Positions 1-64,000 of a stretch of 64,000 nt of DNA are shown here, piece after piece. The stretch is from Octopus sinensis. Lineage: Eukaryota. Within the stretch, counting starts at the first letter, position 1, and the number at the start of each line of letters is the position of its first letter. The stretch is taken from positions 114,514,001 to 114,578,000 of the forward strand of contig NC_042997.1 in assembly GCF_006345805.1 (NCBI RefSeq), given 5' to 3'. The notes beneath the pieces were generated by a model. That model was not told the origin of the DNA and made no database searches. It saw nothing but the letters and a program-made list of their open reading frames with translations. The position numbers and the translations under genes are program-made.

Positions 1-98
1 AGAAAGAAAAGATATTGCATTCTGCTTATGAAAACAAACTAACGGAAGCTGTATTCAGCAGTGTGTTGGTTTAATTAAAGAAATAAAATAGAATTTAC

Positions 99-209
99 CT
101 TGGTTTTATCGACAGTAAATGACCTGTAGTGATACGCTACCCACTTCCACTGTTCCGGTCCTTGTCGCAAAACGCAGCACAGGTAGTTTTTTTTCTTTAT
201 ATACCTCAT
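99..209 (-). CDS. Putative first coding exon of a neighbouring gene running off the left edge (MRYIKKKNYLCCVLRQGPEQWKWVAYHYRSFTVDKTK)
   Basis: ATG at 209-207 with an in-frame upstream stop, 37 open codons, AAG|GTAAAT donor at 98; locally CpG-richer than flanks; product not recognised. Confidence 0.4.
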
Positions 210-619
210 GTCAAACGCCTCAAAGTTCTCACCAAATCAAGTTTTCATGAAACCACGGGTTTTGTTCACTTGATTTTCTTGATTTTCCTTCTCATTTTCT
301 CTTTCTGTTTTCTTTTCTTTTCTTTTTTCTTTTCCGAGTCGAATTTAATGTCCATTGTCTTCTCAGTCGTGTTTTGCCAAAAAAATATTTTCTTCAATCA
401 CACGAGAGGTAAAAATGTACAGATTTATTAAGCCATCCTGAGTGATTGCAGCTAAATCATCTCTATTTTATTTCCTACTTCCAGTATTTTAAATAATTGT
501 AGGGAATACGATAAAGATTTCTTTTAGATTAACTCAGACTTGCTATTGGAGAATTGTATTAACATAAAAGGACACATAGGCACAGAAGAAATATGTTAAG
601 ACATACATACATACATACA

Positions 620-945
620 TACATATGCTGAACTATTGAGAAATTTATAGTTACTCTATTCACATTACAAGTTCAGGTTTATACCTGTAATTATTGGAGC
701 GCTGAGATATGTAACACACTGCCTAAATACCAATCTTGAGAAATTAGGCTTCTTAAAACTAGAAATGAGCAAGCTAATTCGAAGACTACAAATCCAATCC
801 ATCACTGGAACTGTAAAAATCTGTAAAACTTTCCAGAAGTTTATCATTTAAATATATATAAGTTTGTCTAGATATGTAAGTATAAGCGTGAAAATACATA
901 CATAAAACAAAACACACAAATCTGCACATACATACATACATATAT
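620..945 (+). mobile_element. 3' end relic of RLE-type (R4/Dong/NeSL-like) non-LTR retrotransposon
   Basis: Translates YAELLRNL*LLYSHYKFRFIPVIIGALRYVTHCLNTNLEKLGF...ICKTFQKFII*; bounded by (CATA)n on both sides. Confidence 0.65.
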
Positions 946-959
946 GATGGTTGTCCACT

Positions 960-1880
960 CATGACCGAGGAAGACCATTGCTGACCTTTAGGACCATTGT
1001 GTGATCTAGGACTAACTTATATTTCACATTTGTGGCTCCACTGTGGCTAATGAGCCCTGCTCTTGACAAGCATACATGACTACAAACATTGCAAACCAAA
1101 ATTTCCCCATTCACTACACTAGCATTGTGCTTTCGAGCAGCACACTTAAATTCTTCAAACCAGTCTCTGTGTCTGACAGTAGCATATTCCAGTGTTTCAG
1201 CAGCACATTGAAGAACCTGGTCTCGAAAATCTTCCCATACTGCAGTATTTTCAATGCTGGACAAGCAAGTCTGAAGTTCTTTCCTCAACACAGCATCATA
1301 CATCTTGGGGACATTAAGACGCCGAGGAATGCCAACTGGTCCTCTTCTCTCTTTCCCTCTAATCATCATTCGGAACTTTACTCACACCAGACTGTGGTCT
1401 GCCCAGCATTCTGATCCATGAAAGGACTTGACATTACAAATGTCATAGATGTCATGCTTGTGGATGATGACATAATCCAGCAAGTGCCAAACTTTAGACC
1501 TTGGATGCATCCATGTTGTTGTGTGATCACCTTTGTGCATAAAACGAGTGCTTGCAATGTAAAGTCCATGTTCATCACAAAGCTCATTTTCCCAACATCA
1601 AAACGTCCTAGAGAGATCCATGTTTACTAGTCTGTTCCAACACTGGCATTGAAATCCCCCAGCAGAATGACTTTATCAGAATTGGGGATTTTCCTAAGTA
1701 TTGCTCTCAGCTGGGTATAAAAGATAGTTTTATCTTCATCACATCTAGTCAAAGTAGGTGCATATATATGCACTTATTAGAGTAGCAAACTGCCCACCTT
1801 TCAGGTGCAATCGTAGAGTTATTAGATGTTCATTTATAGGAACAGAAAGCTCCTCCAACTCCTTAAGGATATCAGGACGT
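960..1880 (-). mobile_element. Decayed RTE (BovB-like) LINE with RT deleted
   Basis: APE motifs LITLRLHL..ATLISAY and TTWMHPRSKVWHLLDYVI...CWADHSLV, then C-terminal CNVCSHVCLSRAGLISH finger; stops and frameshifts. Confidence 0.7.
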
Positions 1881-1894
1881 ACATACATACATAC

Positions 1895-3250
1895 ATACAA
1901 AACAATATCCCACAATGCATTTGCAGTACCAGTGCTAATCCCAACATTTGGGATACTTGATTGGTCTATAGAGGAAATCCACTCCATAGATATCAAAACC
2001 CTGCAAAATCCTGACAACAACTGGGAACTTCCACAGAAACAGTGATGTTGGCAGGCTCTATCTAAGAAGAAATGAAGGTGGTAGAGGTCTGAGATCAGTG
2101 CAGATGGCCTTCAAATACCGTATGGTATCACTTGAGCAGCACCTGCTAAACAACAGCAGCAAACAAATATATTAATGCAGTCCTGAAGTGAAGTGAGCAA
2201 CATTGTATGAGTTGGAGGTGAACTCCTCAAGAAACACTCTCTTCCTGATGATCTCATAGACAACCCCAAAATAGCCAGGCTCTCTTACCTCAGAGAAGAC
2301 CTGGATGGAAAGCACTCAACATGCAAAAAGAAAGACCATGCATGGGTATGTTGCCCAGAAGCTTGAAGACACTAGAACTGACAAGAAGCGCAGCCTTTCT
2401 TGGACACAAGACCACTACATCATATTACACTTTCAGGGCTATGTGTTTGCAATCCAAGAACAAGAGGTTGCCACAAAGTACCTGATGAACAAGAGAGATA
2501 GTGACGCTCTTGTAATCCCAAGGTGCAACTGCATGTGTAGGCTATGTCATGTTTCTGTGGAAGACATTACGCATATGATTTGCAGCTGTCCTAAAATGTT
2601 GTCACGGTACTGCCTCCCTATGTAGCACAATGTTGTTGCTAAAACAATTTACAATGCCATCTGCAAAAAAGACTGTCCTAAAATAAACTTAGAAAATCCC
2701 TCTGTTATGGAATCCATTCATAAACACCAACTCAAGGAATACTGGTGGAATATTTCCATCAAAACTTCTGTCAAATATAAGCATAATAGACTGGATATTG
2801 TTGTTTGGGAGAGAGGGGCAAAGGTATGTACCATTATAGAGGTCAGCTGCCCTGCAGATATAAATATCATTTTGAAAATCTAAGAAAAAGAGGATAGCTA
2901 TGGACAGCTGCTTCAAAACCTCCAGCTTCTATATCCAGACTATGAATTCATAAAGTCCATGTTTATCGCAAAGCTCCAGCACTAGGTTTTGTTAGTAAAT
3001 GCTTAAAGGAGAATCTGGATAAACTGAGATTTTCAGAAAGAGAAATCAATGACTGATCCATACATTACAAGTCCAATCTGTGAGTGGAACAGTAAAAATA
3101 TGCAAGACTTTTCTCAAGTTCCAAATGTGAATTTGTCTGTGTGAACCACATCCCAAAGATGGAGCCTTGTATTTTTGTTGGAGGCTGGCTCCCTCAGTGT
3201 GAGATTAAAAATTTTTTTTGAATAGAAGAGACGTACATACATACATACAT
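1895..3250 (+). mobile_element. 5'-truncated RLE-type non-LTR retrotransposon (RT C-terminus, CCHC knuckle, PD-(D/E)xK endonuclease)
   Basis: HNAFAVPVLIPTFGILDW; RLYLRRNEGGRGL; FAIQEQEV; CRLCHVSVEDITHMICSC; HNRLDIVVWE...IIEVSCPAD; (TACA)n at both ends. Confidence 0.8.
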
Positions 3251-3251
3251 T

Positions 3252-4070
3252 TCCTGAAGACTTGAAGTTGACAGTGATATTTATTTCTTTATTGCCCACA
3301 GGGGGCTAAACATAAAGGGGACAAACAAGGACAGACAAAGGAATTAAGTCAATTACATTAATCCCAGTGCATAACTGGTACTTAATTAATTGACCCTGAA
3401 AAGATGAAAGGCAAAGTCAACCTTGGCAGAATTTGAACTCAGAACATAACGGCAGACGGAATACTGCTAAGCATTTCACCTGATGTGCTAATGATTCTGC
3501 CAGCTCGCCACCCTGACAGTGATATTAACATGAAGGACAGCCTTTCTTGGACTCGTAAACACTTTGAAGGTTTGCAATCCAAGAGTAAGAGATTGTTACA
3601 AAATACTTAATACCCAAAAGAGATGGCAAAGTCTTTGGATACACAAGATAGAACCGGAAAAGGTAAATTGTGTCCCATTTCTGTGGAAGACAACACACAT
3701 GTGATCAACAGCTGCCCCAAAATGTCATCAACATATTACCTCTTCATTGTCGATAAAATAATATATGATGTTATCCAAGAAAGGCTTGCCCTGGGATAAA
3801 TATAGAGAATCTTCGTGTTATTGAATACATACACAAGCATTAACATAAGGAATACTAGTGGAACATTCCCATGGAAACATCTACCGAGTGCGAACATATC
3901 AGATTGGATATAGTTGTTCAGGACAGACAAGAAAAACTGGATACTGTCATAAAGGTCAGCTGCTGATGCAAATATCTCTTTGAAAATCAAACAGAAAGAT
4001 GATAACTATGGACAATTACTTCGAAACGTTCAGCTCCTATACCTAGATTATAAGTTTACATTTATACTAA
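3252..4070 (+). mobile_element. Second diverged RLE retrotransposon 3' fragment, interrupted by a SINE
   Basis: FAIQE*EIVTKYL, SVEDNTHVINSCPKMSS, YGQLLRNVQLLYLDYKF; SINE at ~3282-3514 with gacagtgatatt target duplication. Confidence 0.65.
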
Positions 4071-4073
4071 TAA

Positions 4074-4350
4074 TACATTATTTACATTGGATGGATGTGT
4101 GTCCTCATCTTGTTTGTTGTTACCTCAACATTTCAGCTGATATACCCTCCAGCCTTCATCAAGTGTCCTGGTAGAATTTTGAACCTAACCCTGGGTTCTT
4201 ATTCCTAAGGTATTTTTTTTTGCTGATGTTGTTGTTATTATTATTATTATTATTATTATTAATTCCTGATGAAGGCCAGAGAGTAAATCAAGCTGGAACG
4301 TGGTAACAACAAAGGTGAGGACTCATATCCATCCAATATAAATAATGTAC
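4074..4350. repeat. Inverted pair of Penelope-like terminal fragments with degenerate hammerhead motifs
   Basis: 4074-4162 is a diverged reverse complement of 4265-4350; cores TTGATGA-A-GGCTG..CAGCT-GAAAT-GTT (minus) and CTGATGA-AGGCC..GGAAC (plus). Confidence 0.55.
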
Positions 4351-4376
4351 AAAATTCCTCATCTCTAAAATATAGA

Positions 4377-5245
4377 ACATCATCATCATCATCTCAATCA
4401 TTTAACGTCCTCTTTCCATGCTAGCATAGGTTGGACGATTTGACTGAGGACTGGCGAACCAGATGGCTGTACCAGGCTCCAGTCTGATCTGACAGAGTTT
4501 CTACAGCTGGATGCTCTTCCTAACGCCAACCACTCCAAGAGTGTAGTGGGTGCTTTTACGTGTCACCTGCACGAGGACCAATCTGGCGGTACTAGCAACG
4601 ATCACACTCTAAATGGTGTTTTTTATGTGCCACCTGCACAGGAGTCATTCCAGCAGCACTGGCAATGACCTTGCTTGAATGTATTGGTAACGATCACACT
4701 CAAATGGTGCTTTTTACGTGCCCACCGGCACGGAAGCCAGACAGCTGCTCTGGCAGTGATCCCACTCGGATGGAGCTGTTAGCGCTGTACTGGCATGGGT
4801 GCCAGTCATCGAATTTGGTTCAATTTCAATTTCACTTGCCCCAGCAGGTCTTCGTGAGCAGAGTTTAGTGTCCAATGAAAGGAGGTTGGCATGGGTGCCA
4901 GTTGTTGAATTTGGTTCAATTTCGATTTCACTTGCCTCAACAGGTCTTCACAAGCAGAGTTTTGTGTCCAAGGAAGGAAAGGTATGCATAAGTGGGCTAG
5001 CTACATCCCTGGTAAAGGCCACGGGTTATGGTCTCACTTGTCCTGTTGGGTCTTCTCACGCACAGCATATTTCCAAAGGTCTCAGTCACTAGTCATTGCC
5101 TTGGTGAAGCCTAATTTTCAAAGGTCATGCTTCACCATCTTGCCCCAGGTTTTCCTGGGTCTACCGCTTCCACAGGTTCCCTCAACTGCTAGGGTGTGGC
5201 ACTTTTTCATGCAGCTGCTATCTTCATCCATTCTTGCCACATACC
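4377..5245 (-). mobile_element. 5'-truncated RTE LINE (ORF C-terminus, 3' UTR, (GAT)n tail)
   Basis: Homologous to 31230-32005 in reverse orientation; (CAT)n at 4377. Confidence 0.8.
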
Positions 5246-6933
5246 ATATATGGTTACTGAAGTCTCAGCAGTTGCCAAATGTACTTGCTACCTTAGCTAC
5301 TGCTATTGAAAGACTCAAAAAAGATACATTTCCAGCCCTCATACAACTAGCCGAGAATCAAATGCTGGTTTGCCCTGTTAAAACATTTCAAAGGGAATAC
5401 TCCAAGGGTGGCATGAGTAACCTTTTCAAGAAGCAGGCTGCTTCAAATATGACTCCTCATTAGGAAGATCATGCTAGTAAAAAAAAATTAAAGTAATTTT
5501 TTGTTAAGCATGCTATTCAGAAAGTTCTGAGGGTTGCACTTGGCCTACAACTGCTTTAAGACGACAGCCTTCTAGTGCTTCTGTTTATTTTGGTCCTAAA
5601 TCCATTTTTCCTTTACAAACCTTGGCTGCTCCTACTATTTACAACAGCAAGAAATACTAATTTAACCCTTAATTTCTTTCTGAATGAGCTAAAGACAAGT
5701 CAGGCGAGGGGGGCATGTACTATAGCAGCTGCATTCATTCTTTGACGGTATATTCCCGGGTCCTTCCAACATTCCCTGTTAGTCCCCATCTCCATGAAAG
5801 ATCTCTTCATCTGCCGAACTCATGCCGTTATGATCGTGAGACAAATACCCTAATCACTAAGCCATGTGCCTGATATTACAGACACACCTACATATACACT
5901 CAAAGACATACACATACACACCTACAAACAAAAATTTAAAGTAGTTACACTACAGACTTATTTGCATAACGTGTGATGTAGTAAAATACTAAATCTTATG
6001 CATGGCAGAACTTTTCTGCTCTCGGCACAAGGTCTGAAATTTTGAAGGAGTGGTAGTGGTGGGGGGGTGACCAGTTGGTTAGATCGACCCCAGTACGCAA
6101 CTGGTACTTAATTTATTGACCCCTAAATGATGAAACTTGGTGGAATTTGAACTCAGAACGTAAAGACAGACAAAATACCGCTAACAATTTTCCCAGCGTG
6201 CTAATGTTTCTGCCAGCTTGCCACCTTAGGTGCAACCTATATTGGAAAACTCATAATAAATTTAAATAAATTAAACTAAAAATTTTAAACTTTTCACAGT
6301 GGAATTTTAAACAGGTGTGACTACATCTTTTTGTCTTTTCATAGCAGTAAAATATAGGCAATTGCCCTAACACTTTTCATGAATTGCTGATCACTCATCA
6401 GTTTGTCATTGACTGAAATTGTGATTTACAATAAGCTCTCAATGACAGGATTCTTGTCTTCTACTGAATGGTCAACAAAGTGTGTAAGATGCTAAAGCAA
6501 TCTTTTTTATATTTTCTGCGTTCGAAGAGAGGGTGAGATGTATTTTCTAGCTGAAAATTATTGTGGAATGAGAGCATTGCGAAGTGAACTTTAGAACACT
6601 GTGATCCCCAGAAACTACTATCCCCCAGAAATGGCCGTTGGACCTTAAGGACTTATAACTTCTATATGGATTTAACATTTTGCACTTATACTCCACACAT
6701 TCTAATTTTAATATAGTTTTTATTGTAAGTTGGACTATATTATTTTGTATTTTGTGGCCATGCTGGAGCATCGCCTTTAGTCGAGCAAATTGACCCCAGA
6801 ACTTACTCTTTGTAAGCATAGTACTTATTCTATTGGTCTCTTTTGCTGAACCACTAAGTTTTGGGGAAGTAAACACACTAGTATCGGTTGGGTGGGGAGA
6901 AACAGACACACAAACATACACGTACACCTGCAT

Positions 6934-6994
<61 letters not shown>

Positions 6995-7073
6995 AATAAT
7001 GAGGGAGATAATTTGAATATTAATTTAATTAATATCATGTGGCTGACCACATAGTGGTCTTTTAGCCCTTTAA

Positions 7074-7169
<96 letters not shown>

Positions 7170-7527
7170 TCATCATCATCATCGTTTAACATCCGCTTTC
7201 CATGCTAGCATAGGTAAGATGATTTGAATGAGGACTGGCGAACCAGATGGCTGCACCAGGCTCCAGCCTGATCTGGCAGAGTTTCTTATTATTATCAAAG
7301 AATGTATATATGTATTTTAATACTTTAGTGACAAACAGTACTTAACACAACATAGCTTATACAAAGCTTTTCATTTTACTTTTGACAATCTTTTTCTAAA
7401 AAAGTGCAACTGGTCAAGTGAATAAACATCTTTAAAATTGCATTTTCAAACCTTTCATATATGTCTGTGTGTGTGTATGTATAGGATAGGAAATATTTTA
7501 GTAGGGAAACATACGTTGTGGATATAA

Positions 7528-7739
7528 ACAGAGAAAGAGAAAAGATGGAAAACCAAAGACGATTTGTTTTACAGGATTTAAGAATATATTAGAGCCATGA
7601 TAATAAAGATATTATACAATTTTAACAAAACCTTATTTTGTACAAAATTGTATAATATCTTTATTATCATAGCTCTAATATATTCTTAAATCCTGTAAAA
7701 CAAATCATCTGTGTTTTTTCATCTTTTCTCTTTCTCTGT
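7528..7739. repeat. Fold-back, 96-bp arms with 20-nt loop (MITE-like or PLE end)
   Basis: 7528-7623 is the near-identical reverse complement of 7644-7739. Confidence 0.85.
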
Positions 7740-9731
7740 GTGATGGACTCTCTCTTCGAAGATGACATAAAGGTTTAGTTTTTTACTGAACGACCTGCCC
7801 AAAGGATTTGTTTATAGTCATCAAATGTTCGTGCTGGACATTAGCTCACTCTCTCCATCAAATCGACATGGTCTGAACAGGTGCACGGTGTGCCATGTGT
7901 CAGGTGTCAAAGCGATTGCAGAGTAGTGCGAGATGAGGTGTTTTGCTCAAGAACACAACGCACCACCTGGTCTAGGAATTGAAATCACGATCTTGCGATT
8001 GTGAGTGTAACACTCTAACTACTAGGTCATACACCCTCACACACATTCTTTTTAGGTTTTCTCTTTTACATGTTTCAGTCATTAGACTGCGGCCATGCTG
8101 GGGCACTGCCTTGAAGAATTTTTTAGTCGAATGAATTGACATCAGTACTTAATTTTTTGCTAAGCCTGGTACTTATTCTAGTGGGCTCTTTTTTTTGCCA
8201 AACTGCTAAGTTATAGGAATGTAAACACACCAAAACTGGTTGTCAAGCAGTGGTGGGGGACAAATAGACACACACATATATATAATCTGCCAAATCCACT
8301 CACAAGGCCTTGGTTGACCTGATGCTATAAAAGAAGACACTTGCCCAAGGTGCCAACAAAATATATATTCTTTTACCTGTTTCAGCCCTAAGGCTGTGGC
8401 CATGCTCGAGCACCATAAAATCAATTTTAACATTAAACCAAAAAATTACTTAATACTTTTAGCAGAGCACAACATGTTTATGAAACTTTTACAAGAAGAT
8501 GGGAGACAGTGACTTCGAAGTCTTCATGAGATTGTGTGTGCATGTGTTGAGTAAGACTTTAAACACTTTCCAGTAGTGAGGCCCTGGTATGGGAGTTCCA
8601 GGGTTTTGAGGAGTGTAGAACTACCTCTGAAGTACTATTGCCCCCAGATTTACTCTGATCTAAAACAGTAGCACTTGTTAGGATCCCTCCTATGGGTTAA
8701 CAAGCATGTAAACAACTTCTTGATAGAATTTCCTTCTAGAAGGTAAACTCATATAAAAATACCTGAAGTGCAGCTGGTTTCTGGTCATCTCAGCCTCTAG
8801 TTTTATTAAAGCTGATTGCAATGGAAAGTAGGTTCAGTGCTGTGCAACACTTTACCTGCTTAAAACAAATCCAGACACAGGAACTCTTTGGACTCTAAGA
8901 ATATCTGCACAGACTTACTGAGATTACTGAGGTCTTAATCAGTAATGAGCTGACTTACACCATATATTTTTATCCACATGTGTATGCAGGTGTCCTCATC
9001 ATCATCAATATTTAGTGTCTGTTAAGGCGGCGAGCTGGCAGAAACGTTAGCACGCCGGGTGAAATGCTTTGTGGTATTTCATCTGCCTTTACGTTCTGAG
9101 TTCAAATTCCGCCAAGGTTGATAAATTAAGTATCAGTTGCGTGCAGGGATGGATCTAATTGACTGGCCACCTTCCCCAAAATTTCGGGCCTTGTGCCTAA
9201 AGTAGAAAAGTATATTTAGTGTCTGTTGTCCATGGGTTGGACAGTTTGACCAGGGCTGACAAGCTGCACCAGACTCCAGTCTGATTTGAAATGGTTTCCA
9301 CAGCTGGATGCCCTTCTTAATGCCAACCACTCTGAGAGTGTAATAGGTGGTTTTACATGCCACTGGCATGGGTACCATTTGCGTGACACTGATATCTGCC
9401 ATGACTGTGATTTTACTTGGCTTCATGGGTCTTCTTCTCAGCATGGCATAAGGCCAAATGTCTCAGTCATTGCCTCTGTGAGGCCCAAAGCTCGAAGGGT
9501 GCTTTTTATGTGCCAGTATCAGATGATGAAAGAAACTTACAAAGTTAGTCGCATGTCATTCGAGTTTCAAAATCATCAAAATCACCTTAAATTGCATTTT
9601 TTCCTTCTTTTTCACTCTCTTCCATCTTAACCCCAAAGAAAGACTGTCTGAAACATTGAATACCTGGTTTCCCTACTCACACACACGGTAATTTTCAATT
9701 TATTTTCCCTGTCATTACACACATATGTTGC

Positions 9732-10212
9732 TTAACCCTTTTGTTACCAACCTAGCTGAAACCACCTCTGGCTCGATAATACAATTGTCTTGTTTTCAAA
9801 AGTTTTGAATTAAAATCTTTCACCAAACCTTAGTCACAATTTATGTTCCTAACACTAGTTTAATGATAACTAAGTTATTTTACTAAATTCTTTGTTATAT
9901 TTAAAATCAATTGAAAGAAACACAGAGCATCTCAACAGAAATACGGTCTCAAAAAAGTTAAAATATACACTAGAGAAACAATTTTTAACCCTTTTGTTAT
10001 TAACCCGGCTGAAACCGCTCCTGGGTCTATATACAAATGTTTTGTTTTCATAAGTTTTGAATTAAAATCTTTCACCAAACCTTAGTCACAATTTATGTTC
10101 CCAACACTAGCTTAATGATAACTAAGTTATTTTACTAACTTCTTTGTTATATTTAAAATGAATTGAAAGAAACACAGAGCATACAACAGAAATACAGTAA
10201 TGAAAGGGTTAA
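9732..10212 (+). mobile_element. Dimeric TTAA-flanked (piggyBac-type) MITE
   Basis: Two ~228-bp monomers TTAA-CCCTTT...AAAGGG-TTAA separated by a ~23-bp spacer. Confidence 0.75.
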
Positions 10213-10261
10213 ATGTTGAACAAACGAGGAAGAAGTGCTCAATATATCTTGTAGGTGATAT

Positions 10262-10665
10262 ACTCTCTTTTACTCGTTTCAGTCATTTTGACTGTAGCCA
10301 TGCTGGAGCACCACCTTTGGTCAAACAAATCAGCCCCAGGACTTATTCTTTGTAAGCCTAGTACTTATTCTGGTGGTCTCTTTTGCCGAACTGCTAAGTT
10401 AAGGGGATATAAATACACCAACATTGGTGTCAAATGATGATGGTGGGGACAAATGCAGACACACATACATATATACATACATACATACATACATACATAC
10501 ATACATACATGACGAGCTTCTCTCAGTTTCCATCTGCCAAATCCACTCACAAGACTTTGGTCAGCCCAAAGCTATGGTAGAAGATACTTGCCCACTGCAA
10601 CTGAACCCGGAATCATGTGGTTAGGAAGCAAGCTTCTTTCTTACCACACAGCCACTCCTGTGCCT
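10262..10665 (-). mobile_element. tRNA-derived SINE family A (CR1-like 3' end); further copies near 17985, 24795, 25450, 37225, 39135, 55535, 58440
   Basis: Box A tggctgtgtgg and box B ggttcagt-like head, internal microsatellite, 3' GTGCTCCAGCATGGC-hairpin-GAAAC tail. Confidence 0.85.
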
Positions 10666-10677
10666 GTATGTTGTTTT

Positions 10678-10806
10678 TTTATTAAAACTGAAGGTGAGAG
10701 TTTGTCACGCAACTCAAGTTTCATGCCACCATGATCCTCAGACTAAAGATCAAATTGATGTGAAACTCAAGTCATAACACAAACTCTCAGCTTCGGTTTT
10801 AATAAA
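10678..10806. mobile_element. Small MITE-like element with ~28-bp TIRs
   Basis: tttattaaaactgaaggtgagagtttgt ... acaaactctcagcttcggttttaataaa. Confidence 0.55.
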
Positions 10807-11867
10807 CATCTACAAATACATACATGTGTATGTATGTACGAGCAAAACGCCCTCCCTCATCCAATGGACGATGCTGAGTTGTGAAACATTGAAACCAAAT
10901 TTTCTCAAAACAACTTGTCCGACCGTCCCATAGGCCTCCCTTTTGAGAAACACTGATTTAACCTAAATTTGAGACACTAGCAAAAGAAGAAATAAAAATA
11001 GACTTTTTTTCTATTCCAAAGAAAATCGATTTCCCACGATCGCATTCTCACCTGGAATCGATTTTTGTAATTTTTTCAAGACTTGTACATGTCCTGATAC
11101 CATTGGTATCTACATATCAAATTTGAGCGCAATCGGATGGAGGATGCCCAAGATCCTAGAAGACACACACACAGACAGACAGAATGGATTTTATATAACA
11201 GATGTACATACATATGTATGTCTTTATGTCTGTGTGTATGTGTTGAAGGAGTTTACCAATGACAGTTGAACTGACTTTTTTGTTTATGCATTACTGAATC
11301 TTCTGTTAGATATCTTTTTTATCCATTATACAAATGTTCTTTATTGTTATATCTTTGTGAATTATTTATATCATAATGATATTATTACCGAGTTGATAAA
11401 AAAATCATGGGGGGCATCAACAAACCAACACCAGTTATCAAGTGGTGGGTGTGGGGACAAATACAAATGCAAAAACGCACACACAATGGGCTTCTTTCAG
11501 TTTCCATCTACCAAATCCACTCACAAGGCGTAAGGCTATAGCAGAAGACACTTGCCCAAGCAGCCATGCAGTGGGATTGAACCCGGAATGATGCGGTTGG
11601 GAAGCAACTTCTTATCACATAACCACACCTTAAGAAAATTAATTAGCAAAACCAGTTATTATTAGTAAATCTACTTGTTTGCTGTTGTAAAGTAGATGTA
11701 AATAAACATACTTGATAGCCATGTGAAAAATCGTTATCTTTTATGAATTTTTCCCACAGTTTAAGATATTTAATTAATAACAACAAAAAAGTAATTATTT
11801 TTTTTATATTTTTAATATCTTTTGAGAGAAAAGACTTTTTTCTCGAAATAATGTGGACATTATTTCG

Positions 11868-11971
11868 TCATACGTTTCCTGAAACATTCTGATGCATTAA
11901 CGCATATAAGCGTGAGGCATTCATGTATTCCATCTTTATGCAGGTGTTATTGTTTGGGACGTACGCCACAT
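11868..11971 (-). CDS. DUF4430/transcobalamin-like domain exon X3, probably terminal ((D)VAYVPNNNTCIKMEYMNASRLYALMHQNVSGNV*)
   Basis: Strong acceptor ttttttgtttctag; only the phase-1 frame is open; continues X2 in frame; YVP motif matches the Y-x-P of the family; a phase-0 donor AAC|GTATGA at 11873 is also possible. Confidence 0.75.
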
Positions 11972-12149
11972 CTAGAAACAAAAAACAAAAATAAAAAGAC
12001 AGTTAAAATGTCTATATGTTGAAATTAAACTTTTAAAAAAAAATTTATTAATGATTAAATTCTTGTGATAAAATCCATGAACAAGGCTGGAAAGTTAATT
12101 TAGCAAACAAGATTTAAAGTTTAACAAACACAGATGTTAGAATCGATTT

Positions 12150-12850
12150 ATATGGCTATTTGTCTATAGCAGGTATTCTTCCTGGAGAAGTAAAGAAGAA
12201 CTTGTGACCTTGCTGAAGAAGTAAAGAAGAACTTGTGAGTAATGTGTTGCTGTTGACACCAAATCATGGTACTACAATGGCTGGAAGACCACAGGAGATG
12301 TATATACAACAGCTTGCAGAAGATGTTTCTTTGTTTGTTTGTTGAGCGAAGCGGTCTTTGTCCCAGAGCTTGCAAGATCACGCCTCAGGATTGTCTATAG
12401 TGGGAGAAGTCCGAAACATGGTCCTTTGCTATTCATAAGACCCGCAGAAGAGAAAGCAGGTCAACTCCTGACACCGAGAGCATCGACGGATGGATGAATG
12501 TGCATCCAGGCTCAGCAGTTGCATAAGAAGTCGGGGACAAGAAACAGGAAGAAAGAGTGAGAGAAAGTTGGAACGAAAGAGTACAACAGGGGTCGCCACC
12601 ACCCCCTGCCGGAGCCTCATGGAGCTTTAGGTGTTTTCGCTCAATAAACACACACAATGCCCAGTCTGGGAATTGAAACTGCGATCCTCCGACTGTGAGT
12701 TCACTGCCCTAACCACTGGGCCATTGCGCCTCCACGAGCAGAAGATGTTGGATTCCAAGTTGGAGACCTAAAAACACTAATGGAAGAATGGGGAGGATGG
12801 AGAGAGGTAGTCAAGTTGGCTTGGGCAATCTGCCTGGCTGGATGACGGCT
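12150..12850 (+). mobile_element. RTE-like LINE C-terminal relic interrupted by a family-C SINE (12410-12735, minus)
   Basis: WRSKEELV...VLLLTPNHG...GRPQEMYIQQLAED-type motif. Confidence 0.5.
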
Positions 12851-14737
12851 TTATAAAAAAAAAAGAAAAATGTTACCCTTCACCTATCTTAAGGTTATCG
12901 CCTAATATTTGAGTGCCTTTAACAAAAACCAATCTGATGTGAGATTTTAGGCCAGGTTTCTGAATTCCTTATATTTTGGTCAATGAGAATCAGAGGCTTT
13001 GAAAAAGGTTGTGCACACCGTCCTTCCTCTTTGATTAAGCCATTTAAAAACTGAGTGACTTTGTGAAATCTATTCCTTGGGGATGTGATTTTTTATCATC
13101 CAGGATTCTTTAAAATATTCTGTTTTATATAAACATAAAAAAACCAAAGAAACAAAAGAAAAGGACTATTCCTCTGTCTTCATAAAGTTATTTCTACTAT
13201 AAGCACAAGGCCTGAAATTTTGGAGAAGAGGAGCAGTCAATAATATCAACCCCAGCACTCAACTGGTACCCTGAAAGGATGGAAAGCAAAGTTGACCTTG
13301 GCAGGATTTGAACTCAGAATGTAAAGAGCTGGAAGAAAAGCTGCCGAACATTTTGTTTGGGATGATAACAATTCTGCCAACTCGCCACCATCCCCTGACT
13401 TTGTAAGATTAATTTTAAAGGGATTATATTTATTTCTTTACTGCCCACAGGGGACAAACAAGGACAGACAAGGGGATTAAGTCGATTATATTGACCCCAG
13501 TGATTAACTGGTACTTATTTAATCGACCCCCGAAAGGATGAAAGGCAAAGTTGACCTCAATTGTCTTCGTCTACTCCTCTGTTCATGGCTTTATAGTTTT
13601 GGCGTATTAACAACATTGTTTGTGGCTACATTGAAGATAATAAGAATTGGATAAATTTCTTATAATATGTCTTTTTGTTAAAGGCAGCAAGCTGGCAGAA
13701 ATGTTAGCATGCCGGGCGAAATGCTTAGTGGTATTTTGTCTGTCTTTATATTCTGAGTTCAAATTCTACTGTGGTCAACTTTGCCTTTCATCCTTTTGGG
13801 GTCAATAAATTAAGTACCAGTTGTGTACTAGGGACGATCTAATTGATTGGCCCCCCTCCCCAAAAACGCCTAGAGTAGAAAAGAATGTCTTTTGGTTTGA
13901 CAACATCTAAGAACAATATTTGAAGACTATTTTAAATATTTTATTATCTATTCTGTGTGAAAGGAAGAAGCACAAAGGCAGTATTAAATGAAATTTCACG
14001 ATCACATTTCCTCTTGATGCAGACTATATCTTGTATACAAATAGATGTTATGACTGCCATTGTGCAAGTTAGAGCTCTAAGTAGATTATCATTCTCCAAC
14101 CAACTTCCAGTACAGCGGTTAGTTTACCATTATACATTGTAGGGTTACTAGTTATGATATGTGGAGACACATGGACTAGTGGCTAGAGCAACAGACTCGC
14201 GGTCAAAGGATTGCGGGTTCGAATCTCAGACCGAGTGATGTATGTTTTTATGAGTGAAACACCTAAGCTCCACACAGCTCCGGCAAAAGGTAATGACAAA
14301 CTTCTTTTGACTTTTTCGCCACAACTTTCTCCCACTCATTCCTCCTGCATCTAGTGGCTCACGTGGGGAGCCTATACGCAAACAAAACCGGGAAACTGCC
14401 CCTTATGACTCAAGCATGGCTCGAGACGGAACAAGCAACAACAACAGTTATGATATACAGAACATATGAAGAGGAACATTAAGATAAACACAGGTATGAA
14501 TTATTTGTCCCTCTTTGTAGGTGTCATGCAAAAGGTACTGGTCCACATAAAAAGCACCCATGCTAGTGTCACATAAAAAGTGCTTTTTACACTCTGTAAG
14601 GTGGTTGGCATTAAGGAGGGCATCCAGCGGTAGGAGCCAGGCCAAAAGAGACTATGGAACCTGGTGCAGTTCCTGCCCTTAGCAGTTCCTGTCAAGCTGT
14701 CCAACACATGCCAGCATGGAAATGGATGTTGAATGCC

Positions 14738-14968
14738 AGTGGCAAGCTGGCAGAAATGTTAGCCCGCCAGGCGAAATACCTAGCGGTATTTCATCTGCTG
14801 TTACGTTCTGAGTTCAAATTCTGCCGAGGTCGACTTTGATTTCATCCTTTCGGGGTTGATAAATTAAATACCAGTTACGCACTGGGGTCGATGTAATCGA
14901 CTTAATCCGTGTGTCTGTCCTTGTTTGTCCCCTTTGTGTTTAGCCCCTTGTGGGTAGTAAAGAAATAG
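14738..14968 (+). mobile_element. SINE family B (ggcgagctggcagaa head); further copies near 3290, 6040, 9025, 13200, 13680, 15853, 28040, 36370, 57315
   Basis: Conserved gttctgagttcaaatt box B; 12-bp TSD ggatgttgaatg; inserted in an RTE tail. Confidence 0.85.
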
Positions 14969-16562
14969 GATGTTGAATGATGATGATGATGATGACATTG
15001 ATGGTGTTCCCCTAATGATCCATTGTGGTTAGGTTTCCTGATACATTTGGAATGTCCAATGATGTATTCCAATTAACAGCAATAGTGAAACATACACAGA
15101 GACAAATAATTCATATGTTTCTATCTTAATTTACCCTGTAAACTGTAATAAAGATATAAAATGATATTGAATGAGATATTTAAGCAGGCATGATTGTTGG
15201 AGTTAAGAAGTTTCTTTCACAACTCTGAGGTTTTAGGTTCAGTCCCACTAAATGGCATCTTTGGAGAATACCTTCTGCTATAAACCTTAAGTTGACTTGT
15301 GTTTACAATTTAGAAGACAGAAACTGTATGGGAGAAAAAACCAGAGTCATTGTTCCTGTTTTGAGGTGTAAATTTAATTGGTGACCTGGTTTAACAGCAG
15401 CACCACCTGGGCCTTAGATGAATTTAATGACGTTCACTCTGTTGTAAGTATGTAGATCAAGTCACCAGTTTAAGAGTAACTCCTCTCCTTCATTCTACCA
15501 GACTTGAAGGCCATGTCTAGGGCACTAAAGTTCCACTTCTGACTAACCACACACAAAAAAAAGCATATTGTAGAGTGTTGTCATCATCCTTGTTTTAATG
15601 TCCACTTTTCCATTCTTGTATGGGTCAGTTGGAATTCAGTGAAGCACATTTTCTATAGCTGGATGCCCTTCCTGTCACCAAACCGTACCTGTTTCCAAGT
15701 AAGGTAGCATTTCCCCATGACCAGACAATCATCTCGTGGAAGATTGCAAATGAACGACACCACCTGCATGACAGTGACACTCCTTTACAACTATCTTGTC
15801 TTGATGTTGAGACAAGGATGCATGCACATTCTTTCTCTCTTTCCTGTTAGAAAGGTGGTAAGCTGGCAGAAATGTTAGCACGCTGGGCAAAAGGCTAAGC
15901 GGTATTTCGTCTGCCGTTACGTTCTAAGTTCAAATTGCACCGAGGTTGACTTTGCCTTTCATCCTTTTGGGATCAATAAATTAAGTACCAGTTATGCACT
16001 GAGGTTGATGTAATCGACTTAATCCTTTTGTCTGTCCTTGTTTGTCTTCTCTATGTTTAGCCCCTTGTGGGTAGTAAAGAAATAAGAAAGAGAGAAAGAA
16101 TGTGCATTTTCTCTACAGCAAGACTCCTACATCTGTCTCCTTTGTCATACATTAATTTCTCAAAACCTGGTACAAAGCCGCTTCCCTCAATACTTCCCCA
16201 CGCCTCTGTTAAGGGGTCTTGTATTTGCAAGTTACTGGTGCCTTCATCAGTGTAGTGGTTGGTATTAAGAAGAGTATCCAGTCATAGAAGCCATGCCAAA
16301 ACAGATATTGGGGCTGAACATCCAATCCATATCAGCATGGAAAATGGATGTTCAATGGTGATGACGATGATCATAATATATACATGTACTTCTTTCAGAT
16401 TCCATTTACCAAATCCACTCCCAAGGCTTTTGCAGACCCAGGGCTATAGCAAAAGACACCTGTCCAAAGTGCCATATCATGGGACTGAACCTGAAAAAAC
16501 ATGGTTGCAAAAGTAAACTTCTTGACCACACAGCCATGGTGAGAATAAATATAAAACTTTAC

Positions 16563-16711
16563 CTAAATCTTTCTCTCCAGATAATGTATACAGCAGCCAA
16601 TATCTCGATGACATATGTGAGCCATATACTTCCTTAGTGTTACACAGTGATCGTACATATTCACCTACCTTTCCATCGGTTATGCGAGAATTTCTTTGAA
16701 AAGTAGTATAA
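16563..16711 (-). CDS. DUF4430/transcobalamin-like domain exon X2 ((N)YTTFQRNSRITDGKVGEYVRSLCNTKEVYGSHMSSRYWLLYTLSGEKDL)
   Basis: Acceptor ttttccttccag, donor G|GTAAAG; phase 2 in and phase 1 out fit X1 and X3; GEYVRSLCN and RYWLLY resemble the WGxxVSSINN and TYWQF motifs. Confidence 0.8.
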
Positions 16712-17242
16712 CTGGAAGGAAAATCAAATACATTTGTTAATACAACAGAATTATGAAACTCAGCTTCAGCACAAAATGTCAATATTGATAAATTGATTGA
16801 GAATTTAGATGTTATAAGGTTAAAGATGGAGCTAGTTTACTAATTAGAGGAATGCAAAGGAATTTTATCGTGAGAATCTTTTAACTAGTCTGTTGGACCT
16901 ATTTCGGTACATAAAGTTTGTTTCTCAATTTCTTCTTTACTGGTTCCCTCCCAACCCAATACTTCTAAGTAACAGATAACTTTGTAAATAATGTAGCCTT
17001 TATCTGTATGTATGTGTTTCTCTTTTCACTGTTCTATATAAGAGATAGAACAGGTATATTTTTATATCATCAAAGACAATATTGGTGTATCATTGGTTAT
17101 GGTATACAACTGGTCAGAATGCTGCCATTGGTCTTGCACTGAATATTGTTTAATGGCAATATTCAACATGAAACTAACAGTAACATTCTGATTAGTTATA
17201 TGCCATAACCAGTAATCTGGTAATATATTGTTTGACAATATC

Positions 17243-17290
<48 letters not shown>

Positions 17291-18411
17291 ATTAGACAAA
17301 ATGAGATAACAAAGCCAAGACTGTGAGGAGTTTTCAGGACATTTATAAGGTAAAAGATATAGATATAGTCATATAGTTGTTTCTGGGATATTAAAGATGA
17401 TGATGATGATGATGTCATTAATGAATATCGATAACTAGAAGTAACTGTTATATGACAGGTAAAATTTTGGAAGACAGATGTTGAATGATGATGAAAATGT
17501 TGGTTGGTTGGCTGATTTTTTCCAGTCATGCTTTACATTGTAGAGAGAGAGAGAGACAGACAGAGAGGCTTAACATCTGCACATACAAGGTTTGGTGACA
17601 AGCAAAGAGTAAAAGAATGCTACACACACACAGGGAGAAAGAATCAGAGACGAGGAGGAGAAGGAGATGACAGAATAGTTATAAGACGAGTTATACAAAC
17701 AAGAAATTTGTTTTATTTAATTTTATTTCAAGGTGACCAATATTTTTCTTTTGGGAAATTAGTGTTCGCTTCATCATTTTGTTGAAGCACCAAGAAATTT
17801 GATAAAAAGTTAAAATCATAATTATTGTATGTCTGCCATAATTCTTGATACTAGCCAGGGTGGCAAAAGTATATTTTGAATGTTACTTGTCATATAACAT
17901 GTATCTCTAGTTATGTATATTAATTAGTTATTCTCATTATGCATATTCATTAAAAACATAATCCTGTATCTTTTATTTTTAATTGTTTCAGTTATTAGTC
18001 TGTGGCCATGCTAGGGCACCACCTTGAAGAATTTTAGTCGAGTGAATTGGGCCTAGTATTATTTTTCTTAACCTTGGTACTTATTTTATTGGTCCCTTTT
18101 ACTGAACTACTAAGTTACAGGGATGTAAACACACCAACACCGATTGTCAATCAGTGGTGGGGGGCAAAACACAGATGACTGACAGACACACACACACAGA
18201 CATATATGATGAGCTTCTTTCAGTTTCCATCTGCCAAATCCACTCACAAGGCTTTGATCAGCCCGAGGCTATAGTAGAAGAAACTTGCCCAAGGTGCCAC
18301 GCAGTGGGACTGAACCCAGAACCATGTTGTTGGGAAGCAATCTTCTTACCACACAGCCATTTAGAATGTAACAGTAGAAGCAGTGATAAATAAATAATTT
18401 TTTTATAAATG

Positions 18412-18782
18412 ACTAGCACTATGACCCAGCAACGCCAGGTCATAGTACTAGTGCATGCATATACAGCTGCGTGCATGTGCACATACATGTGAGTACTGTC
18501 CAAATCTCCGACCAATCACATACAGCTAGCTGGCATTCAATTGGTGTTATCAAGTTTCGGGCATTTTGATTGGGTTTTGGATAGAAAATTCACAAAAAAG
18601 TCACTTCTATTGATTTTTTAATGGCTTTGTGGGGTGACTGGGGAAATGTAAAGATGTGCACGACCACCCTTGGATGGTTTTGAATTACCATAGAAAGTGC
18701 GAGCCCTCTAACTGAAAAATTGTGGATTTGTATAAAGGACACACACACAGACAGACATTTTGCCGTTTATATATATAGAGAT
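18412..18782 (+). mobile_element. Helentron-associated non-autonomous element (HINE/DINE-like)
   Basis: 5' hairpin actagcactatgaccc..gtcatagtactagt; 3' acacacagacagac..tttatatatatagagat; related pieces at ~10975-11203 and 51153-51470. Confidence 0.55.
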
Positions 18783-18887
18783 ATATCTTGAATGTAGCTG
18801 CATGGTTTGTATCCCACATGTGGCTTTCTGCCTATTTTCAAATACAAAATGCAAACAGAATCAAAAGAATTAAAGAAAACCACATAC

Positions 18888-19017
18888 TTGAAACATTCAT
18901 TTCTGTCAGCCAAAATATTCAGAATACTTTTCAATGGTTGTTTGGATAATTTCAAATCATTCTTAATTATGGTATTATTTGGATGTTTAAGTTCTACTCT
19001 GACAGAAATTGTAGCAT
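18888..19017 (-). CDS. DUF4430/transcobalamin-like domain exon X1 (ATISVRVELKHPNNTIIKNDLKLSKQPLKSILNILADRNECF)
   Basis: Long polypyrimidine acceptor ..tctctacttcag, donor AA|GTATGT; phase 1 in, phase 2 out. Confidence 0.8.
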
Positions 19018-20616
19018 CTGAAGTAGAGATAAACAAATAAATAAAGGTAAATAAAACTAAAAATATATATATATATATAAAACAAAACAATCTCATGCAA
19101 CAACTTCATTTCCCATCCCCACCCACCTGCATGTCTAAGCCATCCATGTTATTCTTTTAGGTCGACTCCAGTGGGTTCCATATAAGATTTTCCTGTTAAA
19201 ATTTATGTGCAATAAACTGGTTATTGTTGTATTTCAGGATGGTCATTTAAAAAAATTTTTTTTTTGCCAAAAAAATACATGCACTATATATTTGTTCTTC
19301 ACTCATTTATTACTGTTCTTATTCTAACTCATGTCCATTGCCCAGAAATCTTTCATCACACACCTGTGACCTCTTCAGCAGCACTTTCCATTCTCATGTG
19401 TGTTCTTTTATGATATGTATCCTTGTATGCATATGTATTTGTGTGTGTGTGTGCGATTGTTCTTAGTAGTACTATGATCCTCCTCTCAGCTCCATTCCTC
19501 TCCCATTGCTGCTGCTACTGCCTGTGTCCCCGAATTTTGGTACTGTTCCTGTATCTCTCTGTGTTTCTGTGTTAGCCCATGCTGATGCAATTGTGGTAGT
19601 TGTTGCTGTTGTTACCATTGTTGCTATTGTCGTTGCTGATCACATTGTTGATATTGCTGTGGCCATTTGTGAAGTTATACAGTATGTGTGTTTGTGCGTG
19701 TATATGTGTGAGGAAACTGGTTATCCCTTTATCGTTAACATTACTCTGTCAAATGTAATGTGTATTTATTACTATTATTTTGAATTAATCATGTAATGTC
19801 ATGTAGTTTCAAGATTTCAATGATATGATTGTATATCTTTTGAATGACATTGTAGGGTAGGTGTGAGAAGCTGGATCTGGCTGGTTTGAACATAAAACAT
19901 GTAGAATATTTTGGCCAGATATGATTGGTGTAAATGCTAAAGGGTTATATTTCTACAATACACAGAATATTTTAACAATTTTTTGTATAATTCCTAATAG
20001 TATTTAATCATAAAAATATACTAGAAGCTTTTAGATGCCCCTGAATGAAACAGGGATCAAAGGGACCATAAACAACAAATAGTTGAGAACCACTTGCTTA
20101 GTCAGTCTCTGTATAGAAAGAATTTATACATACTCATATGTGTATGGTTATGAAACAAATGCCTTAACTGCACAGCTGTACTGGAACCTATATGTATAGT
20201 AAAATTGTAGTTGTGGTCGAAGCTAGTGCCACCTGGCTGGCACCTATGTTGGTGACGCATAAAAAGCACTATTTCATGTGTAGCCGATGCCAGTGCCACC
20301 TGACTGGTACCTGTGCTGGTGGCATGTAAAAAGCACCTGCTATGCTCTTGAAGTGGTTAGCATTAGGAAGGGCATCCAGCTGTAAAAACCTTGCCAAATC
20401 AGACTGGGGCCTGGTGCAGCTTCCCAGCTTGCCAGTCCTCAGTCAAACCGTCCAATCCATGCCAGCATGGAAATTGGACATTAAATGATGATGACAACGA
20501 TGATGATACATACATACATAGATACATACATATATATATATTTCCTTATTGAAAATAATTCAATTTATTTGAATCCATGTGATGCTGGAATTTTTATTCC
20601 CCAATAAATAAAATAA

Positions 20617-20653
<37 letters not shown>

Positions 20654-20862
20654 TATATATATATATATATATAAATATACACACACACACACCTCTATAA
20701 TGTTTAAGAACTAACTAAGGATTTGAGCTATACTTTTACTCCTCATGGAAACAACATAAAGTTAATAAAGAAGTTAAGAATATTATGAGCATGTGAGTAA
20801 AAATTTATACCTCTGTATATAAAGAAATATATTATGTATTTAGAGTTAAAATTCAAGCTGCT

Positions 20863-20936
20863 TCATCTTGAAGCATGTCTGCTTATTCCAGTAGACACTT
20901 CATCCAAATTAAATTTTGTATTATTTGATTCCTTGT
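20863..20936 (-). CDS. Possible alternative terminal exon E13 ((N)KESNNTKFNLDEVSTGISRHASR*)
   Basis: ttcttcag acceptor, phase 1 matches E12, TGA at 20865-20863, AATAAA near 20595; acceptor is modest. Confidence 0.3.
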
Positions 20937-21203
20937 CTGAAGAATTTCTCCTAGAAACTTTCTTACATGTTTATTATCCAACATGTACAATTTTGTAATT
21001 TTTGTTAGCAAATGAAACATGTATAATGGTGAATATATAATACTAAAACATTTTACCAACTTCCTGTTTTGATATAAATTTGATTTAGTATTACTAAATT
21101 AAATTTTTCCCTGTAAGTTTGGAATCATATTCCCTAATATTATTATTATAAATAAATATATATATAAATGCTCAATAAATAATGTTGCATGAAGCGTTGT
21201 TGA

Positions 21204-22440
21204 ATGAAATATCATTATGTCGATCATGGAATGATATGTCACAAACTGCGTGATCTTGGCATAGTTAGAAAATTGGGAGAATGGCTTCATGACTTTCTGA
21301 AGGATAGAAGTCAGGTGGTAGTAGCCAATGGGGCCACCTCCAATAACATGCAAATAGTGAGCGGTGTTCCACAAGGCACTGTTTTGGGACCACTGCTGTT
21401 CATAATAGCCCTCTCAGACATGCCCTCAGCCACGCAGAGATCCACAATCACAAGTTATGCAGATGATACAAAAGTTTCACAGGTAATACAGAACCCTGAA
21501 GACACCATGCACCTGCAATGTGAGCTGGACAAAATATACAAGTGGGCTGAAAAGAATAGCGTGCAGTTCACTGCTGAAAAGTTTCAAGCTTTATGCTATC
21601 AGCATGCAAAACTAAATGCAATGCCCAATAAATACACTGGACCTGGAGGGTTTGCAATCCCAGAGGCACAATCAGTGCGAGACCTGGGTATTTACATGAG
21701 TAATGATGCAACCTTTCATGTGCATGTTGCTAAATTGGCAATGAAATGTAGGCGGCCGACTGGATGGATTCTTAGAGCTTTTAGAACAAGAGACCAGGAA
21801 CCATGATGGTCCTCTGGAGGACACTTGTCTTAAGCCACTTTGACTATTGCTCTCAGCTATGGTCACCAACCAGTGTCAAATTAATCACAGAACTTGAGGC
21901 GATCCAATGAAGCTACACAAAGAAGATAGCCTCTGTGCAGCATATAAGCTATTGGGAAAGACTCAAGAGATTAAGACTCTATTCCTTAGAGCATAGGTGA
22001 GAAAGATATGCCATAATATACATCTGAAAGATTCTGGAAGGACTTGTCCCAAACCTTGGCATCGAGAGTTAAACAAATACTAGAACTGGGTGCCACTGCA
22101 TAGTGCCAAGGTCTCCAAATATGCCATCAAGATGTAGGACAAGATACTGTGATAGCCTGGGCTTCAGAGGTCCATAGCTCTTCAATATCCTCCTGAAGGA
22201 CCTGAGAGACCTTCATAGGGTGGATGCGGATGTCTTTAAAATAAAGCTGGACCTCTTCCTGTCAGGTGTCCCAGATGACCCAACTTCACGGCAGGAGGTG
22301 CAGATGAGGGCAGCTGCATCAAACTCTTTCATGCACCAAATGTTAATTGCTAAAAAGCATTCGTGAAGTAAAATCATGTAGCAACACCGAATGGCAGTGC
22401 CCCAGCATGGCCACAGCTTGTGAGCTGAAACTAGATAAAA
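21204..22440 (+). mobile_element. 5'-truncated CR1-type LINE (RT and 3' end)
   Basis: SGVPQGTVLGPLLF, SYADDTK, SVRDLGI motifs; stops downstream; homologous to 44600-45835. Confidence 0.9.
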
Positions 22441-22445
22441 TGATG

Positions 22446-22755
22446 TAAAATCATTTTTAACATGTTCAAATGTAATTGGACATGTTAAGGAATAGTCTTG
22501 GGAGAAAATTCCCCTCTTAGACTTATGTAAATACACATTTTATTTTGGGTCGTGAGTGACACCATGAGATCATAAGACACTGGTATTTCTGGGTTGTTCT
22601 GCTTTGTCAGTTATGAAAACTAACTCAGTCACTCACGACCCAAAATAAAATGTGCTTTTGTAGAGGCCTTGAGGAGTATTTTCTTTTGGAAGTCTTCCTG
22701 TAGGGAAAGGTTTTATCATGTCGAATTACATTTGAACATGTTAAAAAATGAATAC
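22446..22755. mobile_element. Nested inverted-repeat element (MITE-like)
   Basis: Outer IR catttttaacatgttcaaatgtaatt(g/c)gacatg (~22451-22483 and ~22717-22750); inner IR cacattttattttgggtcgtgagtgac (~22533-22560 and ~22628-22654). Confidence 0.7.
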
Positions 22756-22781
22756 ATAAATATATATGAATAGATACTTAC

Positions 22782-22806
22782 TTGCTGCTGCTGGTGATGA
22801 TGCATT
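22782..22806 (-). CDS. Micro-exon E12, 25 nt (NASSPAAA + 1 nt)
   Basis: ttttccag acceptor, GTAAGT donor; phase 0 in matches E11, phase 1 out matches X1; the duplicate at 57919 differs only by synonymous CCA/CCT in this frame. Confidence 0.6.
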
Positions 22807-22889
22807 CTGGAAAATTGAAGAAATACATTTTAAGTAAAGTAAAATAATTTATGAAGAGTTTTCAAGTAATTTTTAATGTTTATATTGTT

Positions 22890-23190
22890 TGTTCCTTCTC
22901 GAGCCATGCCTGGTTCATAAGGGCCAGTTTCCCGGTTTCCTTGGCGTATAGGTTCCCCACCTGGATGGGATGCCGGTCCATCGCAGGTGAGCTGCAAGAT
23001 GTAGGAGGAAAGAGTGAGAGAAAGTTGTGGCGAAAGAGTCAGTAGAAGTTCACCATTACCTTCTGCCAGAGCCACGTGGAGCTTAAGGTGCTTCACTCAT
23101 AAACACACACATTGCTCGGTCTGAGATTCAAACTCACGAACCCTTGACCGCGAGTTCACTGCTCTAACCACTAGGCCATGTGCCTCCACA
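22890..23190 (-). mobile_element. tRNA-derived SINE family C; further copies near 12410, 14160, 33811, 37690, 57537, 61207
   Basis: Head gtggaggc(g/a)catggcctagtggttag (box A) and gtttgaatctc or ggtttcgattccc (box B). Confidence 0.85.
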
Positions 23191-24493
23191 ATGTTTATAC
23201 TAGTATTTTTTAAATATTAAATTTATTTAATGTAATAATACCAAGACACTAAACAATTATTGAAACTAGAGTATTGTAAACAAGCTTTAAAAAATAGTCG
23301 TTTTTATAAATCACATTAAATTCTTCTTTTTTCCTTTGATATAGTTTGAATGACATTTTACAAAGGCTCGTCCTATGTTTGGCAAAAAAAGAAAATCCAG
23401 ATTATTTTAATTAAACAAAATCTAATTTTACACATTGGTTCACCATCAGACAGATTTCTACTAACTGATGACACAATGTCCTCTGTCTAATCTCTCATCA
23501 ACTGGCACAAAGCCCCTCTCCCACTACTACCCCCTCCTCTCAGCTGAAAGGGTTTTTGTCTTGCAGCTTACTCAGCAACCCTGTCAGTGCTAGTTCCATG
23601 TAATAAAGCACCAGTGCTGGTTCCACATAAAAGGCACTGGTGCCAGGGTCACATAAAAAGCACCTAGTACACTCTGTAAAGTGATTGGTGCTAAGAAGGG
23701 CATCCAGTCATAGAAACCATGCCAGGACAGAAAATGGGGCCTGGTGCTGTCCCTAGCCTTACCAACTCCTGTCATACTATCCAACCCATGACAGCAGGGT
23801 AAATGGATGTTAAATGATGATGATGATGATGATGTTTAAAATAGGAGTGCTTAAACTCTTGATTTCTTTTGCTAACATGGACACCTAAGGCTTCCAAGAA
23901 GAAAACACTAAATGGCACTTACACCAGATTAAAAAGATTCGAGCGAGGCCATTGCCAGTACCGCCTGATTGGCCCCTGTGCTGTGACACGTAAAAGAGCA
24001 CCATTTGAGCATGATCATTACCAAACTCGCCTTACTGGCACCTATGTCGGTGGCATGTGTAAAAAGATTCAAGCGAGGTCATTGCCAGCACCGCCTGACT
24101 AGCCCCTGTGCCGGTGGCATGTAAAAAGCACCTACTACACTCTCGGAGTGGTTGGCATTAAGAAGGGCATCCAGCTGTAAAAACTCTGCCAGATCAAGAT
24201 TGGAGCCTGGTGCAGCCATCTGGTTCGCCAGCCCTCAGTCAAAATCGTCCAACCCATGCTAGCATGGAAAGCGGATGTTAAACAATGATGATGATGATGA
24301 CCAGAATTTGGCAGAAGGCTAGCAATTTAAGTGGGAGGAAGTCAGTCGAATTACATCAACCCCAGTGCTTGACTGGTGCTTTATTTCATTGACCTCCTGT
24401 AAAGAACAGGAAGAAGCCCTTTGTCTGATAGTAATAATTTTGCTAGCTCCTCACTGCCTTAAATAAAAAAAAGAAGAAATCATTAATAAATAC

Positions 24494-24708
24494 CGATTGA
24501 GTTGCATTATTTTTTACAATCTTAGATGGTCCCACTGCTTTTGATCTTAAAAGTTGTTTCAACCAACTGCTGTATAGTGGATTCTTTGGCATCGGGTTAT
24601 AAGGATAGGCTTTTTTTGTTGGATAAGATGGCTTCATAAAACTACCATAAGGATGTACATGATACTGATAAGCTTTAGGTATTGGTACATATGGCATAGG
24701 TGGTTGTT
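24494..24708 (-). CDS. Exon E11, 215 nt, Pro/Tyr/Lys-rich (QPPMPYVPIPKAYQYHVHPY...KNNATQS)
   Basis: Acceptor ctctgtttcag, donor TCG|GTATTT (alternative GCA|GTGAGG, same phase); open frame matches ORF 24443-24697. Confidence 0.75.
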
Positions 24709-26230
24709 CTGAAACAGAGAGATAAAGAAATTAGCATATCATCAACAGAAGTAAAATTTATGTAAAAAAGAAAAAAAAAAAATATATATATATAGGTGCA
24801 GTCATGGCTGTATCATAAGAAGCTTGCTTCCCAACCACTGTGTGGCACTTTGGGCAAGCCTTGTGATTCAATTTGGTAGATGGAAACTGGAAGAAGCCCA
24901 TATATATATGTATATATTTATGTGTGTGTCTCCCACTGGCAACTGCTTGACAACCGATGCTGGTGTGTTTGTGTTTGCTTGACAACCGGTGCTGGTGTGT
25001 TTATGTCCCTGTAACTTAGCAGTTTGGCAAAAGAGACCGACAGAATAAGTACTAGGCTTACAAAGAATAAGTCCTGGGGGTCAATTTCTTCAACTAACAC
25101 CCTCTAAGGTGATGCTCCATTATGACCGCAGTCAAATGACTAAAACAAGTAAAAGAATAAAAGAATGAAAGACAAAACAAAAAACCCCACACAACCACTG
25201 CAGGAATGGCTGTGAGGTTTAGAAGTTCACTTTGAAACTATGTGTCCCTTTGGATAAGTGACATGCACTTTAGCTCCAGCAGACCAATTTCATGAGAGGG
25301 AATTTGTTAGATGGGAACTGTGTGGAAAAATAAAATAAAATAAATGTTTCCTTCTTGAGCCATGCCAGGCTCACAAGGGCCATTTTCCTGGTTTCAATGG
25401 CATATGTAGCCCCCACTTGGACAGACGCCAGTCTGTCGCAGGATTACTCTTTTACTTGTTTCAGTCATTTGACTATGGCCATGCTGGAGCACTGCCTTTA
25501 GTCGAGCAAATCGACCCCAGAGCTTATTCTTTGTAAGCCTAGTACTTATTCTATCGGTCTCTTTTGCCGAACTGTTAAGTTACAGGGATGTAAACACACC
25601 AGCATTGGTTGTCAAGTGATGTTGGAGGGGCAAACACAGACACACAACATATACACATACATATACGATGGGCTTCTGCCAGTTTCCATCTACCAAATCC
25701 ACTCACAAGGCTTTGGTTTGCCCAAAGCTATTATAGGAGAAGACACTTGCCCAAGGTGTCATGCTGTGGGACAGAACCTGGGACCATGTGGTTGGTAAGC
25801 AAGCTACTTACCACACAGCCACTTCTAATTTTTGCCAGCTGAGTGGACTGGAGCAATGTGAAATGAAGTGTTTTACTCAACAATACAACACGTCATCCAG
25901 TCCAGGAATCGAAACCACAATCTTACAATCATGAGTCCAACACCCTAGCCACTAAGTCACGCACCTCAACTGAACTGTGTGGAAGCACATCATTAAATAT
26001 TTTGTCTGACACTGATCTCCTCTGCATCCAACTCATTCCCTGTCTCTAATCATCTGTCTCTCTATCTTCACTCAGTGCACTTCCTATTCTGTCTCATATC
26101 CATGTTGCACCTAGACCTCACATCTCTCTCTCATCTTCCAGGTGAGCAAGCCATGTATTCATCTCTTCAACAAGAAATCTACTCCTCTCCCTCCATTATA
26201 GTTTCTTTCTTCAGCCTATACCTTGCTCAG

Positions 26231-26710
26231 TTAACCCTTTCATTACTGTATTTCTTTAGAGATGTTCCGTGTTTCTTTCAATTTCTTTAAATATAACAAA
26301 GAATTTAGTAAAATAACTTTGTTATAATTAAGCTTGTGTTAGGAACATAAGTTGTGACTAAGGTTTGGTGGAAGATTTTAATTCAGAACTTTTGAAAACA
26401 AGACATTCGTACTACTGACCCAGAAGCGGTTTCAACCAGGTTAATAACAAAAGGGTTAAGAATTGCTTCTATATTATATATTTTAACCCTTTTGCTACCA
26501 TATTTCTGTTGAGATGCTCTGTTTTTCTCTCAATTAATTTTAAATATAACAAAGAATTTAGTAAAATAACTTAGTTATCATTAAGTTAGTGTTAGGAACA
26601 TAAATTGCAACTAAGGTTTGTGGAAGATTTTAATTCAAAACTTATGAAAACAAGACATTTTTACTCAGAGCCAGAGCCGGTTTCAGCCGGGTTGGTAATG
26701 AAAGGGTTAA
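26231..26710 (-). mobile_element. Dimeric TTAA MITE, second locus
   Basis: Same two monomers and homologous spacer as 9732-10212, opposite orientation. Confidence 0.75.
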
Positions 26711-27781
26711 AAGGATCTTATCTTGTGGGTACTTGGCAACCTCACTGGTGCTGGTGCTTGTAAAATCCCTGAGTACACTGTGGTTGACATCAGGAAAGGC
26801 ATTCAGCTGTAGGAACCATGTCAAAGCAGACATAGAACCTAGTGGAACCCTCTGTCTTGACTGTTCTAGTCAAACCATGCAATCCATGCCAGCATGGAAA
26901 AAAGGATGTTAAATGATGATGATGATGTGTATGTATAAATATAAAATATATATGGTAAAACCAAATGATGATATTTTGAATACATTTAATATGTAAATTT
27001 CAGATTATTATGCAATAGATAAGGACTTCATCTTTAACAAAATATCTTCCTCAGTTAAAACATTTCACAATATGAATGGTATGATAAAATTTACCCTTTA
27101 TATATATAGTCATGGGCAGTTTAAATCACCTACAAGATGAGGAGATGACATAGCTAGAAGGGGTAGAAGCATCTATAGGATGAGACTTATCCTATCTTAC
27201 CAGACTTATTTTATTTAATTTAACTTATTTATTTAATGTATTTTTTTTATTCAAGGTCAGATTTGTAGTGACCCCTGGTGGTCAAGCAGAAAAGCAAAAT
27301 GAAAAAGGGATCTAACAAGAATAATTTCCTGCAACCTTCTTGAAAATTCTCAGATATTCTAGAAGCTTTCAATTAACTTCCGGATGACATGGAAGTCAGG
27401 GACTTCTGGTTCATCCCTTACATAAAGTGGACGCAATTCTAATTTCTTGCTCCTTTTGCCTGTCGGTTCCTAGGCATAGGCATTGAGCCATGCCATTTGC
27501 ACACCCCCCACACACGCGCACATATTCACCTCATTAGCTTTGAGACACATGGTTGCAAAGTATGTTCATGTAATATGTTTCAAACCATTCTTATATGTTA
27601 TCGCATTACATCCAGTAATAAATATGTTATGACTTATGAACATCTCACAAGTTCTTAAAAATGGTAAATGTTGATCTTGTCAACTTTAGTTTCCTGTTCT
27701 TACATTTCTTAAAACAGAATGGTAAATACTGTTTCTTCTTATCTTAGAAATCATTAACCACTTCTGATTATTCTAATGAGA

Positions 27782-27812
<31 letters not shown>

Positions 27813-28347
27813 GCTGCTGCTGTACTACTACTACTACTATTACTATTATTATGGTGGTAAGCTGGCAGAATCATTAGCACATCAGGCAAAATGCTAAGCG
27901 ATATTTCACCCGTCTTTATGTTCTGAGTTCAAATTCCACCAAGGTCAACTCGACCCCTCTTTCTTGCATGCAATTGTAAAATTGTAATTTGTCACATACT
28001 GACATCACTACAGATTTGAATCCTCTAAACATGAATATACATATTTCTTTACTACACACAAGGGGCTAAACACAGAGAGGACAAACAAGGACAGACAAAC
28101 GGATTAAGTTGATTATATCGACCCCAGTGCGTAACTGGTACTTATTTAATTGACCCCAAAAGGATGAAAGGCAAAGTCAACCTCGGCAGAATTTGAACTC
28201 AGAACGTAAAGACAGATGAAATACCCCTAAGCATTTCGCCCTGCATGCTAACATTTCAGCCAGCTCTCCTCTAAACATGAATATACAATGAAAGTAATGT
28301 ATTTCTACTATACTACTCAAAAATATTCACATAACCTGGATACTTAC

Positions 28348-28455
28348 TGTCAGGAGAGTCAGACTGCTCCGAAAAAGGAAAACTTGGATAACTGTATGGA
28401 TAAGGATACCTTGGTATCACTGGTAATGGATAAACTGGATATACCGGGGGGTATA
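28348..28455 (-). CDS. Exon E10, 108 nt ((V)YPPVYPVYPLPVIPRYPYPYSYPSFPFSEQSDSPD)
   Basis: tattgcag acceptor, A|GTAAGT donor (in-phase alternative donor 12 nt further at 28335); symmetric phase 1; strong YP periodicity. Confidence 0.8.
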
Positions 28456-28659
28456 CTGCAATATTTCAAGAAGAAATGGTTATAAATACGAAAATTAATG
28501 TTGAAATGTATTTCGATTAACAAACAAATCGACAAAAGAACGACAATTGGTGAGGTTATTATAGAAGAGACTGTCAAACAAACAGATTTTATACAACATT
28601 TATACTGTACTTCAAGTGTAAAAACTATAACTGAGAAAGATATGTATTTATTGATGCCA

Positions 28660-29562
28660 GTGCTGAATGACTTGCTCTCGTGCTGGTGGCACATAAAAAG
28701 CACTACCCAAATGTGATCGATGCCAGGGCCGCCTGACTTGCTCTCATGCTGGTGGCACATAAAAAGCACTACTGAATGTGATTGATGCCAGTGCTCCCTC
28801 ACTGGCTCTCGTGCTGGTGGTACGTAAAAAGCGTTACTGAATGTGATTGATGTCAGGACCGCCTAACTGGCTCCTGTACCCGGTGGCACATAAAAAGTAC
28901 TATCAGAATGTGATCGACACCAGGGCTAATTAATTGGCTCCTGTGCCAGTGGCATGTAAAAAGCACTATCCAAATGTGATCGATGCCAGGGCTGCCTGAC
29001 TGGATCCTGTGTTGGTGGCATATAAAAAGCACTATCTAAACGTGATTGATGCCAGTACCCCCGACTGGCTCCCGTACCAGTGGCACATAAAAAGTACTAT
29101 CCAAATGTGATCAATGCCAGAGCTGACTAACTGGCTCCCATGCTGGTGGCACATAAAAGCATTATCCAAATGTGATCAATGCCAGGGCCACCTGATTGGC
29201 TCCTCTGTCAGTGGCACATAAAAAGCACTATCTAAACGTGATCAATGCCACTACCCCCTGACTTCATGACTGTGATTTTACTTGGCTTCATGGGTCTTCT
29301 TCTCCTGTGTCAGTGGCATGTAAAAAGCACTATCCAAACATGATCGATGCCAGTACCCCTTGACTGGCTCTTGTGCTGGTGGAAAGTAAAAAACACCCAC
29401 TACACACTCAGAGTGGTTGGCATTAGGAAAGGCATCCAGCTGTAGAAACCTTGCCAGATTAGATTGGAGCTTGGTGCAGCCTTCTGGCTTGCCAGATCTC
29501 AGTCAAACCGTCCAGCCCATGCCAGCATTGAAAATGGACATTAAACAATGATGATGATGATT
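28660..29562 (+). repeat. RTE 3'-UTR fragment with ~11 copies of a 65-66-bp minisatellite unit and (GAT)n tail
   Basis: GTGGCACATAAAAAGCAC core recurs at about 28686, 28751, 28817, 28883, 28949, 29015, 29080, 29146, 29211, 29313, 29380. Confidence 0.85.
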
Positions 29563-30016
29563 GAATTGGCAGCAGAAAGAATACGAATGCAATTTGAATT
29601 CAAAATGAAATAAATTCACTTCAAACTTTTAGCAGTTGATTTTTTTCTCTGAGTACATAATATCCAAACTTTTAGATATTTGATATTGACTGTGATATCA
29701 AAGTGCATATAACAGCAAACACGTTTTATCAACATTGTTCCTGCTGTCATGAAGTTACACTTTTTATGATATGAGTACAGTTTATAAATACAATAATTTT
29801 TGAAACTTTGAATAAGCACAAAACTAACTTATCAAACAATGCCAATTCACAGTGATTTTATGTGTGTATATGTCATCTATCTCTGACGAGTGTATATTAT
29901 ATAACTGATTTGTTGTCTACCACTCCATTATATAATTTCATACGAAACCGATTGATAAGACCAGCCATGGTGGATAATTAACACTATAAAATTCAGATAT
30001 ATAAAAATATATATAC

Positions 30017-32005
30017 AGAGGTATCAAGCTGCTGGATCAGGTGATGAAGGTTACGGAGAGGGTCATAAGCCCAACTAATTAGAGAGATAGTTAGTTTAGA
30101 TTAGATGCAGTTTGGGTTTGTGCCAGGGAAAAGTACTACTGATGCTATATTCCTGGTAAGGCAGCTGCAGGAGAAATACCTAGCCAAAGATAAGCCCCTG
30201 TACCTGGCTTTTGTTGACATGGAGAAATCCTTCGACAGGTTCCCCCGATCCCTTATCTGGTGGTCAATGAGGAAACTAGGGATAGATGAATGGTTAGTGA
30301 GAGCTGTGCGGGCCATGTATAGGGACGCTGCTAGTAGGGTGAGGGTTGGAAACGAGTACAGTGAAGAATTCCGGGTAGAGGTAGGGGTCCACCAAGGCTC
30401 AGTACTCAGCCCCCTCCTATTTATCATAGTCCTCCAGGCAATAACGGAGGAATTCAAGACAGGATGCCCTTGGGAGCTCCTCTATGCTGATGACCTTGCT
30501 CTAATTGCTGAGTCGCTATCAGAACTGGAGGAGAAGTTTCAGGTGTGGAAACAAGGATTAGAATCGAAGGGCCTCAGAGTCAATCTAGCTAAAACCAAAG
30601 TCGTAATCAGTAGGAAGGTAGACAAATCACAAACGCCTTCAGGTAGATGGCCCTGCTCAATCTGTAGAAAAGGTGTAGGTAGAAACTCTATAAGATGCAC
30701 CAAGTGTAAGCTATGGACACATAAGAGGTGCAGCAATGTCAAAGGAAGGCTAACTAGGAAGATGGTTTTTGTATGTGGCAGATGCTCAGGAACAATAAGC
30801 ACTGAAAATGCTCTGAGACCAACTTCCGTCACTTTCCAGGGAGAAAAACTAGAAATAGTTGATAGTTTCCGTTACCTAGGTGACCAAGTCAGCAGCGGGG
30901 GCGGATGTGCTGAAAGTGTAACTGCTAGAGTAAGAATAGCTTGGGCAAAGTTCAGAGAGCTCTTATTTCTGCTGGTGACAAAAGGCCTCTCGCACAGAGT
31001 GAAAGGCAGACTGTATGATGCGTATGAACGAAAAGCCATGCTACATGGCAGTGAAACATGGGCCGTGACTGCTGAGGATATGCATAAGCTCACAAGAAAT
31101 GAAGCCAGTATGCTCCGATGGATGTGTAATGTCAGTACTCATACTCGGCAGAGTGTAAGTACCTTGAGAGAAAAGCTGGACCTAAGAAGCATCAGTTGTG
31201 GTGTGCAAGAGAGACGTTTGCGCTGGTATGGTCATGTGGCGAGAATGGATGAAGATAGTTGTGTGAAAAAGTGCCACACCCTAGCTGTTGAGGGAACCTG
31301 CGGAAGAGGCAGACCCAGGAAAACCTGGGACGAGGTGGTGAAGCACGACCTTCGAACTTTAGGTCTCACTGAGGAAATGACTAGAGACCGAGACCTCTGG
31401 AAGTGTGCTGTGCGCGAGAAGACCCGGCAGGACAAGTGAGTCCATAACCCGTGGCCTTCTACATGGGATGTAGCCAGCCTACGTATGCATACCTTCCCTT
31501 CTTGGGACACAAAACTCTACTTGTGAAGACCTGTTGAGGCAAGTGAGGATCAGAATCGAAATCGATCAATGGAAATTGCAGATGTGTTACCAGTGCCGGT
31601 GGCATGTCGAAACTCTACTTGTGAAGACCTGTTGAGGCAAGTGAGGATCAGAATCGAAATCGATCAATGGAAATTGCAGATGTGTTACCAGTGCCGGTGG
31701 CATGTAAGAGAACCTTCCGTTTTGCGACCGTTGCCAGCACCGCCCCGACTGGCCTCGTGCCGATGGCACATAAAAAGTACCATCCGTTCGTGGCCGTTTG
31801 CCAGCTCTGTCTGGCACCTGTGCGGGTGGCACGTAAAAAGCACCCACTACACTCACGGAGTGGTTGGCGTTAGGAAGGGCATCCAGCCGTAGAAACACTG
31901 CCAGATTTGACTGGGCCTGATGAAGCCTTCTGGCTTCACAGACCCCAGTAGAACCGTCCAACCCATGCTAGCATGGAAAACGGACGCTAAACGATGATGA
32001 TGATG
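30017..32005 (+). mobile_element. 5'-truncated RTE-clade LINE: RT ORF 30105-31439, 3' UTR, (GAT)n tail
   Basis: LAFVDMEKSFD, GVHQGSVLSPLLF, YADD, RRLRWYGHVARM, GRGRPRKTW motifs; C4HC3 finger at 30654-30785. Confidence 0.95.
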
Positions 32006-32374
32006 ACACACACAAGGATAATATAACACAAGGATGGAATTTAACAGGTTTAAGTAGATCACAACACTTGTTTCTGCACCACAGCCATTGCAGCCACACA
32101 CAGCTTTGCTGAGCCACATTCAACTGTATAATAATTACAAGGTGGTGTCAGAAAGCTCCAGGATTCATCATCATCACCATCATTGTTTAACGTCTGCTTT
32201 CCATGCTAGCATGGGTTGGACAATTTGACTGAGGACTGGCGAACAAGATGGGTGCATCAGGCTCCAATCTGATCTGACAGAGTTTCTACAGCTGGATGCC
32301 CTTCCTAATGCCAACCACTCCGAGAGTGTAGTGGGTGCTTTTACGTGCCACCAGCATGAGGGCCAGTCAGGGTT

Positions 32375-33000
32375 ATGTTTGATAAAAAGTAACTTATTTA
32401 CCAAATAGTCCCCTTGCACAGCAATATACTGGTCCCAGTGTTCCTGCCGCTTTGGGAATCTGGCCTAGAAGTAATTTTCCATAAGTGAATCAAAGATCTC
32501 CTGTGATTCACTCTTGATCTCAACAACAGTGTTAAAACAGTGACCTTTGAGGTGCATTTTCATCTTGAGGAAGAGATTGAAGTTTGGAGTTGCTAAATCT
32601 GGCAAATAGGGCAAGTGCAGAAGTAATAACATGGTGTTTTTTGGCGTAAAGCTGACAAATGAGGAGATTTCCGTGACAGGGTGCATTGTCATGAAAAATC
32701 CAACTCTTTACACTCCACAGATCCAGTAGCTTTCACCAGATGTCCCCCTTCAAACGTTTCAAAACATCACCGTAGAATTCTCAATTGATGGTTGGGCCCT
32801 GGGGGATAAATTCTTTATGCAAAATATCACAACTGCCAAAGAAAATATCATGCACATGCACTTGATTGTGCTGCGGCTAAGTTGTGCCGTCTTCAGTTGT
32901 GGAGATGAAGGGCTCTTCCATTGTGATGACTGCTCCTCTGTCTCAGGGTCATACCCACAGAGCCAACTCATTATTGGTGATGAACCTCGATATGAAGGAT
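32375..33000 (-). mobile_element. Mariner transposase relic
   Basis: HLPYLPDLAT (YSPDLAP-like), KMHLKGHCFNTVVEIK; disrupted. Confidence 0.8.
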
Positions 33001-33006
33001 AAGCAA

Positions 33007-33375
33007 GTGTTAGGAACATAAATTGTGACTAAGTTTTGGTGGAAGATTTTAATGCAAAACTTATGAAAGCAAGACATTTGTACTCAGAGCTGGTTTCAGC
33101 CGGGTTGGTATCGAAAGGGTTAAGAATTGTTTCTTTATTGTATATTTTAACCCTTTTGTTACCATATTTCTGTTGAGATGCTTTGTGTTTCTTTCAATTA
33201 ATTTTGAATATAACAAAGAATTTAGTAAAATAACTTAGTTATCATTCAGCTAGTGTTAGGAACATAAATTGTGACTAAGGTTTGGTGGAAGATTTTAACT
33301 CAAAACTTATGAAAACAAGAAATTTGTACTCAGAGCCAGAACCGGTTTCAGCCGGGTTGGTAACAAAAGATTTAA
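33007..33375 (-). mobile_element. Dimeric TTAA MITE, third locus (first monomer truncated)
   Basis: AAAGGG-TTAA, spacer gaattgtttctttattgtatatt, TTAA-CCCTTT. Confidence 0.7.
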
Positions 33376-33390
33376 ACTTCTAATACAGAC

Positions 33391-33435
33391 CTGGTGTGGG
33401 TATCCATTCAGTTTTACTTTTGGGAAAGTATGATC
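33391..33435 (-). CDS. Micro-exon E9, 45 nt ((G)SYFPKSKTEWIPTP)
   Basis: ttattttacag acceptor, G|GTCTGT donor, symmetric phase 1, EW motif shared with other A-type exons. Confidence 0.75.
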
Positions 33436-35322
33436 CTGTAAAATAATCAACAGAAAATAATCAATTAATTACTAATAAACACAAGAAGATAAATTATTGA
33501 GTGTTACTGTTCATTCTGATATTATGTGGGTTTTTATATGTGTGTATGCATCATCATTGTCATCATCATCATTTTAATATCCACTTTTACATGCTTGCAG
33601 GGGTTGGGTGAAATTTGATGAGGTATTTTCTGAAGTTTGATGTCCTTCCTGTTGTTAGCCCTCTCTTGTTTGCAGACATATTTTCACAGAAGACTGGAAA
33701 TGAAGGACATCACTTGCATGACTATGACACACCTTTACAACAATCTTGCCTTGAAGTCAAAACAAAGAGACACACACATGCATACATATTTATATTCATA
33801 TGTATACACAAGTGGAGGCGCAATGGCCCAGTGGTTAGGGCAGCGGACTCGCGGTCATAGGATCGCGGTTTCGATTCCCAGACCGGGCGTTGTGAGTGTT
33901 TATTGAGCAAAAACACCTAAAGCTCCACGAGGCTCTGGCAGGGTGGTGGTGGCGAATCCTGCTATACTCTTTCGCCACAACTTTCTCTCACTCTTTCTTC
34001 TGTTGGCCTGCTCACTTAGCCAGTGGGGTGGCATCATTTGAAGGCTAAAACAATGTGAAGTGCATTGTGACCAGCGATGTGTAGCAACATCTGATAGCCT
34101 GGTCAGTCACGGTGATCACGGTAATGTATACACAAGGTGCCATGGGTAAATTGTTGCTATTTTATATTATTAATTTGTGCATGCGCATTATTCGTTTTTG
34201 ATTTTGTTGACTACACAGTATAGTAGGGTCAGTTGGGCACCATCTGTGAAAAAAAACAGCAATTCGTTCTGCCAGAAATTCGGAAATGACATGTACTGCT
34301 TGGCATTTGCACCAGCAGAGAGAGAAAAAGGATAGAAGACACTAAAGATGTAACTAGGTGGGATACACTGAAGTTACAAGGAGATGTATATATGTGGAGT
34401 GAGATGACAGATTAGATGGGGTGAGTGGGAGGCTGAGGGGAGGAGATGTAGTGAATGGACACAAAGAGGGAGGATGTGTTACTAGGATATATTGTGGTTG
34501 ATTTGACAGGACATAGTGTGCAGGTGGGTTCAAAAGGGTGCAAAAGGAGAGTGGGGGATATAGGGGAGGGGAATACAGCAAGTGGTGGACCTGGTTAGAG
34601 GGAGGGGATAGGTGTTAGGAAGATGGGTTAAGGGTTAGAGGTTTGTCAGGGACAAATTGCGTGCAGGGCTATGGACATTAAAAAAAAACATGCCTTTATT
34701 GTCTTCATTTTGCTTAGCCAAATCTCTAATCATCTCAGTCCTTACATGCGTAAACATCATCATCATCATCATCATCATCTAACGTCTGTTGTCCATGCTG
34801 GCACGGGTTGAACAGTTTGACTGGGCTGACACACTGGAAGGCTGCACCAGACTCCAGTCTGATTTGGCATGGTTTTTTACAGCTGGATGCCTTTTCTACA
34901 CCAACAACTCCGAGAGTGTATTGGGTGCTTTCACGTGTCACTGGCACAGGTGCCATTTACGTGACACCGGTATCTGCCATGACTGTGATTTTACTTGGCT
35001 TCATGGGTCTTCTTCTCAATCATACCATAATGCCAAAGGTCTCGGTCATTGCCTTTGTGAGGCTGAACACTTGAAAGGAGCTCAGCCACTTTGTCTTTGT
35101 GAGGCCTAATGCTCGAAAGGTACTTTTTACATGCCACCAGCATGGGTGCTAGTTATGTGACACCAGCATCAGCCACAACTATGATTTCACTTGGATTCAT
35201 GGCTCCTCTCAAGCACATCACATCACCAAAGGTCTTGGTCACTAGTCATTGCCTCCATGATATATGTGTGTATATGTAGAAAAATTATTATTTCTAAATC
35301 TCTGAATGAGAAACATGTTTAT

Positions 35323-35868
35323 TTGCCAATGTAAAGTGGCAGTCCTGGTTAGGACAAATGTTGCTGCTATTTAGACCCAGGAAAGCATCTTCTCCAGCTG
35401 GTTATCAATGCACTAACTGCATCCTTATATTTCCCCACTCAGCTCAAAGTTAAGTGGGGACACTAGCTCCCTTGTTTGAAAATATAAGGATGTCCCGTGC
35501 CTGTGCCACCTGACTGACTCCCGTGTCGGTGGCATATAAAAAGCACCGTTCAAGCATGGTCATTGCCAGTGGTGGAGAAAAGCACCATTCAAGTGTGGTC
35601 AATGCCAGTGCTGCCTGACTGGCCCTCTTGCTGGTGGCATCAGCTGTAGAAACTTTGCCAGATCAGATTGGAGCCTGGTGCAGCCCCCCCCACCCAGCTT
35701 GCCAGTCTTCAGTCAAGCCATCCAAACCATGCCAGCATGAAAAGCAGACGTTAAACAATGATGATAAGGCAGTTAGTGTGTCAATAGCCAGCTGGAGACG
35801 ATGGCTTCCTGGGGCTAAATAACAGTAACATTTGTCCTAATCAGGACTGCCACTTTGCATTGGCAAAT
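35323..35868. mobile_element. MITE with ~100-bp TIRs carrying a nested RTE tail
   Basis: tttgccaatgtaaagtggcagtcctg...cactaactgc is inverted at 35770-35868. Confidence 0.65.
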
Positions 35869-35876
35869 AGACTTTA

Positions 35877-35908
<32 letters not shown>

Positions 35909-36688
35909 GTATATATATATAATATATGATGCCGGTGGCATGTAAAAAACACCATTTGAACGTGACCGTTACCTGCATCGCCTTACTGGCACTTGTGCTG
36001 GTGGCACACGAAAAAACATTCGAGTGAGGGTGTTGCCAGTGCCGCTGGAATGGCTCCTGTGCAGGTGGCACATAAAATGCACCATCTGAGCATGGCTGTT
36101 GCCAGTACTGCCTGATTGGTCCTTGTGCCGGTGGCATGTAAAAGCACCCACTACACTCTCAGTGGTTGGCGTTAGGAAGAGCATCCAGAAACTCTGCCAG
36201 ATCAGATTGGAGCCTGGTGCAGCCATCTGGTTCACCAGACTTCAGTCAAATCATCCAACCCATGCTGGCATGGAAAGCAGACATTAAACGATGATGATGA
36301 TGATGATGTGACTCATGCACCCATTAAGCACATACATTTTCAGAGATAATAGCTGTGTAGATTATGGCAGCATGCTGGCAGAGTCATTAGTATGCTGAGC
36401 AAAATGGTTGGCGGCATTTCATGTTTTTACATTCTGAATTCAAATTCTGCCACGCTTGACTTTGCCTTTCATCTTTCCAGGGTCAATAAAATAAGTATCA
36501 GTGGACCCCTGGGATTGATATAATCAATTTACCCCTTCCTCCAAGATTGCTGGCCTTGTGCCAAAATTCGAAACTAATATCTGCGTAGATGAAGTGAGGA
36601 AGAAAGATGACGTGTGTGAGTGTATGTACATGTGTATGTATGTAGATGTGTGTGCGCGTGTGAGTAATTTTAGATTTTATTTACAAAC

Positions 36689-36730
36689 CTGGCCACAGTC
36701 TCCATTCTGGACGTGGTTGTGGGTTAATTG
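36689..36730 (-). CDS. Micro-exon E8, 42 nt ((A)INPQPRPEWRLWP)
   Basis: T10-cccccag acceptor, G|GTTTGT donor, symmetric phase 1, PEW motif. Confidence 0.75.
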
Positions 36731-36993
36731 CTGGGGGAAAAAAAAAAGAAATCAGCTAATTAGTTATTAATTACATCAATCTGATAATGAAAGGAAACAA
36801 ATCTGATGTTACAAGCAAAAAAAAAGTTACCAGGCATGGCTGTGTGGTTAAGAATCTTACTTTGCAACCATCTAGTTTTAGGTTCAGTCCCACCATGTGA
36901 CACCTTGGGAAAGCACCTTCTACTATAGCTCCAGGCTGATCAATGCCTTGCAAATGACATTGTTAGATAAAAACTCTAGGAAGCCTATATATA

Positions 36994-37209
36994 TGAGGGG
37001 GTGCTGAAGAGTTCCTGGTTTTGGGTAAAAGAAAATAGAGGAGGATCAGTTAATTATTATTTTACTTGACACATTCCCCTCTCAAGATTCACACATTTAT
37101 TTCAGTGGTCCTTCAGTTTTCTAAGTCCTGTAAAAGAACTTGGAAGGTTGGGCCTCAAACCATGTCTTATGTGATATCCTTAAAACCAGGAACTTTTCAG
37201 CACCCCTCA
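36994..37209. mobile_element. Mariner-derived MITE
   Basis: TIRs tgagggg(g)tgctgaa(g/a)agttcctgg, TA on both sides. Confidence 0.75.
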
Positions 37210-37585
37210 TATGTATATATGTGTACTATTTTACTTGTTTCAGTCATTTGACTGCAGCCATGCTGGAGCACTGCCTTTAGTCGAACAAATTGACCCTTGG
37301 ACTTATTCTTTGTAAGCCTAGTACTTATTCTATTGTTCTTTTTTGCTGAACCGCTAAGTTACATGGATGTAAACACACCAACATCAGTTGTTAAGCAATG
37401 GTGGAGGGACAAACATAGATACACAAATACACACACACACACACACATATGTATATGATGGGCTTCTTTCAGCTTCCATCTACCAAATCCACTCACACTT
37501 GCCCAAGGTGCCACACAGTGGGACTGAAACCAGAACCATGTGGTTGGGAAGCAAATTTCTTACCACACAGCCCCTCCTCTCTATC

Positions 37586-37632
<47 letters not shown>

Positions 37633-38473
37633 TATATATCATGGCACTCTGTTGATTACAATGACAAGGGTTCCAGTTGATGCGATCAACGGAACAGCCT
37701 GCACATGAAATTAACGTGCAAGTGACTGAGCACTCCACAGACACGTATACCCTTAACGTAGTTCTCGGGGAGATTCAGCATGACACAGAGTGTGACAAGG
37801 CTGGCCCTTTGCAATACAGGTACAACAGAAACAGGAAGAAAGACTGAGAGAAGGTTGCGGTGAAGGAGTACAGTAGGGTTTACCATCACTCCTTGCCGTA
37901 GGCTCGTGGAGCTTTAGGTGCTTTCGCTCAATAAACACTCACATCACCCGGTCTGGGGATTAAAACCGCAATCTTATGATTGTGAGTCTGCTGCTCTAAC
38001 CCCTGGGCCACTGTGCATTCACATACTGTGTATAAAACATCAATGTATCATAATATCCAAAAGAGAAGCACACGCTAATGCATAGAGCAGTTATGTAATC
38101 TTAAGTAGTTAATCTATTGTCCGGTCATAGACTGACCAATGGTTTTGCATCCACACAGGACTTAACCTCATGAGCGACTCTTCACCTCTGGGAGGCAGGA
38201 ATCCATTATGGTCATTTGGTCAGTAAGTCATCAAAGAATAAATTGTCTGGGATCAACGTGGATGGGTAATCTCCCTTGACCAGTTTTTAAAAATTTTTGT
38301 GAGCCAAAAGATGGAGAACAAGGATTTATAACTTGGGCTGCTTCTGGATCCTAAGGACTCTTTCAGGTCTACTTGGAGGATGGGGAATCCCATGCTTGCA
38401 GCAGATAGGGTTTGAAATAGATGCAAGGGCTGTAAATATATATATATATATTATATATATATATATATATATC

Positions 38474-38535
<62 letters not shown>

Positions 38536-38537
<2 letters not shown>

Positions 38538-38795
38538 AAATCAAATTGAGGGTGAAAAATTGGATATTAATTTGATAACATCAATTTTAACACCAGTGGT
38601 CTAGCATATAAAAAAACTGAGATTCAGTAAATAGTATTTCGTACATAAATATAAGAGGGAATTTTTTTAACCACTATGTGGAAACCCTTATGCTAGAAGA
38701 AGATCCGCTATGGTCTTAACCGCTTAAGACCATAGCGGATCTTCTTCTAGCATAAGGGTTTCCACATAGTGGTTAAAAAAGTCCCCTCTTATATA
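38536..38795. repeat. Penelope-like terminal fragment ending in a perfect fold-back, between (TA)n runs
   Basis: ttttttaaccactatgtgg...ggtcttaa-ccgc-ttaagacc...ggttaaaaaa palindrome at ~38663-38780. Confidence 0.7.
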
Positions 38796-39286
38796 TATAT
38801 ATATATATCACTCTTTCCAGATGAGGAAGCCATGCAGTCACCTTCAAGAAGAGCCCCTCCCCTCTATCATATTTTGATATCGCACAATACTGTATCAGAT
38901 TCAGTTGAGAGATTTTGTTTTATAGGTCTTTGGTGACCTCAGCAGTGCTGGTGCCATGAAGAAAAAGTACCCAGTACACTCTGTGAAGTGGTTGGCATTA
39001 GGAAGGGCATCCAGCTGTAGAAACCATGCCAAAGGAGGCATTGGGATTTGGTGCAGTCTTCTTGCTCATCAGTTCATGTTGAGCCATCAACCTCATGACA
39101 GCATCAAAAAAAGGGACATTAAATTATAATAAATATGGCTGTGTGGTAAGAAGCTTGCTTCCCAACCACATGGTTCCAGGTTCAGTCCCACTGTGTCACA
39201 ACTTGGGCAAGTGTCTTCTACTATAGTCTCAGGTCAACCAAAGCCTTGTAATTTGATTTAGTAGATGAAAACTGAAAGAAGCCCGT

Positions 39287-39362
<76 letters not shown>

Positions 39363-40110
39363 TTGTCCTCTCCACCATCACTTGTCAACCGATGTTGGTG
39401 TGTTTACGTCCCTGTAACTTACCAGCTCAGCAAAAGAGGCTGATAGAATAAGGACTAGGCTTACAAAGGATAAGTCCTGGGGTTGATTTCTTTGATTAAA
39501 AAACCCTTTAAGGTAGCGCTGCAGCATGGCTGCAATCAATTAAAAGAATACACTACTTGCTTCTTCTGTAGCAGCAGCAAACAACATATCATCATCATCA
39601 TTATCATCGTTTAACGTCCGTTTTCCATGCTGGCATGGGTTGGATGGTGTGACTGGGGTCTGGCAAGCCAGAAGGTTGCACCAGGCTCCAATCTGATCTG
39701 GCAATGTTTCTACAGCTGGATGCCCTTCCTAACGCCAAACACTCCAAGAGTGTAGTGGGTGCTCTTTACCTGTCACCAGCACAGGAGCCAGTCAGGCAAT
39801 ACTTAGCAGCAGCAAGCAACATAATATTTATTTATATTGAGTAACGGGGTCTTTTCTTACTCCATATTCTAGAGAGGCCTTTAGCCAACAGGTTTTGGGA
39901 TCTGATGATACACCGTAAAGCTAAGCCCTTTATGGATGCGAAACCTAAGCTAATCCCATAAACCAGCTTTATCTAACTTTAATATGTATGAATATATATA
40001 TATGTGTATATATATATGTGTGTGTGTGTGTATATATATATATGTATCTATCAATCTATATATACATATATGTGTGTGTGTGCTGGTATTTTTGAACTTT
40101 GTATACATAC

Positions 40111-40152
40111 CTATTCTTGGTCTCCATTCTAGTTCACTTTTCAGATATCTCC
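40111..40152 (-). CDS. Micro-exon E7, 42 nt ((G)RYLKSELEWRPRI)
   Basis: atatctttag acceptor, G|GTATGT donor, symmetric phase 1, EWRP motif. Confidence 0.75.
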
Positions 40153-40553
40153 CTAAAGATATTTCAAAAGTAAAACAATTAGCTAATCAGCTATTAATTA
40201 ATACATGTAAATCAATTGTTAATAATTCCAGACCATCATGTAAACATAACTGTACCTAATTTATGCACAAAGCAAGCAATGTTTGAAGTGAAGCACTTAG
40301 TCAATACTGACAACCCCAGTACATAACTGGTACTCCATTTTATTAATGTTGGAAATCACATAATGATAAGCATAATGATTATTTGCATTTCATATTTCAA
40401 AAGAAAAGCAAGCTTGTTTTATCAGCAGATGATCAGAAATGAGTAACTCAGAGTACAGGAAATTGGAGCCTTTCAGTTATTAAAGAATACTTTACAGTTG
40501 TATTGAGTTTAGTAATCCTGTAATTTATAGCTTATGATGAATCAATAGAGACT

Positions 40554-40556
<3 letters not shown>

Positions 40557-40592
<36 letters not shown>

Positions 40593-40888
40593 ATGTATGT
40601 ATGTATATATGTATGTATGTATGTATGTATATATGTATGTATGTATATATGTATGTATGTATATATATATGTATGTATGTATATATGTATGTATGCATGT
40701 ATGTATGTATGTATATATATATATGCATATATATATATGTATGTGTGTATATATATATGTATATATATATATGTGTATGTATGTATATATGTATGTATGT
40801 ATATATATATGTATATATATATGTATGTATGTATATATATATGTATGTATATATATATGTATATATATATATATATGTATATATATAT
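40557..40888. repeat. Compound (GT)n/(TATG)n/(TA)n microsatellite
   Basis: Seen directly. Confidence 0.95.
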
Positions 40889-41649
40889 AATAAAATATGG
40901 TTATCCGTAATAATGAAGGGTGAAATTAATTAATTTGGAAAAATTATCAATTACACCAAGTAGTCTTCGGCATGTAAAAGCCTCATTCGAGGAAAATTTA
41001 AGTAATACTAAGCAATAAGGGTTTAGCAACGAGTTGCCTTACCACATACCGAATTTAGAAATAGCAGTCAAAGGGTTATAGCTATTTCTTCTACTAAAAG
41101 TAGAAGAAATAGCTATAACCCTTTGACTGCTATTTCTAAATTCGGTATGTGGTAAGGCAACTCGTTGCTAAACCCTTATTGCTTTGTATATATATATATG
41201 TATATATATATAAGTATATATATATATATGTATGTATGTATATATGTATGTATATATGTATGTATGTATATATGTATGTATGTATATATATATGTATGTA
41301 TATATATATGTATATATATATATATATGTATGTATGTATGTATATATGTATGTATATATATGTATGTATGTATATATGTATGTATATATATATGTATGTG
41401 TATATATATATACAAATTAATTAATTTCACCCTTCATTATTACGGATAACCATATTTTATCTCAGTAGATGACCACAGCATCTTGTTTTGGCTACACGCG
41501 GGTGGGAAGGGGCTGTTGACACAATCGTTTCATTCACAAATTGAATTCGGTGATACCAGTTGCGGATTCTAGCTCGCTCTGATACTGAGTTGAGTTGGTG
41601 CCTTCTGGTATCTCAAAATTCAATATATAATCATTTATGATTATAGTAT

Positions 41650-41756
41650 TCTACGCTGAAGAGAAAAGAAGTTTCGGTAAGATAGAATTATTTAATATTT
41701 AATATTTAATTCTTATGCTTTCCTAAAAACTTGATTTCGAAACGTACGTCCGTGGA
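41650..41756 (+). ncRNA. Type I minimal hammerhead ribozyme candidate (copy 1)
   Basis: Stem I ACG/CGT; CUGAAGA 41656-62; stem II GAAA/TTTC closing a long AU-rich hairpin; GAAAC 41739-43; GUA triplet 41744-46; palindromic ACGT stem III. Confidence 0.65.
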
Positions 41757-42249
41757 TAACTAAAAAAATGTATGATAGATTGCAGTCAATTCATTCTCTC
41801 TTACCTGTTTGTGTCTGCCTTCCAAATGCTGTTTTTACTGAGATCTCCCTTTTTAGTAGAAGAAATAGCTATAACCCTTTGACTGCTATTTCTAAATTCG
41901 GTATGTGGTAAGGCAACTCGTTGCTAAACCCTTATTGCTTAGTATTACTTAAATTTTCCTCGAATGAGGCTTTTACATGCCGAAGACTACTTGGTGTAAT
42001 TGATAATTTTTCCAAATTAATTAATTTCACCCTTCATTATTACGGATAACCATATTTTATCTCAGTAGATGACCACAGCATCTTGTTTTGGCTACACGCG
42101 GGTGGGAAGGGGCTGTTGACACAATCGTTTCATTCACAAATTGAATTCGGTGATACCAGTTGCGGATTCTAGCTCGCTCTGATACTGAGTTGAGTTGGTG
42201 CCTTCTGGTATCTCAAAATTCAATATATAATCATTTATGATTATAGTAT

Positions 42250-42356
42250 TCTACGCTGAAGAGAAAAGAAGTTTCGGTAAGATAGAATTATTTAATATTT
42301 AATATTTAATTCTTATGCTTTCCTAAAAACTTGATTTCGAAACGTACGTCCGTGGA
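42250..42356 (+). ncRNA. Type I minimal hammerhead ribozyme candidate (copy 2, identical)
   Basis: Same motif 600 bp downstream. Confidence 0.65.
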
Positions 42357-42548
42357 TAACTAAAAAAATGTATGATAGATTGCAGTCAATTCATTCTCTC
42401 TTACCTGTTTGTGTCTGCCTTCCAAATGCTGTTTTTACTGAGATCTCCCTTTTTAGTAGAAGAAATAGCTATAACCCTTTGACTGCTATTTCTAAATTCG
42501 GTATGTGGTAAGGCAACTCGTTGCTAAACCCTTATTGCTTAGTATTAC

Positions 42549-42553
42549 ATATG

Positions 42554-42584
<31 letters not shown>

Positions 42585-42670
42585 GTATGTATATATATAT
42601 ATGTATATATGTATGTATATATATGTATGTGTATATATATGTATGTATATATATATGTATGTATGTATAT

Positions 42671-42704
<34 letters not shown>

Positions 42705-42750
42705 GTATATATATATGTATGTATGTATATATATATATGTATGTATGTAT

Positions 42751-42791
<41 letters not shown>

Positions 42792-42824
42792 TGTATGTAT
42801 GTATATATATATATGTATGTATGT

Positions 42825-42858
<34 letters not shown>

Positions 42859-42906
42859 GTATATATATATATATGTATGTATGTATATATATATATGTAT
42901 GTATGT

Positions 42907-42954
<48 letters not shown>

Positions 42955-42973
42955 GTATATATATATATGTATG

Positions 42974-43006
<33 letters not shown>

Positions 43007-43008
43007 GT

Positions 43009-43056
<48 letters not shown>

Positions 43057-43369
43057 GTATATATATATATGTATGTATATATGTATGTATGTATATATAT
43101 ATGTATATATATGTATGTATATATGTATGTATGTATATATATATGTATGTATATATGTATGTATATATATATATATGTATGTATATATATATATGTATGT
43201 ATATATATATGTATGTATATATATATGTATGTATGTATGTATATATATATATGTATGTATGTATATATGTATGTATGTATATAATATATATGTATGTATG
43301 TATATATGTATGTATGTATATATGTATGTATGTATATATATATGTATGTATGTATGTATATATATATGT

Positions 43370-43400
<31 letters not shown>

Positions 43401-43555
43401 TGTATATGTATGTATATATATATATGTATGTATATATATATGTATATATATATGTATGTATGTATATATATATATATATGTATGTATGTGTATGTATATA
43501 TGTATGTATGTATATATGTATGTATGTATATATGTATGTATATATGTATGTATGT

Positions 43556-43596
<41 letters not shown>

Positions 43597-43916
43597 TATA
43601 TGTATGTATATATATATATATATGTATGTATATATATATATGTATGTATATATATATATGTATGTATATATATATATATATGTATGTATGTATATATATG
43701 TATGTATGTATATGTATGTATGTATGTATGTATATATATGTATGTATGTATATGTATGTTAGTATGTATGTATATATATGTATGTATGTATATGTATGTA
43801 TGTATATATATGTATGTATGTATATGTATGTATGTATATATATTATATATGTATGTATGTATATATATATATATAGTATGTATGTATATGTATGTATATA
43901 TAATATATATATATAT

Positions 43917-43948
<32 letters not shown>

Positions 43949-43960
43949 ATATAATATAAT
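42549..43960. repeat. ~1.4-kb (TATG)n/(TA)n microsatellite
   Basis: Seen directly; explains the YI/MYV ORFs. Confidence 0.97.
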
Positions 43961-44094
43961 TAGAAAAATCCACCAATTAAATTACACCATCTAGAAAATT
44001 ACATATAATAGAAATATTGAATATAAAATAACAATAAAGATGGTGTATTTAATTGTTCATTTGAATTGATAAAGGGTGGTTTTTTTCTAATTTT

Positions 44095-44146
44095 TATATA
44101 TATATGTATGAATATATATATTTATGTATATATATGTATGTATGTA

Positions 44147-44182
<36 letters not shown>

Positions 44183-44204
44183 TATATATATATATGTATA
44201 TATG

Positions 44205-44266
<62 letters not shown>

Positions 44267-44364
44267 TGTATGTATGTATGTGTATGTATGTATGTATGTA
44301 TGTATGTATATGTATGTATGTATGTATGTATATCTATATGTATGTATGTATGTATATATGTATG

Positions 44365-44396
<32 letters not shown>

Positions 44397-44600
44397 TGTA
44401 TGTATGTATATATATATATGTATGTATGTATTTATATATGTATGTATGTATGTATTTATATATGTATGTATGTATGTATATATATATGTATGTATGTATG
44501 TATATATGTATGTATGTATGTATATATGTATGTATGTATGTATATATGTATGTATGTATGTATATATATATGTATGTATGTATATATATATGTATGTATA
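44095..44600. repeat. (TATG)n/(TA)n microsatellite at the CR1 3' end
   Basis: Seen directly. Confidence 0.95.
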
Positions 44601-47600
44601 AAATCCTTAAAATCCTTAAAAATGTTTTAGCCCGAAGGCCGCGGCCATGCTGGGGCACCACCGCTGAATGAGCTACACTAGTTTGTGAATCCACCTCTGA
44701 TACGTGGCACTTGATCAACAAGGGAGGTCGATGCTGCTGCCCGCATCCGTGTCTCCTGTCGTGGGGTAGGTTCATCTGGGACTCCCAACAAGAAGAGATC
44801 CAGTTTAGTTTTAAAGAAACCCACATCCACACCATGTAAGTCTCTCAGGCATTTAGGGAGGATGTTAAAGAGCTGTGGTCCTCTGAAACCCAAGCTGTTG
44901 CAGTATCTGGACCTGTATTTTGATGGTGATGTTGGAATCCTTGGCACCATGCAGCGGCGCCCCATTCTGCGGTTGGAGTAACTTTGAATGCCAAAGTTTG
45001 GGACAAGACCCTCCAGGATTTTCCAGATGTATATCACTGCATATCTCTCCCGCCTCCGCTCCAGGGAGAAGAGGTTTAATACCTTCAGTCTTTCCCAGTA
45101 GCTGACATTTTGCATTGAGACTATTTTCTTTGTGTAGCTTCTCTGAGTTGCTTCGAGTTCTGCTGTTTGTTTTATATTGTGTGGTGACCAAAGTTGGGAG
45201 CAGTAGTCCAAGCGGCTGAGGACAAATGTTTTCCATAGGACCATCAGTGTCTCCTTCTCTCTTGTTCTGAAAGTTCGGAGAATCCATCCAGCTAGCCATC
45301 TGCATTTTATCACCAGATTAGCAATATGCATTTGGAAAGATGCATCATTGCTCATGTCAATGCCCAGGTCACGCACTGATTTTGACTCAGGGATTGCAAT
45401 TCTTCCTGGGCCAGTGTATCCAGTCTTCACGTCATTTACCTTTGTGTGCCAGTAGCGCAGGGCCTGGAACTTACCTGCATTAAACTGCATGTTGTTGTCC
45501 TCACCCCACCTGTATATTGTGTCCAGCTCATGTTGCAGATGCGCAATATTTTCAGGGTTTTGTATTGCGTGGGAGACTTTTGTGTCATCTGCATAGCTAG
45601 CAAGGGTGGTCATCGTAGCAACTGAAGGCATGTCTGAAAGGGCCACTATGAACATCAGTGGCCCCAAGACAGTGCCCTGTGGGACACCGCTTGTTATTTG
45701 CGTTTCCCTGGAGGTGGCTCCATTGCTCACAACTGCCTGTTTTCTGTCTTTTAGGAAGTTGTGCAGCCACTCTCCAAGTTTCCCGCCTATGCCGAGACCA
45801 CGCAGTTTGTGACAGATCATACCATGCAAAGTCAAGATATATTACATCCACATTTGAGCCATTTAGTAGCTGTTTCAACACCCAGTCATAGTGTTGCAGG
45901 AGCTGTGTTAGGCAGCCTCTACCTGGTCGAAATCCATGCTGGGTGTCAGACAGTAAGTCATTTTCTTCAAGGAACATGATTAGTTTCTTACGGACTATTC
46001 GTTCCATGACTTTGCTGATGTGTGAGGTCAGAGAGATAGGCCTATAATTTTTAGCATCTGCTCTGCTACCTCCCTTATGGATAGGGCATATTACCCCCTC
46101 TTTCAGTTTGACTGGGAGCTTACCACTTGCAAGAAAGCTCTGAAAAAGAAGCTGCAGCGGTTTTGCAAGGGCTCGTTTGCACGATTTGAGAAGGATCGCT
46201 GGGAATCCATCAGGTCCAGCAGCTGAGTTTGTGTCAATCTCATCAATGGCTAGTGTGATATCATCTTCTTCGATGTTGATGTACTCAATTTTTGTCTCTT
46301 TGGCCGCTGGTAAAGTGGCAAAGAATTCTTCTGGGTTGTTTACTTGCCTGTGTCCTAGAGGTGTAGTGAACACACTTTGGAACTGTTCGTTCAGTATTTC
46401 ACTTATCCTCGTGGGATTTCCTGTGAGAGAGCCATCTTTTTGGAAGAGAGGTCCTATTCTCTGGTGCACTGTGGCTGTCTCTTTGGCAAACTTAAAGAAA
46501 GCTTTAGGGTTTGATTTTATATTTTCTATTACCCAAGCTTCTTTATCTGCTCTCTCCTTTTCATGGGACTGATGTAGACTTTTCTCAGTTTCCATTAGCA
46601 TTCTTTCGAGCCGAGACTTCTCATCACTTTTGGTGTGCTTGCTCAGGCGGTTTGCAATCCTTGTCCGTCATCTCATAAGAATCCTCCTTTCTCTAGGGAT
46701 CCTGTTTTTGTTCTTGTGTGTGCTGGCCCTGCACATTGGGACATATTTGTCACATATGGCTTGTATTATGGACATGAAGTGTTTGTGTTTCATGTTTATG
46801 TCTGGTGTGGAGAGACATTCAGGCCAATCCTGTTTGAGGATCTCTTTCTCAATCGACTTCCAGTTGGCTTTATGAAAGTTTAAGTTGGAGAGATGGTGGG
46901 TGCTTCGTATAGGCTGTGTGTCTGCGGGGGCTTTTGTTCCATACATAGACAGCTCTATTATGTTGTGATCCGAGATCATTGTCGGCATCACATTAACATG
47001 GATAATCCATATTGTTGTGAAGCAGAGATCCAGTATATTATCTGCCCTTGTTGGTTGCAGAACTATTTGCTCCATGAAAGAGGCATTTGTGAGATGGAGC
47101 AGGGACTCCACCTGTGCCTGCTGATGGTGTGTCATCCCTGGGAGCATCTGCCCCCCAGGCCATTCCACATTGGGGAGGTTAAAGTCACCCATGAAGAATA
47201 CACTGTTGTTGCTGTTCAAGGTTGGTGAGGACTTCTCCTATTTTTGTTAGGCAGTCTTCAAACATGCCTGAGTGTTTTGGGGCATCTGGTGGGCGATATG
47301 TAGTGCATATGACGATATTCAGTTGTCTTATGTGTACAATTTGAGTTTCACATACTGAGTTTGAATATGACAGCAGGACCTGGGGCGTGAGGTCATCTCG
47401 GATGTACATTGCAACTCCACCATGGCTCCTCCCTTTTCTATCTGTGCGTATGACTGCATATTGCGGCATGTGTATTTCTGCATCACCTATATCGGGTTCA
47501 GATGCGTTTCTGTGAGTGCCATGCATATAGCTTGATTGCATGTCACAAGGTCTCTCAGGAATGAAATTTTCTTTTTACAGTTTCCGCGCAGCAGCCCTCC

Positions 47601-48520
47601 TACATTCAGTAGAAATATTTTTGTGGTGTGTGTGTTGGTGTCTGTGGTGGCCATCTGCATCTGTTGGAGGTGGCCTTATGTGGGGTAGTTCCAGCTTTGT
47701 GCTTGTAGCCAGGTCAGCTGCTGAACAATTTTTTGTGCCATGCACAAAAAAGACTGCTGTTCAGCTGCCGCCCTTCTCACATCTGGGTGAAGCTGGCCAC
47801 CTGTTGGGTTTCCGCGCGCACCACATCTGCATACCGTCTTTCAGTAGTGGTCAGTGCGCTTTTTTCCCTTCTTTTAACTTTTTGTTTTTGTTTTTGTTCT
47901 CCCTGAGGGAGGGACCTCTGTCTCGCGTCCGTGCGGTTTTGGTAGGGCCTCCGATGTGCAAAGCGACAGTTTGCACCTTCAACGCCGTACCAGCAGTCCC
48001 CCCTCAGGTAGAATTTGCAGGTGTTTCTTTCCCTGCCCTTACAGTTTTTGCTGGGGTCCCTCTGCTTTCTCTGGACAGGGCTTCCTTTAGCCTTGATTCT
48101 GTCACCCTTTACCTCCTGCTTCCCATCAATTCCAGGGTGCCTTTCCTTTCTTGCGGCCATCGCACCTCTTTGGTCTTCAGTTGTGGTGTTGGAAGCTGGA
48201 CATGTGTCATCGTTTCCCTGTGTTCCAGGCTTCTCCATTTGGCTCTGGATGCTTCCTCATCCTTTTGGCCCTCCCTGCTGCCGTCACCTCCCAGGATGAT
48301 GTCCAGGGTGTCCACATGTTGCCTGATTAGAGCGTACGAACGGATAACTTCTCTCTTCTTTCGCTCTATCTGGGCGGTGGTTCTCGAAAAATTGTTGCTT
48401 TTCAGCGCCGCAGCAATAATGTCGTTCGGCGAGTTGTCCTCAGCGATCCTCCAAGCGCGGACGAACAATTGCACCTCTCTCGCAGACCAGTTCTTGCCAT
48501 TTTCTTCTAGTGAAATATAG
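44600..48520 (-). mobile_element. Near full-length CR1-type LINE: ORF1 with CCCH finger, ORF2 APE-RT, split by frameshifts
   Basis: ORF1 CKFYLRGDCWYGVEGANCRFAH; APE LLNVGGL, LTETHL, GDFNLP, ISDHN; RT NYRPISLTS, YLDFA, GVPQGTVLGP, YADD; tail (TTTTAAGGA)2. Confidence 0.95.
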
Positions 48521-49380
48521 GAACAGAGAGAGAGATAGAGAAGGAGAGATATGGAGAGGAGGAGAAGAGAAAGGAGAAAAGCCAGGGGGGGTTTAGAGAG
48601 ACGAGGGGATTGTCCTGAGAGAAGAGAGAAAGAGAGAAAATAAGAGGAAAAAAAAGAGAAAGGTGAAAGAATGGCAGGTCAGCAGGGGGAGAGTGAGCGG
48701 GATAGAGGTGTAGTAGAAAGGGACAGGGTGGAAAAGTGAGACAAGAGGGTGGACCCTAGGGGGAGCAGGGAGAAGAAAGGCGGAGAGATAAAATGGAGAG
48801 GAGAGAGAGATGAAATGGAGAGGGAGAGAGAGAGAGAGGGCAGGATAGAGGTACCAGGAGGGAAGTGAAGTAAGGGACAGAGAGGGTGTGTGGAGGAAGG
48901 AGACAGAGAGAGGAAAAAGAGACAGGGGGTGGTGAGCCTTAGAGGGAACAGGGAGAGAAAAGGTAGGAAGAAAAAAGGGGGAAGAGGAAGAGAGGGGGCG
49001 CAACAGAGTGTAGTAAAGGGACAGGGAGGGTTGTGTAGAGAAAGAAATAAGGGGACAGAAGGGGAAGAGGAAAAGGGGTTTGACCTGTGAAAGAGCGGAG
49101 AGGAAAGAGGCAGAGAGAGGGAGGGGGAGTAACAGAGAGAGAGAATGAGTGAAGTTGAGGAACTGAGAGAGGGGGTGAGGTGAGAGAAAGTTGATCTGAG
49201 AGAGATGCAGAAAGAGAAACGATTGCAGAGGGAGAGAGAGGGAGGAGGGGAGAGTGAGAGCGGAAATAGAGGGTCTGGTGGATGGGGAGACAGATAAGGT
49301 ATAAACTGTATGAGAGAGATAGAAATAGAAATGTAAGAAAGAGAGGGAGAGATTATAAAGATAGAATAGCGCATATTTTT
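48520..49380. repeat. ~860-bp polypurine (GA-rich) tract, probable CR1 5' region
   Basis: Almost purely A/G on plus strand, directly upstream of ORF1 on the minus strand. Confidence 0.7.
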
Positions 49381-49754
49381 ATATCTTTTTAATTATTATT
49401 TTCTGTTTGAAAGAACACTAATGATAACAAATAATAAAAATGTATGAGAGAGATAGAAATAGAAATGTAAGAAAGAGAAGGAGAGAGTGTGTGGCAGGTA
49501 CGGGGGACGAAATTATAAAGATTATAAAGATAGAATACCGCGTATTTTTATATGTTCATATCTTTTTTTTTTTTTTTTTTTTTTTAATTATTTTCTGTTT
49601 GAAAGAACACTAATGATAACAAAATAAATAATATCTTCCTTACCGGGCTGAGAGAGTACTTACGTGATTCCTTTTTATAAGAAAGGAAGATAGATAGACA
49701 AGACAGACCTTTTATATTCCCCAAGCGCACTTTGTAAACACAAGGGATTGTATA

Positions 49755-50172
49755 CTCTTTTTACTCTTTACTCTTTTACTTGTTTCAGTCAGTTGACTGC
49801 GGCCATGCTGGAGCACCGCCTTTAATCGAGCAACTCGACCCCGGGACTTATTCTTTTGTAAGCCTAGTACTTATTCTATCGGTCTCTTTTGCCGAACCGC
49901 TAAGTAACGGGGACATAAACACACCAGCATCGGTTATCAAGCGATGCTAGGGGGACAAACACAGACACACAAACATATACACACACACTTATATATCTAT
50001 ACATATATACGACAGGCTTCTTTCAGTTTCCGTCTACCAAATCCACTCACAAGGCATTGGTCGGCCCGGGGCTATAGCAGAAGACACTTGCCCAAGATGC
50101 CACGCAGCGGGACTGAACCCGGAACCATGTGGTTGGTTAGCAAGCTACTTACCACACAGCCACTCCTGCGCC
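49755..50172 (-). mobile_element. Young, CpG-rich SINE family A copy
   Basis: Complete head and tail, many CpGs retained, (GAGTAAA)n tail. Confidence 0.9.
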
Positions 50173-50749
50173 TATATATATATGTATATATATATGTATA
50201 TATATATGTATGTATGTATGTATATATATATGTATGTATGTATGTATATATGTATGTATGTATATATATATGTATGTATGTATGTATGTATATATATATG
50301 TATGTATGTATGTATATATATAGGTACGTATGTATGTATATATATATGTATGTATGTATGTATATATATGTATGTATGTATATATATATATGTATGTATG
50401 TATATATATATATGTATGTATGTATATATATATATGTATGTATGTATATATATATATGTATGTATGTATATATATATATGTATGTATGTATATATATATA
50501 TGTATGTATGTATGTATGTATATATATATATATGTATGTATGTATATATATATATGTATGTATGTATATATATATGTATGTATGTATGTATATATATATG
50601 TATGTATGTATGTATATATATATGTATGTATGTATGTATATATATGTATGTATGTATATATATATGTATGTATGTATATATATATATATGTATGTATGTA
50701 TATATATATGTATGTATGTATATATATATAATATATATATGTATGTATG

Positions 50750-50780
<31 letters not shown>

Positions 50781-51121
50781 ATATGTATGTATATATGTAT
50801 GTATGTATATATATATATATGTATGTATGTATATATATATATATATGTATGTATATTATATATATGTAGTATGTATATATATATATGATGTATGTATGTA
50901 TATGTATGTATTATATATATATATGTATGTATGTATATATATATATGTATGTATGTATATATATATATGTATGTATATATATATATTATGTATGTATATA
51001 TATATATGTATGTATATATATTATATGTATGTATGTATGTATAATATATATTGTATGTATGTATGTATGTATATATATGTATGTATGTATATATATATAT
51101 ATATTATATATATATATATAT

Positions 51122-51152
<31 letters not shown>
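50173..51152. repeat. ~1-kb (TATG)n/(TA)n microsatellite
   Basis: Seen directly. Confidence 0.97.
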
Positions 51153-51153
<1 letters not shown>

Positions 51154-51470
51154 CTAGCAGTATCGCCCGGCGTTGCTCGGGTTGTAAGGGAAATAACTAT
51201 ATAAGCATTTTTAGCGAGTTATAGCAAAAAAAATAGCAAAAAATGCATTAAAAATGGAATAAAAAATGATGGTAATTTTTTTTGAATCGTTGACTCATCG
51301 TAGACATTTTTAGAGAGTTACTTCCCTTATATAATAGCGAAAAATGCATTAAAATGGAATAAAAAACGATGGTAAATTTTTTTTTAAATCGTACTCATCG
51401 TAGATGTGGGCTAATACCCAGAAGGGCTCGATATGAATCACGACTATAAGATACCCGAATTTGGTTTAAG
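51153..51470 (+). mobile_element. Helentron/HINE-like 5' end with internal duplication
   Basis: actagcagtatcgcccggcgttgctcggg terminus; aaatgcattaaaa..tcatcgtaga block present twice. Confidence 0.55.
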
Positions 51471-51838
51471 GATGACATATAAGCATTCAGCTTTTGCAGA
51501 AAGACCTGCACAAAGGATTTGTTTATAGTCATCAAATGTTCAAGCTGTACATTACCTCACTCTCTCCATCAAATCAACATTGTCTGAACAGGGGCACAGT
51601 GTGCCACGCGTTAGGTGTCAAAGTGATTACAGAGTAGCGTGAGATGAAAGGTTTTGCTCAAGAACACAATGCACTACCTGATGATATATATATATATCAT
51701 CATCATCATCATCATCATCATCGTTTAACATCGTTTTCCATGCTAACATGGGTTGGACGGTTCGACCGGGGTCTGGGAAGCCAGGAGGCTGCACCAGGCT
51801 CTATATCTCTATATATGTATGCATATATATATGTATGC

Positions 51839-51893
<55 letters not shown>

Positions 51894-51950
51894 GTATACA
51901 TGTGTGTGGTGTGTGTGTGTGAAATTAAAGAAATCAAAAATTTGTTTTAC

Positions 51951-51992
51951 CTTTCAACGAATTCTCTGGTATCGGAAATGTTGGTTTGTATT
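51951..51992 (-). CDS. Micro-exon E6, 42 nt ((E)YKPTFPIPENSLK)
   Basis: aacttttcag acceptor, G|GTAAAA donor, symmetric phase 1, EYKP motif shared with E2 and E4. Confidence 0.8.
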
Positions 51993-53212
51993 CTGAAAAG
52001 TTAAATTCCAAAATGAATTCCTTTAATATATTAATACTTTAGTTCCTCATTCTAATTATTTGGGTTTAAATGTTATGATAGTTATGTAATTCATTAAAAG
52101 AGGCCAAATTATTTCTGGAGCATTATTGTCTCATGTTTGCATTCAATAAATCTTACAGATGTTTGCTTATCATTTGTTTATACACACACACAGATTGAAA
52201 CAAATAGACCAATGTATGTGTGTGTGTATATACTTTATTTGTGTGTTAACAACTCTACCAATGGTTTCATGTAAAGAGAAATCTTTACAATTGTCCAATT
52301 GTACTGCATATCACCATTCAGGATGTGAATACCAAGATAGCAATATTGGTACTTGTATTCATTTTTTATGAGAATAGCATATATATCTGTATATATTTAT
52401 CTATATAAGATGAAAATGCACTTGGAATCTTTAAGATTTGTTTACATTTATTTAACTGGTTTCACAATTTCATGATTTTCAAAAGCAGGGTAAGATGAAG
52501 AGACCTGAAGCTGTGCCATATTTGTGTTGACTCTACTGGAATTTGAAAATTGACTCCTTTTTTAAGGAAAGATTATGGCTTAAATTACCATCAGTCAAGC
52601 TACAATTTGATTAATTGACGATAGTCAAAACATTAAGATTAAAATTTAGTTCTCCATGACATCCATGTATTATCATACCTTTTATGACATTATGTATAAC
52701 TGCACCAAAAGTTAAGGCTGCATTCCTCCAGTGAACATGTCACACGAAAGTATAAATAATGATTGTATGTCATATCCACATGATAGGCCACATGACATTA
52801 TAGATGAAATTACACCACTAGACAATGCTGTGCTATTCCAGTAAATATGTGAATGCATTGTTTTTAATACAGAAAAAAAAAACTTCTCTAAGTAAAGGGA
52901 AATAATTCCTCAGGACATATATCTGAGTTATCTTCAAGCAAACATTTTACATAACTTTCAGTTTCTCACCAGACAAGTACTGTCCAACTATTGCAAAACT
53001 AGAAGACAGAGGCTATGGCTACATGGGATTTCAAAAACTAACTACAATACATTAAATGCTCCAAATCTGCCATTGAGTGCTCATACATGTCTTATACATA
53101 TTCAACTCTTTTCTGTTTTAAATAAATGTACACACACACACACACACACACACGCGCGCACACGCACACACACACACACACACACCACACACACACACAC
53201 ACACACGCGCGC

Positions 53213-53246
<34 letters not shown>

Positions 53247-53329
53247 CACACACACACACATACATTGCTTATTCAAGTACTGAATTGTGTCAAATGTGAG
53301 AGGAGTGCTCAACACCTTGTACAGTTTAT

Positions 53330-54400
53330 AGTTTATTGAAACTGAATTTTCATTTCATTTGTCATGACTTGAGTTTCATGTCACTGCAATCTTTGGGTAG
53401 GAACTATTGCAACTTAACATATTTACATTTGTCGATGTGGATATGGCTTCACACCTGTTTTTGTTCACTGGTTTGTGTTTTGCATTTGCTGATTGGCTGT
53501 TGTTTGTCAGCCTCTCTGTTGATTATTTTTGCTGAGAAGGTTTTTAATTTGGCAATTCCTTCTAGATGTGTGAAACTAATGAAGGCTTGTATTGCTGACC
53601 AGGTTTTTGATTACTGATTGTGGGTGGTTTATGTTTATATATATATATATAGGTATTTTGTTAAGTTTACTCTAGTGGTAGTTTTTTCCTGTGTTCAGGT
53701 TGAATGTTACATCCTGATAGTTTATTATGGACAAGTTAGTTTCTACTATTATTATCAGATCAAATTTTTGAAAGGTTTTTTCCTGAATTTATCAAGTTTA
53801 AGTCCATTGATATACTGGTCAATGGCTAGTCCAGTGTTTCTATATAGACCTATATTGGTTTTCATGGATATTTTGCTTATTCATTCTTAGATGCACAGTA
53901 CCTCTAATTCACATGTTTCTGCACCATCATAATATCCCATGGTGACATCAAAGGTTTCATCATTTTATTGTTTTATCTAAAGTGAGTTATCAACCAACAG
54001 GAGGAATTTTCTTGCTCGCATTTGATGCCCCTATCTTAAACACTGCTAGTGATGAATGTCTTGGTGAAGTCAAGTGTTTTATACAAGGATTTTTCTGATA
54101 GATGGATAAAAATCAATAATGTCAGATAATATGAATTTATAAGACTGTTTGTCTTTTATATTGTTAAACCAGTCCAGGATGGATGTACTTCTGTTTTCTC
54201 AAGTAAATATAATTGTTTGTCATATTTTGGAGTTGATGTTTGCCAGGATTTTTTGCTTACTATATCAAGCTCTAATTCCATGGTGTTTATTAGTTTGCAT
54301 TTGGGTTTGGTCATGAACTTAGGTTGTGTTCCTTCAGTGTTATTATATATACTTGTCTTTTTGCAAGACATTACGAACAACAACCAATGAACAAACACAA
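53330..54400 (-). pseudogene. Fossil Penelope-like element reverse transcriptase
   Basis: SDIIDFYPSI; FDVTMGYYDGAETCEL; IGLYRNTGLA (YRDDGL-like); NYQDVTFNLNTG; many stops. Confidence 0.75.
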
Positions 54401-54497
54401 GTATGAGGTTATGAAGCAGTCATCACTAATGATTGTATCAGAGAGTAGACCTTGGTGCATGACACAGTTCTCCCACACCAACAAATATATATATATA

Positions 54498-54541
<44 letters not shown>

Positions 54542-54543
54542 CG

Positions 54544-54591
<48 letters not shown>

Positions 54592-55063
54592 ATAGAAACC
54601 AAATAGTAACAGTTCTCATCTCAAGATTGCAATGGCATGGAACTCTAGTCACAAAAACAAAAGTTCAGTTTCAATAAACTATATATTCAATAGGGTAGGA
54701 GCACTCTGTTGGTTATGACAATGGGGGTCCTAGCTGATAGCATGGCTTAGAAGGTAGGGCAGTTCACTCGTGATCATAAGGTCATAAGGTTGTGAGTTCA
54801 ATTCCTGACGACACGTTGTGTCCTTGAGCAAGACACTTTATTTCATGTTACTCCAGTCCACTCAGCTGGCAAAAATGAGTAGTCCCTATATTTCAAAGGA
54901 CCAGCCTTGTCACACTCTGTGTCATGCTGAATCTCCCTGAGAACTACATAAAGTGTACATGTGTCTGTGGAGTGCTCAGCCACTTCCATGTCAATTTCAT
55001 ATTCCGTTGATCGTCTTAGCTGGGACCCTTGTCATCGTAACCAACAGAGTGCTCCTATATCTA

Positions 55064-55097
<34 letters not shown>

Positions 55098-55690
55098 TAG
55101 ATGCAGGTGTGGCTGTGTGATAAGAAGTTTGCTTGCAACCACATGGTTCTAGGTTCAGTACCACTGTGTAAGAGGTAGGCTGACTGAAGCTTTGTGAATG
55201 AATTTGGTACACAGAAACTGAAAGAAGCGTATCATATGTATGTGTGTGTGTGTGTGTGTATTTGTGAGTGTTACTGTCTCCTTGACTTGACATTACACAA
55301 GAGATATAGATGAGGGTCACCAACGTCAAGCAGTATTTCCAATAGCCTGTGAAAACATGTATAGTCATGGGGAAATATTATCTTACTTGAAAATAGGTGA
55401 GGGTTGGAGATAGGAATGGCATGCTGCCATAGAAAATCCATCTCAGCAAATTCCATTCAACCCATGTGAGCAAGAAAACACGGGACATTAAAGCAATGAT
55501 ATATATATGTGTGTGTGTGTATATATATAGCACTGTCATGGTTGTGTAGTAAGAAACTTGTTTCCCAACCACATAGTTCTGGGTTCAATCCCTCCGTGTG
55601 GCACCTTGGGCAAGTGTATTCTGCTATAGCTTGAGCTAACCAAAGCCTTGCGAGTAGATTTGTTAGACAGAAAGTGATAGAAGCCTGTCG

Positions 55691-55722
<32 letters not shown>

Positions 55723-55942
55723 TGTATTTGTGTCTGTGTTTGTCCCCCCTCCACCATCACTTGACACTAATGTTGGTGTGCTTACGTCCCTGCAACTTAG
55801 CAGTTTGGCAAAAGAGACTGATAGAATAAGTACCAGGCTTACAAAGAATAAGTCCTGGGGTCAATTTGTTCAACTAAAGGTGGTGCTCCAGCATAGCCAC
55901 AGTCAAATGACTGAAACAAGTACTAGAATAAAAGAAAAACGA

Positions 55943-55973
<31 letters not shown>

Positions 55974-56056
55974 TGTGTGTATATTATTCTCAAAGGCTAT
56001 ATATGTCTGTGTAGGTTAGTGTACATGCATGTTAAATACCATTTATAAATCCGTAC

Positions 56057-56101
56057 CTGGTTTAGGTTTCCATTCTGGTTGACTTCCTGGAGTCAAGATC
56101 C
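56057..56101 (-). CDS. Micro-exon E5, 45 nt ((G)ILTPGSQPEWKPKP)
   Basis: ttttcaatctag acceptor, G|GTACGG donor; identical to E1 and E3. Confidence 0.8.
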
Positions 56102-57536
56102 CTAGATTGAAAACAATAAAATCTTGTAAATATATGTGGAATGGTAGTATTCCATATGTTCAAAGAACATATCCAAAAGAATGTCATGTCATCCAATTAG
56201 CATATATATATATATATATTATATATATATATGTACATACACACACACACACATATATATATTTACACATACACACACACATTTCATTGCCCATTCTCTC
56301 CTAAATTCTAAATTAAGTTATGAAGCAGTCATCACTAATGATTGTATCAGAGAGTAGACCTTGGTGCATGACACAGTTCTCCCACCTCATCAGACCCATC
56401 AAACCACTCAACCCATGCCAGCATGGTGATGATGATGATGATGATAATATTTAAGGGTGTCTGTCTTCAATAGGATTTGGAGTAGTTACTGCAGAAATAC
56501 CACTAAATTACTGCTATAGAGATATAAGTTGCATTGGGTGTCTGTGCATATCACTCTCTCTCTATCATGATCATCATCATTCAACGTCCATTGTCCATTC
56601 TGGCATGGGTTGGACTGTTTAACTGGGGCAGGCAAGATGGAATGCTGCACCAGACTCCAGTCTGATTTGGTATGCTTTTCCACGGCTTGATGCCTTTCCT
56701 AATGCCAACCACTCTGAGAATGTAACGGGTGCTTTTATGCGCCACTGGCACTGGTGCCATTTGCATGACACCAGTATCTGCTACAACTGCGATTTTGCTC
56801 AGCTTCATGGGTCTTCTCAAGCACGACAATGCCAAATGTTTCGGTCATGAGGCTCAATGATCAAAAGGAACTCAGCTACTTTATACATAGATAGATAAAG
56901 AGAGAGAGAGAGAGGGAAAGAGAGACTGGAAGAGGGAGGTTTAGTGGAATAAACATGAGAAATAGAACTCAATACGTGAGTTTACAGTAATCCCTCGCCA
57001 TATCATGGTTCACCTATTGCATTTCACCTTTCGCAGTTTATTATTTAAGCTTACATCGATTCCTCCGTGGTGTTGTTTCACATTTATAATAAAATAAATA
57101 TACACAAATTATAAAAATAATGAAAGAAAATATTCAGTACAGTACTGTTTCTACTTCGCAGATTTTCACCTGTCGTGGGGGGGGGGAGTTGAACGTAACA
57201 CCTGTGATAGTTAAGGGATTACTATATTCTTTTTTATTGGCTGAAAAGTTACAAGATTTCCTGTATAGCACTTACAAAACTTTAAACACACACACACACA
57301 CACATTGATATTCTTTTCTACTCTAGGCACAAGGCCTGAAATTTTAGGGAGGGGTCCAGTCAATTAGATTGACTCCGAAAGGATGAAAGGCAAAGTCAAC
57401 CTCGGCAGAATTTGAACTCAGAATGTAAAGACAAACTAAATACTGCTAAGCATTTCGCCTGGAATTGCTAACATTTCTGCCAGCTTGCCACCTTAATACA
57501 CATAGTGATATTATAAACACTATTGTGTATATATAT

Positions 57537-58036
57537 GTGGAGGCACATGGCCTAGTGGTTAGAGCAGTGGACTCACAGTCGAGGGATCACAGGTTTGAAT
57601 CTCAGACCGGGCAATGTGTGTGTTTATGAGCAAAACACTTAAGCTCCACGTGGCTTCGGCAGAAGGTAATGGCGAAACCCTGCTGACTCTTTTGCCACAA
57701 CTTTCTCTCACTCTTTCCTCCTGCATCTTGCAGCTCACCTGTGACGGACTGGTGTCTCGTCCAGGTGGGGAACCTATATGCCAAGATAACCAGGAAACTG
57801 GCCCTTATGAACCAGGCATGGCTCGAGAAGGAACAAACAATATAAACATTAAAAGTTATTTGAAAACTCTTCATAAATTATTTTACTTTACTTAAAATGT
57901 ATTTCTTCAATTTTCCAGAATGCATCATCACCTGCAGCAGCAAGTAAGTATCTATTCATATATATTTATGTATTCATCTTTTAACATGTTCAAATGTAAT
58001 TGGACATGATAATTGCCTAGAGAAGGAACAAACAAT
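57537..58036 (+). other. SINE C plus ~180 bp copied from the 22.7-22.9 kb region, including an antisense copy of E12 (57919-57943)
   Basis: Near-identical inverted match to 22710-23190; bracketed by repeated gagaaggaacaaacaat. Confidence 0.8.
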
Positions 58037-58082
58037 TGTAACTGAAATTGTGCAAAGATAAAGATGTCATAAAGTACTTTAC

Positions 58083-58121
58083 CTATTCTCATCCACCAAG
58101 GTGGCAGCAGAGGTTTATATT
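58083..58121 (-). CDS. Micro-exon E4, 39 nt ((E)YKPLLPPWWMRI)
   Basis: T-run-cag acceptor, G|GTAAAG donor, symmetric phase 1. Confidence 0.8.
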
Positions 58122-59156
58122 CTGAAAAAAAAAAAAAGAAAAATTGGAAAATTATTTAATTTACTTGATCACATCATATTGTTGTATTTTCCATTATTTT
58201 TTTTATCGATAAAACATATTGTTAGGAAATTACTATTTGTAAATCTCACAAGAGATATTCAGCAACAGTACTTTGGAGTAAAGACTGTTTGCCAACATAA
58301 CATGGCAGTCCTGGTTTAGGACAAATTATGTTAGCAAACAATTTTTACTCCAAAACATATTGTCTTAAAAATTCATTGAACCCTGCACTCTTAAAAGAAC
58401 TGGCATTCTTTTCTTTCTTCCTCTTTCTTTAAATGCTATTGTTCTTTTATTCTTTTACATGTTTCATTCATTTGATTGTGGCCATGCTGGAGTATCACCT
58501 TATATGGTTTTAGTTGAAGAAATCAACCCCAGGACTTAATTCTATAAGTCTCTTTTGCCAAATTTCTAAGTTACAGGGACATAAACATAGCATTGTTTGT
58601 CAAGTGATGACAGGGGAACAAACAGAAACACACAAATATATACATACATAAATACATATACATATGTGTGTGTACGACAAGCTTCTGTCAGTTTCCATTT
58701 ATCAAATCCAATCACAAGGCTTTGGTCGGCACTAGACTATAGTAGAAGACACTTGCAGTTTCATCAGTGCATCAAACATGAAGTGAAACAGTAAGGTGTT
58801 ATTCAAGTAAGGTGTTATGTTTCTGCCATATCTTAGAGTGAAAATAGCTGTGAACTAATGAAATTCATAAAATAATCTGTTATTCCATTGTCATCTCTTT
58901 TCTTATTACCGCTCTGTACTCGACTGACACTTCATTCAGAAAGATACGTATATTGAGTTCTACACCATGATATAAGCATTGCATTGCCTAAGCAACACAC
59001 ACACAGGCTAATGAAGTTCACGAGATGATCCATTATTCCATTGTCATGTCTCTTCTTATATACATATTCTTTTATTCTTATGTTTGTTTCAGTCATTTGA
59101 CTGCAGCCATGCTGGAGCACTGCTTTTTGTCATCATATATATATATATATAAATAT

Positions 59157-59187
<31 letters not shown>

Positions 59188-59321
59188 CACATATATACAC
59201 ACGCACATGCATGCACACTCAAATGTATGTGTATGTGTGTGTGTGTATTGTTTTGTTTAAGGCTGTATATGTGTGTATAGGTTAGTGTATATGATATTAA
59301 ATACCATTCATAAATCCATAC

Positions 59322-59366
59322 CTGGTTTAGGTTTCCATTCTGGTTGACTTCCTGGAGTCAAGATCC
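59322..59366 (-). CDS. Micro-exon E3, 45 nt ((G)ILTPGSQPEWKPKP)
   Basis: ttttcactctag acceptor, G|GTATGG donor. Confidence 0.8.
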
Positions 59367-60259
59367 CTAGAGTGAAAACAATAAAATCTTGTAAATATTT
59401 ATGGAATGGTAGTATTCCAATAACACAAAGACATATATTCAAGAACATATCAAATAGAATGTCATCCAATTAGCAAAGATTTACTAATGAACATGCAATT
59501 GTCACTTATTTATAAATCTGCATACCAAACTTGCATATATATATATATATAGAAGGTTTGGAGATGATGTACAGATATTTATTGGTATGTTACATGTTTT
59601 TATAAATCATATATCATATATTAGCGCTTTCGTCCACTCTAGTGGAGTTGTCAAATTGAACTTTTGCAGGATTTTTGTCTCTTTTTATAGTATTATTGAT
59701 TGTGTAGGGGTGGAGAGGGATATAAGATAGTACAAGAGGGTGAGGAATGAGAGAGAATGTGTGTGTGTGTGTGTGTGCGTATGTGTGTGTGTTTTTGTAT
59801 CTGAAAGAAATGTTAAAGAAAAAGAAAAGGAAAAGAAGGAGAGAAAGAAGAAAAAATTTGTTGATATCTTTGCGGCTGGTCAGTCTTTCAATAGTAAATG
59901 ATTCTTGGCTTTTAGAAATGGCAAACCCAGCTGGTCACTCCAAGGGGGACAAAATGTCACTTTTCAAATAATTGTCTGGATTTCTTTTTATCATTGTCTT
60001 GTGAGAGAGTGTTTGTATGTGCGCATGTGTGTATGGTTATGTGGGTGTCTGTGTATCTGAAAAGAGTGTCAAATGGAGAAGGGAATGAAAGGAAGGAGGA
60101 GGAGAGAAAGAAGAAAAAAATGTGTTTACATTTTTGCAGCTGGTCAGTCTTTCAATAGTAAATGATTCTTGGCTTTTAGAAATGGCAAACCCAGTTGAAG
60201 AGTGACCAGCTTTGTTTTCTACACCACCTGTTTTCGTCTTTTGTTTTTTTGTGAATTCT

Positions 60260-60335
<76 letters not shown>

Positions 60336-60942
60336 CCATCATCAGATTCAGCATCATCAATTAACATCAATCAATGATCCATTCTGGTATGGGTTAAACA
60401 GCTTGATAGTAAATGATGTGTCGAAGGACTGCATCATACCCCAGAGTCTACTTTGGCATGGTTTCTACAACTGGAAGCAAATGGCTGCATTTTGTCGTAA
60501 CACCATCACTAATGAAGTCACCATGCACCTTGCAATATATATAATCAAATACGTGCACACCGGGAGAACTACATTGCATGGAAACAATTGTAATGATGAA
60601 AGATTAATGTCCGACTGTCCCCCTTCTTGTTGAATCCAATTTTTTCAATTACCTATTCACATTCGACAGACGCCCAAACATAAAACTGAAAGTATGTATA
60701 ATACTACAAGTGGATAGAATAGAGTAAATCTGAAGGTGGATGAGCTTTACTCTGTACTCTGCTACGTTCTTTACAGAATATACCATAAATGTATGTATGT
60801 ATTATGATGATATACACATCATATGCATACAGACATGCATACACAAACACACACACACACACAGATATGTTATAAACACTATTGTGCATGTACAAGTGTA
60901 ATTGAAATTGTGCAAAGATATAGATGTCAAAGACTGGTTTAC

Positions 60943-60981
60943 CTGTTTTCATCCACCAAGGTGGCAGTACAGGTTTATACT
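60943..60981 (-). CDS. Micro-exon E2, 39 nt ((E)YKPVLPPWWMKT)
   Basis: T-run-cag acceptor, G|GTAAAC donor. Confidence 0.8.
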
Positions 60982-62079
60982 CTGAAAAAAAAAAAAAAAA
61001 CAGAAAATTGCAAAATTATTTAATTTGCTTGACCATATCATATTGTTGTAGTTTCCATAATTTAACTTATTTATCAATTAAATATATTGATTGTCTCAGA
61101 AATTCATTGAGCTCAATTGGCATCCTGGCATTCTTTTCTTTCTTCCTCTCCTGTGCCTTTTTAAGTGTTAGTGTAACTAATGTTTATCAGGTCTAAACTT
61201 AACTGATGTGGAGGCACATGGCCTAGTGGTCAAAACAAAAGAATTACAGTCGAGGGATCTTGGGTTCAAATCTCAGACCAGGTGATGTGTGTGTTTATGA
61301 GCAAAATATGCAGCTCTAGCAGAAGGTAATGGTGAACTTCTGCTGATTCTTTCGCTACAATTTACTCTCACTCTTTCCTCCTGCATTTAGCAGCTCACCT
61401 ATGATGGACTGGCGTCTCGTCCATCTGGAGAACCTATATGCTATTGAAACCAGGAAACTGGCCTTATGTGCCAGGCATACAACAATCTTAATGGATACCT
61501 CTTAGAGCCTCCTCACTCATAGGTTAAGGTCCTAGATATAAAAATATTTTTCCTTGGCAAAAATGAATATTTTCTCTATATATAATACTTTCATAAAACG
61601 CTGCGCAGTCACAAAGCTTATCCTTTGTAGTCATTTTTGAAAGATAATTTCACATCTAAAAATGTACATCTAATGATTGTAGGTCAAAGTAATTTACATG
61701 AAACTATTAGTTATATAATTTGCTTTTGTTCCTGTGATTGATATAAAAACTAAATATTTTATTGAGTGCCTATGAAAAATAACCGATCATGTAGATTATT
61801 GGCATGGCTCTGTGGTTGAGAATTTTGCTTCCCTTCCACAAGATTTAGAGTTCATCTTGACTACTGCATGACACCTTGAGCAAATGTCTTCTACTGTAAC
61901 CCTGGGCCATCATAAGCCTTATGAGTGACTTTGGTAGAAGGTAAGTGGGAAAATTGAACAAAGCATGTTGTATATTTGTCTGTCTGTCTATTAATCTATC
62001 TATCTACCTATCTAACAACAAGTAATATGTATGAAGAAAATCATACGTATAGATATATATTGATATACACATGGACTCA

Positions 62080-62586
62080 CACAAAACACGGAGGCCTACA
62101 TCAATTGCTCGGAGGAGGCAGTGCTGCCCTGGGTCAAGAGCGTGGCTGCTAGAAGACACTATGTCTGCACCATGCCACACAAGCATGAGAACCTGGCCAT
62201 GGCTGTCAGACAAATTCTGTGACCACATCACTCCTAACATCTGGCCTACTAACTCCCCAGATTGCAACCCCCTTGATTATTATGTGTGGGGCGCAGTTGA
62301 GTGAGAGACCAACAAAACTCTTTGTAACACCAAAGATGAACTGAAGATAAGGATTATGGCAGCATTGACCAACTTAAACAAGGAGACTGTCCAAAGGTAT
62401 TGCTGGAGATTCCGAAGTCGTCTGGAGGCCGTGGTTGAAGCCAATGGTGATTTTATTGAATAAATTTACTCTTTAGTATTTCAAGATATTTCTATGTAAT
62501 TTTGGGAAATATATCGGTTAAAATGAGCTGTCAGTGTTATTTTCGTTTTTGTGTAATTTAGACAATAATTTATTCACCTCACCCTG

Positions 62587-62592
<6 letters not shown>
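62080..62592 (+). mobile_element. Tc1/mariner (maT-like) transposase 3' relic with terminal repeat
   Basis: SAPCHTS..WPTNSPDCNPLDYYVWGAVE; ends ..cacctcaccctgTA. Confidence 0.75.
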
Positions 62593-62620
<28 letters not shown>

Positions 62621-62776
62621 TGTATGTATGTATGTATGTATGTATGTATGATTGTATGTATGTATGTATGTATGTATGTACATATGTATGTATGTATTGT
62701 TTTGTTTTGTTTGAGGCTGTATTTGTTTGTATAGCTTAGTGTATATGCATGTTAAACACCATTCATAAATTCATAC

Positions 62777-62821
62777 CTGGTTTAGGTTTCCATTCTGGTT
62801 GACTTCCTGGAGTCAAGATCC
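62777..62821 (-). CDS. Micro-exon E1, 45 nt (ILTPGSQPEWKPKP); most 5' exon visible
   Basis: ttttcactctag acceptor, G|GTATGA donor; no start codon, so the gene begins beyond 64000. Confidence 0.8.
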
Positions 62822-63006
62822 CTAGAGTGAAAACAATAAAATCTTGTAAATATATATGGAATGGTAGTATTCCAATAACACAAAGACATATATTCAAGAA
62901 CATATCAAATAGAATGTCATCCAATTAGCAAAGATTTACTAATGAACATGCAATTGTCACTTGTTTATAAATCTGCATACCAAATTTGCATATATATATA
63001 TATATA

Positions 63007-63693
63007 TTGATAGAAATGGTTAAACAACAAAAGAATGAAAGAGACCTCGATATTATGTAAATAGAGGAATTTATCTGTAAATGTAATATGTGACAATTAT
63101 TCGGTAGCCATGATAAAACTCTGAGTTTCGGATGCCAAGGTGGAAATCCACGCCGCCATCTCTTCAGTTATCCGGCCATTGGAAAAATACTATGAAAAAT
63201 GACCATCATACGAAAGGAAATTACTGTGTGATTGTCCGTTATTAAGACAAAAGAGCTATTTGAATGACTGCTAAGTGAGGGGAGGGAGTAAAAGTAAGGG
63301 GGTAAAAAAGTTCATAGTATTCACATGAGCGCGCATGTTCATACCTACACATGTATGCCACATGAGGGTGGATGAGTGTATATCTTTTGGTGCATGCATG
63401 TGAGTGTGAGGGCGTGCCTGTATAGGTATGAACATGCGTGCTCACGTGAATACTATGAACCTTTTTACCCCCTTACTTTTCTCCCTCCCCTTACTTAGCG
63501 GTCATTCAAATAGCTCTTTTGTCTTAATAACAGTCAATCACACAGTAATTTCCCTTTGTATAACGGTCATTTTTCATAGAATTTTTTCCGATGGCCAGAT
63601 AACTGAAGAGATGGCGGTGTGGATTTCCCCCTCACCATCCGAAACTCGGAGATTTATCATGGCTACCAAATAACTGTCACATATTACATTTAC

Positions 63694-63698
<5 letters not shown>
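63007..63698. mobile_element. Penelope-like fold-back (~276-bp arms, ~74-nt loop) with a hammerhead motif in each arm
   Basis: 63072-63347 inverted at 63422-63698; CUGAAGA..CGAAAC cores at 63167-63125 (minus) and 63603-63645 (plus); flanked by (TA)n. Confidence 0.75.
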
Positions 63699-63728
<30 letters not shown>

Positions 63729-64000
63729 TGTATATGTATATGTTTGTATATATATGTATATGTATATGTATATATATATCATCATCATCATCATCATTTA
63801 ACGTCCGCTTTCCATGCTAGCATGGGTTGGATGGTTCAACTGGGGTCTGGGAAGCCCGAAGGCTGCACCAGGCCAGTCAGATCTGGCAGTGTTTCTACAG
63901 CTGGATGCCCTTCCTAAAGCCAACCACTCCATGAGTGTAGTCCACTCCGTGAGTGTAGTATATAAATAGCCATCATCATCATCAGCATCATCAATTAACA

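Follow-up and report, generated by a model that had tools for sequence, protein, structure and literature searches.

In the PEVK region of titin, an intracellular, sarcomeric protein, Pro/Glu/Val/Lys-rich modules of about 28 residues each have a small exon of their own, and differential splicing determines how long a disordered spring becomes. Mussel foot protein 1 (Mfp-1, "adhesive plaque matrix protein") is a secreted, basic protein that abounds in Pro, Lys and aromatic residues and consists of short tandem repeats; its repeat is a Tyr/DOPA decapeptide, and it carries no DUF4430 domain. Tropoelastin (ELN) is a secreted, Pro-rich, disordered matrix protein with small exons, long introns, replicated blocks that vary between species and a distinct C-terminal end; each of its exon borders has phase 1:1, and the alternation of exon classes permits the removal of cassettes (PMC12554196). 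The micro-exon genes (MEGs) of schistosomes, described as platyhelminth-restricted, carry most of their coding sequence (CDS) in very small exons and show accelerated evolution, and it has been discussed for VAL-6 that a gene for a folded domain may have been combined with a MEG-like block (PMC4350168). The MEG exon size is given as 3-81 bp in a preprint (bioRxiv 10.1101/2023.06.21.545858).

The gene described here, from Octopus sinensis, is already predicted in RefSeq with isoforms, but it has never been studied. By analogy, its design is closer to tropoelastin than to schistosome MEGs, since exons 2-16 have the same phase-1 cassette design and two exon classes, A and B, alternate across exons 3-12. 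Unlike in tropoelastin, with which it has no sequence homology (composition W/Y/K/E/P in octopus against G/V/A/P), phase 1-1 is not kept in the last five exons and the C-terminus is predicted to be a folded DUF4430-like domain. Like the MEGs, it has a signal peptide, series of short symmetric exons, long introns, cassette skipping that yields protein variants (predicted in octopus), fast evolution and a narrow lineage range, and the possible composite VAL-6 is an arrangement similar to the octopus gene. However, a schistosome-type MEG, as a sequence-only reading had suggested, it is not, by definition or homology: the 14 small exons (exons 2-15, 39-63 nt each) together hold 45% of the CDS, no MEG-family homology was found, the small exons are tandem duplicates of one A/B pair, and the predicted isoforms alter the repeat number only. 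That reading had also not recognised the architecture; the gene already carries an annotation, isoforms included: "adhesive plaque matrix protein-like".

Gene model and coding exons

The window (the whole stretch of 64,000 nucleotides that was analysed) contains the 3' four-fifths of a gene with 21 coding exons on the minus strand and a span of approx. 64 kb in O. sinensis. Fifteen minus-strand exons (62821 to 11868) add up to exactly 1115 nt and a 370-residue open frame with a TGA stop at 11870-11868; each has an AG acceptor and a GT donor, and most have a polypyrimidine tract. The stop-free splice of 15 exons proposed from the letters was thereby confirmed, and all peptides quoted for it were found on the minus strand where they had been placed. 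The first ten visible exons (45, 39, 45, 39, 45, 42, 42, 42, 45 and 108 nt) are indeed all phase 1-1 and divisible by 3, and phase 1-1 continues throughout exons 2-16. The features in the window are:

62777..62821, minus strand: exon 7 (A1), 45 nt, phase 1-1, GILTPGSQPEWKPKP, same sequence as exons 9 and 11
60943..60981, minus strand: exon 8 (B1), 39 nt, phase 1-1, EYKPVLPPWWMKT
59322..59366, minus strand: exon 9 (A2), 45 nt, phase 1-1, GILTPGSQPEWKPKP
58083..58121, minus strand: exon 10 (B2), 39 nt, phase 1-1, EYKPLLPPWWMRI
56057..56101, minus strand: exon 11 (A3), 45 nt, phase 1-1, GILTPGSQPEWKPKP, singly skipped in RefSeq X2 and X8
51951..51992, minus strand: exon 12 (B3), 42 nt, phase 1-1, EYKPTFPIPENSLK, O. 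bimaculoides orthologue L009 986-1027
44678..46667, minus strand: LINE-type reverse-transcriptase fragments in the 11.8-kb intron 12, filler that does not belong to the coding gene
42549..44600, no strand: (TA)n/(TATG)n microsatellite block, intron 12
40111..40152, minus strand: exon 13, 42 nt, phase 1-1, GRYLKSELEWRPRI, O. bimaculoides orthologue of 45 nt
36689..36730, minus strand: exon 14, 42 nt, phase 1-1, AINPQPRPEWRLWP, the sole WxxW motif
33391..33435, minus strand: exon 15, 45 nt, phase 1-1, GSYFPKSKTEWIPTP, O. bimaculoides orthologue L009 7220-7264
28348..28455, minus strand: exon 16, 108 nt, phase 1-1, Tyr/Pro-rich, VYPPVYPVYPLPVIPRYPYPYSYP...
24494..24708, minus strand: exon 17, 215 nt, phase 1-0, Tyr/Pro/Lys-rich, NATQS at the end
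22782..22806, minus strand: exon 18, 25 nt, phase 0-1, NASSPAAA linker including an N-glycosylation sequon
18888..19017, minus strand: exon 19, 130 nt, first third of the DUF4430/transcobalamin-beta-like domain
16563..16711, minus strand: exon 20, 149 nt, middle of the DUF4430-like domain (G-EYV-SLC and RYWLLY motifs)
11868..11971, minus strand: exon 21, 104 nt, end of the DUF4430-like domain and TGA (11870-11868)

Downstream of exon 21, ATTAAA/AATAAA signals are present at 11816, 11774 and 11345. The low-GC stretch is due to the microsatellite block in intron 12; a further microsatellite block lies at 50173-51153.

Extension of the model rightward by 12 kb yielded six further coding exons, the signal peptide among them, and the translation of the 21-exon model equals, letter for letter, XP_029643944.1 (RefSeq, "adhesive plaque matrix protein-like isoform X1", Octopus sinensis). 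Frame compatibility by itself is weak proof, because 1392 candidates of the form AG-(30-60 nt, open in the same phase)-GT were counted on the 82-kb minus strand; the exon model is backed by the recurring motifs, by splice-site and frame conservation in O. bimaculoides and by its identity to XP_029643944.1. That the Pro/Trp/Tyr region and the C-terminal domain form one gene, as had been proposed, is borne out by all nine O. sinensis RefSeq models, which join the two, and, for the Tyr/Pro part, by the O. bimaculoides model P0002. In O. bimaculoides the orthologous exons retain their splice sites and reading frame and, joined, make a single ORF; the orthologue of exon 14 was not found there, and that interval contains 1840 consecutive N. 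Confidence is high in the gene structure, the homology and the architecture, taken jointly.

Repeat duplication, predicted isoforms and evolutionary rate

The exons of the repeat region fall into class A, G....S.PEW[KRI]P.., and class B, EYKP..PPWWM.., and the micro-exon region contains 8% W, 21% P and zero Cys, as the claim of a Cys-free repeat with two motif classes had it. The small exons stem from repeated tandem duplication of the A/B pair GILTPGSQPEWKPKP / EYKPVLPPWWMKT, which is jointly 28 aa long. A exons 7, 9 and 11 are identical to each other (45/45 nt) and have been held so despite diverged flanks, which are 91-95% identical (A1/A2 95% over 323 bp, A1/A3 92.5%), while the B0/B1 flanks are 89% identical over 821 bp and those of B1/B2 84%. 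The youngest units are exons 6-11, and their copy number differs between the two species, O. bimaculoides having one A/B pair fewer in a gap-free stretch of its locus. The gene is single-copy: in the 2.72-Gb genome, A/B exon DNA and protein match this locus only.

Since the small exons are all symmetric, any cassette is removable without a change of frame. RefSeq lists nine isoforms for O. sinensis, which are Gnomon predictions, and each decomposes into whole exons in exact cassette combinations, the shortened forms lacking one or two A/B units. The suggestion that any subset of exons could be skipped in frame thus stands as regards combinable cassettes, but "any subset" is only formal, as the variation predicted across all nine isoforms is confined to the recently duplicated exons 6-11. 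One could suspect that the gene is real while its combinatorial splicing is largely an annotation artefact, produced by ambiguous placement of short reads over identical A exons, with essentially one protein form. All variation indeed lies inside the duplicated block, and X3/X7 and X5/X6 are distinct transcript models that give the same protein per pair, which is expected from an arbitrary choice among identical exons; because exons 7, 9 and 11 are identical, these models and the exon 9-11 part of X9 are possible read-placement artefacts. The O. bimaculoides annotation is also visibly imperfect: the gene is divided between two models, one of them running on into an intron at its end. Against this, exon 10 must be joined directly to exon 12 (WWMRI|EYKPTF) in X2 and X8, and exon 5 to exon 8 in X4 and X9; these are the only junctions of unique sequence, and ambiguous placement of A-exon reads cannot create them. 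In addition, B(39)+A(45)+B(39) makes 123 nt, which is within one 150-nt read, so that the linkages could have been directly observed. We consider the artefact unlikely.

Comparison of O. sinensis with O. bimaculoides gave an overall dN/dS of 0.80, with 0.72 for the micro-exons, 1.26 for the Tyr/Pro region and 0.52 for the C domain, the most constrained part; identity between the two species is 91.0% in the CDS and 92.5% in the introns. The gene thus evolves almost neutrally. These values could fit a functional MEG analogue, in which combinatorial micro-exon skipping would give diverse secreted variants under diversifying selection at a prey, pathogen, symbiont or gamete interface. MEGs evolve at an accelerated rate and have the same design (PMC4350168), and the octopus gene combines a signal peptide with many consecutive symmetric small exons, introns on the kb scale and nine predicted isoforms, its relatives were found in Octopus only, and its exons are no better conserved than its introns. 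However, a two-species dN/dS near 1 cannot tell positive selection from relaxed constraint, and a CDS that changes about as fast as the introns is also expected of a weakly constrained gene. Moreover, the predicted variation is confined to the three youngest, near-identical A/B units, and therefore the isoforms vary in length and not in sequence repertoire, to which the modest small-exon share of the CDS and the missing MEG-family homology have to be added. Such a role is improbable in our judgement.

The C-terminal domain

Pfam gave no DUF4430 match, neither in the protein nor at the locus. The DUF4430-like domain noticed from the sequence was nevertheless borne out by three approaches that agree. 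With phmmer against 1.84 billion representatives, the protein matched P0010 (E=4e-7), which Pfam scores as 5xDUF4430 (E=6e-66); an octopus-only profile aligned to the P0010 repeats in hhalign with E=6e-6 and a probability of 85%, and the profile matches the beta-domains of intrinsic factor, TC1 and TC2 (E=8.5e-4 to 0.012). The AF2 model of the domain has a pLDDT of 70, from an alignment that included true DUF4430 repeats, which may bias the model toward the DUF4430 fold. Its Foldseek matches in the PDB at E <= 0.001 (19 of 19) were TC/haptocorrin/intrinsic factor beta-domains or the bacterial DUF4430 structure 3u7z (E about 4e-5, TMq 0.53-0.65). The domain and the true DUF4430 repeats have in common the motifs C-[FY]-N, G-x-[FY]-[VI]-x-S-[IL]-C, YW-x-[FL]-Y and a terminal [RE]-Y-[ML]; the domain has two insertions, of 6 and 3 residues, when set against the P0010 repeats. 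From sequence profile and model, it is predicted to belong, as a divergent member, to the fold of DUF4430 (Pfam PF14478) and the transcobalamin beta-domain, with fold and remote sequence kinship in common with the beta-domains of TC, intrinsic factor and haptocorrin.

An alternative is a binder of corrinoids (vitamin B12-type) or other small ligands, in which the beta-domain would work as carrier, scavenger or storage and the repeats as tether, spacer or receptor-docking tail. The predicted fold is that of cobalamin-binder beta-domains, the domain is the part under the strongest constraint, and the isolated human TC beta-domain alone holds cobalamin, the removal of which took extensive washing (PMC5599065). 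Teleosts have short Tcn-like proteins with the DUF4430 domain and without the rest of a typical TCN, and the octopus V-G-E-Y would put a Tyr at the stated position of the bulky Tyr362 of TCN2 (PMC4350170), as inferred from HMM alignment to intrinsic factor. However, the octopus protein has no alpha-domain, while the high affinity of TC requires both domains (PMC5599065), and its similarity falls below the Pfam detection limit. The DUF4430 family has no known function, and many of its members are bacterial (control genomes included Lactococcus and Methanosarcina), and therefore the fold does not imply B12 binding. The ligand binder would also leave unexplained the Trp/Pro/Lys repeat, which is most of the protein and has a variable copy number, and we give this reading little credence.

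Protein product and proposed function

The predicted protein has 466 aa, is basic (mature pI ~9.8) and has N-glycosylation sequons, with 8 N-x-S/T sequons in the last 140 aa; the mature composition includes P 16%, K 10% and Y 7%. The signal-peptide-like N-terminus MSKPCFALVALLAVIALSEVQG, encoded 12 kb to the right of the window, supports a secreted product, in line with the earlier proposal. It is followed by approx. 200 Pro/Lys/Trp/Glu-rich residues from 14 consecutive exons of 39-63 nt, all phase 1-1, a part that is very likely disordered, then by approx. 115 Tyr/Pro-rich residues and a C-terminal globular domain of approx. 125 aa.

To hypothesize, of the readings considered the likeliest is a protein of adhesion or of the extracellular matrix that splicing could tune. 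The product would be a matrix or adhesive/coacervating component, with a cation-pi-rich spacer (Lys/Arg with Trp/Tyr) whose length could depend, as in tropoelastin, on cassette splicing and on the number of exon copies, while the C-terminal beta-domain might serve as the ligand-binding or docking end. The matrix or adhesive function is a tentative assignment; combined with gene structure, homology and architecture, the reading as a whole is reasonably probable.

As in titin PEVK, where no homology exists, the octopus A+B unit is 28 aa long and contains PEWKPKP/PEVKPKP, but it is spread over two exons and is Trp-rich. The octopus protein is, like Mfp-1, secreted, basic, Pro/Lys/aromatic-rich and made of short tandem repeats, a likeness of composition only, as its unit is a 28-aa, two-exon, Trp-rich module, and no Pfam or other family match supports kinship with Mfp-1. 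This compositional similarity is the origin of the RefSeq name "adhesive plaque matrix protein-like". Another isoform of the same gene is named "histone-lysine N-methyltransferase 2D-like", and the RefSeq names of the gene are therefore unreliable.

Gene model and putative signal peptide

The gene runs on the minus strand, and its 21 coding exons are divided between the window (exons 7 to 21, from 62821 down to 11868) and the DNA to the right of it (exons 1 to 6, for which the window numbering is continued beyond 64000). The peptides quoted in the sequence-only reading are all encoded on the minus strand where it had placed them, and when the exon borders were set base by base, each of its 15 exons had an AG acceptor and a GT donor, usually with a polypyrimidine tract, and their sum was exactly 1115 nt. 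Their joint frame is open over 370 residues and ends with a TGA stop at 11870-11868. The first ten, described earlier as phase 1-1 and divisible by three, measure 45, 39, 45, 39, 45, 42, 42, 42, 45 and 108 nt and are all phase 1-1; the phases of the last five (exons 17 to 21) are 1-0, 0-1, 1-2, 2-1 and 1-0. An open frame over AG...GT segments is weak evidence alone, because 1392 segments of 30-60 nt meet the same formal rule on the 82-kb minus strand. The case for these exons rests on the recurring motifs, on conservation in a second species and on an exact database match.

The window covers 114514001-114578000 of its contig in an assembly of 2.72 Gb; the 18 kb to the right of the window were searched, and the missing 5' coding exons were found there.

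Coding exons to the right of the window
Exon 1: 75687-75648, minus strand, 40 nt, MSKPCFALVALLA
Exon 2: 73651-73589, minus strand, 63 nt, VIALSEVQGSQKYLGHPWYLN
Exon 3: from 72135, minus strand, 45 nt, GILPRSSGPAWDVHQ
Exon 4: from 69828, minus strand, 48 nt, MNKPKRPLSQLWWKSK
Exon 5: from 68170, minus strand, 51 nt, GLFPPQGEPEVKPKPKP
Exon 6: from 66135, minus strand, 39 nt, EYNPVLPPWWMKK

A putative signal peptide, which the earlier reading had proposed to seek in this direction, is encoded by exons 1 and 2 as MSKPCFALVALLAVIALSEVQG, followed after the putative cleavage site by SQ. It shows n-, h- and c-regions, and positions -3 and -1 are occupied by small residues. Judged by eye, this N-terminus looks like a cleavable signal peptide, and the product is probably secreted.

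The CDS of the 21-exon model has 1401 nt and translates into exactly the protein of RefSeq isoform X1 (XP_029643944.1, 466 aa); therefore the gene is real, already annotated in RefSeq, and uncharacterised. Matches among 5.8 billion protein clusters were the O. sinensis "adhesive plaque matrix protein-like" proteins and a truncated orthologue of O. bimaculoides. Literature searches with the protein accessions and the O. bimaculoides LOC106871108 found no paper mentioning the gene, and those linking octopus with adhesive plaque matrix protein, or cephalopods with micro-exon genes, gave nothing relevant. The name "adhesive plaque matrix protein-like" is automatic and based on composition, and isoform X2 (XP_036360011.1) is named "histone-lysine N-methyltransferase 2D-like" instead; both names reflect low-complexity, Pro-rich similarity without functional information, a caution that applies to RefSeq names of low-complexity proteins in general.

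Novelty had thus been overstated, as the gene and its isoforms were already in RefSeq, and the principle of phase 1-1 cassettes is textbook for tropoelastin and for the micro-exon genes (MEGs) of schistosomes. The core of the proposal, one secreted gene with in-frame cassettes and a DUF4430-like end, holds, and the full 21-exon anatomy, including 15 phase 1-1 exons in succession, is new here.

Repeat units, predicted isoforms and exon duplication

Exons 2-16 (n = 15) are all phase 1-1; exons 2-15, of 39-63 nt, make up 630 of the 1401 coding nt (45%), and the introns between the small exons span 1.2-11.8 kb. The two motif classes noticed at first sight are borne out. The A-type, G-x-x-x-P-x-S-x-P-E-W-[KRI]-P-x-x, is found in exons 3, 5, 7, 9, 11, 13 and 15, and more loosely in exon 14, while the B-type, E-Y-[KN]-P-x-L-P-P-W-W-M-x-x, is found in exons 6, 8 and 10, in diverged form in exon 12, and more loosely in exon 4. 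A and B alternate across exons 3-12, and an A+B unit has 28 aa. The mature protein is basic (pI 9.8; P 16%, K 10%, Y 7%); the micro-exon region is indeed free of Cys (P 21%, K 12%, W 8%), exons 16-17 are rich in Y (13%) and P (22%), and eight N-x-S/T sequons lie within the last 140 residues. The possibility that the protein gives rise to Trp/Pro-rich antimicrobial or neuropeptide-like peptides was considered and rejected, as dibasic or amidation sites for processing do not recur regularly at the exon borders.

RefSeq isoforms X1-X9 are predicted models of 466, 451, 438 (five models), 423 and 410 aa. All nine split exactly into whole exons, and their variation is confined to exons 6-11.

Exon skipping in the predicted isoforms
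X2: skips exon 11
X4: skips exons 6 and 7
X3 and X7: skip one A/B pair among exons 9-11
X5 and X6: skip one A/B pair among exons 7-9
X8: two of the skipping events of X2-X7 combined
X9: two of the skipping events of X2-X7 combined

The claim that any subset of these exons can be skipped is therefore correct for the frame, and beyond exons 6-11 it has no support. Within the pairs X3/X7 and X5/X6, different transcripts give the same protein, which is expected from arbitrary use of identical A exons, so that some of the listed isoforms may have arisen only from the way reads were placed. The junctions 10->12 and 5->8 are unique sequences that ambiguous placement on identical A exons cannot make. 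Whatever the function, we consider it rather unlikely that artefacts make up most of the isoform diversity.

The youngest repeat units are tandem duplications that carried intron sequence along, as can be seen from the flanks of A1, A2 and A3 (exons 7, 9 and 11), B1 and B2 (exons 8 and 10) and B0 (exon 6).

Identity between the flanks of repeat exons
A1/A2: 95% over 323 bp
A1/A3: 92.5%
A2/A3: 90.6%
B0/B1: 89% over 821 bp
B1/B2: 84%

Exons A1, A2 and A3 themselves are identical (45/45) while their flanks have diverged by 5-9%, a contrast that suggests either gene conversion or purifying selection. Neither the A/B exon DNA nor the whole protein found a second locus in the O. sinensis genome, and a gene family was rejected since these paralogue searches match this locus only.

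In O. bimaculoides the orthologue is divided between two RefSeq models, P0025 (173 aa, with an intron read-through end, GMYTKF*) and P0002 (223 aa, the rest of the gene), located as follows on CM046601.1:
L012, 3001-19531
L009, 10001-23472

The orthologous exons, when joined, restore one continuous ORF. The split therefore lies in the annotation, beside an assembly gap of 1.84 kb (1840 N) in the intron that separates both models, and it is put right here. The O. bimaculoides frame ends six codons before that of O. sinensis. Exon 14 had been taken as lineage-specific (absent in O. bimaculoides); this was withdrawn, as the 1840 N lie in that interval.

The stretch from B0 to B3 (exon 12) is free of gaps and reads B0-A-B-A'-B3 in O. 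bimaculoides against B0-A-B-A-B-A-B3 in O. sinensis. A' (GIINSKVKSGWKPKP) is strongly diverged, whereas its flanks and those of O. sinensis exon 11 share 96% identity; the two exons (A3, 56057-56101; A', L012 15955-15999) differ at 10 of 46 aligned positions. That A3 is identical to A1 and A2 while A' is so different suggests that gene conversion acted in O. sinensis, or else that O. bimaculoides underwent a burst of change. Exon number and content are therefore in flux between close species; this ongoing duplication and homogenisation of exons is a new observation, and it offers a natural experiment, with three identical exons in one species and a diverged copy in the other.

The C-terminal domain

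Neither the spliced protein nor its C-terminal domain matched DUF4430 (PF14478) in Pfam, even at E <= 10, so the gathering threshold was not reached, and a six-frame PF14478 search of the whole genome gave nothing at this locus. Since Pfam is blind to the domain, the assignment depends on an intermediate sequence, P0010, which an exhaustive phmmer search of 1.84 billion proteins matched at E = 4e-7. By Pfam, P0010 consists of five tandem DUF4430 domains (E = 6e-66); its gene is intronless, encodes 611 aa and lies on a TARA metagenome scaffold (L010, 1213-3048) of a marine organism. Sequons for N-glycosylation are numerous in P0010 and its C-terminal tail is hydrophobic; among relatives of the octopus domain, only the O. 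bimaculoides orthologue is closer. The octopus domain and the P0010 repeats have in common the motifs C-[FY]-N, G-x-[FY]-[VI]-x-S-[IL]-C, YW-x-[FL]-Y and a terminal [RE]-Y-[ML], and two Cys are invariant in their alignment. A profile built from only the two octopus sequences matched the P0010 repeats in hhalign (E = 6e-6, probability 85%), and the joint profile matched in the PDB the beta-domains of intrinsic factor (E = 8.5e-4), TC1 and TC2.

The AF2 model from a single sequence was unusable (pLDDT 44), and the alignment-based model was used alone; its confidence is moderate (pLDDT 70, pTM 0.66), with true DUF4430 repeats in the input alignment. In Foldseek against the PDB, all 19 matches at E <= 0.001 were beta-domains of transcobalamin (TC), haptocorrin (HC) or intrinsic factor (IF) or the bacterial DUF4430 structure 3u7z (probability 1.00, TMq 0.53-0.65). 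Below these came generic beta-grasp (ubiquitin-like) folds, whose E values were worse by a factor of about 100. The DUF4430-like end that had been suspected is thus upheld by the phmmer and hhalign matches to P0010, the PDB matches of the joint profile and the AF2/Foldseek comparison, with Pfam itself silent. On a model of moderate confidence, the domain is predicted to share the TC-beta/DUF4430 fold. Recognition of this cryptic transcobalamin-beta-type domain is new here, and the lesson for annotation is that such a domain can escape Pfam. An unpaired third Cys was considered for an intermolecular disulfide and dropped, as it is Tyr in O. bimaculoides.

Within the DUF4430/TC-beta domains, corrinoid binding is true of the TC, IF and HC members only. 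In the profile alignment to intrinsic factor, a Tyr of the octopus domain appears to match the bulky-residue position of TCN2. The beta-domain of human TC holds cobalamin in isolation (PMC5599065), and teleosts have short Tcn-like proteins with a DUF4430 domain (PMC4350170), which makes ligand binding by the octopus domain a legitimate hypothesis. That the protein is a carrier of corrinoids or another small ligand is, to our judgement, quite improbable.

Evolutionary rate, likeness to known systems and flanking DNA

Nei-Gojobori dN/dS values were obtained for two species, O. sinensis and O. bimaculoides.

dN/dS between the two species
Micro-exons: 0.72
Tyr/Pro region: 1.26
C-terminal domain: 0.52
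Whole CDS: 0.80

Identity between them is 91.0% for exons and 92.5% for colinear introns (p = 0.06), so coding sequence changes about as fast as introns. Exons had seemed faster than introns with 200-nt flanks; this was rejected, as the whole-intron colinear alignments leave only the above difference, and for the same reason we claim near-neutral evolution and not proven positive selection. Frame, splice sites and composition are kept despite this rate. The pattern fits a disordered protein under compositional constraint, and it also fits a mixture of positive and purifying selection, which two species cannot tell from such constraint. Among 1.84 billion representative proteins there were no relatives beyond Octopus except remote DUF4430 proteins. 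Near-neutral evolution and restriction to Octopus are both new here.

In design the gene had been likened to the schistosome MEGs, which it resembles in its signal peptide (exons 1-2, as read from the sequence), symmetric small exons, predicted production of variants, fast evolution and narrow lineage range. The variants of the octopus gene are whole-exon combinations among predicted RefSeq isoforms, some perhaps arising from the three identical exons. In MEGs, very small symmetric exons form most of the coding region, and these genes are described as restricted to platyhelminths (PMC4350168). The octopus gene lacks this defining majority, as its small exons form under half of the CDS and exons 16-21 are conventional or asymmetric, and there is no homology, since its significant relatives are Octopus and DUF4430 proteins only. 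Membership of the MEGs thus fails on both counts, and a MEG-like generator of diversity seems quite improbable to us.

The nearest design is tropoelastin, in which every border is phase 1:1 and alternating exon classes permit removal of cassettes (PMC12554196). Octopus exons 2-16 have the same phase and A and B alternate in exons 3-12, whereas exons 17-21 are not phase 1-1; this is a likeness of design and not of homology. Mussel foot protein 1 is defined by tandem Tyr/DOPA-Lys-Pro decapeptides and homology, whereas the octopus units are exon modules of 13-17 aa with another sequence, and no family match to it was found in Pfam or family searches.

Each module is one peptide per symmetric exon, and module number varies by predicted splicing and by gene duplication between species. 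The repeat region would form a disordered, cation-pi-rich spacer or matrix-forming segment, cassette use would tune its length, and the C-terminal domain may bind a ligand or partner. We tentatively favour a role in extracellular matrix, adhesion or coacervation, as a possibility and not as a probable outcome. It is unlikely, though conceivable, that octopuses independently evolved a young, lineage-restricted and fast-evolving MEG/elastin-like gene, in which a beta-domain of cobalamin-binder type sits on a Trp/Pro/Lys spacer, the length and content of the spacer are combinatorial through symmetric micro-exon cassettes and ongoing exon duplication or gene conversion, and the variants are functionally distinct, e.g., as a tunable adhesive/matrix or interface protein under diversifying selection. 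If cassette splicing is real and functional, the gene would be a clear case of one small symmetric exon per peptide module beyond flatworms and vertebrates. For biomaterials, a basic, putatively secreted octopus protein rich in Trp, Tyr, Lys and Pro could plausibly be of use for wet adhesion or coacervation.

Past the stop codon, candidate poly(A) signals are present at 11816, 11774 and 11345. In these 11.8 kb of the window (1-11867) no neighbouring gene was identified, and two ORFs, 4909-5463 (plus strand) and 6547-7185 (minus strand), had no Pfam match. The introns contain RVT_1 (LINE) fragments, one of which also matches a PHD-finger under Pfam's cut-off, and intron 12 has (TA)n/(TATG)n arrays of up to 2 kb, which account for the low-GC blocks (GC fraction 0.20-0.28) and the strong GC skew of the composition profile. 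Copies of a SINE-like repeat, each about 165 bp long and 78-89% identical to one another, occur on both strands in the introns and the 3' flank.

Repeats in the introns and 3' flank
30105-31439, plus strand: RVT_1 fragment
21204-21806, plus strand: RVT_1 fragment
44678-46667, minus strand: RVT_1 fragment
40556-40874, 41185-41409, 42549-44600 and 50173-51153: (TA)n/(TATG)n arrays, intron 12
28100-28300 and at least 11 others, e.g., 3343-3506, 13690-13843, 14745-14909, 15861-16025 and 57364-57485: SINE-like repeat copies
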